A DNA stretch of 44,256 bases from Ignavibacteriaceae bacterium (GCA_046703345.1 JBJKTB010000389.1:1-44256), one strand, 5' to 3'. Positions 1 to 44,256 are shown, counted from the stretch's first letter. Notes: a model not told the origin generated them from the sequence alone. Program-made: numbers and translations.

Positions 1-173
1 GTCTCGCTTTTCTTCGCCATATCTTCATAAGCATTTACATCCGTACCGATTGCAATGCGGCTTTCATCGGTGACCAGATAAGGCTCGCCTTGCAGCAGGT
101 TGCTTGTGGAAGCCTGCGTATCCAGGTTTGCCTTTGTAGTCCGTAAAATTTGTATCGTTTGCCCGCGGCTCAT
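1..173 (-). CDS. Tail-fibre-like protein, N-terminal fragment (continues beyond the window edge)
   Basis: Partial ORF, not in the ORF track. The ATG at 171-173 overlaps the stop of the 152-aa gene (TAATG). It reads MSRGQTIQILRTTKANLDTQASTSNLLQGEPYLVTDESRIAIGTD... to the edge. The N-terminus is paralogous to that of the 152-aa protein (KANL...GE..VT(T)D motif of phage fibre N-terminal domains). Confidence 0.5.
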   Translation of the reverse strand, partial: MSRGQTIQILRTTKANLDTQASTSNLLQGEPYLVTDESRIAIGTDVNAYEDMAKKSE

Positions 174-631
174 TAGAACGTGCCGCCGTCGATTGTATTA
201 ACGTTTAAAGTTACAAAAGCATTGCCGGCATCTTTAGTCCACGCCATTGTGCTGCCCATCCTTAAAACGCCGTCCGTGCCGTCCGTGCCCCAAATGTAGC
301 CTGCAGTGCCGCCGCTTACTACCGCAACAAGCTCATCGGTGCTGGCAGCCGGAATATTTAGAGCACTCTTAAAGTCGTTAAAAGTCATCTTCTTTTCTTT
401 TTGTTCTGCAGCTTCGCTGGCATCATGGATAAGGATTAAATCTTCCGCACCGCTTACACTTGCAAGCGCGGTAAGATCGTCCAGCGCGGGTACAACCGGG
501 ATCATCGTTGTTGCATCGGTCGGTAAATGCAAGGTGCCGCGGTCGGTTGTAACATGCAGCTCGCCCGCGTTCAATGAAGTTGAAGGCAGATTAGCTTTCA
601 ATCCCCTTTTTGTTTTTATTATCTGAGCCAT
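173..631 (-). CDS. Tail-fibre / receptor-binding-like protein (152 aa)
   Basis: RBS aaatttAGGAGtagaaaATG. N-terminal IKTKRGLKANLPSTSLNAGELHVTTD motif resembles phage tail-fibre (Mtd-type) N-terminal domains. C-terminus ...IDGGTF is shared with the neighbouring 104-aa protein. Lies at the distal end of the structural operon. Confidence 0.6.
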   Translation of the reverse strand: MAQIIKTKRGLKANLPSTSLNAGELHVTTDRGTLHLPTDATTMIPVVPALDDLTALASVSGAEDLILIHDASEAAEQKEKKMTFNDFKSALNIPAASTDELVAVVSGGTAGYIWGTDGTDGVLRMGSTMAWTKDAGNAFVTLNVNTIDGGTF

Positions 632-667
632 TTTCTACTCCTAAATTTTATAATTAATTTTATTCCG

Positions 668-982
668 TTATTCAAAAGTTCCGCCGTCTAATGTTTTAGT
701 AAATTTATACCCTCTGTCCTGCGTGCTGTCAACCATTAAAAAATAATCGTTCGATCCGATGGGGAGCCTTACCGGCTGCGCGCTCGCATCTCCAACTATC
801 AGATCTCCTTTCGCATTAATCGTAGAAGCACGGACGTAATCCGTTATACTTCCTCCCGACGGCCCCTGCTCTCCTATTTCAATAACCTCAAGGTTGTCGT
901 TAACAACTTCAATAACTTCGGATTCGTCAAATTCGAATACCTCTGTTTCGTTTTCCGTTATTACTATAAAATCTTTATCCAT
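668..982 (-). CDS. Fibre-associated virion protein (104 aa), function unassigned
   Basis: Start overlaps the upstream stop (TAATG). Acidic N-terminus, GDLIVGD...PVRLPIGSNDYFLMVDS motif, C-terminal LDGGTFE. Role inferred from context only. Confidence 0.55.
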   Translation of the reverse strand: MDKDFIVITENETEVFEFDESEVIEVVNDNLEVIEIGEQGPSGGSITDYVRASTINAKGDLIVGDASAQPVRLPIGSNDYFLMVDSTQDRGYKFTKTLDGGTFE

Positions 983-1332
983 TATTTTTTCGGGTTCTTT
1001 GTAATTTCGCCTTTAATTCTCCGGATCGGCTCCGGAGTCGTATTTATAATATCGAACTCATAATCTGCGGTTACAAAATTCAAGTCGGTTATTTTTGCGG
1101 CCGAAATATTTACGGAATATTTACCGTCGGTTGTGCCTACGGTAATTTCGCCGCTAGAAGGCGTATAGGTTGCCAGAAGCTCGCCGTCGCTTTTGCGGAA
1201 TATTTTTAATGATGCCGAAAAGCCCGTTATGTTAACGGGCGTTCTGCTGCTTTCTGTGCCGGTCTTCCAGACGAATGAAAAGCCCCAGGCAATTCCGTCT
1301 TCTATTATAAAGTTCTTTTGGGCTGCATCCAT
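982..1332 (-). CDS. Hypothetical virion protein (116 aa)
   Basis: Tightly packed in the structural operon (TAAATG junction with the upstream gene). Beta-rich composition. No family recognised. Confidence 0.6.
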   Translation of the reverse strand: MDAAQKNFIIEDGIAWGFSFVWKTGTESSRTPVNITGFSASLKIFRKSDGELLATYTPSSGEITVGTTDGKYSVNISAAKITDLNFVTADYEFDIINTTPEPIRRIKGEITKNPKK

Positions 1333-1692
1333 TTATTTCCCCGCATTTGCTGCCTTTTGAAAATCTATTACGTTCGATCCGGCTTTCTTCTGGGAGATCT
1401 TGCCGGTTAACAGCACAAGTTTGCTCCCGCATTCGGTAAGCTCATACCGCTTGCCTATAATTTCATTGTTGCCGGTTACATCCATTTCGTAGCAGTCGCC
1501 GTTAATCTGCAGGCCGCCGGTTCGCGTGGAAACGAAAATTGTTTTGCCGCCGGCTACGCTGTAAATACGCAAAGACTTTGCCTTATTATCAATAATATAA
1601 GGCACTTTTAATTTGCTTTTAACGGCCTTTTTATCGCCGCTTGATATTTCATCCTCGATGAATATATCTACTTCTTTTTTTTCTTTAGCCAT
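1333..1692 (-). CDS. Hypothetical virion protein (119 aa)
   Basis: ORF with a weak GGAA RBS, directly downstream of the hairpin that follows the 317-aa gene. No family recognised. Confidence 0.6.
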   Translation of the reverse strand: MAKEKKEVDIFIEDEISSGDKKAVKSKLKVPYIIDNKAKSLRIYSVAGGKTIFVSTRTGGLQINGDCYEMDVTGNNEIIGKRYELTECGSKLVLLTGKISQKKAGSNVIDFQKAANAGK

Positions 1693-1716
1693 TTCGAAAT
1701 TCCTTATTTTATTTTA

Positions 1717-1742
1717 AGCCGAAGGCTCAAAGGCCTTCGGCT
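1717..1742 (-). terminator. GC hairpin after the 317-aa gene (possible terminator or mRNA-stabilising element, no U-tract)
   Basis: AGCCGAAGGC (1717-1726) pairs perfectly with GCCTTCGGCT (1733-1742) around a 6-nt loop. On the coding (minus) strand it is followed by TAAAATAAAAT, not a T-run. Confidence 0.4.
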
Positions 1743-1748
1743 GAATAA

Positions 1749-2702
1749 TTAATAACCGATGGTTACCGTACCGCCGTTTGCGCCGTCATCATCATCAACG
1801 CCGCCGTAAGAAGCGCCGGTCTGAACCGTAATTTCATACGGCCTTACCATGCCTTCGTATGTACATTTCAGATTCCTTTTGTCGTCGGAAAAAGTCGGCT
1901 CGTCAACAGGAGTTAAAGTGCCGGCGGTAAAGTCAAATTCATCGTAATAGCTGCCTTCGTTCGGTATCTGCAGCTTAACTGTTTGGCTCATGTTCTTACT
2001 CAGCTGCGTAACTATTTTTGATATTGAGGCGTCTTTGCCGGTTATTTCCAAATGGCAGAGGAAGCCGTCTATCATATTAGCGCCCAAAGCATTTTCGGAG
2101 TCGATTGATTTTATTGAGAACTTTAAGTCTTCAAACTCCGATGCCGATATTAAGCTTGTACCGCTGGGTGCCTGAATAAGAAGATCGTTAAGGTGCGCTC
2201 TTCTTGCCTGCGTAAAATCAACTCCGTCAACCGTAGCGCCGAGCGAGATCGCCGATTCGCTGTCTGCTGCGTCCAGCATTGTCTGAACGGTTGAATAATC
2301 CGCCGCACCGGTTAAGGTTTCTTTTATGGATCTTCCGTCGAGTGTCAGCAGATATTCAAACGCAAGGCCAAGCACGAATGTTGATGCTGTAAATTTGAAA
2401 ACATCTTCGCTGTTCGCGGTGGAAGACTGCTTATCGCTGAGCATCTGCACATCCATGTTGCAGTTCATGTGCCTTAATAAGCCGGAAAATACATCAAGGG
2501 ATGAGTGGAATGTTTCATATTCGGCTTTTGCCTGCAGCATGTTCCTGGCGGTCCTCTGCTTATAATCTTTCCGCGTTTTATACGGGGAAAAGGTCAAAGT
2601 CGCTTTATCTCGGAAGCCTGCCATTACAATCCCGGCGGGAGTTGTGGCCAGTGTTCCGAGGTTGCATTTACCAATTGCTTTTATTCCAGGTATTGAAATC
2701 AT
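1749..2702 (-). CDS. Hypothetical major structural protein (317 aa; possible major tail protein, positional guess)
   Basis: RBS AGAGGTaaacaaaATG. Largest ORF between the capsid and fibre genes, followed by a strong hairpin. No family recognised from the sequence. Confidence 0.55.
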   Translation of the reverse strand: MISIPGIKAIGKCNLGTLATTPAGIVMAGFRDKATLTFSPYKTRKDYKQRTARNMLQAKAEYETFHSSLDVFSGLLRHMNCNMDVQMLSDKQSSTANSEDVFKFTASTFVLGLAFEYLLTLDGRSIKETLTGAADYSTVQTMLDAADSESAISLGATVDGVDFTQARRAHLNDLLIQAPSGTSLISASEFEDLKFSIKSIDSENALGANMIDGFLCHLEITGKDASISKIVTQLSKNMSQTVKLQIPNEGSYYDEFDFTAGTLTPVDEPTFSDDKRNLKCTYEGMVRPYEITVQTGASYGGVDDDDGANGGTVTIGY

Positions 2703-2720
2703 TTTGTTTACCTCTAATTT

Positions 2721-3215
2721 TTATGTTCTTAAATCTTCTTCCGCATAATCCAGCGGCACACCGAATGTAACCGGGTATTTCCAAACTCCGTTTGCTTCTT
2801 CCGCTAATGACGAAGCAACAGGATAAATTTTATTTTCATAGCCGGGGCGTTTGTTAAATACTTCAATCCCGGCAACCGCACCAAGAACAAAGTCGACATA
2901 ATCCGCCGGTATCATTTTATAATGTTCAACAGAAATTCTCGGGCTGTCTATAAAACGGATTATGGGGACAACCGAAATGAGCATTTCTCTTTTCATAAAT
3001 ATTTTGTTGCCGCGGTAATCATCCCGCTTTGTAAAATTATCGCCCGCATATAAAAGTCCTATAACTCCCACCGGATCTTTAAGCACGTAGCCGTCAAGCT
3101 GCGTAAGCCTTTCGACGGCAACACGGTTTGCCTGGTCCAGCTCTTTTAATTTTTCGCTCAAAGCATCTTCAATAACCTTAAACGCTTCCGATATTTTTTC
3201 TATTGTATATTCCAT
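2721..3215 (-). CDS. Hypothetical neck / head-tail joining protein (164 aa; possibly Mu gp37/DUF1834-like)
   Basis: RBS AAGGAattATG. First gene after the terminator that closes the lysis cassette. The pattern ...LDGYVLKDPVGVIGLLYAGD... is reminiscent of DUF1834 but unverified. Confidence 0.45.
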   Translation of the reverse strand: MEYTIEKISEAFKVIEDALSEKLKELDQANRVAVERLTQLDGYVLKDPVGVIGLLYAGDNFTKRDDYRGNKIFMKREMLISVVPIIRFIDSPRISVEHYKMIPADYVDFVLGAVAGIEVFNKRPGYENKIYPVASSLAEEANGVWKYPVTFGVPLDYAEEDLRT

Positions 3216-3226
3216 AATTCCTTTAT

Positions 3227-3262
3227 AAAAAAGCCGGAGGCGAGGAATGAACCCCCGGCTTT
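3227..3262 (-). terminator. Rho-independent terminator after the lysis cassette
   Basis: On the minus strand: AAAGCCGGGGG-loop-CCTCCGGCTTT followed by TTTTAT (stem of about 11 bp with one mismatch, T-run of 6 counting the stem end). Confidence 0.75.
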
Positions 3263-3269
3263 GTGGGCG

Positions 3270-3686
3270 TTATTGACTGGGGACCTTTAATTTAAATACT
3301 TTAAGTACCGCCGAGATTACCGGCCAGCTTGCAAACCCGTTTGCCATTAGCGAGGACGCGAGCCCGTATATAAAGATGTAATACCATTCAAGCTCGGCAA
3401 ACATTCCCAGCTGAAAGAGCCATCCTAGTGCGCTTATAATAAATCCTATGATAACGCTTACCCAAATTGTAACGCCGTCTTTTGTACTATATTTCTTTTT
3501 TACCAATGAGGTTAATAAAATAACCGCTGTTGTAAGTCCGGCAAGAGTAACAAATACAATATCCAGATTAATCGGCTCGGGCGGTGCGGTGCCCGTCTGG
3601 GCAATTGCGGCAACGGGCAGTACCACTATAAACAAGAGAACGGTGAATAGTATTTTTACGGCTTTATTAAAGAGTAATCGTAACAT
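3270..3686 (-). CDS. Multi-pass membrane protein, holin candidate (138 aa)
   Basis: Hydrophobic N-terminal leader plus three further predicted TM segments (IVFVTLAGLTTAVILLTSLV, VTIWVSVIIGFIISALGWLF, YYIFIYGLASSLMANGFASW). Last gene of the lysis cassette. Confidence 0.55.
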   Translation of the reverse strand: MLRLLFNKAVKILFTVLLFIVVLPVAAIAQTGTAPPEPINLDIVFVTLAGLTTAVILLTSLVKKKYSTKDGVTIWVSVIIGFIISALGWLFQLGMFAELEWYYIFIYGLASSLMANGFASWPVISAVLKVFKLKVPSQ

Positions 3687-3687
3687 G

Positions 3688-4146
3688 TTACCTCCTAATA
3701 AATAAATAGATTATTAATGCGATAAGCATCCCGACAAACACAAGCCCGATCTTTGCAAGCATCGGCGTCTGGATTATGTCCGGGGGCTGAGTAATTTTTA
3801 ACGTGTCCCAGTAAACTATTGAGTCGGGTTTTATTTTAAGATAGAACTCGCCCATGCTTTCAATTTTATTGCCTAAACTTTTATTGTCTTTAATCAGCTG
3901 CTCAACTCTTGCTCTTAATGCGGAGTCCGGTATAAATTTTACAACCTGCACAGTGTCTTTGCCTTCAATCCGGGTTGCTATAAATAAAGTATCTATCCAA
4001 TGCGAGTCCATCGTATTTTCAATTGTCGGCGGCTTAATTATCTTTGGTTTAATTTCCACCGTCTCTTTAGCTCCGCTGCATCCGAATAAAAGCAGCAGCG
4101 CCAGCATTGCAATAATTATTTTTATAAAAATTTTTATCTTTCTCAT
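3688..4146 (-). CDS. Lipoprotein with C-terminal transmembrane anchor, unimolecular spanin (u-spanin) candidate (152 aa)
   Basis: N-terminal signal with lipobox LLLLFGC|SG. Extreme C-terminal TM IGLVFVGMLIALIIYLFIRR. Lies immediately downstream of the endolysin gene. This topology matches T1 gp11-type u-spanins. Confidence 0.55.
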   Translation of the reverse strand: MRKIKIFIKIIIAMLALLLLFGCSGAKETVEIKPKIIKPPTIENTMDSHWIDTLFIATRIEGKDTVQVVKFIPDSALRARVEQLIKDNKSLGNKIESMGEFYLKIKPDSIVYWDTLKITQPPDIIQTPMLAKIGLVFVGMLIALIIYLFIRR

Positions 4147-4150
4147 AGAT

Positions 4151-4702
4151 CTAATATTTTACCAGTGTAAAATTCGTTATCCGGAAATAGTTAGCCGGCT
4201 GTATACATCTATTCTTTAAATAAACTCCCTCGCCATTATCCTGGCTGCCGCGCTCGTTGCTGCTTGTATTCCCTTCAACTGTTTTGCCGCATTGCTCGCC
4301 CCAGCTTCTTACAAAACCAATGTGCCCGCTTATAGTTTGACCTTTACGCCAAACAACAATAGTTCCGGGCTTAATTTTTACTTTTCCTATTAGTACATCA
4401 TTTGCTTTAATTGAATTCTTTCTGATGAAGGATCTTGCAAGTCCGGAGCGGACAGCCGGCTGCTTAGCTTTTGCAGCGGTTAAACAGTAAGAAACAAATG
4501 CGGCGCACCACGAATCACCGCGCCTGCGTCCTACGCTGTGCAGAAACTTTTCAACTGCCGGTCCGTCGTTATGCCCCGTTAATTCCGTTGTGCCCGCATA
4601 ACTCATTGCCGTATCCAATGCAGGGCACGCCGCGGTATATTGGCTAAGAGCCGAGAATAGCGGCAGCAACGATAAGAGCAAGAGACAACATAAAAATCGC
4701 AT
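4151..4702 (-). CDS. Peptidoglycan hydrolase / endolysin, CHAP (NlpC/P60-like, TIGR02594-like) domain, with N-terminal signal sequence
   Basis: Catalytic-type motifs DSWCAAFVSYCL (Cys), GHIGFV (His) and EGNTS. N-terminal MRFLCCLLLLSLLPLFSALS looks like a signal or SAR segment. The long start overlaps the upstream ORF by 59 nt. An alternative start at 4606 (MSYAG...) would remove both the signal and the overlap. Confidence 0.75.
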   Translation of the reverse strand: MRFLCCLLLLSLLPLFSALSQYTAACPALDTAMSYAGTTELTGHNDGPAVEKFLHSVGRRRGDSWCAAFVSYCLTAAKAKQPAVRSGLARSFIRKNSIKANDVLIGKVKIKPGTIVVWRKGQTISGHIGFVRSWGEQCGKTVEGNTSSNERGSQDNGEGVYLKNRCIQPANYFRITNFTLVKY

Positions 4703-4925
4703 AAGCGATGTTTCCTTTTTTTAATTCTGTAATTGTATCAATCTCGCGCATTGCATAATTATCAAACGCCCAGAATAATATTATACCCAGCGCAGCCTTT
4801 GCAAGCTCAACGCCGAATGACGACAGCTGGATTGCAAATTCAAACGTTATAAACACAGTCAGTATGGAAAGTAAAAAAGTTGTTATAAATAATTTACCGT
4901 GTGCCGATGTTAAAAAGTTTTTCAT
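4644..4925 (-). CDS. Small three-TM membrane protein (93 aa, DUF350-like C-terminus), holin/antiholin candidate
   Basis: TM-rich. The C-terminal ELKKGNIAYAIFMLSLALIVAAAILG resembles the DUF350 motif. The start overlaps the stop of the gp36-like gene (TAATG). Lies immediately upstream of the endolysin. Confidence 0.55.
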   Translation of the reverse strand: MKNFLTSAHGKLFITTFLLSILTVFITFEFAIQLSSFGVELAKAALGIILFWAFDNYAMREIDTITELKKGNIAYAIFMLSLALIVAAAILGS

Positions 4926-5383
4926 TAATATTTATCCCATAAATCGCTGTTGAACATTCTGTCGCTTGATGTCTTATTAGTTTTAATTTCATTTGAAATT
5001 GACTGCGGCTCTGTTGAGATCCCGATGTCAATCAATCCCTTATTTATATCCGACAATAACTTTAATCCTTCTTTGCGGATTGATAATATTGAGTCCGGCA
5101 TATTCTCCATGCTGCGCCGCTCATAGCAGTGGTAAATTGTAAAGCTGTCGCTTAGGTTTGCAATTATTCCCGGTACGGAAGTAAGCGGAAGCGTATATCT
5201 CCCGCGCAGATTTGCGTCAATTTCCTGCTGTGCAACATCCGCTGCTTCATTAAATCGGACAACTATATTATCGCTGCTGTCCGTAAGATCTATTTCATTA
5301 TCATTTCTTACTTCATCGTTAAGCAGCTGGATCAATGTCTGCTGGTTAATTCTTTTTGATACGCTATCTATGGTTGAATACAT
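4925..5383 (-). CDS. Head-tail connector protein, Mu gp36 / DUF1320-like (152 aa)
   Basis: N-terminal pattern ...TLIQLLNDE...AADVAQQEIDANLRGRYTLPL...IY.CYERR matches the DUF1320 signature. Lies directly downstream of the major capsid gene, as in Mu-like phages. Confidence 0.7.
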   Translation of the reverse strand: MYSTIDSVSKRINQQTLIQLLNDEVRNDNEIDLTDSSDNIVVRFNEAADVAQQEIDANLRGRYTLPLTSVPGIIANLSDSFTIYHCYERRSMENMPDSILSIRKEGLKLLSDINKGLIDIGISTEPQSISNEIKTNKTSSDRMFNSDLWDKY

Positions 5384-5405
5384 TTAAACTCTTAATCTTC
5401 TTTAT

Positions 5406-5437
5406 AAAAATCCCCCTCTCATATTCCAGAGAGGAGG
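5406..5437 (-). terminator. Rho-independent terminator after the major capsid gene
   Basis: On the minus strand: CCTCCTCTC-tggaatat-GAGAGGGGG (9-bp stem including one G-U) followed by ATTTTTAT. Confidence 0.7.
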
Positions 5438-5460
5438 ACCAGGGAACAGGGGGAAACTAT

Positions 5461-6390
5461 TTAAGCAATTACCGTACTGAATAAGTAACCGAGATCGTTA
5501 GCCGTTATTTTCTCTTTACAAGATTCTCCGGCTTTAATGTAGGTGCCGCCTTTCAGTCCGGATTTAGGTTCGGGCATCTGTCCTGCTACTGGCGTTCCGA
5601 AGCGTGCGGTATATCCGAACGTCATTCCGCGGGTTGTGTTTGCCAAGGTGTTGCGGTAGATTAAAGCGCAGTAATTACCCCAGACACGTGCAAAGCTTGC
5701 GGTCTGTCCTTTTTTGGATGAATTAAGCCAGCCCTGGCCGACTAGTATTTCCTGCAGTTCTAAAAGTTCCGCAACCGCCTGGCGCGCAGCTACTCCGCTG
5801 TCGCCGGAATTTTTATTTGTAGCTTTAATAACTTTCGGGTGCCTGCGCAGCACAGTCCAAACCGAATTACCTAGGACCATTACGTTCGGGCGCATTATGC
5901 ATACATCCAACGCGGTAAGAATATCTTCAATCGGGTCGGAGTTTGTAAAGTCGCTCCACTTATCCGTGCCGCTTAGTGCGGATTTGTTTGCGGATGCAAA
6001 GCTGGAAGTATTAAAGACAAGATCGGCTACGCGTTTTTCTCTTGCCAAAAGATTAAGATCCTGGATTCCTTCAACTGCATTGCCTAACGGATCATAGTTC
6101 GGCGGCGCGTTGTCAATATCATCCTGCGGTACCAGATCGGATAAGCCGTAATCGACACAAGTATCCGTATCTTCGGTTGCGTTAAATTCAACCTGGTTCG
6201 GTGTGCCTTTACGGCCGATGTAGTTGTCCGGCAAAGTAAACCTTTCCGATTTTTCGTAAGACAAATATTTGAATTCTTTTTTACCGACCTGCACGTAAGG
6301 CAGAACCTGGTCGGCAATTAAAGCTTCGTTCCTGTAAGCGATCGCAATCGCCGTCAGTTCGGGGGTGATTGGGAATGGTGCTAGTCCCAT
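5461..6390 (-). CDS. Major capsid protein (HK97 fold, lambda gpE / phage major capsid protein E-like), 309 aa
   Basis: Position after the protease/scaffold and decoration genes. Pattern ...DKWSDFTNSDPIEDILTALD...PNVMVLGNSVWTVLRRHPKV... parallels the gpE-family core. RBS AGGAGaaaataacATG. Followed by an intrinsic terminator. Confidence 0.8.
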   Translation of the reverse strand: MGLAPFPITPELTAIAIAYRNEALIADQVLPYVQVGKKEFKYLSYEKSERFTLPDNYIGRKGTPNQVEFNATEDTDTCVDYGLSDLVPQDDIDNAPPNYDPLGNAVEGIQDLNLLAREKRVADLVFNTSSFASANKSALSGTDKWSDFTNSDPIEDILTALDVCIMRPNVMVLGNSVWTVLRRHPKVIKATNKNSGDSGVAARQAVAELLELQEILVGQGWLNSSKKGQTASFARVWGNYCALIYRNTLANTTRGMTFGYTARFGTPVAGQMPEPKSGLKGGTYIKAGESCKEKITANDLGYLFSTVIA

Positions 6391-6443
6391 GTTATTTTCT
6401 CCTAAATATTAATTAAAAATTTTTTCATAGAACATTTTTCCGG

Positions 6444-6466
6444 GTCCCTCTTTTATATAGAGGGAC
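6444..6466 (-). terminator. Hairpin after the decoration-protein gene (weak terminator candidate, no U-tract)
   Basis: GTCCCTC (6444-6450) pairs with GAGGGAC (6460-6466) around a 9-nt AT loop, in the intergenic gap between the decoration and capsid genes. Confidence 0.35.
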
Positions 6467-6481
6467 TCAGGAAAGATTAAA

Positions 6482-7522
6482 CTAGCTTAAAGTAACTCCG
6501 GCTTCTCCGAGAACATGCCACTTAGAAACACCGCCGACTAACGTTAATGCCTCGCCTACGTTAGCGAACGTTGCGGTAGTGGTGGCTGTTCCGCCGTCTA
6601 CATTTGTTAAAGCTAAGGTTACATCGCCGCCGTCGACCGTCATTTCAATTACTTTAACCTGGCCGAGCATTGTTGCGTTTGGAGCTGCAAGAGTAATCGC
6701 TCCGGCGCCGGAAACTGTATTATCAATTTTTGTTACTCTCTTTGTTATGGAAACGGCATCTCCCGAATCAATTGTTTCCGTATGAGCCGATATATCGAGT
6801 AAGTTTAATTCGGCCGGTGTTGCGGTTACTTCAACCTCGCTTCCGGATGCACCGATTGAAAGCTTTGCTGTGTTTATTTCATCAACTGCTTTGTTTGCAT
6901 CCAGTACAACTCCGGAGCTTGCCGCAGCCGTACCGGCAGTAACCGAATGAAGTACGTTCAACTCGGCCGGTGTTGCGGTTACTTCAACTTCGCTTCCCGA
7001 AGTACCGATAGAAAGCTTAGCCGTGTTTATTTCATCCAATGCTTTGTTGGCATCAAGAGCAACTGCCTTGCTTGCAACCGCTGTTCCGGCAACGGTGCCG
7101 TCAAGTAAATTTAATTCCGCCGCAGATGATGTTACCGCATCAAACTTGCTTACTTTCTGCGGGTAGACGAATAGAGATCCGATGTCGCCGGATACTCCGC
7201 TGTCTTCCGCTACGCCTATTGACTGGCAGGCGCCGGATGCAAGCATTACGTCTGTAAGCTTTACCGCTTTGCCGCTTGCGTCCGCAGTAAGATAATCGCC
7301 CTTGGTAATTGTTCCGCCGTACTCAACTTCGGCAAATCCCGCGCGGATTACGTCAACTCTTTCATCCGCATCAACCGTTATTGCTTCGTTAACTCCGACA
7401 AGATTATCGGTATTTGCCGAGGCGGTAATTACCTGCTTTGTGCTGGTACCAAATTTTACAATCCTGTATTTGGTTATCGCAGCTTCCGCATCGTAGGTTT
7501 TAATTACTAATGGTTCTTTCAT
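6482..7522 (-). CDS. Head decoration / cement-like protein, DUF2190-like N-terminal domain plus tandem-repeat region (346 aa)
   Basis: The N-terminal roughly 120 aa (...AITKYRIVKFG...LVGV...VDVIRAGFAEVEYGG.ITKGDYLTADASGKAVK) fits the DUF2190 pattern typically found between protease and capsid genes. This is followed by 2.25 copies of a 51-aa repeat. Confidence 0.65.
   Translation of the reverse strand: MKEPLVIKTYDAEAAITKYRIVKFGTSTKQVITASANTDNLVGVNEAITVDADERVDVIRAGFAEVEYGGTITKGDYLTADASGKAVKLTDVMLASGACQSIGVAEDSGVSGDIGSLFVYPQKVSKFDAVTSSAAELNLLDGTVAGTAVASKAVALDANKALDEINTAKLSIGTSGSEVEVTATPAELNVLHSVTAGTAAASSGVVLDANKAVDEINTAKLSIGASGSEVEVTATPAELNLLDISAHTETIDSGDAVSITKRVTKIDNTVSGAGAITLAAPNATMLGQVKVIEMTVDGGDVTLALTNVDGGTATTTATFANVGEALTLVGGVSKWHVLGEAGVTLS
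6794..7120 (-). repeat. In-frame tandem repeat, about 2.25 x 153 bp, inside the decoration-protein gene
   Basis: Protein units AELNLLDGTVAGTAVASKAVALDANKALDEINTAKLSIGTSGSEVEVTATP and AELNVLHSVTAGTAAASSGVVLDANKAVDEINTAKLSIGASGSEVEVTATP, then AELNLLD. The DNA copies are visibly similar (for example cggccggtgttgcggttacttcaac occurs twice). Confidence 0.85.
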
Positions 7523-7554
7523 TTCTTTAGCCCTTCAAATAATTGTTAAAATTT

Positions 7555-8814
7555 TTATTTGGTGTTCTTTACATGAGCAACAGCTGCGCTTGCCGAAATC
7601 GTTCTGCCGGCAGCCTTTTCCGAAGCCTGGAATTCGATTGCCTTTTGCGCAAGAGTTTCTGCATCGTCGCCGCTGTTTCCTTTTGCATTATCTTTGCTTG
7701 CAATCTCCTGCAGTTCAACTTTATCCGGAAGAGCTTTGAAAAGTTCTTTTGTAAAGTCGTAAGCATTGAATTGGATTTTAGTTTGTTCCGAACCGGCCGC
7801 CGAGCTTGTCGAAGCAGTAGAGAATTCAATTGTGCCTTTTTCTTTTTGCGCCGTTAAAAATTCAACATACTTTTCTTTGTCCGCCGGGATGATCTTTAGT
7901 TTAAGTTCTTCGCTTTCGCAGAACTGGAGGGCTTCGTTCCTGATTGCGGCTTTTTCTGCTGCGGTTATTTTGTCGGCCGCCGACTGCAGCTCAACCTTTT
8001 TAGATTCGAGGTCCGTTGTAAGCGTTTGGTTCTCCTGCTGTAATCCTTCAACCGCTGTTTTCAAATTCGGGTCGATCTTTGACCAATCGACTTTTGATAA
8101 ATCTATTGTAGACATTTTATCTCCGTTTTTATTTTGTTGTGAAAAACTTGCATTTACTTCCGACGAGGTTTCATAGATCGACGGCGGGTTTCCTAAACCG
8201 TTTAGCTCATATTCCGGCAGAATATTGTCCGCCTCTTCGAGAGAGAATTTATCTATTAAAAAATTTTTTGTGTTCCTGAATAGTGTCTGGATGGTTCTGA
8301 AAGGATAGCTGCTTATAGTAAATTGTGCAAATTCAACTTCATCATTTTCGGTATTGGCAAAATGCGATTCTTCTTCTTCAAATAATTGGCTTAATGAAAT
8401 TAAATTATCCTCTTCCGTTTTGTCGTCGGCTTTTGAAAAGTTATATGTGCCCAGCCCGGAAACAGCGGGAGCGATTTCCGGAGGAAGAAAAGATATGTTC
8501 TTTAATGCGTAATTTTTTTTATCAAGAGTTACGCTGCGCCCTGGCAGCTTTCCCGCGTTCACGGCAATTTTAAATTTGCCGTTTACTTCTTTGGGCAGGG
8601 CTAAAAGAAAATCACCCACTCTTTTCAGCTTGCTGATTGTACCGAAACCGATGCTGTCCATGCGCGGGTGCTCAATTACAAACTGCGGCTCTTTTGATAG
8701 ATCCGAGTTTTCAATTATCTCGTCAAGCTTTTCGGTATTTATGTTTACAAGCTGGCCGTTTTTATCTGTAAAGTTCCCTGTTCTTAATATAGGCATCCAG
8801 TTAAATTTGTCCAT
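7555..8814 (-). CDS. Mu I-like prohead protease / scaffold protein (419 aa)
   Basis: The N-terminus WMPILRTGNFTDKNGQL...FVIEHPR...GFGTISKLKRVGDFLLA parallels Mu-like prophage protein I (W..LLP.G.F...G...D.EH...G.I..L). The C-terminal half is coiled-coil and acidic like a scaffold (gpZ-like). Confidence 0.75.
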   Translation of the reverse strand: MDKFNWMPILRTGNFTDKNGQLVNINTEKLDEIIENSDLSKEPQFVIEHPRMDSIGFGTISKLKRVGDFLLALPKEVNGKFKIAVNAGKLPGRSVTLDKKNYALKNISFLPPEIAPAVSGLGTYNFSKADDKTEEDNLISLSQLFEEEESHFANTENDEVEFAQFTISSYPFRTIQTLFRNTKNFLIDKFSLEEADNILPEYELNGLGNPPSIYETSSEVNASFSQQNKNGDKMSTIDLSKVDWSKIDPNLKTAVEGLQQENQTLTTDLESKKVELQSAADKITAAEKAAIRNEALQFCESEELKLKIIPADKEKYVEFLTAQKEKGTIEFSTASTSSAAGSEQTKIQFNAYDFTKELFKALPDKVELQEIASKDNAKGNSGDDAETLAQKAIEFQASEKAAGRTISASAAVAHVKNTK

Positions 8815-8981
8815 TATAATGATTCCGCTCTTTCATTTATAAAATTTATAATTTGTTCTCTGTGATTTTTTAATTTGCCGTTGAGATTTTTATAAAATGT
8901 ATCAGTACAAATCCCCAAATGTCTTACAATTTGATTAATTGATATTCCGAATTCTTTTGCTTTGAATTTTGCATATGCCAT
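8814..8981 (-). CDS. Small helix-turn-helix DNA-binding protein (55 aa from the ATG; the ORF track extends it to a TTG at 9137)
   Basis: HTH-like segment FGISINQIVRHLGICTDTFYKNL. The stop overlaps the start of the protease gene (TAATG). The TTG-initiated 107-aa version starts inside a 33-bp palindrome and has no RBS, so the ATG at 8981 is preferred. The start remains uncertain. Confidence 0.5.
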   Translation of the reverse strand: MAYAKFKAKEFGISINQIVRHLGICTDTFYKNLNGKLKNHREQIINFINERAESL

Positions 8982-9114
8982 TTCACAATGGCATGGCGAG
9001 AGTGGAATCGCCCCATATTTAAGCCCTATAATTAGGGTATTATTTCTTATCAATTGGAATAATCTTTTCACATTCAATTCTATTTTTTGATTTTTAACAT
9101 AAAAAACCAATCCG

Positions 9115-9147
9115 CCGTAAGATATTGACAGAGTCAAAATCTTACGG
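9115..9147. promoter_or_regulatory. 33-bp near-perfect palindrome in the divergent late control region (operator / activator-binding site candidate)
   Basis: CCGTAAGATaTTGACagaGTCAAaATCTTACGG: 15-nt arms with 14/15 complementary positions, centred at 9131. It contains TTGACA (9125-9130, + strand) and TTGACT (minus strand), both -35-like hexamers. Confidence 0.6.
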
Positions 9148-9204
9148 ATAACTCATTCTTTATATTCCTTGCCAAATATTTTATATAAAAACAGCGGGCT
9201 TAAA

Positions 9205-9570
9205 ATGTTTGCATCTCTCTTAACAGTTTTAGCTTTTATTATAGCTGAGCAGGTAATACCGGATACTCCGAGTCTTACAATGCAGATTATAATTCCAACC
9301 GGCAGCATCTGCGGAACAATGTTCGCAGGCTGGTATTATATGTTTAAATATTTTATGAAGCAGAACCAGAAGCAGTTCGAGTTTGCGCTCCGCCAAAACC
9401 AGGAACAGTTTGAAACCGCGCTGGACCAAAAGGATAAACAGAACAAAGACATCGCCGACTTGCACCAGAAAACAATCGACAGACTTTTTGAAGTAATTAA
9501 AAACGATGTTGAATACAAAGAAATTCTTACCGGTGTGTTAATAGAAATTAAAAATGAAATAAAAAAATAA
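9205..9570 (+). CDS. Membrane protein with C-terminal coiled coil (121 aa from the ATG; the ORF track starts at a TTG at 9169)
   Basis: Two hydrophobic segments (FASLLTVLAFIIAEQV, ICGTMFAGWYYMF) followed by a Q/K/E-rich helix with an internal duplication (QNQKQFEFAL / QNQEQFETAL). First gene of the rightward late operon. Confidence 0.55.
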   Translation: MFASLLTVLAFIIAEQVIPDTPSLTMQIIIPTGSICGTMFAGWYYMFKYFMKQNQKQFEFALRQNQEQFETALDQKDKQNKDIADLHQKTIDRLFEVIKNDVEYKEILTGVLIEIKNEIKK

Positions 9571-9581
9571 AGGGTTGATAA

Positions 9582-9842
9582 ATGCCTTATGAATTAGAAC
9601 AAGCAAACGGGAGATATGCGATTTTAAAAAAGCAGATCTACCAGCTCGGCATAAAAGCACAAAGCATGGTTAAAGATATTCAGGAAGAGACAGACACTTT
9701 TATGTCCGACAAAGATTTTTCGACAATGGATTTCCAAAAAGTTGAAACGCTTGCTAAGGAGCTTCAGCAGCTGCAGAAAGATTATACCTCTAAAGTCGAA
9801 CAGATGAACAAGCTAAAAGCAACTTTTAATATCTCGGAGTAA
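9582..9842 (+). CDS. Hypothetical coiled-coil protein (86 aa)
   Basis: ORF with an AAGGG RBS-like sequence, tightly spaced with its neighbours. No family recognised. Confidence 0.6.
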   Translation: MPYELEQANGRYAILKKQIYQLGIKAQSMVKDIQEETDTFMSDKDFSTMDFQKVETLAKELQQLQKDYTSKVEQMNKLKATFNISE

Positions 9843-9845
9843 GCT

Positions 9846-10244
9846 ATGCCGGATCCCGCGTTAAAAGAAAAAGCAAAAGAGATGTTCGTCATTAACGGAT
9901 TCAGCATGGACACAATCCTTACAATGATGAACGGCGAAGTATCCAGGAAGACATTGTACAACTGGCGCAAGCAGGAAGACTGGGGAAGCCAGCGCAGAGC
10001 GCGCGCGGAAAAAACCAAAAGCAGACGCGAAAGACTTGAAGCGCTTCTGGATAGAACTCTTGATGAACTTGAAATTAAAATGGACCCGAAGCTGATCTTC
10101 TCATTAGGCAAAGTAGTCGCCGCATTAAAATCATCTTCTACATTCCAATTTACAGAAGAGAAAAAAGAAGACGACGAAGCAAAGACTCAAGATATATCGG
10201 AGGAAACCTGGAATAAGATTGAAGAGAGATTAGGACTTAATTAA
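9846..10244 (+). CDS. terS: Terminase small subunit candidate (Mu gp27 / DUF1804-like, 132 aa)
   Basis: N-terminal HTH-like KEKAKEMFVINGFSMDTILTMMNGEVSRKTLYNWRKQEDWGSQR parallels the DUF1804 pattern (...Y....S...IA...GV...T...WK....WD..R). Located upstream of the large terminase gene. Confidence 0.55.
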   Translation: MPDPALKEKAKEMFVINGFSMDTILTMMNGEVSRKTLYNWRKQEDWGSQRRARAEKTKSRRERLEALLDRTLDELEIKMDPKLIFSLGKVVAALKSSSTFQFTEEKKEDDEAKTQDISEETWNKIEERLGLN

Positions 10245-10564
10245 TGCTATTTATGCAAAAAAATAATATTTCCGGCCATGATGCGGCGAAACTCTTATTT
10301 TACGGAAATAAGCCGACACCCTTTAAACCCTATTTAATCCTAAAGTTATGGGAAATTAACACCCTTTTAATAAGCATTTTTCAGCTTTTTAACCCGGCTT
10401 CAAAAGCGGAAAATGCAGCCACGGCCGTTTATGTGCGTAATAAAAGAAATCCGGGAAACAAGCCTTGCGGGAAGGGTATGCAATTATTAAAAGAAATTAA
10501 CGGGGGTTGTGGCGAAATTAAAGGGCATCCGTTAATAATGGCGAGCTTGATATGGCAAAGTTAA
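10244..10564 (+). CDS. Hypothetical protein (106 aa) between the terminase subunit genes; coding status uncertain
   Basis: A 321-nt stop-free frame in AT-rich DNA. The start overlaps the terS stop (TAATG) and the end overlaps the terL start by 13 nt. The protein composition looks atypical and no family was recognised. Confidence 0.4.
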   Translation: MLFMQKNNISGHDAAKLLFYGNKPTPFKPYLILKLWEINTLLISIFQLFNPASKAENAATAVYVRNKRNPGNKPCGKGMQLLKEINGGCGEIKGHPLIMASLIWQS

Positions 10565-11916
10565 AATTTTTACCCTTTCAAGCTGCATTTATAAACGACG
10601 GCAATCAGTTCATAATTTATGAAAAGAGCCGCCGTATAGGAATTACATTTGCAGCAGGCTATAAAGCAACGAGGGATATTGCAAAGAAAAATGTTAAAGG
10701 CAATAAAGTCTGGTTCAGCTCTGCAGACTTAACCGTGTCTGAAGAGTTTATCGATTATGTTCAGTTCTTTGCGCGGTATATCGGCGCAGCCGCCGAATAT
10801 GTAGGGGAAATTTTAATTGATAAAGAAAGCGATATGACCGCCCGCTGCGTACGCTTTAAAAGATACGGCGGGGAAATAAATGCGATCTCTTCCAACCCGA
10901 CAAACATACGCGGCAAGACCGGCGATTTTTACGGCGATGAATTTGCCCACCATAAAGATCAGGAAAAAATGTTTACCGCAAGCAAGCCTCTTTCTCTCCG
11001 CGGAGCCAGAACAATTTTAGTAAGCACGCACAACGGCGAAGAAGCTAAGTTCAACCAGCTCATTAAGGAGATTGAAAAAGGCAAAGACGGATCCATGAAA
11101 AGATGGCACCGTTATAAAACTACAATCGACGATGCAATTAAAGAAGGATTGGTAGATCAGATACTCGGACATAAAGCAACTAAAAAAGAAATTGAGATCT
11201 GGCTGGAAGATGCTTTCAGCGGAATGACGCAGGAAGCGATCGATGAAGAATATTACTGTATCCCTAGATCCGGAGGAAGCGATCACCTTTTGCCTTATGA
11301 ATTAATTAACCCGGTTGAAAGAGATGAAATACTGAACGATACTTTAAAAGATATTCAAGGAGATCTTTACGTCGGCATGGATGTTGGGCGAAAGAGAAAT
11401 CCTTCCGTAATCTGGGTTGATGAAAAACTCGGCGAGCTTTTATATGCACGCAAAGTTGTAAGACTAAAAAATACCGCTTACAAAGTTCAGAAAGAAATTT
11501 TATATGATATTCTTTCGCATCCTAATTTCAGACGCGCTTGCATCGATGCAACCGGCATAGGCAACCAGCTTGCGGAAGAAGCTCAGCAGGACTTCGGCGC
11601 TCTGCGCGTTGAGCCGGTTATGTTTACCCAGAAGTCGAAAGAAGAACTTGCTTCTTATACTTACATTGCTTTTGAAGGAATGAAAAATTTAATTCCGCGC
11701 GATAGAATAATAAGAGAAGATTTATATTCAATCAAAGCGGTAAGGACCGCGGCCGGCAATGTTAGATACGAAGCACAGGAAAGCGACGACGGCGGACATG
11801 CAGATATATTCTGGGCAAAATCATTATGCTTAAATGCATCTAAAACTTACAGCGGACCTTTAATTGTTTCATCTGCGGGCAGAAAACATATAACCGAATT
11901 AATCGATAGATATTAA
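10552..11916 (+). CDS. terL: Terminase large subunit, Mu gp28-like (454 aa)
   Basis: LPFQAAFINDGNQFIIYEKSRRIGITFAAGYKA...VWFSSADLTVSEEFIDYV matches the gp28-family N-terminus (LPYQ..W..D.S....EKSRRIG.TW), including the deviant Walker A. Lies upstream of the portal gene. Confidence 0.9.
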   Translation: MAKLKFLPFQAAFINDGNQFIIYEKSRRIGITFAAGYKATRDIAKKNVKGNKVWFSSADLTVSEEFIDYVQFFARYIGAAAEYVGEILIDKESDMTARCVRFKRYGGEINAISSNPTNIRGKTGDFYGDEFAHHKDQEKMFTASKPLSLRGARTILVSTHNGEEAKFNQLIKEIEKGKDGSMKRWHRYKTTIDDAIKEGLVDQILGHKATKKEIEIWLEDAFSGMTQEAIDEEYYCIPRSGGSDHLLPYELINPVERDEILNDTLKDIQGDLYVGMDVGRKRNPSVIWVDEKLGELLYARKVVRLKNTAYKVQKEILYDILSHPNFRRACIDATGIGNQLAEEAQQDFGALRVEPVMFTQKSKEELASYTYIAFEGMKNLIPRDRIIREDLYSIKAVRTAAGNVRYEAQESDDGGHADIFWAKSLCLNASKTYSGPLIVSSAGRKHITELIDRY

Positions 11917-11956
11917 AACGCTTGGCGCTTAGCGCTTTGCACTTTGCGAGGTAATT

Positions 11957-13717
11957 ATGGAAAAAGGAATTTATATAAACCCGACGACTTTTGTATCTTT
12001 AAGAAATATACAGGCCGGTTTAACTTCGGAGATGGCAACACGCCAGTTTGCGGCGGGCGCTTATGTCGGCTTCTTTAGCTACCTGCCGGATCCCGACCCT
12101 ATTCTGCGCAAGCTTGGATCCGATCAAACTGTCTATAAAGATTTGTTGAGTGATGACCAGGTAGGGCCGCTCGTTGAACGCAGAAAAAATTTAACTAAAT
12201 CTTTGGACTGGGATATTGTCGCACCCGATATAGACCCAGGCGCGTCGAAGCAAAGCGGAGCCGGCGATGCCGAGGTTGAGCTTTGCAGAGAAGTGCTGCA
12301 GACTCTTGAATCAAACGGGTGCTATGTTAAAGATATTATCTCGCAGACTTTGGATCCTATCTTCTGGGGATATGCTCCCTTCGAAATAAATTTTGCAAAA
12401 ATAAATAATAAAATTCTTCCTGTTGAAGTTTGGGAAAAGCCGCGCGAATGGTTCTTTTATGACAATGAAAATCAATGCCGGTTTAGAAGGATGGATGACT
12501 TTAACGGCATAATAATAAACGGCAAGAAAGCAGATCCCAAAGTTGCAGTAAAATTTATAGTGCTTAGAAATAATCCTACTTATGAAAACCCCTACGGAGA
12601 AAAAGCATTAAGCCGGTGTTTCTGGCCGGTAACTTTTAAGCGCGGCGGAATGAAATTCTATACGGTGTTCCTTGAAAAATACGGCATGCCGTTTTTATTC
12701 GGCAAACTGCCGCGGGGCGCAAAATCGGAAGACCACGCGGATCTGCTTACAAAACTTGAAAACATGGTGCAGGATGCGGTAGGAACCGGGCCGGACGATT
12801 CCAGCCTGCAGCTGATTGAACGCAGCGGGACAAACTCCGGGGATCTTCATGAAAAATATTTGCAGCGCTGCGATAACGCAATTATAAGGTCCTTACTTTT
12901 AAATACGCTTTCAACCGATATACAAAAGAGCGGCGCAAGAGCCGCAAGCGATACAGGCGCAATTACGATCGAAGGCGATATACAGGGCACCGATCAAGAT
13001 TTTCCGACAACATTTTTTAATCTTCTATTTAAACGTGTTGTCGACCTGAATATCGGATCAGGCTTATATCCTACATTCGAAGTAAAAGAGATCGAAAATA
13101 TAAATAAAGATCTTAGCGAGCGCGATAAAAACCTTGACGGGATCGGCGTAAAATTTACGCCGGTTTACTTCGAACGTAAATATAATCTTGAAGAAGATGA
13201 GTTCGAATTAAGAGAGCCGCAGCCGCCGGTTAATCCGTTAAATCCGTTCGGCAATAATCCCCCCGGTACCGTCATGCCGGGCGGCTTGCCCGCCTCCGGC
13301 GTGGGAGCCGAGGCACAAAGCGCAGCCGAAACACAAAACAAAATACAAGCGTCCGGGTTTAAGAATCTTTTCAAAAAACTCTTCGGCAAAAATATTGAAT
13401 TAAAATCCTACGAAGCTTTATCGAAGGAAAAATTAATCGGCGACATTGCCGCTGCAGCCCTGCCGGATAAACTTATGCAGTTCAGCATTGAACAAACTTT
13501 GAAACCGGTAATTGAACTTGCAAAGAATTCAAGCAGCTATGATGAATTCAAAAATAATTTAGCAGCGCAGTATCCCAAAATGAATGACGATCAAATACAA
13601 AACTTAATGACAAAAGTTTTATTCATCGCGGAAGTTCAAGGCTTAGCCGATGATCAAAAACATCTTAATACAAAGCCGGACCTGTCGCGGCGAAATCCGA
13701 AGGATGAAGCCGGATGA
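11957..13717 (+). CDS. Portal protein, Mu gp29 / DUF935-like (586 aa)
   Basis: The size, the position between terL and the Mu F-like gene, and the N-terminal DPDPILRKLG...YKDLLSDDQVGPLVERRKN...W.I pattern are typical of DUF935 portals. RBS GAGGTaattATG. Confidence 0.85.
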   Translation: MEKGIYINPTTFVSLRNIQAGLTSEMATRQFAAGAYVGFFSYLPDPDPILRKLGSDQTVYKDLLSDDQVGPLVERRKNLTKSLDWDIVAPDIDPGASKQSGAGDAEVELCREVLQTLESNGCYVKDIISQTLDPIFWGYAPFEINFAKINNKILPVEVWEKPREWFFYDNENQCRFRRMDDFNGIIINGKKADPKVAVKFIVLRNNPTYENPYGEKALSRCFWPVTFKRGGMKFYTVFLEKYGMPFLFGKLPRGAKSEDHADLLTKLENMVQDAVGTGPDDSSLQLIERSGTNSGDLHEKYLQRCDNAIIRSLLLNTLSTDIQKSGARAASDTGAITIEGDIQGTDQDFPTTFFNLLFKRVVDLNIGSGLYPTFEVKEIENINKDLSERDKNLDGIGVKFTPVYFERKYNLEEDEFELREPQPPVNPLNPFGNNPPGTVMPGGLPASGVGAEAQSAAETQNKIQASGFKNLFKKLFGKNIELKSYEALSKEKLIGDIAAAALPDKLMQFSIEQTLKPVIELAKNSSSYDEFKNNLAAQYPKMNDDQIQNLMTKVLFIAEVQGLADDQKHLNTKPDLSRRNPKDEAG

Positions 13718-14469
13718 CCGAGAACGACTTAAAATATTTGCTTACTCTTCCCCCGGAAGAAATAATAAAATGGTTTTATTCAAAAGGATATTCTTTCAGC
13801 TGGAACTGGAATGATATTTGGCAGGATGCGCACATGCGGAGCTTTACCGTTGCAAAGGTGATGAAGCTTGACATACTCCAGGAAATAAAGAACGAAACAG
13901 ATAAAATATTTTCAAAAGGAATTACATATCAGCAGTTTTTAAAAGACTTAGAGCCGACTCTAAAGCGTCTCGGCTGGTGGGGTAAAGTAAGAGCCGACGA
14001 AGTGCCGGGATATGATCCCAACTCCGGGATACCTCCGGATAAAATGATTCAGCTCGGCTCTCCCCGCCGCCTGCTTACTATCTATAATACAAATGCAAAC
14101 GTTGCGTACAATGCAGCGCGCTACAAGTTCCAGGCACAAAATGCGGCAAGCAGGCCATACTGGCTGTATGTGCAGATTCACCGCCCGTCTTATAGAAAAG
14201 AACATGCGCTTTACGACGGTAAAGTTTTTATGTGGAACGATCCCATTTGGGATAAAATTTATCCGCCTAACGGTTTTAACTGCGGATGCCGTGTTGTTGC
14301 ATTAACATATGACGAAGTCCTTGCTCGCGGATTAAAAGTTTGGAACGGCAGCGATGTTAGAATTGATGTTGCCGACGGCTGGGATTATAACCCCGGTAAA
14401 AGTTTATTTGAACCGGACCTTTTAAAATACGATTCCGACTTAAGAGCAATCTATGAAGCATATAAATGA
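13714..14469 (+). CDS. Mu F-like head morphogenesis protein (SPP1 gp7 family), 251 aa
   Basis: C-terminal HALYDGKVFMWNDPIWDKIYPPNGFNCGCRV matches the Phage_Mu_F motif (...PP.H.NCRC-like). The start overlaps the portal stop (ATGA). Confidence 0.85.
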   Translation: MTENDLKYLLTLPPEEIIKWFYSKGYSFSWNWNDIWQDAHMRSFTVAKVMKLDILQEIKNETDKIFSKGITYQQFLKDLEPTLKRLGWWGKVRADEVPGYDPNSGIPPDKMIQLGSPRRLLTIYNTNANVAYNAARYKFQAQNAASRPYWLYVQIHRPSYRKEHALYDGKVFMWNDPIWDKIYPPNGFNCGCRVVALTYDEVLARGLKVWNGSDVRIDVADGWDYNPGKSLFEPDLLKYDSDLRAIYEAYK

Positions 14470-15071
14470 ACGACAACAATTTCATAGAACAAATAAATTT
14501 AATAATCTCAAACCTGCAGTCCCGTTTTATTCCGGACAAGAATTTAATGACTGCAATAGCCGGACATATGCTTGCATCCGTTGAAAATAATTTTGCAACC
14601 CAGGGCTCTTTGGTTCTCGGCGGCTGGCCACAGCTTAAGCCCGCAACGTTAAAAGCGAAAAGCAGAAAAGGATTGTCATCAAACATATTGGAAGCAACTG
14701 GACAGCTGCAGCGCTCTCTGCAGGCAAATGCAAACGAAACGGAATCCGTTGTATCTACAAATTTAATTTATGCACGCTCTCATCAGTTCGGCGCCGATAT
14801 ATTCCATCACCCGCGCACACGCGAACTTGCCTTTAGGATGAAAAAGAAATTTAAGAATAATGGGAAGCAATGGGATTATGAAAATTTAATGCGGCAAGAA
14901 ACCAATCCTAATTTAATGAGGTTTGCAGGCAAGCGGCATAAAAATGCGCTGCGCTATACTATCAGCCAGCAGTCGTATATGGTAAATATTCCCGCCCGCC
15001 CGTTTATGGTATTAACGGATAGTTATAAGAGTTTGATAATTAAAGAAATTCAAAATCATATTGCAAAATAA
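14466..15071 (+). CDS. Mu G-like virion morphogenesis protein (201 aa)
   Basis: ...MLASVENNFATQGS...GGWPQLKPATLKAKSRKG...ILEATGQLQRSL...IYARSHQFGA parallels the Mu gpG family. The start overlaps the F-like stop (ATGA). Confidence 0.8.
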   Translation: MNDNNFIEQINLIISNLQSRFIPDKNLMTAIAGHMLASVENNFATQGSLVLGGWPQLKPATLKAKSRKGLSSNILEATGQLQRSLQANANETESVVSTNLIYARSHQFGADIFHHPRTRELAFRMKKKFKNNGKQWDYENLMRQETNPNLMRFAGKRHKNALRYTISQQSYMVNIPARPFMVLTDSYKSLIIKEIQNHIAK

Positions 15072-15083
15072 AGCATATTGTTT

Positions 15084-15100
15084 CCCCTCCAGTGGAGGGG
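15084..15100. terminator. Hairpin between convergent genes (bidirectional terminator candidate, no U-tract)
   Basis: CCCCTCC-agt-GGAGGGG, a perfect 7-bp GC stem in the 45-bp gap between the G-like gene (+) and the 125-aa gene (-). Confidence 0.4.
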
Positions 15101-15116
15101 AATTAAAGGGGTGGGT

Positions 15117-15494
15117 TCAAAACCTATAGCTTAAAGTCAATCTATTATTATCTGCTTTTATTTCGACTCTTTGAAAGCCAATAATAAATAAAGCCAAACT
15201 TGTAATAGCGGCAAGCCCGCCTATCTTATATTTAAGTGCTCTTTTGTCTTTTAATGCCGAAGCATCAATCCCCATAGACATTCTCTTGTCAATTTCATTA
15301 TTTAATTTAAAAGAATCTTTAAAACTATCATAAGATAAATAGGCCGTTAAAGCGGCAATAGGTAGTAAATAAACATAAGGCATGGTATATTCTTTCGCTT
15401 TGTTTTTTGACGGTTCTAAATTTAGATTTATTTTCGATTGGCCATAAGAAGATACGCAAATCATTAATAAAATTATTACCGCTAAAGCCCTCAT
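15117..15494 (-). CDS. Secreted/membrane protein (125 aa), accessory (moron or superinfection-exclusion candidate)
   Basis: Signal-like N-terminus MRALAVIILLMICVSSYGQ and two further hydrophobic segments. RBS GAGGGAAGAGAGATG. A lone leftward gene between the late operon and the immunity region. Confidence 0.6.
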   Translation of the reverse strand: MRALAVIILLMICVSSYGQSKINLNLEPSKNKAKEYTMPYVYLLPIAALTAYLSYDSFKDSFKLNNEIDKRMSMGIDASALKDKRALKYKIGGLAAITSLALFIIGFQRVEIKADNNRLTLSYRF

Positions 15495-15553
15495 CTCTCT
15501 TCCCTCTTAATTTTTGTTTTGTTCATTTAAAAATAATTATATAACTTTCAAAT

Positions 15554-15677
15554 GCCAAACTTCCAACGAAAAGAAACGGTTTCGAGTTTTATAACGGAAC
15601 CGGCTTCCGGCTAACCGGTTACCCGGCGCCGGGCGCTTCTCGTTGGAGGCGTGGCAAAGTCGGTTCCGCTTTTTTTT
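15554..15677 (+). promoter_or_regulatory. GC-rich structured leader ending in an intrinsic terminator (attenuator / small RNA candidate) upstream of the 61-aa ORF
   Basis: Helix A: 15554-15568 pairs with 15641-15655 (13 of 15 positions). Helix B: 15595-15604 pairs with 15659-15668 (10 bp including one G-U) and is followed by T8 (15670-15677). The two helices cross each other. Five CCGG motifs lie within 15600-15632, in an otherwise AT-rich spacer. Confidence 0.5.
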
Positions 15678-15738
15678 GAACTCAACGGGGGTAGTTAACT
15701 TAGCCGCCGCAATTCTACAATTATTAAGAGGAGGAAAA

Positions 15739-15924
15739 ATGTTTTCGCAGCTGCCAGATTCTGTCCCATTAATCTTATTCTTGCAAAAGGCAATCCATTT
15801 ATTAACATTGGTCCAAACTATGGTTATTAGTTTAGAAGACAATTATGGTATTGATGAATGTTTGTCCGCCAATCTTGCAGAATTAAAGAAAATACTCACC
15901 GATATACTTACCGGCATAAGCTGA
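15739..15924 (+). CDS. Hypothetical small protein (61 aa)
   Basis: Strong RBS AAGAGGAGGaaaaATG at the internal Met of the 93-aa track ORF. The upstream extension runs through the structured leader and is unlikely to be translated. No family recognised. Confidence 0.5.
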   Translation: MFSQLPDSVPLILFLQKAIHLLTLVQTMVISLEDNYGIDECLSANLAELKKILTDILTGIS

Positions 15925-15934
15925 TCTAAAGGGG

Positions 15935-15951
15935 GGGGACTATAAGTCCCC
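15935..15951. terminator. Hairpin between the convergent 61-aa ORF and the repressor gene
   Basis: GGGGACT-ata-AGTCCCC, a perfect 7-bp stem preceded by a G-run. It abuts the repressor stop codon (15953-15955). Confidence 0.4.
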
Positions 15952-15952
15952 G

Positions 15953-16306
15953 CTATAATTTTTCTATTGTAATTTTTAACTTAGTAAACTCACGCATAAG
16001 CTTATCGAAGCCTTTTTTAATTTCTTCTTTGTTCTTATTTTCTTTTTCGGAGTAATAACCAAGAGCGGTTTCTTTTATTTTATTCTCGCTTTTCCCCTCT
16101 CCAAAAAAGAGCCAGTGAATATCCCCGCCGTTTAGAACGTATTTTGCCAGAAAAGGCGCCCCCGGCAGACTTGATCCGCTGAGGTTATTATTCCTTATGC
16201 TTATTTCTTTTAGATTTAACTGTCTGCAGCCTTCGGCCACAGTCCCGAATGTATCTTCGAACCACTTCTTAGTTCGGGCCGCGATTGCCGCCTTATCTAG
16301 TTCCAT
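15953..16306 (-). CDS. CI-like phage repressor (HTH N-terminal domain), 117 aa
   Basis: ...GAPFLAKYVLNGGDIHWLFFGEG resembles the end of the phage CI repressor HTH domain (...WLL.G.G). Transcribed divergently from the early operon, as c is in Mu-like phages. Confidence 0.65.
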   Translation of the reverse strand: MELDKAAIAARTKKWFEDTFGTVAEGCRQLNLKEISIRNNNLSGSSLPGAPFLAKYVLNGGDIHWLFFGEGKSENKIKETALGYYSEKENKNKEEIKKGFDKLMREFTKLKITIEKL

Positions 16307-16338
16307 AATTAATATTTTATATTTTTTTTATTTTATAC

Positions 16339-16367
16339 TTGACACGATATAATTAATTTATTATGTT
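16339..16367 (+). promoter_or_regulatory. Early promoter (sigma70-type) for the ner-A-B operon
   Basis: TTGACA (16339-16344), a 17-nt spacer, then TATGTT (16362-16367), in the 103-bp AT-rich divergent region between the repressor and the Ner-like gene. Confidence 0.6.
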
Positions 16368-16409
16368 CACTTGTGTGTTTAATTTCTTAAATCAAATTAA
16401 GTAAATGGA

Positions 16410-16616
16410 ATGAAAAAGGGAAATATTTTAGACGTCGATTCAGATCCTGCTCTTGTTAGATATTATATTGATACTTTAGAGATGACTCAGGCCGATATTG
16501 CCGGCGAACTTAATTATACCGAAGCGGCGGTTTCAATGGCCATAAACAGACATCCACGCCTTAAGGACCTCAGACAGAAAATAATAAATTTAATCAATTC
16601 AAAGAACAAACAATAA
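16410..16616 (+). CDS. Ner/Cro-like small HTH regulator (68 aa)
   Basis: HTH-like MTQADIAGELNYTEAAVSMAINRH. First gene of the early operon, divergent from the repressor. Confidence 0.55.
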   Translation: MKKGNILDVDSDPALVRYYIDTLEMTQADIAGELNYTEAAVSMAINRHPRLKDLRQKIINLINSKNKQ

Positions 16617-16655
16617 AGGGAGAATCCCGTTTAAGTTAACAGGAGGAAGAATTTA

Positions 16656-17279
16656 ATGACAAATACAAAAACAGGCAACAACCCGGTATGCACAGACCAT
16701 CTACAAAACGGCTACAATCTTAATATTCATTATTTAGACCAACTTGAACAGGCCTGTTTGGAAATGCAGGAGAAGATCCGCCGCACCGGCGTTAGAGATT
16801 TTAACGTCTGGCTTTGGCTAGAAAAACAGTTTCGGGATCATTATTCCAGCCATCACATTAACGGACGTAAACCGCCGAAAGCCATTACAATCCAGCAATG
16901 GTGCAGAAACGATTCTATTTCGGTTTCATCAAAAATGGGCACCGAGGATTTTAGGCTGATCTGTCAATTCATCAACAATCATATACCTATTATCTCATAC
17001 TATGAATATTCTATTTCCTACTTCTCAAAAGAAATTGCTAGAGAAGTAATAGAAGATATTAAGGCGCTTAACTCGCACATTTTAAACCTTGCAAAAGAAA
17101 ACGGAGATCTCGCCGACGAATTCAATAAAGATATTATGGACGATATTCTAACCGGAGAGGAGGCCGAAAGGATAAAGAAGAAAGCACAGAATTTAATTGA
17201 CAGTGCCAGACAAATAATTAATGCATGCGATAATAAATCGCTGCTTAATACACCGGCAAAAGAATCAAAAGCAAATTAA
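16656..17279 (+). CDS. Hypothetical early protein (207 aa; possibly a CII/CP76-like regulator, weak)
   Basis: Strong RBS AGGAGGaagaatttaATG. Possible HTH around ITIQQWCRNDSISVSSKMG and a helical acidic C-terminal half. Assignment is speculative. Confidence 0.6.
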   Translation: MTNTKTGNNPVCTDHLQNGYNLNIHYLDQLEQACLEMQEKIRRTGVRDFNVWLWLEKQFRDHYSSHHINGRKPPKAITIQQWCRNDSISVSSKMGTEDFRLICQFINNHIPIISYYEYSISYFSKEIAREVIEDIKALNSHILNLAKENGDLADEFNKDIMDDILTGEEAERIKKKAQNLIDSARQIINACDNKSLLNTPAKESKAN

Positions 17280-17280
17280 C

Positions 17281-17436
17281 ATGAAAACATTATATCAAAT
17301 GCTAACCTTTCTTTGGCTTATCATCGGGCTGGTAGATTTGTTTAAGCACGACAACCCCATTGCCGCACTAAACGCCTTTATAGCCTCATTTATTTTTTTA
17401 GTCCTGTTTGTACGATTAAAATGGAGGGAAGGATGA
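17281..17436 (+). CDS. Small membrane protein (51 aa)
   Basis: The ATG lies 2 nt after the upstream stop. Two hydrophobic helices (LTFLWLIIGLVDLF, FIASFIFLVLFV). The longer 71-aa track ORF overlaps the upstream gene and is less likely. Confidence 0.45.
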   Translation: MKTLYQMLTFLWLIIGLVDLFKHDNPIAALNAFIASFIFLVLFVRLKWREG

Positions 17437-17633
17437 TTTACATTGTTATAATAATTGATTCGCTTCTTGTTGCCTCATTACTATTTGCATTAATCCGTTT
17501 TCTTCTGCGCAGGCACCCGGATGTTGCGGGTTTCCTTTTTACCGATGCGGACAGCAAAACACTTAACGAGACTTTCGCTTCAGCAGCTTCGTTCAATAAA
17601 AACTTAAAAGATACGGCGGCCAATAATGTTTAA
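17433..17633 (+). CDS. Small membrane protein (66 aa)
   Basis: RBS GGAGGGAAGGATG. N-terminal TM IYIVIIIDSLLVASLLFALIRFLL. Overlaps the upstream stop by 4 nt. Confidence 0.5.
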   Translation: MIYIVIIIDSLLVASLLFALIRFLLRRHPDVAGFLFTDADSKTLNETFASAASFNKNLKDTAANNV

Positions 17634-17838
17634 GACAATAGAAATTTCTTTTAAAGATATATGCGAAGAAGCCAAGAGCCATTACCCGGATCTTGAGCCG
17701 ATGGAGCAGTTAAAAAGATTTATCGGCTTCCAGGGGCTTATTTACAAAAATACTACCGGCGACAGGCATGACACGGCAAGCATTAAAATGATGGCGGCAA
17801 AATTTTTATATAATATCTTCTATGAAAATAGGAATTAA
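17626..17838 (+). CDS. Hypothetical early protein (70 aa)
   Basis: ORF overlapping the upstream stop by 8 nt, in an operon-like packed arrangement. No family recognised. Confidence 0.55.
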   Translation: MFKTIEISFKDICEEAKSHYPDLEPMEQLKRFIGFQGLIYKNTTGDRHDTASIKMMAAKFLYNIFYENRN

Positions 17839-17841
17839 ATT

Positions 17842-18120
17842 ATGCAGGATTTAAACCTCGAAATAAAAGAAGGCGGCGATACTATCCGCGCATTTTTTTC
17901 TATGCATAACATAAGACTTATTCACCGCACATTTATAAGATGGGACGGATATAACTATCCCATCCCCGCAGAATTCCAGAAGTACCACATGAAAAAGGCA
18001 ATGGTCGGGCACACAAAAGATCACCGGCTTATATTTCTAACTCCCGATCTTACTCTATGCTATCTGCCCGCCGCAAAACAAATTATAAAATTAAAAGGAG
18101 AATTAAATATATGTACATAA
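17842..18120 (+). CDS. Hypothetical early protein (92 aa)
   Basis: RBS AGGAattaaattATG. No family recognised. Confidence 0.55.
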   Translation: MQDLNLEIKEGGDTIRAFFSMHNIRLIHRTFIRWDGYNYPIPAEFQKYHMKKAMVGHTKDHRLIFLTPDLTLCYLPAAKQIIKLKGELNICT

Positions 18121-18230
18121 TAACTTCGTGGTTATTAATCCTTATTACCGCACTTTACATGCTGCGCAAAATTAGAAAGAGCGCGCCGCATAGGACATAC
18201 AGAAACTCTTTTAACAAAGATGATTTATGA
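18111..18230 (+). CDS. Very small membrane ORF (39 aa), below the ORF-track cutoff
   Basis: AAAGGAG RBS 10 nt upstream. Reads MYIITSWLLILITALYMLRKIRKSAPHRTYRNSFNKDDL. Its TGA overlaps the transposase ATG (ATGA), which suggests translational coupling. Confidence 0.35.
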   Translation: MYIITSWLLILITALYMLRKIRKSAPHRTYRNSFNKDDL

Positions 18231-20248
18231 AAGCTATAATTCCCGGTTCGCAGCATGAAAATTTAATAAGCTTAAAGCAGCTTGCAAAGCTTATTAACGA
18301 AATTCACTGGCAGAAGGAATATAATACGATCCGCAAAAGAGCCGCGCGCGGCAAATACAAAACTTATATAAAGATTAAAGGCGAAGGATACGTTTCAATT
18401 GATGATCCGGAAGTACCTGTAAATATAAAAGCCAAATTCCACCCGGCAGTTTCTGCAAGGTCGTCGAGTAGTCCCGATTCATCGGGACATATCGAGACGA
18501 CCGGGAACGAACTAAGTCCCAGGCAGTACCAATTTGCAATAGCGGCCGCAAAGCTGATAAATATGTTTATAGAGTATAGCGGCCTGCCTGAGAACAAAGG
18601 CAATAAAACAAATGCCCAGCATAAATTTGTTAATGCGTATAACAACAAAGCATGGGAAGATATTTTTAAGATTATAGGTCAGCGCAACATACAGACAATC
18701 CGCAAGTGGAGGACAAAATATATTAACTCCGGAAAAGACTACAGGGCGCTTGCTCCGCAGTATCCGGTTAAAAAACAAAGCTGTGTTACTCCGGAAGAAT
18801 CCAAGGTTTTAATTAGACTGCATTTGAACCCTCTAAGAAAGCCTCTGGTTTCTGAAACCGTACATATGGCAATAGACTTCTTTGTAGCCAAAAGATTTCC
18901 CCATATTCGGAGCTATACAACTTACTGCCGATTTCTTAACCAATGGATAAAAGATAATTATGCGGACTATATTTTTTATAGAGAAGGCGAGAAGGGACTT
19001 GATGATAAAGTTTTGCCCTACCTAGAAAGAGATTATGATAAAGTTGAAGTCGGCGATATTATAGTAATGGACGGCCACGTTAATAACTATGAAATAATTA
19101 ATCCTCTGACCGGCCTGCCGAAAAGAATGATAACTGTCGGCGCAATGGATTTTAAGAGCCAATATCTGGCCGGATATGAAATTGCAATTACAGAAAACAC
19201 ATTGTCTATTGCAAGTGCGCTGCGCCGGGCAATACTTAACCTAGGAAAAATTCCGAAGATAGTTTATATAGATAACGGCAAGGCATTTAAAGCAAAATAT
19301 TTCCATGAATCGGATATAGATAATCTTGAGCCTCTTTTTGCCCGGCTGGGAATAGATACGATTTTTGCTAAGGCATATCATCCTCAGGGCAAGCCGATTG
19401 AACCGTTCTGGGATTGGATGGCAGAACTCGAAAGGATTATCCCTACTTATGTAGGGACATCTATTGAGAACAAACCTGCAAGGATGAACCGAGGTGAAAA
19501 AATTCATACAAAGCTTTATCAAAAAGCAATGCAGGGTACAACTATTGATATTTGGACTGCGCATAAAGCAATGGGCTGGTGGCTGGATAAATATCATAAC
19601 CGCGAAAAGATTTCCGGGCACTTAAAAGGACTGACTCCGGCAGAGGTCTTTAACGAAGGCAGAGGTCCGGGCGTTAATAAAAAAGAACTTATCTTTTTAA
19701 TGATGCAGATGAATATTGCTACACTTTACCGCAAAGGCATAAGATTATTTTCTACCTGGTTCTGGAATGAATCTTTATTCGGAAAGAAGCTTGGACCAGG
19801 CAGCGAATTACTTATACGTTATGATTTGCTGGATCGTGATTCAATTTTTGTTTATGACCTAGCCGGTGAATTTATATGCGAAGCAAAGGATGTTGAAAAA
19901 GTTCATCCTGCAGCCGGTTTGCTGGGCAATGAAGAAGATATTAAAAAATTACACGAACAACTGGCAATTAAAGAAAAATTAAAATCTTCAATAACCGGAG
20001 AAGCGAAACAATTTATTCAGGAAGAGATATTCCCTGACATTAAGCGCCAGCTACAGGACGCAAATATATTGTCTTTGCCCGAGCACTCGGACAATCCGGA
20101 ATCGGAAAATGAAGAAGCACCCCCATCCGCTAAAGCTTCGGAGGGCAAAGGGCGTAAGAAGAAAAAAAGCATTACGGATTTGTGGAATAATCCGGGACAA
20201 AAAAAGGTGCGCAATATTGATTTAACTTCCAAAGCAGCAGAGGGATAA
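18227..20248 (+). CDS. Mu-type DDE transposase (MuA-like), 673 aa
   Basis: DDE triad candidates in VMDGHV, VYIDNGKAFKA and PQGKPIEPFW (rve-type core with Mu-like spacing). N-terminal DNA-binding region and a basic/acidic C-terminal tail. Followed by an AAA+ MuB-like gene. Confidence 0.9.
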   Translation: MKAIIPGSQHENLISLKQLAKLINEIHWQKEYNTIRKRAARGKYKTYIKIKGEGYVSIDDPEVPVNIKAKFHPAVSARSSSSPDSSGHIETTGNELSPRQYQFAIAAAKLINMFIEYSGLPENKGNKTNAQHKFVNAYNNKAWEDIFKIIGQRNIQTIRKWRTKYINSGKDYRALAPQYPVKKQSCVTPEESKVLIRLHLNPLRKPLVSETVHMAIDFFVAKRFPHIRSYTTYCRFLNQWIKDNYADYIFYREGEKGLDDKVLPYLERDYDKVEVGDIIVMDGHVNNYEIINPLTGLPKRMITVGAMDFKSQYLAGYEIAITENTLSIASALRRAILNLGKIPKIVYIDNGKAFKAKYFHESDIDNLEPLFARLGIDTIFAKAYHPQGKPIEPFWDWMAELERIIPTYVGTSIENKPARMNRGEKIHTKLYQKAMQGTTIDIWTAHKAMGWWLDKYHNREKISGHLKGLTPAEVFNEGRGPGVNKKELIFLMMQMNIATLYRKGIRLFSTWFWNESLFGKKLGPGSELLIRYDLLDRDSIFVYDLAGEFICEAKDVEKVHPAAGLLGNEEDIKKLHEQLAIKEKLKSSITGEAKQFIQEEIFPDIKRQLQDANILSLPEHSDNPESENEEAPPSAKASEGKGRKKKKSITDLWNNPGQKKVRNIDLTSKAAEG

Positions 20249-20251
20249 AAT

Positions 20252-20677
20252 ATGACGAGGAAAGTCAACAACATCATCGACAGAGTAATTAAAAGAAAAG
20301 CGGTCGGGATAATCTACAACATCCCCAAAACCGATGAGGCTATTCTGCAGAACAAACTGCTTGACCAGAAAAAAGCAGTTGTAATAAGAGGCCGGGACGC
20401 ATACACGGCACCTATGTTCATGTTCCGCTTATCCTCAAAACTGAAAATAAAAAACATAACGTTTAACCAGGTAGCCGCTTTTATTGAAGGCAAACTGATT
20501 ACCGTTACCGGCGCGGACGTTATAAAGAGCAGCTATAACAGAATTATAGACGATGCTTATAAATACAAAGTGCCATTGCTTATTCTAATGAATAGCGATA
20601 CCACAATGAAAGACTTCCGCAAACTGAAAGCTTACACAAAAATTTTAACGATAGAACAAGACTATAATTATTTATAA
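20252..20677 (+). CDS. Hypothetical protein (141 aa) inserted between the transposase and the MuB-like ATPase
   Basis: ORF starting 4 nt after the transposase stop. No family recognised. Confidence 0.65.
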   Translation: MTRKVNNIIDRVIKRKAVGIIYNIPKTDEAILQNKLLDQKKAVVIRGRDAYTAPMFMFRLSSKLKIKNITFNQVAAFIEGKLITVTGADVIKSSYNRIIDDAYKYKVPLLILMNSDTTMKDFRKLKAYTKILTIEQDYNYL

Positions 20678-20698
20678 ATATTATAGGAGGAATAATAT

Positions 20699-21664
20699 AT
20701 GCCCGAACAAATTCTCAGCGATTCTAGGATAGAAGAAATAAGAAAACGTCTCAATCAATTCATGGCTGAAAATACTTTAAGGAGTAATTCAACCATAGGT
20801 AATAACATCGGTATGTCTCCCGGTACTATCTCGCTGTTCCGTAATGGCAAATATGAGGTTAGAAAGGAAAAGCTTTCCGAACTTGCGAACCGAATAAACG
20901 ATTACCTTGACAGTGAAGAGGCCGAAATTACTAAGGCGGTAAGCAAGGGGATCTTAACCTTTGCAGAAACTACCGCCGCACAGACAATATTTAAAGTAAT
21001 AAATCATTCGGCCGAAGAGCATACAATCGGAGTTATAGCCGGCGTGCCCGGCTGCGGCAAAACAATTACGGTGAATGAATATAAGAAGCGGAATAAGAAT
21101 ACGATACTTATAGAAGTGACTCCTCTGGTAACGGTCCGCAGTTTAATAAACGATGTTTGCAAAGAGCTGAAGATCCCGCTGTTCTCATATACTTTAAAAG
21201 ATACTCCTAGGTTAATTTCAAACCAAAACCTTTTCGAAGAAATAATAAAAAAGCTTAACGGGACAAACCGCATACTTATTATTGACGAAGGGGAGAACCT
21301 CAGTGTTTCTTGTATAGAAATAATTAGGCGCATACAGGACTTTACCAGCATCGGCATGCTGCTTTCCGGAACACCCAAACTTTTAGACAGACTAAGAGGG
21401 CCGCGCAAAGAGCTGCAGCAGCTGTTCAGCCGAATAGGAATAAAGGAAGAAATTACTTTGCTGCAGCAGGGTGATGTGAAAGCAATTCTGCATGTGAACT
21501 TTCCGGAAGCAATGAAATTTGCAAACACGTTCCTGCAGCTTTCAAAGCACAACGGCAGACTGCTGCAGCACTTAATCACTTTGGTTAAAAGGACTATTAA
21601 CGAAACCGGAGAAGAACTCTCCGATGACTTAATAGACCTTGCCGCCGGATCTTTATTAACATGA
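20699..21664 (+). CDS. MuB-like AAA+ ATPase, transposition target-capture protein (321 aa)
   Basis: N-terminal HTH (IGNNIGMSPGTISLFRNGKY), Walker A GVPGCGKT and Walker B LIIDEGE. RBS AGGAGGaataatatATG. Lies downstream of the transposase. Confidence 0.85.
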   Translation: MPEQILSDSRIEEIRKRLNQFMAENTLRSNSTIGNNIGMSPGTISLFRNGKYEVRKEKLSELANRINDYLDSEEAEITKAVSKGILTFAETTAAQTIFKVINHSAEEHTIGVIAGVPGCGKTITVNEYKKRNKNTILIEVTPLVTVRSLINDVCKELKIPLFSYTLKDTPRLISNQNLFEEIIKKLNGTNRILIIDEGENLSVSCIEIIRRIQDFTSIGMLLSGTPKLLDRLRGPRKELQQLFSRIGIKEEITLLQQGDVKAILHVNFPEAMKFANTFLQLSKHNGRLLQHLITLVKRTINETGEELSDDLIDLAAGSLLT

Positions 21665-21963
21665 ACGGAGAAGATTTGGAATTAGAAATAACAAATCACG
21701 TCTGCAAGCGGTACATACAGCGTTTCAATCCGCAGCTGGATGCAATCAATGATTTTAACGACCGTTTAATCGCCGCTAAAAAAGCCATTATTGCGATCTT
21801 AAATACCGCTAGATATTTAAGCGACGACCATCGCGGAATATTACTTAAGAGCAGTGAATATAAATGCTTTTTGATTATCCGGAACAAAACGCTTGTTACT
21901 ATTTATCCCGAAGGCACGAAGCGGAAATACAGGGAAAGGAAATACAATCAAGAATGTGCATAA
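21661..21963 (+). CDS. Hypothetical early protein (100 aa)
   Basis: The start overlaps the MuB-like stop (ATGA). No family recognised. Confidence 0.6.
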   Translation: MNGEDLELEITNHVCKRYIQRFNPQLDAINDFNDRLIAAKKAIIAILNTARYLSDDHRGILLKSSEYKCFLIIRNKTLVTIYPEGTKRKYRERKYNQECA

Positions 21964-22128
21964 TATATGTTTCTGATAAAACCATTGAAAACGATCTAAG
22001 AATAATTCAAGAGAAACTTGGGAGCGAATTCATATTGATAATGCTTGCAAGAATAATATCGGAAAACTACTGGTGGGTCTGGCCAGAAATGAAAAAAGAA
22101 ATAGACAAAGAATTAAAGAAGGAGGGCA
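21954..22128 (+). CDS. Hypothetical ORF truncated by the palindrome axis (58 codons present, true C-terminus unknown)
   Basis: MCIIYVSDKTIENDLRIIQEKLGSEFILIMLARIISENYWWVWPEMKKEIDKELKKEGM| runs without a stop into the axis. The 108-aa track ORFs (21864..22190 and 22067..22393) are chimeras of this frame with its own antisense. Confidence 0.4.
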
Positions 22129-22303
22129 TGCCCTCCTTCTTTAATTCTTTGTCTATTTCTTTTTTCATTTCTGGCCAGACCCACCAGTAGTTTTCCGATA
22201 TTATTCTTGCAAGCATTATCAATATGAATTCGCTCCCAAGTTTCTCTTGAATTATTCTTAGATCGTTTTCAATGGTTTTATCAGAAACATATATTATGCA
22301 CAT
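22129..22303 (-). CDS. Hypothetical ORF truncated by the palindrome axis (mirror copy)
   Basis: Exact reverse complement of 21954..22128. Confidence 0.4.
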
Positions 22304-22596
22304 TCTTGATTGTATTTCCTTTCCCTGTATTTCCGCTTCGTGCCTTCGGGATAAATAGTAACAAGCGTTTTGTTCCGGATAATCAAAAAGCATTTATATT
22401 CACTGCTCTTAAGTAATATTCCGCGATGGTCGTCGCTTAAATATCTAGCGGTATTTAAGATCGCAATAATGGCTTTTTTAGCGGCGATTAAACGGTCGTT
22501 AAAATCATTGATTGCATCCAGCTGCGGATTGAAACGCTGTATGTACCGCTTGCAGACGTGATTTGTTATTTCTAATTCCAAATCTTCTCCGTTCAT
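22294..22596 (-). CDS. Hypothetical early protein (100 aa), mirror copy
   Basis: Exact reverse complement of 21661..21963; identical protein in the ORF track. Confidence 0.6.
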   Translation of the reverse strand: MNGEDLELEITNHVCKRYIQRFNPQLDAINDFNDRLIAAKKAIIAILNTARYLSDDHRGILLKSSEYKCFLIIRNKTLVTIYPEGTKRKYRERKYNQECA

Positions 22597-23558
22597 GTTA
22601 ATAAAGATCCGGCGGCAAGGTCTATTAAGTCATCGGAGAGTTCTTCTCCGGTTTCGTTAATAGTCCTTTTAACCAAAGTGATTAAGTGCTGCAGCAGTCT
22701 GCCGTTGTGCTTTGAAAGCTGCAGGAACGTGTTTGCAAATTTCATTGCTTCCGGAAAGTTCACATGCAGAATTGCTTTCACATCACCCTGCTGCAGCAAA
22801 GTAATTTCTTCCTTTATTCCTATTCGGCTGAACAGCTGCTGCAGCTCTTTGCGCGGCCCTCTTAGTCTGTCTAAAAGTTTGGGTGTTCCGGAAAGCAGCA
22901 TGCCGATGCTGGTAAAGTCCTGTATGCGCCTAATTATTTCTATACAAGAAACACTGAGGTTCTCCCCTTCGTCAATAATAAGTATGCGGTTTGTCCCGTT
23001 AAGCTTTTTTATTATTTCTTCGAAAAGGTTTTGGTTTGAAATTAACCTAGGAGTATCTTTTAAAGTATATGAGAACAGCGGGATCTTCAGCTCTTTGCAA
23101 ACATCGTTTATTAAACTGCGGACCGTTACCAGAGGAGTCACTTCTATAAGTATCGTATTCTTATTCCGCTTCTTATATTCATTCACCGTAATTGTTTTGC
23201 CGCAGCCGGGCACGCCGGCTATAACTCCGATTGTATGCTCTTCGGCCGAATGATTTATTACTTTAAATATTGTCTGTGCGGCGGTAGTTTCTGCAAAGGT
23301 TAAGATCCCCTTGCTTACCGCCTTAGTAATTTCGGCCTCTTCACTGTCAAGGTAATCGTTTATTCGGTTCGCAAGTTCGGAAAGCTTTTCCTTTCTAACC
23401 TCATATTTGCCATTACGGAACAGCGAGATAGTACCGGGAGACATACCGATGTTATTACCTATGGTTGAATTACTCCTTAAAGTATTTTCAGCCATGAATT
23501 GATTGAGACGTTTTCTTATTTCTTCTATCCTAGAATCGCTGAGAATTTGTTCGGGCAT
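22593..23558 (-). CDS. MuB-like AAA+ ATPase (321 aa), mirror copy
   Basis: Exact reverse complement of 20699..21664; identical protein (Walker A GVPGCGKT, Walker B LIIDEGE). Confidence 0.85.
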   Translation of the reverse strand: MPEQILSDSRIEEIRKRLNQFMAENTLRSNSTIGNNIGMSPGTISLFRNGKYEVRKEKLSELANRINDYLDSEEAEITKAVSKGILTFAETTAAQTIFKVINHSAEEHTIGVIAGVPGCGKTITVNEYKKRNKNTILIEVTPLVTVRSLINDVCKELKIPLFSYTLKDTPRLISNQNLFEEIIKKLNGTNRILIIDEGENLSVSCIEIIRRIQDFTSIGMLLSGTPKLLDRLRGPRKELQQLFSRIGIKEEITLLQQGDVKAILHVNFPEAMKFANTFLQLSKHNGRLLQHLITLVKRTINETGEELSDDLIDLAAGSLLT

Positions 23559-23579
23559 ATATTATTCCTCCTATAATAT

Positions 23580-24005
23580 TTATAAATAATTATAGTCTTG
23601 TTCTATCGTTAAAATTTTTGTGTAAGCTTTCAGTTTGCGGAAGTCTTTCATTGTGGTATCGCTATTCATTAGAATAAGCAATGGCACTTTGTATTTATAA
23701 GCATCGTCTATAATTCTGTTATAGCTGCTCTTTATAACGTCCGCGCCGGTAACGGTAATCAGTTTGCCTTCAATAAAAGCGGCTACCTGGTTAAACGTTA
23801 TGTTTTTTATTTTCAGTTTTGAGGATAAGCGGAACATGAACATAGGTGCCGTGTATGCGTCCCGGCCTCTTATTACAACTGCTTTTTTCTGGTCAAGCAG
23901 TTTGTTCTGCAGAATAGCCTCATCGGTTTTGGGGATGTTGTAGATTATCCCGACCGCTTTTCTTTTAATTACTCTGTCGATGATGTTGTTGACTTTCCTC
24001 GTCAT
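23580..24005 (-). CDS. Hypothetical protein (141 aa) between the transposase and MuB-like genes, mirror copy
   Basis: Exact reverse complement of 20252..20677; identical protein. Confidence 0.65.
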   Translation of the reverse strand: MTRKVNNIIDRVIKRKAVGIIYNIPKTDEAILQNKLLDQKKAVVIRGRDAYTAPMFMFRLSSKLKIKNITFNQVAAFIEGKLITVTGADVIKSSYNRIIDDAYKYKVPLLILMNSDTTMKDFRKLKAYTKILTIEQDYNYL

Positions 24006-24008
24006 ATT

Positions 24009-26030
24009 TTATCCCTCTGCTGCTTTGGAAGTTAAATCAATATTGCGCACCTTTTTTTGTCCCGGATTATTCCACAAATCCGTAATGCTTTTTTTCTTCT
24101 TACGCCCTTTGCCCTCCGAAGCTTTAGCGGATGGGGGTGCTTCTTCATTTTCCGATTCCGGATTGTCCGAGTGCTCGGGCAAAGACAATATATTTGCGTC
24201 CTGTAGCTGGCGCTTAATGTCAGGGAATATCTCTTCCTGAATAAATTGTTTCGCTTCTCCGGTTATTGAAGATTTTAATTTTTCTTTAATTGCCAGTTGT
24301 TCGTGTAATTTTTTAATATCTTCTTCATTGCCCAGCAAACCGGCTGCAGGATGAACTTTTTCAACATCCTTTGCTTCGCATATAAATTCACCGGCTAGGT
24401 CATAAACAAAAATTGAATCACGATCCAGCAAATCATAACGTATAAGTAATTCGCTGCCTGGTCCAAGCTTCTTTCCGAATAAAGATTCATTCCAGAACCA
24501 GGTAGAAAATAATCTTATGCCTTTGCGGTAAAGTGTAGCAATATTCATCTGCATCATTAAAAAGATAAGTTCTTTTTTATTAACGCCCGGACCTCTGCCT
24601 TCGTTAAAGACCTCTGCCGGAGTCAGTCCTTTTAAGTGCCCGGAAATCTTTTCGCGGTTATGATATTTATCCAGCCACCAGCCCATTGCTTTATGCGCAG
24701 TCCAAATATCAATAGTTGTACCCTGCATTGCTTTTTGATAAAGCTTTGTATGAATTTTTTCACCTCGGTTCATCCTTGCAGGTTTGTTCTCAATAGATGT
24801 CCCTACATAAGTAGGGATAATCCTTTCGAGTTCTGCCATCCAATCCCAGAACGGTTCAATCGGCTTGCCCTGAGGATGATATGCCTTAGCAAAAATCGTA
24901 TCTATTCCCAGCCGGGCAAAAAGAGGCTCAAGATTATCTATATCCGATTCATGGAAATATTTTGCTTTAAATGCCTTGCCGTTATCTATATAAACTATCT
25001 TCGGAATTTTTCCTAGGTTAAGTATTGCCCGGCGCAGCGCACTTGCAATAGACAATGTGTTTTCTGTAATTGCAATTTCATATCCGGCCAGATATTGGCT
25101 CTTAAAATCCATTGCGCCGACAGTTATCATTCTTTTCGGCAGGCCGGTCAGAGGATTAATTATTTCATAGTTATTAACGTGGCCGTCCATTACTATAATA
25201 TCGCCGACTTCAACTTTATCATAATCTCTTTCTAGGTAGGGCAAAACTTTATCATCAAGTCCCTTCTCGCCTTCTCTATAAAAAATATAGTCCGCATAAT
25301 TATCTTTTATCCATTGGTTAAGAAATCGGCAGTAAGTTGTATAGCTCCGAATATGGGGAAATCTTTTGGCTACAAAGAAGTCTATTGCCATATGTACGGT
25401 TTCAGAAACCAGAGGCTTTCTTAGAGGGTTCAAATGCAGTCTAATTAAAACCTTGGATTCTTCCGGAGTAACACAGCTTTGTTTTTTAACCGGATACTGC
25501 GGAGCAAGCGCCCTGTAGTCTTTTCCGGAGTTAATATATTTTGTCCTCCACTTGCGGATTGTCTGTATGTTGCGCTGACCTATAATCTTAAAAATATCTT
25601 CCCATGCTTTGTTGTTATACGCATTAACAAATTTATGCTGGGCATTTGTTTTATTGCCTTTGTTCTCAGGCAGGCCGCTATACTCTATAAACATATTTAT
25701 CAGCTTTGCGGCCGCTATTGCAAATTGGTACTGCCTGGGACTTAGTTCGTTCCCGGTCGTCTCGATATGTCCCGATGAATCGGGACTACTCGACGACCTT
25801 GCAGAAACTGCCGGGTGGAATTTGGCTTTTATATTTACAGGTACTTCCGGATCATCAATTGAAACGTATCCTTCGCCTTTAATCTTTATATAAGTTTTGT
25901 ATTTGCCGCGCGCGGCTCTTTTGCGGATCGTATTATATTCCTTCTGCCAGTGAATTTCGTTAATAAGCTTTGCAAGCTGCTTTAAGCTTATTAAATTTTC
26001 ATGCTGCGAACCGGGAATTATAGCTTTCAT
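24009..26030 (-). CDS. Mu-type DDE transposase (MuA-like), 673 aa, mirror copy
   Basis: Exact reverse complement of 18227..20248; identical protein. Confidence 0.9.
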   Translation of the reverse strand: MKAIIPGSQHENLISLKQLAKLINEIHWQKEYNTIRKRAARGKYKTYIKIKGEGYVSIDDPEVPVNIKAKFHPAVSARSSSSPDSSGHIETTGNELSPRQYQFAIAAAKLINMFIEYSGLPENKGNKTNAQHKFVNAYNNKAWEDIFKIIGQRNIQTIRKWRTKYINSGKDYRALAPQYPVKKQSCVTPEESKVLIRLHLNPLRKPLVSETVHMAIDFFVAKRFPHIRSYTTYCRFLNQWIKDNYADYIFYREGEKGLDDKVLPYLERDYDKVEVGDIIVMDGHVNNYEIINPLTGLPKRMITVGAMDFKSQYLAGYEIAITENTLSIASALRRAILNLGKIPKIVYIDNGKAFKAKYFHESDIDNLEPLFARLGIDTIFAKAYHPQGKPIEPFWDWMAELERIIPTYVGTSIENKPARMNRGEKIHTKLYQKAMQGTTIDIWTAHKAMGWWLDKYHNREKISGHLKGLTPAEVFNEGRGPGVNKKELIFLMMQMNIATLYRKGIRLFSTWFWNESLFGKKLGPGSELLIRYDLLDRDSIFVYDLAGEFICEAKDVEKVHPAAGLLGNEEDIKKLHEQLAIKEKLKSSITGEAKQFIQEEIFPDIKRQLQDANILSLPEHSDNPESENEEAPPSAKASEGKGRKKKKSITDLWNNPGQKKVRNIDLTSKAAEG

Positions 26031-26146
26031 AAATCATCTTTGTTAAAAGAGTTTCTGTATGTCCTATGCGGCGCGCTCTTTCTAATTTTGCGCAGCATGT
26101 AAAGTGCGGTAATAAGGATTAATAACCACGAAGTTATTATGTACAT
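26027..26146 (-). CDS. Very small membrane ORF (39 aa), mirror copy
   Basis: Exact reverse complement of 18111..18230. Confidence 0.35.
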   Translation of the reverse strand: MYIITSWLLILITALYMLRKIRKSAPHRTYRNSFNKDDL

Positions 26147-26415
26147 ATATTTAATTCTCCTTTTAATTTTATAATTTGTTTTGCGGCGGGCAGATAGCAT
26201 AGAGTAAGATCGGGAGTTAGAAATATAAGCCGGTGATCTTTTGTGTGCCCGACCATTGCCTTTTTCATGTGGTACTTCTGGAATTCTGCGGGGATGGGAT
26301 AGTTATATCCGTCCCATCTTATAAATGTGCGGTGAATAAGTCTTATGTTATGCATAGAAAAAAATGCGCGGATAGTATCGCCGCCTTCTTTTATTTCGAG
26401 GTTTAAATCCTGCAT
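26137..26415 (-). CDS. Hypothetical early protein (92 aa), mirror copy
   Basis: Exact reverse complement of 17842..18120; identical protein. Confidence 0.55.
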   Translation of the reverse strand: MQDLNLEIKEGGDTIRAFFSMHNIRLIHRTFIRWDGYNYPIPAEFQKYHMKKAMVGHTKDHRLIFLTPDLTLCYLPAAKQIIKLKGELNICT

Positions 26416-26418
26416 AAT

Positions 26419-26631
26419 TTAATTCCTATTTTCATAGAAGATATTATATAAAAATTTTGCCGCCATCATTTTAATGCTTGCCGTGTCATGCCTGTCGCCG
26501 GTAGTATTTTTGTAAATAAGCCCCTGGAAGCCGATAAATCTTTTTAACTGCTCCATCGGCTCAAGATCCGGGTAATGGCTCTTGGCTTCTTCGCATATAT
26601 CTTTAAAAGAAATTTCTATTGTCTTAAACAT
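26419..26631 (-). CDS. Hypothetical early protein (70 aa), mirror copy
   Basis: Exact reverse complement of 17626..17838; identical protein. Confidence 0.55.
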   Translation of the reverse strand: MFKTIEISFKDICEEAKSHYPDLEPMEQLKRFIGFQGLIYKNTTGDRHDTASIKMMAAKFLYNIFYENRN

Positions 26632-26824
26632 TATTGGCCGCCGTATCTTTTAAGTTTTTATTGAACGAAGCTGCTGAAGCGAAAGTCTCGTTAAGTGTTT
26701 TGCTGTCCGCATCGGTAAAAAGGAAACCCGCAACATCCGGGTGCCTGCGCAGAAGAAAACGGATTAATGCAAATAGTAATGAGGCAACAAGAAGCGAATC
26801 AATTATTATAACAATGTAAATCAT
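26624..26824 (-). CDS. Small membrane protein (66 aa), mirror copy
   Basis: Exact reverse complement of 17433..17633. Confidence 0.5.
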   Translation of the reverse strand: MIYIVIIIDSLLVASLLFALIRFLLRRHPDVAGFLFTDADSKTLNETFASAASFNKNLKDTAANNV

Positions 26825-26976
26825 CCTTCCCTCCATTTTAATCGTACAAACAGGACTAAAAAAATAAATGAGGCTATAAAGGCGTTTAGTGCGGCAATGG
26901 GGTTGTCGTGCTTAAACAAATCTACCAGCCCGATGATAAGCCAAAGAAAGGTTAGCATTTGATATAATGTTTTCAT
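26821..26976 (-). CDS. Small membrane protein (51 aa), mirror copy
   Basis: Exact reverse complement of 17281..17436. Confidence 0.45.
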   Translation of the reverse strand: MKTLYQMLTFLWLIIGLVDLFKHDNPIAALNAFIASFIFLVLFVRLKWREG

Positions 26977-26977
26977 G

Positions 26978-27601
26978 TTAATTTGCTTTTGATTCTTTTG
27001 CCGGTGTATTAAGCAGCGATTTATTATCGCATGCATTAATTATTTGTCTGGCACTGTCAATTAAATTCTGTGCTTTCTTCTTTATCCTTTCGGCCTCCTC
27101 TCCGGTTAGAATATCGTCCATAATATCTTTATTGAATTCGTCGGCGAGATCTCCGTTTTCTTTTGCAAGGTTTAAAATGTGCGAGTTAAGCGCCTTAATA
27201 TCTTCTATTACTTCTCTAGCAATTTCTTTTGAGAAGTAGGAAATAGAATATTCATAGTATGAGATAATAGGTATATGATTGTTGATGAATTGACAGATCA
27301 GCCTAAAATCCTCGGTGCCCATTTTTGATGAAACCGAAATAGAATCGTTTCTGCACCATTGCTGGATTGTAATGGCTTTCGGCGGTTTACGTCCGTTAAT
27401 GTGATGGCTGGAATAATGATCCCGAAACTGTTTTTCTAGCCAAAGCCAGACGTTAAAATCTCTAACGCCGGTGCGGCGGATCTTCTCCTGCATTTCCAAA
27501 CAGGCCTGTTCAAGTTGGTCTAAATAATGAATATTAAGATTGTAGCCGTTTTGTAGATGGTCTGTGCATACCGGGTTGTTGCCTGTTTTTGTATTTGTCA
27601 T
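26978..27601 (-). CDS. Hypothetical early protein (207 aa), mirror copy
   Basis: Exact reverse complement of 16656..17279; identical protein. Confidence 0.6.
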   Translation of the reverse strand: MTNTKTGNNPVCTDHLQNGYNLNIHYLDQLEQACLEMQEKIRRTGVRDFNVWLWLEKQFRDHYSSHHINGRKPPKAITIQQWCRNDSISVSSKMGTEDFRLICQFINNHIPIISYYEYSISYFSKEIAREVIEDIKALNSHILNLAKENGDLADEFNKDIMDDILTGEEAERIKKKAQNLIDSARQIINACDNKSLLNTPAKESKAN

Positions 27602-27640
27602 TAAATTCTTCCTCCTGTTAACTTAAACGGGATTCTCCCT

Positions 27641-27847
27641 TTATTGTTTGTTCTTTGAATTGATTAAATTTATTATTTTCTGTCTGAGGTCCTTAAGGCG
27701 TGGATGTCTGTTTATGGCCATTGAAACCGCCGCTTCGGTATAATTAAGTTCGCCGGCAATATCGGCCTGAGTCATCTCTAAAGTATCAATATAATATCTA
27801 ACAAGAGCAGGATCTGAATCGACGTCTAAAATATTTCCCTTTTTCAT
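27641..27847 (-). CDS. Ner/Cro-like small HTH regulator (68 aa), mirror copy
   Basis: Exact reverse complement of 16410..16616; identical protein. Confidence 0.55.
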   Translation of the reverse strand: MKKGNILDVDSDPALVRYYIDTLEMTQADIAGELNYTEAAVSMAINRHPRLKDLRQKIINLINSKNKQ

Positions 27848-27889
27848 TCCATTTACTTAATTTGATTTAAGAAATTAAACACACAAGTG

Positions 27890-27918
27890 AACATAATAAA
27901 TTAATTATATCGTGTCAA
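27890..27918 (-). promoter_or_regulatory. Early promoter (TTGACA-17-TATGTT), mirror copy
   Basis: Exact reverse complement of 16339..16367 (aacata at 27890-27895, tgtcaa at 27913-27918). Confidence 0.6.
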
Positions 27919-27950
27919 GTATAAAATAAAAAAAATATAAAATATTAATT

Positions 27951-28304
27951 ATGGAACTAGATAAGGCGGCAATCGCGGCCCGAACTAAGAAGTGGTTCGA
28001 AGATACATTCGGGACTGTGGCCGAAGGCTGCAGACAGTTAAATCTAAAAGAAATAAGCATAAGGAATAATAACCTCAGCGGATCAAGTCTGCCGGGGGCG
28101 CCTTTTCTGGCAAAATACGTTCTAAACGGCGGGGATATTCACTGGCTCTTTTTTGGAGAGGGGAAAAGCGAGAATAAAATAAAAGAAACCGCTCTTGGTT
28201 ATTACTCCGAAAAAGAAAATAAGAACAAAGAAGAAATTAAAAAAGGCTTCGATAAGCTTATGCGTGAGTTTACTAAGTTAAAAATTACAATAGAAAAATT
28301 ATAG
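27951..28304 (+). CDS. CI-like phage repressor (117 aa), mirror copy
   Basis: Exact reverse complement of 15953..16306; identical protein. Confidence 0.65.
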   Translation: MELDKAAIAARTKKWFEDTFGTVAEGCRQLNLKEISIRNNNLSGSSLPGAPFLAKYVLNGGDIHWLFFGEGKSENKIKETALGYYSEKENKNKEEIKKGFDKLMREFTKLKITIEKL

Positions 28305-28305
28305 C

Positions 28306-28322
28306 GGGGACTTATAGTCCCC
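28306..28322. terminator. Hairpin GGGGACT-tat-AGTCCCC, mirror copy
   Basis: Exact reverse complement of 15935..15951. Confidence 0.4.
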
Positions 28323-28332
28323 CCCCTTTAGA

Positions 28333-28518
28333 TCAGCTTATGCCGGTAAGTATATCGGTGAGTATTTTCTTTAATTCTGCAAGATTGGCGGACAAACATT
28401 CATCAATACCATAATTGTCTTCTAAACTAATAACCATAGTTTGGACCAATGTTAATAAATGGATTGCCTTTTGCAAGAATAAGATTAATGGGACAGAATC
28501 TGGCAGCTGCGAAAACAT
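28333..28518 (-). CDS. Hypothetical small protein (61 aa), mirror copy
   Basis: Exact reverse complement of 15739..15924. Confidence 0.5.
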   Translation of the reverse strand: MFSQLPDSVPLILFLQKAIHLLTLVQTMVISLEDNYGIDECLSANLAELKKILTDILTGIS

Positions 28519-28579
28519 TTTTCCTCCTCTTAATAATTGTAGAATTGCGGCGGCTAAGTTAACTACCCCCGTTGAGTTC

Positions 28580-28703
28580 AAAAAAAAGCGGAACCGACTT
28601 TGCCACGCCTCCAACGAGAAGCGCCCGGCGCCGGGTAACCGGTTAGCCGGAAGCCGGTTCCGTTATAAAACTCGAAACCGTTTCTTTTCGTTGGAAGTTT
28701 GGC
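28580..28703 (-). promoter_or_regulatory. GC-rich structured leader with intrinsic terminator, mirror copy
   Basis: Exact reverse complement of 15554..15677. Confidence 0.5.
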
Positions 28704-28762
28704 ATTTGAAAGTTATATAATTATTTTTAAATGAACAAAACAAAAATTAAGAGGGAAGAGAG

Positions 28763-29140
28763 ATGAGGGCTTTAGCGGTAATAATTTTATTAATGATTTG
28801 CGTATCTTCTTATGGCCAATCGAAAATAAATCTAAATTTAGAACCGTCAAAAAACAAAGCGAAAGAATATACCATGCCTTATGTTTATTTACTACCTATT
28901 GCCGCTTTAACGGCCTATTTATCTTATGATAGTTTTAAAGATTCTTTTAAATTAAATAATGAAATTGACAAGAGAATGTCTATGGGGATTGATGCTTCGG
29001 CATTAAAAGACAAAAGAGCACTTAAATATAAGATAGGCGGGCTTGCCGCTATTACAAGTTTGGCTTTATTTATTATTGGCTTTCAAAGAGTCGAAATAAA
29101 AGCAGATAATAATAGATTGACTTTAAGCTATAGGTTTTGA
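28763..29140 (+). CDS. Secreted/membrane accessory protein (125 aa), mirror copy
   Basis: Exact reverse complement of 15117..15494; identical protein. Confidence 0.6.
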   Translation: MRALAVIILLMICVSSYGQSKINLNLEPSKNKAKEYTMPYVYLLPIAALTAYLSYDSFKDSFKLNNEIDKRMSMGIDASALKDKRALKYKIGGLAAITSLALFIIGFQRVEIKADNNRLTLSYRF

Positions 29141-29156
29141 ACCCACCCCTTTAATT

Positions 29157-29173
29157 CCCCTCCACTGGAGGGG
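29157..29173. terminator. Hairpin CCCCTCC-act-GGAGGGG, mirror copy
   Basis: Exact reverse complement of 15084..15100. Confidence 0.4.
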
Positions 29174-29185
29174 AAACAATATGCT

Positions 29186-29791
29186 TTATTTTGCAATATG
29201 ATTTTGAATTTCTTTAATTATCAAACTCTTATAACTATCCGTTAATACCATAAACGGGCGGGCGGGAATATTTACCATATACGACTGCTGGCTGATAGTA
29301 TAGCGCAGCGCATTTTTATGCCGCTTGCCTGCAAACCTCATTAAATTAGGATTGGTTTCTTGCCGCATTAAATTTTCATAATCCCATTGCTTCCCATTAT
29401 TCTTAAATTTCTTTTTCATCCTAAAGGCAAGTTCGCGTGTGCGCGGGTGATGGAATATATCGGCGCCGAACTGATGAGAGCGTGCATAAATTAAATTTGT
29501 AGATACAACGGATTCCGTTTCGTTTGCATTTGCCTGCAGAGAGCGCTGCAGCTGTCCAGTTGCTTCCAATATGTTTGATGACAATCCTTTTCTGCTTTTC
29601 GCTTTTAACGTTGCGGGCTTAAGCTGTGGCCAGCCGCCGAGAACCAAAGAGCCCTGGGTTGCAAAATTATTTTCAACGGATGCAAGCATATGTCCGGCTA
29701 TTGCAGTCATTAAATTCTTGTCCGGAATAAAACGGGACTGCAGGTTTGAGATTATTAAATTTATTTGTTCTATGAAATTGTTGTCGTTCAT
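29186..29791 (-). CDS. Mu G-like virion morphogenesis protein (201 aa), mirror copy
   Basis: Exact reverse complement of 14466..15071; identical protein. Confidence 0.8.
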   Translation of the reverse strand: MNDNNFIEQINLIISNLQSRFIPDKNLMTAIAGHMLASVENNFATQGSLVLGGWPQLKPATLKAKSRKGLSSNILEATGQLQRSLQANANETESVVSTNLIYARSHQFGADIFHHPRTRELAFRMKKKFKNNGKQWDYENLMRQETNPNLMRFAGKRHKNALRYTISQQSYMVNIPARPFMVLTDSYKSLIIKEIQNHIAK

Positions 29792-30543
29792 TTATATGCT
29801 TCATAGATTGCTCTTAAGTCGGAATCGTATTTTAAAAGGTCCGGTTCAAATAAACTTTTACCGGGGTTATAATCCCAGCCGTCGGCAACATCAATTCTAA
29901 CATCGCTGCCGTTCCAAACTTTTAATCCGCGAGCAAGGACTTCGTCATATGTTAATGCAACAACACGGCATCCGCAGTTAAAACCGTTAGGCGGATAAAT
30001 TTTATCCCAAATGGGATCGTTCCACATAAAAACTTTACCGTCGTAAAGCGCATGTTCTTTTCTATAAGACGGGCGGTGAATCTGCACATACAGCCAGTAT
30101 GGCCTGCTTGCCGCATTTTGTGCCTGGAACTTGTAGCGCGCTGCATTGTACGCAACGTTTGCATTTGTATTATAGATAGTAAGCAGGCGGCGGGGAGAGC
30201 CGAGCTGAATCATTTTATCCGGAGGTATCCCGGAGTTGGGATCATATCCCGGCACTTCGTCGGCTCTTACTTTACCCCACCAGCCGAGACGCTTTAGAGT
30301 CGGCTCTAAGTCTTTTAAAAACTGCTGATATGTAATTCCTTTTGAAAATATTTTATCTGTTTCGTTCTTTATTTCCTGGAGTATGTCAAGCTTCATCACC
30401 TTTGCAACGGTAAAGCTCCGCATGTGCGCATCCTGCCAAATATCATTCCAGTTCCAGCTGAAAGAATATCCTTTTGAATAAAACCATTTTATTATTTCTT
30501 CCGGGGGAAGAGTAAGCAAATATTTTAAGTCGTTCTCGGTCAT
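29788..30543 (-). CDS. Mu F-like head morphogenesis protein (251 aa), mirror copy
   Basis: Exact reverse complement of 13714..14469; identical protein. Confidence 0.85.
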   Translation of the reverse strand: MTENDLKYLLTLPPEEIIKWFYSKGYSFSWNWNDIWQDAHMRSFTVAKVMKLDILQEIKNETDKIFSKGITYQQFLKDLEPTLKRLGWWGKVRADEVPGYDPNSGIPPDKMIQLGSPRRLLTIYNTNANVAYNAARYKFQAQNAASRPYWLYVQIHRPSYRKEHALYDGKVFMWNDPIWDKIYPPNGFNCGCRVVALTYDEVLARGLKVWNGSDVRIDVADGWDYNPGKSLFEPDLLKYDSDLRAIYEAYK

Positions 30544-32300
30544 CCGGCTTCATCCTTCGGATTTCGCCGCGACAGGTCCGGCTTTGTATTAAGATGTTTT
30601 TGATCATCGGCTAAGCCTTGAACTTCCGCGATGAATAAAACTTTTGTCATTAAGTTTTGTATTTGATCGTCATTCATTTTGGGATACTGCGCTGCTAAAT
30701 TATTTTTGAATTCATCATAGCTGCTTGAATTCTTTGCAAGTTCAATTACCGGTTTCAAAGTTTGTTCAATGCTGAACTGCATAAGTTTATCCGGCAGGGC
30801 TGCAGCGGCAATGTCGCCGATTAATTTTTCCTTCGATAAAGCTTCGTAGGATTTTAATTCAATATTTTTGCCGAAGAGTTTTTTGAAAAGATTCTTAAAC
30901 CCGGACGCTTGTATTTTGTTTTGTGTTTCGGCTGCGCTTTGTGCCTCGGCTCCCACGCCGGAGGCGGGCAAGCCGCCCGGCATGACGGTACCGGGGGGAT
31001 TATTGCCGAACGGATTTAACGGATTAACCGGCGGCTGCGGCTCTCTTAATTCGAACTCATCTTCTTCAAGATTATATTTACGTTCGAAGTAAACCGGCGT
31101 AAATTTTACGCCGATCCCGTCAAGGTTTTTATCGCGCTCGCTAAGATCTTTATTTATATTTTCGATCTCTTTTACTTCGAATGTAGGATATAAGCCTGAT
31201 CCGATATTCAGGTCGACAACACGTTTAAATAGAAGATTAAAAAATGTTGTCGGAAAATCTTGATCGGTGCCCTGTATATCGCCTTCGATCGTAATTGCGC
31301 CTGTATCGCTTGCGGCTCTTGCGCCGCTCTTTTGTATATCGGTTGAAAGCGTATTTAAAAGTAAGGACCTTATAATTGCGTTATCGCAGCGCTGCAAATA
31401 TTTTTCATGAAGATCCCCGGAGTTTGTCCCGCTGCGTTCAATCAGCTGCAGGCTGGAATCGTCCGGCCCGGTTCCTACCGCATCCTGCACCATGTTTTCA
31501 AGTTTTGTAAGCAGATCCGCGTGGTCTTCCGATTTTGCGCCCCGCGGCAGTTTGCCGAATAAAAACGGCATGCCGTATTTTTCAAGGAACACCGTATAGA
31601 ATTTCATTCCGCCGCGCTTAAAAGTTACCGGCCAGAAACACCGGCTTAATGCTTTTTCTCCGTAGGGGTTTTCATAAGTAGGATTATTTCTAAGCACTAT
31701 AAATTTTACTGCAACTTTGGGATCTGCTTTCTTGCCGTTTATTATTATGCCGTTAAAGTCATCCATCCTTCTAAACCGGCATTGATTTTCATTGTCATAA
31801 AAGAACCATTCGCGCGGCTTTTCCCAAACTTCAACAGGAAGAATTTTATTATTTATTTTTGCAAAATTTATTTCGAAGGGAGCATATCCCCAGAAGATAG
31901 GATCCAAAGTCTGCGAGATAATATCTTTAACATAGCACCCGTTTGATTCAAGAGTCTGCAGCACTTCTCTGCAAAGCTCAACCTCGGCATCGCCGGCTCC
32001 GCTTTGCTTCGACGCGCCTGGGTCTATATCGGGTGCGACAATATCCCAGTCCAAAGATTTAGTTAAATTTTTTCTGCGTTCAACGAGCGGCCCTACCTGG
32101 TCATCACTCAACAAATCTTTATAGACAGTTTGATCGGATCCAAGCTTGCGCAGAATAGGGTCGGGATCCGGCAGGTAGCTAAAGAAGCCGACATAAGCGC
32201 CCGCCGCAAACTGGCGTGTTGCCATCTCCGAAGTTAAACCGGCCTGTATATTTCTTAAAGATACAAAAGTCGTCGGGTTTATATAAATTCCTTTTTCCAT
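30540..32300 (-). CDS. Portal protein, Mu gp29 / DUF935-like (586 aa), mirror copy
   Basis: Exact reverse complement of 11957..13717; identical protein. Confidence 0.85.
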   Translation of the reverse strand: MEKGIYINPTTFVSLRNIQAGLTSEMATRQFAAGAYVGFFSYLPDPDPILRKLGSDQTVYKDLLSDDQVGPLVERRKNLTKSLDWDIVAPDIDPGASKQSGAGDAEVELCREVLQTLESNGCYVKDIISQTLDPIFWGYAPFEINFAKINNKILPVEVWEKPREWFFYDNENQCRFRRMDDFNGIIINGKKADPKVAVKFIVLRNNPTYENPYGEKALSRCFWPVTFKRGGMKFYTVFLEKYGMPFLFGKLPRGAKSEDHADLLTKLENMVQDAVGTGPDDSSLQLIERSGTNSGDLHEKYLQRCDNAIIRSLLLNTLSTDIQKSGARAASDTGAITIEGDIQGTDQDFPTTFFNLLFKRVVDLNIGSGLYPTFEVKEIENINKDLSERDKNLDGIGVKFTPVYFERKYNLEEDEFELREPQPPVNPLNPFGNNPPGTVMPGGLPASGVGAEAQSAAETQNKIQASGFKNLFKKLFGKNIELKSYEALSKEKLIGDIAAAALPDKLMQFSIEQTLKPVIELAKNSSSYDEFKNNLAAQYPKMNDDQIQNLMTKVLFIAEVQGLADDQKHLNTKPDLSRRNPKDEAG

Positions 32301-32340
32301 AATTACCTCGCAAAGTGCAAAGCGCTAAGCGCCAAGCGTT

Positions 32341-33705
32341 TTAATATCTATCGATTAATTCGGTTATATGTTTTCTGCCCGCAGATGAAACAATTAAAGG
32401 TCCGCTGTAAGTTTTAGATGCATTTAAGCATAATGATTTTGCCCAGAATATATCTGCATGTCCGCCGTCGTCGCTTTCCTGTGCTTCGTATCTAACATTG
32501 CCGGCCGCGGTCCTTACCGCTTTGATTGAATATAAATCTTCTCTTATTATTCTATCGCGCGGAATTAAATTTTTCATTCCTTCAAAAGCAATGTAAGTAT
32601 AAGAAGCAAGTTCTTCTTTCGACTTCTGGGTAAACATAACCGGCTCAACGCGCAGAGCGCCGAAGTCCTGCTGAGCTTCTTCCGCAAGCTGGTTGCCTAT
32701 GCCGGTTGCATCGATGCAAGCGCGTCTGAAATTAGGATGCGAAAGAATATCATATAAAATTTCTTTCTGAACTTTGTAAGCGGTATTTTTTAGTCTTACA
32801 ACTTTGCGTGCATATAAAAGCTCGCCGAGTTTTTCATCAACCCAGATTACGGAAGGATTTCTCTTTCGCCCAACATCCATGCCGACGTAAAGATCTCCTT
32901 GAATATCTTTTAAAGTATCGTTCAGTATTTCATCTCTTTCAACCGGGTTAATTAATTCATAAGGCAAAAGGTGATCGCTTCCTCCGGATCTAGGGATACA
33001 GTAATATTCTTCATCGATCGCTTCCTGCGTCATTCCGCTGAAAGCATCTTCCAGCCAGATCTCAATTTCTTTTTTAGTTGCTTTATGTCCGAGTATCTGA
33101 TCTACCAATCCTTCTTTAATTGCATCGTCGATTGTAGTTTTATAACGGTGCCATCTTTTCATGGATCCGTCTTTGCCTTTTTCAATCTCCTTAATGAGCT
33201 GGTTGAACTTAGCTTCTTCGCCGTTGTGCGTGCTTACTAAAATTGTTCTGGCTCCGCGGAGAGAAAGAGGCTTGCTTGCGGTAAACATTTTTTCCTGATC
33301 TTTATGGTGGGCAAATTCATCGCCGTAAAAATCGCCGGTCTTGCCGCGTATGTTTGTCGGGTTGGAAGAGATCGCATTTATTTCCCCGCCGTATCTTTTA
33401 AAGCGTACGCAGCGGGCGGTCATATCGCTTTCTTTATCAATTAAAATTTCCCCTACATATTCGGCGGCTGCGCCGATATACCGCGCAAAGAACTGAACAT
33501 AATCGATAAACTCTTCAGACACGGTTAAGTCTGCAGAGCTGAACCAGACTTTATTGCCTTTAACATTTTTCTTTGCAATATCCCTCGTTGCTTTATAGCC
33601 TGCTGCAAATGTAATTCCTATACGGCGGCTCTTTTCATAAATTATGAACTGATTGCCGTCGTTTATAAATGCAGCTTGAAAGGGTAAAAATTTTAACTTT
33701 GCCAT
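32341..33705 (-). CDS. terL: Terminase large subunit, Mu gp28-like (454 aa), mirror copy
   Basis: Exact reverse complement of 10552..11916; identical protein. Confidence 0.9.
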   Translation of the reverse strand: MAKLKFLPFQAAFINDGNQFIIYEKSRRIGITFAAGYKATRDIAKKNVKGNKVWFSSADLTVSEEFIDYVQFFARYIGAAAEYVGEILIDKESDMTARCVRFKRYGGEINAISSNPTNIRGKTGDFYGDEFAHHKDQEKMFTASKPLSLRGARTILVSTHNGEEAKFNQLIKEIEKGKDGSMKRWHRYKTTIDDAIKEGLVDQILGHKATKKEIEIWLEDAFSGMTQEAIDEEYYCIPRSGGSDHLLPYELINPVERDEILNDTLKDIQGDLYVGMDVGRKRNPSVIWVDEKLGELLYARKVVRLKNTAYKVQKEILYDILSHPNFRRACIDATGIGNQLAEEAQQDFGALRVEPVMFTQKSKEELASYTYIAFEGMKNLIPRDRIIREDLYSIKAVRTAAGNVRYEAQESDDGGHADIFWAKSLCLNASKTYSGPLIVSSAGRKHITELIDRY

Positions 33706-34013
33706 ATCAAGCTCGCCATTATTAACGGATGCCCTTTAATTTCGCCACAACCCCCGTTAATTTCTTTTAATAATTGCATACCCTTCCCGCAAGGCTTGTT
33801 TCCCGGATTTCTTTTATTACGCACATAAACGGCCGTGGCTGCATTTTCCGCTTTTGAAGCCGGGTTAAAAAGCTGAAAAATGCTTATTAAAAGGGTGTTA
33901 ATTTCCCATAACTTTAGGATTAAATAGGGTTTAAAGGGTGTCGGCTTATTTCCGTAAAATAAGAGTTTCGCCGCATCATGGCCGGAAATATTATTTTTTT
34001 GCATAAATAGCAT
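33693..34013 (-). CDS. Hypothetical protein (106 aa) between the terminase genes, mirror copy; coding status uncertain
   Basis: Exact reverse complement of 10244..10564; identical protein. Confidence 0.4.
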   Translation of the reverse strand: MLFMQKNNISGHDAAKLLFYGNKPTPFKPYLILKLWEINTLLISIFQLFNPASKAENAATAVYVRNKRNPGNKPCGKGMQLLKEINGGCGEIKGHPLIMASLIWQS

Positions 34014-34411
34014 TAATTAAGTCCTAATCTCTCTTCAATCTTATTCCAGGTTTCCTCCGATATATCTTGAGTCTTTGCTTCGTCGTCTTCTTTTTTCTCT
34101 TCTGTAAATTGGAATGTAGAAGATGATTTTAATGCGGCGACTACTTTGCCTAATGAGAAGATCAGCTTCGGGTCCATTTTAATTTCAAGTTCATCAAGAG
34201 TTCTATCCAGAAGCGCTTCAAGTCTTTCGCGTCTGCTTTTGGTTTTTTCCGCGCGCGCTCTGCGCTGGCTTCCCCAGTCTTCCTGCTTGCGCCAGTTGTA
34301 CAATGTCTTCCTGGATACTTCGCCGTTCATCATTGTAAGGATTGTGTCCATGCTGAATCCGTTAATGACGAACATCTCTTTTGCTTTTTCTTTTAACGCG
34401 GGATCCGGCAT
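34013..34411 (-). CDS. terS: Terminase small subunit candidate (gp27 / DUF1804-like, 132 aa), mirror copy
   Basis: Exact reverse complement of 9846..10244; identical protein. Confidence 0.55.
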   Translation of the reverse strand: MPDPALKEKAKEMFVINGFSMDTILTMMNGEVSRKTLYNWRKQEDWGSQRRARAEKTKSRRERLEALLDRTLDELEIKMDPKLIFSLGKVVAALKSSSTFQFTEEKKEDDEAKTQDISEETWNKIEERLGLN

Positions 34412-34414
34412 AGC

Positions 34415-34675
34415 TTACTCCGAGATATTAAAAGTTGCTTTTAGCTTGTTCATCTGTTCGACTTTAGAGGTATAATCTTTCTGCAGCTGCTGAAGCTCCT
34501 TAGCAAGCGTTTCAACTTTTTGGAAATCCATTGTCGAAAAATCTTTGTCGGACATAAAAGTGTCTGTCTCTTCCTGAATATCTTTAACCATGCTTTGTGC
34601 TTTTATGCCGAGCTGGTAGATCTGCTTTTTTAAAATCGCATATCTCCCGTTTGCTTGTTCTAATTCATAAGGCAT
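34415..34675 (-). CDS. Hypothetical coiled-coil protein (86 aa), mirror copy
   Basis: Exact reverse complement of 9582..9842; identical protein. Confidence 0.6.
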   Translation of the reverse strand: MPYELEQANGRYAILKKQIYQLGIKAQSMVKDIQEETDTFMSDKDFSTMDFQKVETLAKELQQLQKDYTSKVEQMNKLKATFNISE

Positions 34676-34686
34676 TTATCAACCCT

Positions 34687-35052
34687 TTATTTTTTTATTT
34701 CATTTTTAATTTCTATTAACACACCGGTAAGAATTTCTTTGTATTCAACATCGTTTTTAATTACTTCAAAAAGTCTGTCGATTGTTTTCTGGTGCAAGTC
34801 GGCGATGTCTTTGTTCTGTTTATCCTTTTGGTCCAGCGCGGTTTCAAACTGTTCCTGGTTTTGGCGGAGCGCAAACTCGAACTGCTTCTGGTTCTGCTTC
34901 ATAAAATATTTAAACATATAATACCAGCCTGCGAACATTGTTCCGCAGATGCTGCCGGTTGGAATTATAATCTGCATTGTAAGACTCGGAGTATCCGGTA
35001 TTACCTGCTCAGCTATAATAAAAGCTAAAACTGTTAAGAGAGATGCAAACAT
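34687..35052 (-). CDS. Membrane protein with coiled coil (121 aa from the ATG), mirror copy
   Basis: Exact reverse complement of 9205..9570 (the track version extends to 35088 from a TTG). Confidence 0.55.
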   Translation of the reverse strand: MFASLLTVLAFIIAEQVIPDTPSLTMQIIIPTGSICGTMFAGWYYMFKYFMKQNQKQFEFALRQNQEQFETALDQKDKQNKDIADLHQKTIDRLFEVIKNDVEYKEILTGVLIEIKNEIKK

Positions 35053-35109
35053 TTTAAGCCCGCTGTTTTTATATAAAATATTTGGCAAGGAATATAAAGA
35101 ATGAGTTAT

Positions 35110-35142
35110 CCGTAAGATTTTGACTCTGTCAATATCTTACGG
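35110..35142. promoter_or_regulatory. 33-bp near-perfect palindrome in the divergent late control region, mirror copy
   Basis: CCGTAAGATtTTGACtctGTCAAtATCTTACGG; exact reverse complement of 9115..9147. Confidence 0.6.
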
Positions 35143-35275
35143 CGGATTGGTTTTTTATGTTAAAAATCAAAAAATAGAATTGAATGTGAAAAGATTATTC
35201 CAATTGATAAGAAATAATACCCTAATTATAGGGCTTAAATATGGGGCGATTCCACTCTCGCCATGCCATTGTGAA

Positions 35276-35443
35276 ATGGCATATGCAAAATTCAAAGCAA
35301 AAGAATTCGGAATATCAATTAATCAAATTGTAAGACATTTGGGGATTTGTACTGATACATTTTATAAAAATCTCAACGGCAAATTAAAAAATCACAGAGA
35401 ACAAATTATAAATTTTATAAATGAAAGAGCGGAATCATTATAA
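35276..35443 (+). CDS. Small HTH DNA-binding protein (55 aa from the ATG), mirror copy
   Basis: Exact reverse complement of 8814..8981 (the track version starts at a TTG at 35120). Confidence 0.5.
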   Translation: MAYAKFKAKEFGISINQIVRHLGICTDTFYKNLNGKLKNHREQIINFINERAESL

Positions 35444-36702
35444 TGGACAAATTTAACTGGATGCCTATATTAAGAACAGGGAACTTTACAGATAAAAACG
35501 GCCAGCTTGTAAACATAAATACCGAAAAGCTTGACGAGATAATTGAAAACTCGGATCTATCAAAAGAGCCGCAGTTTGTAATTGAGCACCCGCGCATGGA
35601 CAGCATCGGTTTCGGTACAATCAGCAAGCTGAAAAGAGTGGGTGATTTTCTTTTAGCCCTGCCCAAAGAAGTAAACGGCAAATTTAAAATTGCCGTGAAC
35701 GCGGGAAAGCTGCCAGGGCGCAGCGTAACTCTTGATAAAAAAAATTACGCATTAAAGAACATATCTTTTCTTCCTCCGGAAATCGCTCCCGCTGTTTCCG
35801 GGCTGGGCACATATAACTTTTCAAAAGCCGACGACAAAACGGAAGAGGATAATTTAATTTCATTAAGCCAATTATTTGAAGAAGAAGAATCGCATTTTGC
35901 CAATACCGAAAATGATGAAGTTGAATTTGCACAATTTACTATAAGCAGCTATCCTTTCAGAACCATCCAGACACTATTCAGGAACACAAAAAATTTTTTA
36001 ATAGATAAATTCTCTCTCGAAGAGGCGGACAATATTCTGCCGGAATATGAGCTAAACGGTTTAGGAAACCCGCCGTCGATCTATGAAACCTCGTCGGAAG
36101 TAAATGCAAGTTTTTCACAACAAAATAAAAACGGAGATAAAATGTCTACAATAGATTTATCAAAAGTCGATTGGTCAAAGATCGACCCGAATTTGAAAAC
36201 AGCGGTTGAAGGATTACAGCAGGAGAACCAAACGCTTACAACGGACCTCGAATCTAAAAAGGTTGAGCTGCAGTCGGCGGCCGACAAAATAACCGCAGCA
36301 GAAAAAGCCGCAATCAGGAACGAAGCCCTCCAGTTCTGCGAAAGCGAAGAACTTAAACTAAAGATCATCCCGGCGGACAAAGAAAAGTATGTTGAATTTT
36401 TAACGGCGCAAAAAGAAAAAGGCACAATTGAATTCTCTACTGCTTCGACAAGCTCGGCGGCCGGTTCGGAACAAACTAAAATCCAATTCAATGCTTACGA
36501 CTTTACAAAAGAACTTTTCAAAGCTCTTCCGGATAAAGTTGAACTGCAGGAGATTGCAAGCAAAGATAATGCAAAAGGAAACAGCGGCGACGATGCAGAA
36601 ACTCTTGCGCAAAAGGCAATCGAATTCCAGGCTTCGGAAAAGGCTGCCGGCAGAACGATTTCGGCAAGCGCAGCTGTTGCTCATGTAAAGAACACCAAAT
36701 AA
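35443..36702 (+). CDS. Mu I-like prohead protease / scaffold protein (419 aa), mirror copy
   Basis: Exact reverse complement of 7555..8814; identical protein. Confidence 0.75.
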   Translation: MDKFNWMPILRTGNFTDKNGQLVNINTEKLDEIIENSDLSKEPQFVIEHPRMDSIGFGTISKLKRVGDFLLALPKEVNGKFKIAVNAGKLPGRSVTLDKKNYALKNISFLPPEIAPAVSGLGTYNFSKADDKTEEDNLISLSQLFEEEESHFANTENDEVEFAQFTISSYPFRTIQTLFRNTKNFLIDKFSLEEADNILPEYELNGLGNPPSIYETSSEVNASFSQQNKNGDKMSTIDLSKVDWSKIDPNLKTAVEGLQQENQTLTTDLESKKVELQSAADKITAAEKAAIRNEALQFCESEELKLKIIPADKEKYVEFLTAQKEKGTIEFSTASTSSAAGSEQTKIQFNAYDFTKELFKALPDKVELQEIASKDNAKGNSGDDAETLAQKAIEFQASEKAAGRTISASAAVAHVKNTK

Positions 36703-36734
36703 AAATTTTAACAATTATTTGAAGGGCTAAAGAA

Positions 36735-37775
36735 ATGAAAGAACCATTAGTAATTAAAACCTACGATGCGGAAGCTGCGATAACCAAATACAGGATTGTA
36801 AAATTTGGTACCAGCACAAAGCAGGTAATTACCGCCTCGGCAAATACCGATAATCTTGTCGGAGTTAACGAAGCAATAACGGTTGATGCGGATGAAAGAG
36901 TTGACGTAATCCGCGCGGGATTTGCCGAAGTTGAGTACGGCGGAACAATTACCAAGGGCGATTATCTTACTGCGGACGCAAGCGGCAAAGCGGTAAAGCT
37001 TACAGACGTAATGCTTGCATCCGGCGCCTGCCAGTCAATAGGCGTAGCGGAAGACAGCGGAGTATCCGGCGACATCGGATCTCTATTCGTCTACCCGCAG
37101 AAAGTAAGCAAGTTTGATGCGGTAACATCATCTGCGGCGGAATTAAATTTACTTGACGGCACCGTTGCCGGAACAGCGGTTGCAAGCAAGGCAGTTGCTC
37201 TTGATGCCAACAAAGCATTGGATGAAATAAACACGGCTAAGCTTTCTATCGGTACTTCGGGAAGCGAAGTTGAAGTAACCGCAACACCGGCCGAGTTGAA
37301 CGTACTTCATTCGGTTACTGCCGGTACGGCTGCGGCAAGCTCCGGAGTTGTACTGGATGCAAACAAAGCAGTTGATGAAATAAACACAGCAAAGCTTTCA
37401 ATCGGTGCATCCGGAAGCGAGGTTGAAGTAACCGCAACACCGGCCGAATTAAACTTACTCGATATATCGGCTCATACGGAAACAATTGATTCGGGAGATG
37501 CCGTTTCCATAACAAAGAGAGTAACAAAAATTGATAATACAGTTTCCGGCGCCGGAGCGATTACTCTTGCAGCTCCAAACGCAACAATGCTCGGCCAGGT
37601 TAAAGTAATTGAAATGACGGTCGACGGCGGCGATGTAACCTTAGCTTTAACAAATGTAGACGGCGGAACAGCCACCACTACCGCAACGTTCGCTAACGTA
37701 GGCGAGGCATTAACGTTAGTCGGCGGTGTTTCTAAGTGGCATGTTCTCGGAGAAGCCGGAGTTACTTTAAGCTAG
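36735..37775 (+). CDS. DUF2190-like head decoration protein with tandem repeats (346 aa), mirror copy
   Basis: Exact reverse complement of 6482..7522; identical protein. Confidence 0.65.
   Translation: MKEPLVIKTYDAEAAITKYRIVKFGTSTKQVITASANTDNLVGVNEAITVDADERVDVIRAGFAEVEYGGTITKGDYLTADASGKAVKLTDVMLASGACQSIGVAEDSGVSGDIGSLFVYPQKVSKFDAVTSSAAELNLLDGTVAGTAVASKAVALDANKALDEINTAKLSIGTSGSEVEVTATPAELNVLHSVTAGTAAASSGVVLDANKAVDEINTAKLSIGASGSEVEVTATPAELNLLDISAHTETIDSGDAVSITKRVTKIDNTVSGAGAITLAAPNATMLGQVKVIEMTVDGGDVTLALTNVDGGTATTTATFANVGEALTLVGGVSKWHVLGEAGVTLS
37137..37463 (+). repeat. In-frame tandem repeat (about 2.25 x 153 bp) in the decoration-protein gene, mirror copy
   Basis: Repeat units start at residues 135, 186 and 237 of the 346-aa protein (nt 37137, 37290, 37443). 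Confidence 0.85.
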
Positions 37776-37790
37776 TTTAATCTTTCCTGA

Positions 37791-37813
37791 GTCCCTCTAT
37801 ATAAAAGAGGGAC
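37791..37813 (+). terminator. Hairpin GTCCCTC-loop-GAGGGAC, mirror copy
   Basis: Exact reverse complement of 6444..6466. Confidence 0.35.
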
Positions 37814-37866
37814 CCGGAAAAATGTTCTATGAAAAAATTTTTAATTAATATTTAGGAGAAAATAAC

Positions 37867-38796
37867 ATGGGACTAGCACCATTCCCAATCACCCCCGAAC
37901 TGACGGCGATTGCGATCGCTTACAGGAACGAAGCTTTAATTGCCGACCAGGTTCTGCCTTACGTGCAGGTCGGTAAAAAAGAATTCAAATATTTGTCTTA
38001 CGAAAAATCGGAAAGGTTTACTTTGCCGGACAACTACATCGGCCGTAAAGGCACACCGAACCAGGTTGAATTTAACGCAACCGAAGATACGGATACTTGT
38101 GTCGATTACGGCTTATCCGATCTGGTACCGCAGGATGATATTGACAACGCGCCGCCGAACTATGATCCGTTAGGCAATGCAGTTGAAGGAATCCAGGATC
38201 TTAATCTTTTGGCAAGAGAAAAACGCGTAGCCGATCTTGTCTTTAATACTTCCAGCTTTGCATCCGCAAACAAATCCGCACTAAGCGGCACGGATAAGTG
38301 GAGCGACTTTACAAACTCCGACCCGATTGAAGATATTCTTACCGCGTTGGATGTATGCATAATGCGCCCGAACGTAATGGTCCTAGGTAATTCGGTTTGG
38401 ACTGTGCTGCGCAGGCACCCGAAAGTTATTAAAGCTACAAATAAAAATTCCGGCGACAGCGGAGTAGCTGCGCGCCAGGCGGTTGCGGAACTTTTAGAAC
38501 TGCAGGAAATACTAGTCGGCCAGGGCTGGCTTAATTCATCCAAAAAAGGACAGACCGCAAGCTTTGCACGTGTCTGGGGTAATTACTGCGCTTTAATCTA
38601 CCGCAACACCTTGGCAAACACAACCCGCGGAATGACGTTCGGATATACCGCACGCTTCGGAACGCCAGTAGCAGGACAGATGCCCGAACCTAAATCCGGA
38701 CTGAAAGGCGGCACCTACATTAAAGCCGGAGAATCTTGTAAAGAGAAAATAACGGCTAACGATCTCGGTTACTTATTCAGTACGGTAATTGCTTAA
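37867..38796 (+). CDS. Major capsid protein (309 aa), mirror copy
   Basis: Exact reverse complement of 5461..6390; identical protein. Confidence 0.8.
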   Translation: MGLAPFPITPELTAIAIAYRNEALIADQVLPYVQVGKKEFKYLSYEKSERFTLPDNYIGRKGTPNQVEFNATEDTDTCVDYGLSDLVPQDDIDNAPPNYDPLGNAVEGIQDLNLLAREKRVADLVFNTSSFASANKSALSGTDKWSDFTNSDPIEDILTALDVCIMRPNVMVLGNSVWTVLRRHPKVIKATNKNSGDSGVAARQAVAELLELQEILVGQGWLNSSKKGQTASFARVWGNYCALIYRNTLANTTRGMTFGYTARFGTPVAGQMPEPKSGLKGGTYIKAGESCKEKITANDLGYLFSTVIA

Positions 38797-38819
38797 ATAG
38801 TTTCCCCCTGTTCCCTGGT

Positions 38820-38851
38820 CCTCCTCTCTGGAATATGAGAGGGGGATTTTT
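38820..38851 (+). terminator. Rho-independent terminator after the major capsid gene, mirror copy
   Basis: CCTCCTCTC-tggaatat-GAGAGGGGG followed by ATTTTTA; exact reverse complement of 5406..5437. Confidence 0.7.
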
Positions 38852-38873
38852 ATAAAGAAGATTAAGAGTTTAA

Positions 38874-39332
38874 ATGTATTCAACCATAGATAGCGTATCA
38901 AAAAGAATTAACCAGCAGACATTGATCCAGCTGCTTAACGATGAAGTAAGAAATGATAATGAAATAGATCTTACGGACAGCAGCGATAATATAGTTGTCC
39001 GATTTAATGAAGCAGCGGATGTTGCACAGCAGGAAATTGACGCAAATCTGCGCGGGAGATATACGCTTCCGCTTACTTCCGTACCGGGAATAATTGCAAA
39101 CCTAAGCGACAGCTTTACAATTTACCACTGCTATGAGCGGCGCAGCATGGAGAATATGCCGGACTCAATATTATCAATCCGCAAAGAAGGATTAAAGTTA
39201 TTGTCGGATATAAATAAGGGATTGATTGACATCGGGATCTCAACAGAGCCGCAGTCAATTTCAAATGAAATTAAAACTAATAAGACATCAAGCGACAGAA
39301 TGTTCAACAGCGATTTATGGGATAAATATTAA
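38874..39332 (+). CDS. Head-tail connector, Mu gp36 / DUF1320-like (152 aa), mirror copy
   Basis: Exact reverse complement of 4925..5383; identical protein. Confidence 0.7.
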   Translation: MYSTIDSVSKRINQQTLIQLLNDEVRNDNEIDLTDSSDNIVVRFNEAADVAQQEIDANLRGRYTLPLTSVPGIIANLSDSFTIYHCYERRSMENMPDSILSIRKEGLKLLSDINKGLIDIGISTEPQSISNEIKTNKTSSDRMFNSDLWDKY

Positions 39333-39613
39333 TGAAAAACTTTTTAACATCGGCACACGGTAAATTATTTATAACAACTTTTTTACTTTCCATACTGACT
39401 GTGTTTATAACGTTTGAATTTGCAATCCAGCTGTCGTCATTCGGCGTTGAGCTTGCAAAGGCTGCGCTGGGTATAATATTATTCTGGGCGTTTGATAATT
39501 ATGCAATGCGCGAGATTGATACAATTACAGAATTAAAAAAAGGAAACATCGCTTATGCGATTTTTATGTTGTCTCTTGCTCTTATCGTTGCTGCCGCTAT
39601 TCTCGGCTCTTAG
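39332..39613 (+). CDS. Small three-TM membrane protein (93 aa), holin/antiholin candidate, mirror copy
   Basis: Exact reverse complement of 4644..4925; identical protein. Confidence 0.55.
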   Translation: MKNFLTSAHGKLFITTFLLSILTVFITFEFAIQLSSFGVELAKAALGIILFWAFDNYAMREIDTITELKKGNIAYAIFMLSLALIVAAAILGS

Positions 39614-40106
39614 CCAATATACCGCGGCGTGCCCTGCATTGGATACGGCAATGAGTTATGCGGGCACAACGGAATTAACGGGGCATAACGACGGACCGGC
39701 AGTTGAAAAGTTTCTGCACAGCGTAGGACGCAGGCGCGGTGATTCGTGGTGCGCCGCATTTGTTTCTTACTGTTTAACCGCTGCAAAAGCTAAGCAGCCG
39801 GCTGTCCGCTCCGGACTTGCAAGATCCTTCATCAGAAAGAATTCAATTAAAGCAAATGATGTACTAATAGGAAAAGTAAAAATTAAGCCCGGAACTATTG
39901 TTGTTTGGCGTAAAGGTCAAACTATAAGCGGGCACATTGGTTTTGTAAGAAGCTGGGGCGAGCAATGCGGCAAAACAGTTGAAGGGAATACAAGCAGCAA
40001 CGAGCGCGGCAGCCAGGATAATGGCGAGGGAGTTTATTTAAAGAATAGATGTATACAGCCGGCTAACTATTTCCGGATAACGAATTTTACACTGGTAAAA
40101 TATTAG
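39555..40106 (+). CDS. CHAP-domain endolysin with signal sequence (183 aa), mirror copy
   Basis: Exact reverse complement of 4151..4702; identical protein. Confidence 0.75.
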   Translation: MRFLCCLLLLSLLPLFSALSQYTAACPALDTAMSYAGTTELTGHNDGPAVEKFLHSVGRRRGDSWCAAFVSYCLTAAKAKQPAVRSGLARSFIRKNSIKANDVLIGKVKIKPGTIVVWRKGQTISGHIGFVRSWGEQCGKTVEGNTSSNERGSQDNGEGVYLKNRCIQPANYFRITNFTLVKY

Positions 40107-40110
40107 ATCT

Positions 40111-40569
40111 ATGAGAAAGATAAAAATTTTTATAAAAATAATTATTGCAATGCTGGCGCTGCTGCTTTTATTCGGATGCAGCGGAGCTAAAGAGACGGTG
40201 GAAATTAAACCAAAGATAATTAAGCCGCCGACAATTGAAAATACGATGGACTCGCATTGGATAGATACTTTATTTATAGCAACCCGGATTGAAGGCAAAG
40301 ACACTGTGCAGGTTGTAAAATTTATACCGGACTCCGCATTAAGAGCAAGAGTTGAGCAGCTGATTAAAGACAATAAAAGTTTAGGCAATAAAATTGAAAG
40401 CATGGGCGAGTTCTATCTTAAAATAAAACCCGACTCAATAGTTTACTGGGACACGTTAAAAATTACTCAGCCCCCGGACATAATCCAGACGCCGATGCTT
40501 GCAAAGATCGGGCTTGTGTTTGTCGGGATGCTTATCGCATTAATAATCTATTTATTTATTAGGAGGTAA
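40111..40569 (+). CDS. Lipoprotein with C-terminal TM, u-spanin candidate (152 aa), mirror copy
   Basis: Exact reverse complement of 3688..4146; identical protein. Confidence 0.55.
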   Translation: MRKIKIFIKIIIAMLALLLLFGCSGAKETVEIKPKIIKPPTIENTMDSHWIDTLFIATRIEGKDTVQVVKFIPDSALRARVEQLIKDNKSLGNKIESMGEFYLKIKPDSIVYWDTLKITQPPDIIQTPMLAKIGLVFVGMLIALIIYLFIRR

Positions 40570-40570
40570 C

Positions 40571-40987
40571 ATGTTACGATTACTCTTTAATAAAGCCGTA
40601 AAAATACTATTCACCGTTCTCTTGTTTATAGTGGTACTGCCCGTTGCCGCAATTGCCCAGACGGGCACCGCACCGCCCGAGCCGATTAATCTGGATATTG
40701 TATTTGTTACTCTTGCCGGACTTACAACAGCGGTTATTTTATTAACCTCATTGGTAAAAAAGAAATATAGTACAAAAGACGGCGTTACAATTTGGGTAAG
40801 CGTTATCATAGGATTTATTATAAGCGCACTAGGATGGCTCTTTCAGCTGGGAATGTTTGCCGAGCTTGAATGGTATTACATCTTTATATACGGGCTCGCG
40901 TCCTCGCTAATGGCAAACGGGTTTGCAAGCTGGCCGGTAATCTCGGCGGTACTTAAAGTATTTAAATTAAAGGTCCCCAGTCAATAA
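40571..40987 (+). CDS. Multi-pass membrane protein, holin candidate (138 aa), mirror copy
   Basis: Exact reverse complement of 3270..3686; identical protein. Confidence 0.55.
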   Translation: MLRLLFNKAVKILFTVLLFIVVLPVAAIAQTGTAPPEPINLDIVFVTLAGLTTAVILLTSLVKKKYSTKDGVTIWVSVIIGFIISALGWLFQLGMFAELEWYYIFIYGLASSLMANGFASWPVISAVLKVFKLKVPSQ

Positions 40988-40994
40988 CGCCCAC

Positions 40995-41030
40995 AAAGCC
41001 GGGGGTTCATTCCTCGCCTCCGGCTTTTTT
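40995..41030 (+). terminator. Rho-independent terminator after the lysis cassette, mirror copy
   Basis: AAAGCCGGGGG-loop-CCTCCGGCTTTTTT; exact reverse complement of 3227..3262. Confidence 0.75.
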
Positions 41031-41041
41031 ATAAAGGAATT

Positions 41042-41536
41042 ATGGAATATACAATAGAAAAAATATCGGAAGCGTTTAAGGTTATTGAAGATGCTTTGAG
41101 CGAAAAATTAAAAGAGCTGGACCAGGCAAACCGTGTTGCCGTCGAAAGGCTTACGCAGCTTGACGGCTACGTGCTTAAAGATCCGGTGGGAGTTATAGGA
41201 CTTTTATATGCGGGCGATAATTTTACAAAGCGGGATGATTACCGCGGCAACAAAATATTTATGAAAAGAGAAATGCTCATTTCGGTTGTCCCCATAATCC
41301 GTTTTATAGACAGCCCGAGAATTTCTGTTGAACATTATAAAATGATACCGGCGGATTATGTCGACTTTGTTCTTGGTGCGGTTGCCGGGATTGAAGTATT
41401 TAACAAACGCCCCGGCTATGAAAATAAAATTTATCCTGTTGCTTCGTCATTAGCGGAAGAAGCAAACGGAGTTTGGAAATACCCGGTTACATTCGGTGTG
41501 CCGCTGGATTATGCGGAAGAAGATTTAAGAACATAA
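41042..41536 (+). CDS. Hypothetical neck protein (164 aa, possibly gp37/DUF1834-like), mirror copy
   Basis: Exact reverse complement of 2721..3215; identical protein. Confidence 0.45.
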   Translation: MEYTIEKISEAFKVIEDALSEKLKELDQANRVAVERLTQLDGYVLKDPVGVIGLLYAGDNFTKRDDYRGNKIFMKREMLISVVPIIRFIDSPRISVEHYKMIPADYVDFVLGAVAGIEVFNKRPGYENKIYPVASSLAEEANGVWKYPVTFGVPLDYAEEDLRT

Positions 41537-41554
41537 AAATTAGAGGTAAACAAA

Positions 41555-42508
41555 ATGATTTCAATACCTGGAATAAAAGCAATTGGTAAATGCAACCTCG
41601 GAACACTGGCCACAACTCCCGCCGGGATTGTAATGGCAGGCTTCCGAGATAAAGCGACTTTGACCTTTTCCCCGTATAAAACGCGGAAAGATTATAAGCA
41701 GAGGACCGCCAGGAACATGCTGCAGGCAAAAGCCGAATATGAAACATTCCACTCATCCCTTGATGTATTTTCCGGCTTATTAAGGCACATGAACTGCAAC
41801 ATGGATGTGCAGATGCTCAGCGATAAGCAGTCTTCCACCGCGAACAGCGAAGATGTTTTCAAATTTACAGCATCAACATTCGTGCTTGGCCTTGCGTTTG
41901 AATATCTGCTGACACTCGACGGAAGATCCATAAAAGAAACCTTAACCGGTGCGGCGGATTATTCAACCGTTCAGACAATGCTGGACGCAGCAGACAGCGA
42001 ATCGGCGATCTCGCTCGGCGCTACGGTTGACGGAGTTGATTTTACGCAGGCAAGAAGAGCGCACCTTAACGATCTTCTTATTCAGGCACCCAGCGGTACA
42101 AGCTTAATATCGGCATCGGAGTTTGAAGACTTAAAGTTCTCAATAAAATCAATCGACTCCGAAAATGCTTTGGGCGCTAATATGATAGACGGCTTCCTCT
42201 GCCATTTGGAAATAACCGGCAAAGACGCCTCAATATCAAAAATAGTTACGCAGCTGAGTAAGAACATGAGCCAAACAGTTAAGCTGCAGATACCGAACGA
42301 AGGCAGCTATTACGATGAATTTGACTTTACCGCCGGCACTTTAACTCCTGTTGACGAGCCGACTTTTTCCGACGACAAAAGGAATCTGAAATGTACATAC
42401 GAAGGCATGGTAAGGCCGTATGAAATTACGGTTCAGACCGGCGCTTCTTACGGCGGCGTTGATGATGATGACGGCGCAAACGGCGGTACGGTAACCATCG
42501 GTTATTAA
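41555..42508 (+). CDS. Hypothetical major structural protein (317 aa), mirror copy
   Basis: Exact reverse complement of 1749..2702; identical protein. Confidence 0.55.
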   Translation: MISIPGIKAIGKCNLGTLATTPAGIVMAGFRDKATLTFSPYKTRKDYKQRTARNMLQAKAEYETFHSSLDVFSGLLRHMNCNMDVQMLSDKQSSTANSEDVFKFTASTFVLGLAFEYLLTLDGRSIKETLTGAADYSTVQTMLDAADSESAISLGATVDGVDFTQARRAHLNDLLIQAPSGTSLISASEFEDLKFSIKSIDSENALGANMIDGFLCHLEITGKDASISKIVTQLSKNMSQTVKLQIPNEGSYYDEFDFTAGTLTPVDEPTFSDDKRNLKCTYEGMVRPYEITVQTGASYGGVDDDDGANGGTVTIGY

Positions 42509-42514
42509 TTATTC

Positions 42515-42540
42515 AGCCGAAGGCCTTTGAGCCTTCGGCT
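42515..42540 (+). terminator. GC hairpin AGCCGAAGGC-loop-GCCTTCGGCT, mirror copy
   Basis: Exact reverse complement of 1717..1742. Confidence 0.4.
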
Positions 42541-42564
42541 TAAAATAAAATAAGGAATTTCGAA

Positions 42565-42924
42565 ATGGCTAAAGAAAAAAAAGAAGTAGATATATTCATC
42601 GAGGATGAAATATCAAGCGGCGATAAAAAGGCCGTTAAAAGCAAATTAAAAGTGCCTTATATTATTGATAATAAGGCAAAGTCTTTGCGTATTTACAGCG
42701 TAGCCGGCGGCAAAACAATTTTCGTTTCCACGCGAACCGGCGGCCTGCAGATTAACGGCGACTGCTACGAAATGGATGTAACCGGCAACAATGAAATTAT
42801 AGGCAAGCGGTATGAGCTTACCGAATGCGGGAGCAAACTTGTGCTGTTAACCGGCAAGATCTCCCAGAAGAAAGCCGGATCGAACGTAATAGATTTTCAA
42901 AAGGCAGCAAATGCGGGGAAATAA
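42565..42924 (+). CDS. Hypothetical virion protein (119 aa), mirror copy
   Basis: Exact reverse complement of 1333..1692; identical protein. Confidence 0.6.
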   Translation: MAKEKKEVDIFIEDEISSGDKKAVKSKLKVPYIIDNKAKSLRIYSVAGGKTIFVSTRTGGLQINGDCYEMDVTGNNEIIGKRYELTECGSKLVLLTGKISQKKAGSNVIDFQKAANAGK

Positions 42925-43275
42925 ATGGATGCAGCCCAAAAGAACTTTATAATAGAAGACGGAATTGCCTGGGGCTTTTCATTCGTCTGGAAGACCGGCA
43001 CAGAAAGCAGCAGAACGCCCGTTAACATAACGGGCTTTTCGGCATCATTAAAAATATTCCGCAAAAGCGACGGCGAGCTTCTGGCAACCTATACGCCTTC
43101 TAGCGGCGAAATTACCGTAGGCACAACCGACGGTAAATATTCCGTAAATATTTCGGCCGCAAAAATAACCGACTTGAATTTTGTAACCGCAGATTATGAG
43201 TTCGATATTATAAATACGACTCCGGAGCCGATCCGGAGAATTAAAGGCGAAATTACAAAGAACCCGAAAAAATAA
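42925..43275 (+). CDS. Hypothetical virion protein (116 aa), mirror copy
   Basis: Exact reverse complement of 982..1332; identical protein. Confidence 0.6.
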   Translation: MDAAQKNFIIEDGIAWGFSFVWKTGTESSRTPVNITGFSASLKIFRKSDGELLATYTPSSGEITVGTTDGKYSVNISAAKITDLNFVTADYEFDIINTTPEPIRRIKGEITKNPKK

Positions 43276-43589
43276 TGGATAAAGATTTTATAGTAATAAC
43301 GGAAAACGAAACAGAGGTATTCGAATTTGACGAATCCGAAGTTATTGAAGTTGTTAACGACAACCTTGAGGTTATTGAAATAGGAGAGCAGGGGCCGTCG
43401 GGAGGAAGTATAACGGATTACGTCCGTGCTTCTACGATTAATGCGAAAGGAGATCTGATAGTTGGAGATGCGAGCGCGCAGCCGGTAAGGCTCCCCATCG
43501 GATCGAACGATTATTTTTTAATGGTTGACAGCACGCAGGACAGAGGGTATAAATTTACTAAAACATTAGACGGCGGAACTTTTGAATAA
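43275..43589 (+). CDS. Fibre-associated virion protein (104 aa), mirror copy
   Basis: Exact reverse complement of 668..982; identical protein. Confidence 0.55.
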   Translation: MDKDFIVITENETEVFEFDESEVIEVVNDNLEVIEIGEQGPSGGSITDYVRASTINAKGDLIVGDASAQPVRLPIGSNDYFLMVDSTQDRGYKFTKTLDGGTFE

Positions 43590-43625
43590 CGGAATAAAAT
43601 TAATTATAAAATTTAGGAGTAGAAA

Positions 43626-44084
43626 ATGGCTCAGATAATAAAAACAAAAAGGGGATTGAAAGCTAATCTGCCTTCAACTTCATTGAACGCGGGCGAGCTG
43701 CATGTTACAACCGACCGCGGCACCTTGCATTTACCGACCGATGCAACAACGATGATCCCGGTTGTACCCGCGCTGGACGATCTTACCGCGCTTGCAAGTG
43801 TAAGCGGTGCGGAAGATTTAATCCTTATCCATGATGCCAGCGAAGCTGCAGAACAAAAAGAAAAGAAGATGACTTTTAACGACTTTAAGAGTGCTCTAAA
43901 TATTCCGGCTGCCAGCACCGATGAGCTTGTTGCGGTAGTAAGCGGCGGCACTGCAGGCTACATTTGGGGCACGGACGGCACGGACGGCGTTTTAAGGATG
44001 GGCAGCACAATGGCGTGGACTAAAGATGCCGGCAATGCTTTTGTAACTTTAAACGTTAATACAATCGACGGCGGCACGTTCTAA
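43626..44084 (+). CDS. Tail-fibre / receptor-binding-like protein (152 aa), mirror copy
   Basis: Exact reverse complement of 173..631; identical protein. Confidence 0.6.
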   Translation: MAQIIKTKRGLKANLPSTSLNAGELHVTTDRGTLHLPTDATTMIPVVPALDDLTALASVSGAEDLILIHDASEAAEQKEKKMTFNDFKSALNIPAASTDELVAVVSGGTAGYIWGTDGTDGVLRMGSTMAWTKDAGNAFVTLNVNTIDGGTF

Positions 44085-44256
44085 TGAGCCGCGGGCAAAC
44101 GATACAAATTTTACGGACTACAAAGGCAAACCTGGATACGCAGGCTTCCACAAGCAACCTGCTGCAAGGCGAGCCTTATCTGGTCACCGATGAAAGCCGC
44201 ATTGCAATCGGTACGGATGTAAATGCTTATGAAGATATGGCGAAGAAAAGCGAGAC
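44084..44256 (+). CDS. Tail-fibre-like protein, N-terminal fragment running off the window edge, mirror copy
   Basis: ATG at 44084-44086 overlaps the TAA of the 152-aa gene. Reads MSRGQTIQILRTTKANLDTQ... to the edge. Confidence 0.5.
   Translation, partial: MSRGQTIQILRTTKANLDTQASTSNLLQGEPYLVTDESRIAIGTDVNAYEDMAKKSE

Follow-up and report, generated by a model that had tools for sequence, protein, structure and literature searches.

A 44-kb palindromic contig carrying part of a Mu-like phage genome twice, very probably a product of sequencing and assembly

Contigs that are palindromic over their whole length constitute a documented class of artefact (PMC9528984, PMC9455707). Investigations on assembly graphs revealed that a k-mer with a self-complementary (k-1)-suffix gives rise to an inverted loop and to a maximal unitig that is palindromic, and that SPAdes and MEGAHIT output such unitigs in full (Rahman and Medvedev 2022, PMC9528984). 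In SPAdes assemblies of M. bovis, 81 whole-contig palindromes were found and put down to assembly error by the authors (PMC9455707). Fold-backs also occur at the level of single reads. Palindromes were present in 45.8% of long reads obtained with whole-genome amplification (WGA) versus 0.5% of those obtained without it, and missing SMRTbell adaptors likewise give palindromic reads (Pacasus, PMC6218980). Fold-back reads have been found in both ONT and PacBio libraries (Breakinator, PMC12870357).

The window analyzed here, a stretch of 44,256 nt, is one entire contig, as its MuB-like protein is on record from a single 44,256-nt contig. It shares with the palindromic unitigs and contigs an exact, even-sized and loop-free palindrome over the whole contig, inverted gene duplicates, and ends at the same base, and it differs from them in length, as 44 kb is far longer than the cases described there (PMC9528984; PMC9455707). 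The initial annotation had proposed a perfect palindrome turning between 22128 and 22129, and full comparison of the window with its own reverse complement bore out both points, giving 0 mismatches over all 44,256 positions and placing the axis there without a central loop. The base counts are balanced accordingly (A=T=12,956; G=C=9,172), the 60 terminal nt at the 3' end are the reverse complement of the initial 60 nt, and the window begins and ends at one and the same base of the 22,128-bp unit. At the fold-back junction (22121..22136), GGAGGGCA abuts TGCCCTCC, and the CATG at the axis is self-complementary in its own right. Every ORF was also said to have a twin on the opposite strand with coordinates summing to 44257, which the mirrored ORF coordinates confirm; for example, 20699-21664 (+) pairs with 22593-23558 (-), and 21661-21963 (+) with 22294-22596 (-). 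Arm A (1..22128, +) is therefore the sole unique sequence, and arm B (22129..44256, -) is its exact reverse complement, in which the twin of a gene at x lies at 44257-x, and adds no information. Because the longest loop-free perfect palindrome within the 22,128-bp arm is only 14 nt, chance is ruled out as the origin of the whole-window palindrome. Exact symmetry by itself does not discriminate between an artefact and a real inverted dimer, because replication of a hairpin-capped fragment would likewise give identical arms and ends, and a graph assembler would output such a dimer in the same form.

A Mu-like transposable phage of Ignavibacteriota-type hosts is the source of the 22,128-bp arm, which represents an internal fragment of its genome. 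The arm encodes a Mu-type DDE transposase of 673 aa (MuA-like; 18227..20248, +), which matches Mu-transpos_C (1.9e-10) and, under Pfam's cut-off, rve (2e-4), and a MuB-like AAA+ transposition ATPase of 321 aa (20699..21664, +; AAA_22, 1.5e-19), homologues of which carry the name "DNA transposition AAA+ family ATPase". The head module contains a terminase large subunit (10552-11916, +), a Mu-type portal (11957-13717, +; Portal_Mu, 2.7e-70), a MuF-like protein (13714-14469, +; Phage_Mu_F, 9.7e-20) and a gpG-like virion morphogenesis protein (14466-15071, +; Phage_tail_S, 1.6e-15). As in phage Mu and Mu-like phages, the unit thus combines the Mu-type transposase C-terminal domain and the MuB-like ATPase with a Mu portal, MuF and gpG, and its relatives additionally contain Gam and GemA. 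A leftward late operon (173..9137, -) comprises a probable protease/scaffold gene (7555-8814, -), assigned by position only and without a family match, a scaffold-like gene (6482-7522, -), the major capsid gene (5461-6390, -), a head-tail adaptor (4925-5383, -) and a CHAP endolysin (4151-4702, -), together with membrane proteins and tail and tail-fibre genes. The regulatory region (15953..17279) consists of a repressor-like gene (15953-16306, -), likewise assigned by position without a family match, a Ner-like gene (16410-16616, +) and a CII/CP76-like gene (16656-17279, +). The comparison with Pfam covered 30 predicted proteins, some of the others were compared with PHROGs only, and the two scans together took in all but a few small ORFs.

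The axis had been placed inside a gene, 40 nt into a new one. It does lie inside a gene, but within the final codons of a short conserved early gene (21954..22128, +; twin 22129-22303, -), not at the start of a new one. This gene has 58 codons in the window, while its homologues measure 57-64 aa, and it shows 55% identity to the homologue in the closest relative, locus L001, and 52% identity (E 5e-18) to that in L010. When it is read across the axis, it acquires a 22-residue tail, MPSFFNSLSISFFISGQTHQ, which results from translation of the gene's own reverse complement and for which the relatives have no counterpart. The stretch AAGAAGGAGG (22110..22125, +) contains an AAGGAGG motif that is kept in L001, where it stands 5 nt upstream of the ATG of the next gene, and the axis follows this motif by 3 nt. 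Judging from its position, AAGGAGG is likely the ribosome-binding site of that next gene, which is absent from the window. The axis thus breaks the gene order conserved among relatives, inside an early operon that continues in the related loci. At the outer end, a tail-fibre-like ORF (MSRGQTIQILRTTKANLDTQ...; 1..173, -; twin 44084-44256, +) is cut off at position 1 with 57 codons present, so that the unit is truncated at this end as well; its neighbour (173-631) encodes an Mtd_N domain.

Comparison with related loci indicates how much is missing. In 28 loci, representing approximately 20 distinct phages, the genome runs on beyond the point homologous to the axis into further early genes, with Gam and/or GemA encoded on the strand of the MuB-like gene, 2-3.5 kb downstream of it. 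No significant match to Gam, GemA or the intervening early genes of the relatives was obtained in the window. As related viral contigs measure 39.7, 40.6 and 41.7 kb, the arm corresponds to approximately 55% of a genome; the window therefore contains, in two copies, the gene content of approximately 55% of the expected 40-42 kb, and it lacks the distal tail genes along with Gam and GemA. On this sequence comparison, the 22-kb unit is truncated at both ends relative to its relatives. The early warning that only 22.1 kb is unique and that size and completeness are doubled is accordingly upheld by the exact arms and by the gene content. A search for a fold-back in 131 related loci found none, and inverted repeats of at least 100 nt were absent from the same loci except for one unrelated 126-nt repeat with 85% identity. 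At the junction homologous to the axis, no palindrome of at least 10 nt is present in L001, L003, L007 or L010.

The palindrome is thus very probably a product of sequencing and assembly and no form of the phage genome, a conclusion that we infer rather than observe. The initial annotation had likewise preferred a fold-back artefact to a real genome form, and this preference is supported, albeit indirectly, by the truncation of the unit, the broken gene order, the lack of any fold-back in the relatives and a simulation of the assembly graph. For the simulation, de Bruijn graphs were built on the real arm with k = 31, 55 and 127. When the arm was combined with a few fold-back reads and the true continuation was left out, the graph gave a unitig that was a perfect palindrome with double the length of the arm, reproducing on this arm the behaviour of the palindromic contigs mentioned above; it measured 44,258 nt owing to one chance-shared flank base per end, and it terminated on both sides in one and the same branch. 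Inclusion of the true continuation made the unitig end at the axis, and without fold-back reads a 22-kb contig resulted.

A sequence of events leading to the window can be proposed on this basis. The sampled DNA would have contained a Mu-like phage of roughly 40 kb, and the read set would have covered one 22.1-kb stretch of it together with some reads or k-mers that link the end of this stretch to the reverse complement of the stretch itself. The true continuation, comprising the following early genes, Gam, GemA and others, would have been represented scarcely or not at all. Since a sequence and its reverse complement are one node in the assembly graph, the fold-back junction would act as an inverted loop. 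The graph walk would proceed along the arm, turn at the axis and return over the same nodes in the opposite orientation, halting at exactly the branch or dead end from which it started. Such a walk over shared nodes would yield two arms that differ at no position, join without a loop and terminate at one and the same base. The specific graph event is inferred. The junction reads most likely derive from in vitro fold-back chimeras, which may have arisen either from strand switches of a displacing polymerase in whole-genome amplification or from fold-back ligation or extension at a DNA fragment end during library preparation. Such reads would be needed because a natural palindrome of at least k-1 nt is unlikely, given the four relatives and the 14-nt maximum of the arm. 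WGA chimeras and long-read fold-backs resemble the window in that a fragment and its own complement are joined head-to-head, the genomic position of the join being arbitrary (PMC6218980; PMC12870357), and they could plausibly have supplied the junction k-mers, which would also explain the missing continuation. Raw fold-back reads, in contrast, contain sequencing errors and often unequal arms; the exactly equal, error-free arms of the window therefore indicate an added graph or consensus step.

Within the same class of artefact, a less probable but still credible version is that the junction stems from one or a few fold-back long reads that were retained and polished by a long-read assembler. 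The source could be nanopore template-complement read-through, a PacBio molecule minus one adaptor, or an amplified palindromic molecule, and the axis would be the physical end of a DNA fragment of roughly 22 kb, which would be plausible as a long-read insert size. The documented fold-back reads of both platforms, including those from missing SMRTbell adaptors, are in keeping with this version, and one relative lies on a Flye-style contig (contig_98177), which indicates that long-read metagenomes are represented in the same databases. If the two arms of a long read had been called independently, however, zero differences across 22,128 nt and ends falling on exactly one base would be unusual, whereas the simulation indicates that exact arms and ends are the natural outcome of a graph walk over shared nodes; moreover, such reads are screened for by long-read assemblers.

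An error of the graph without any chimeric molecule appears improbable. A real short palindrome of at least k-1 nt, with loss of coverage of the continuation, would leave a lonely inverted loop to be traversed, exactly as predicted by PMC9528984. Loop-free palindromes of 22-34 nt do exist in related loci (approximately 8 in 1.23 Mb), and the self-complementary CATG would suit such an origin. The four relatives lacking a palindrome at the homologous junction and the 14-nt maximum in the arm argue against it, as does the consideration that a palindrome of at least 20 nt would overwrite both the end of the conserved gene and the region in which its downstream neighbour starts. A typical final k of 55-141 would demand a far longer natural palindrome.

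Still less probable, and indeed very unlikely, is an in vivo head-to-head inverted dimer of 2 x 22 kb, a "snap-back" defective genome formed when broken replicating phage DNA was hairpin-capped and then replicated, the molecule being plentiful enough in the sample for assembly. The mechanism is known in bacteria, as hairpin-capped ends and inverted chromosome duplications were described in E. coli (Darmon et al. 2010, PMC3315005), and its product would be a perfect inverted dimer centered on the break. The identical arms and symmetric ends of the window would be expected of such a molecule too. However, detection in E. coli was limited to sbcDC recA mutants, lacking SbcCD and RecA, and to a pre-existing 85- or 246-bp palindrome (PMC3315005), whereas palindromes of at least 10 nt are absent from the homologous site of the four relatives, and nothing similar recurs in the 131 related loci. 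The molecule would also be devoid of Gam, GemA, all downstream functions and part of the tail module, and its outer ends are located within a tail-fibre-like gene and coincide with neither a phage end nor a packaging site. At 44.3 kb in total, the window is close in length to related contigs; its reading as a packaged headful, suggested by the 43.8-kb contig of one relative, is not favoured, the agreement being regarded as coincidence. To our knowledge, an inverted-dimer genome form is undescribed for any transposable phage; an in vivo dimer, if true, would represent a new kind of defective genome for these phages.

A hairpin-ended linear replicon or head-to-head replicative dimer of an N15-type phage-plasmid, with the axis as telomere-resolution site, has a formal resemblance in its favour, since an unresolved telomere junction (N15, poxviruses) is a perfect palindrome without a loop, but it is extremely improbable and, as far as synteny can tell, already contradicted: no protelomerase or telomere resolvase was matched among 30 predicted proteins compared with Pfam in an arm holding approximately 55% of a genome, the axis interrupts conserved gene order that relatives continue to Gam and GemA, so that the center of the palindrome is not a genome terminus, and the relatives are integrated in chromosomes beside host genes, their Mu-type transposase and MuB denoting a different lifestyle.

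With an assembly product as the preferred reading, the main value of the window lies in quality control. CheckV calls inverted terminal repeats (ITRs) from at least 20 bp at both contig ends, and only 33.2% of ITR contigs reached high quality (PMC8116208). The ends of the window are mutually reverse-complementary over at least 20 bp and the rule would fire trivially; in contrast to ITR-complete contigs, however, the "ITR" is the entire half-contig, and the gene content is approximately 55% of a genome, twice. The concern that the window might be falsely reported as a complete linear genome was therefore justified, and that status was rejected here, as the gene content falls short of one full genome. 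It would pass ITR and length-based completeness tests as a complete linear phage of approximately 44 kb. If uncorrected, the palindrome doubles all gene counts and may seed false ideas of hairpin-ended or palindromic phage genomes. The remedy is to split the contig at 22128, retain one arm and label it as a genome fragment truncated at both ends.

The retained arm adds a new, modestly useful representative to an uncultivated group of Mu-like phages in Ignavibacteriota-type bacteria. The unit has no nucleotide match to deposited phages and its best annotated transposase match shows 27% identity, so it differs from known Mu-like phages in being only distantly related to them. Several diverged relatives adjoin the same host genes, a LexA-like trio followed by uppS and bamA. 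The gene order also differs from that of Mu, as the terminase-portal-F-G block has the repressor, transposase and early operon on its right, and this side of the unit reads toward the right prophage end.

The window and its reverse complement agree at 44,256 of 44,256 positions, with A = T = 12,956 and G = C = 9,172, and full self-alignment on the opposite strand gives a single 44,256-nt match at 100%. The sequence at the centre reads GGAGGGCA to the left and TGCCCTCC to the right of the axis, which lies between 22128 and 22129. The initial annotation, which described a whole-window palindrome whose ORFs have mirrored twins, is borne out on both points, as the paired ORF coordinates sum to 44257. 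Chance is ruled out as the source, because the longest perfect palindrome without a loop inside the arm (the unique half, 1-22128) is 14 nt. The MuB-like protein of the window is on record in exactly one contig, of 44,256 nt; therefore, the window is the entire contig, and both termini are contig ends.

The arm encodes a tail-fibre-like protein with an Mtd_N domain (173-631), a CHAP endolysin (4151-4702), a head-tail adaptor (4925-5383), the major capsid protein (5461-6390), the terminase large subunit (10552-11916), a Mu-type portal (11957-13717; 2.7e-70), a MuF-like protein (13714-14469), a gpG-like protein (14466-15071), a Mu-type transposase (18227-20248; Mu-transpos_C, 1.9e-10) and a MuB-like AAA+ ATPase (20699-21664). 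Because megablast of the arm found no nucleotide match in deposited phage genomes, where the best annotated transposase match is only 27% identical, the arm is a piece of an uncultivated Mu-like phage. Neither a tRNA nor an Rfam scan of it gave a match. Single-protein scans of viral and genome collections for related loci found no relatives, which were subsequently obtained via an alignment-based query. The closest relatives, whose MuB-like proteins are 58-71% identical to that of the window, belong to Ignavibacteriota-type genomes and metagenome-assembled genomes, among them Melioribacter isolates and bins of Ignavibacterium and Ignavibacteriaceae; some bins are labelled "Bacteroidetes bacterium".

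The gene order of this phage group differs from that of Mu. In the arm and in the relatives L005, L007 and L008, two operons diverge at about 9150 in window coordinates: one with capsid, lysis and tail genes runs leftward, and one with terminase-portal-F-G runs rightward. Beyond gpG, on its right side, follow the repressor and the early operon (Ner-like, transposase, MuB-like, Gam, GemA), which read toward the right prophage end; therefore, the transposase of this group is located mid-genome instead of at the left end. The terminase-portal-F-G block beside the repressor was also considered as a phage end-to-end junction within the arm, and this was rejected, since the identical order in relatives integrated in large chromosomal contigs indicates that it is native. 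A scaffold-like or decoration-like protein is encoded by the minus-strand ORF 6482-7522, in which a 141-nt unit occurs twice (6798-6938 and 6951-7091, 153 nt apart, 82% identical), corresponding to a duplicated peptide module (…LSIGTSGSEVEVTATPAELN…).

Both ends of the unit are truncated. Comparison was made with 28 related loci from about 20 distinct phages, in which several small genes come after the MuB-like gene on the same strand, with Gam and/or GemA 2-3.5 kb downstream of it; the window contains no significant match to Gam, GemA or the genes between. The ORF at the axis (21954-22128) has homologues of 57-64 aa at the equivalent position in relatives, with 55% identity to the protein of L001 and 52% to that of L010 (E 5e-18). 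Alignments to these two place the axis within the final 0-5 codons of the gene. The 22-residue "tail" across the axis is the translated reverse complement of the same gene and has no counterpart in the relatives. At the DNA level, L001 reads AAGGAGG-AAGCA-ATG, in which ATG is the start of the next gene, and the window reads AAGGAGG-GCA up to the axis and then turns back. Exact scans of viral and metagenome contigs with the 40 nt and the 25 nt just left of the axis recovered no contig with the native continuation. By homology, this continuation would be expected to have an ATG within about 15 nt, opening a gene of 86-103 aa, and a Gam homologue about 1-2 kb beyond. At the outer end, the tail-fibre-like ORF exits at position 1 after 57 codons. 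The minus-strand stretch 1-631 holds two neighbouring genes with an identical tail-fibre N-terminal motif (Mtd_N type: KANL…GE…TD), and the contig ends inside the second. Variable receptor-binding genes are common break points of metagenome assemblies, and such a break may account for the outer end. The two cut ORFs, joined into one protein query for overlapping neighbour contigs from the same sample, gave no match; this is weak negative evidence, since short partial ORFs are rarely on record. As related viral contigs measure 39.7, 40.6 and 41.7 kb and that of L005 43.8 kb, the arm represents about 55% of a genome, and the doubled contig mimics a full-length genome by happenstance.

Among 131 related loci compared with themselves on the opposite strand, the sole inverted repeat of at least 100 nt is an unrelated 126-nt repeat of 85% identity; the fold-back is not a property of these phages. 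Regarding its origin, a sequence and its own reverse complement are one object in assembly graphs. A k-mer with a self-complementary (k-1)-suffix gives rise to an "inverted loop" and to a maximal unitig that is palindromic, and such palindromes are printed whole by SPAdes and MEGAHIT (Rahman and Medvedev, PMC9528984). SPAdes assemblies of M. bovis contained 81 whole-contig palindromes, which were put down to assembly error (PMC9455707); the present contig almost certainly belongs to this documented artefact class. Assembly was simulated on the real arm with k = 31, 55 and 127. When reads of the arm were combined with one 280-nt fold-back fragment and continuation reads were absent, a perfect palindromic unitig of twice the arm length was obtained, both ends of which lie at one and the same branch. 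With reads of the true continuation added, the unitig ended at the axis, and without fold-back reads a plain 22-kb contig resulted. Because the simulation yields them, zero divergence, the absent loop and base-exact termini are the expected products of a graph walk and are uninformative on biology. The preference of the initial annotation for a fold-back artefact is thus supported by the truncated unit, the relatives and the simulation, and only two things are left to explain, namely the origin of the junction k-mers and the missing true continuation.

The most probable source of the junction k-mers is fold-back chimeric molecules, which would have formed in vitro at a fragment end; they may be amplification chimeras, library fold-backs or long-read fold-backs. 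Palindromes were found in 45.8% of long reads after whole-genome amplification versus 0.5% without it, and reads also become palindromic when SMRTbell adaptors are missing (PMC6218980); fold-back reads are found in unamplified ONT and PacBio libraries as well (PMC12870357). The CATG at the axis is self-complementary and could have served as the microhomology that primed a strand switch. A natural short palindrome of k-1 nt or more at the axis, combined with a coverage gap, is an unlikely alternative source; no palindrome of at least 10 nt is present at the homologous gene junction of L001, L003, L007 and L010. A real inverted dimer, produced in vivo by replication of a hairpin-capped break, would likewise be expected to have identical arms and symmetric ends, and such inverted duplications exist in E. 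coli, but their detection was limited to sbcDC recA mutants and to a palindrome of 85 or 246 bp that was already present (PMC3315005). In the present case, the homologous site of the relatives has no pre-existing palindrome, essential early and tail functions would be lost, the outer ends lie inside a tail-fibre-like gene instead of at a phage end, and there is no recurrence among relatives, which together make a real dimer very improbable. A hairpin-telomere replicon was rejected, as a Pfam scan of 30 predicted proteins gave no match to a telomere resolvase and the axis is embedded in conserved synteny; the relatives are integrated in chromosomal contigs, adjoining host genes, which fits a transposable prophage and not a hairpin-ended linear replicon. 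Mu-type replicative or self-transposition was rejected because Mu transposition links a phage end with a target site, and x cannot be connected to x on the opposite strand in this way.

The warning that a terminal-repeat test would falsely report a complete linear genome was justified: a CheckV-type call of inverted terminal repeats takes at least 20 bp at both contig ends (PMC8116208), which the window has. As its doubled length also matches the expected genome size, the contig could pass as complete. The remedy is to cut at 22128 and keep one arm, as a fragment with both ends truncated.

In diverged relatives, whose MuB-like proteins are 43-71% identical to that of the window, the early region is followed by a trio comprising a LexA-like S24 peptidase and proteins of about 80 aa and about 115-144 aa (L001 16509-20957; L007 19215-20954; L008 18579-20930; L122 17492-20923; L115 and L116 at about 15.7-17 kb). 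The host genes uppS and bamA come next in at least four different phages, and the divergence of these flanks (LexA-like 55-59%, UppS 60% identical) matches that of the phage genes; Melioribacter isolates have the trio and lack uppS. Such shared flanks are unexpected, because a Mu-type element should insert nearly at random, and they suggest a preference for this site, an old prophage passed on vertically or a trio that belongs to the right end of the phage. The closest relative of the window's early region, L001 at about 3000-17900 (also L002 and L113), encodes transposase, MuB-like, Gam and GemA, with no portal or gpG within 10 kb and with Type IV CRISPR (Csf3) and PAPS-reductase genes to its left; it resembles an "early-region-only" Mu-like element of roughly 13 kb or a prophage remnant. 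In L005 (contig_98177), the opposite strand just past the early region (17317-20832) encodes a methyltransferase/restriction-like protein and a nuclease of the OLD family, which could be defence cargo or flanking host DNA.

The non-coding stretch 15507-15677 (twin 28580-28750), which separates a lipoprotein-like ORF from the repressor-like gene, is 76.6% identical to L001 4456-4624 and is better conserved than the neighbouring coding DNA, which is about 67% identical. No Rfam family matches this stretch. On the plus strand, 15595-15677 has a predicted Y-shaped fold closed by CGGAACCG...CGGUUCCG and followed by U8 (-44.8 kcal/mol, z = -3.65, with 0 of 200 shuffles equally stable), and the region is a candidate phage small RNA on the comparison of two sequences.
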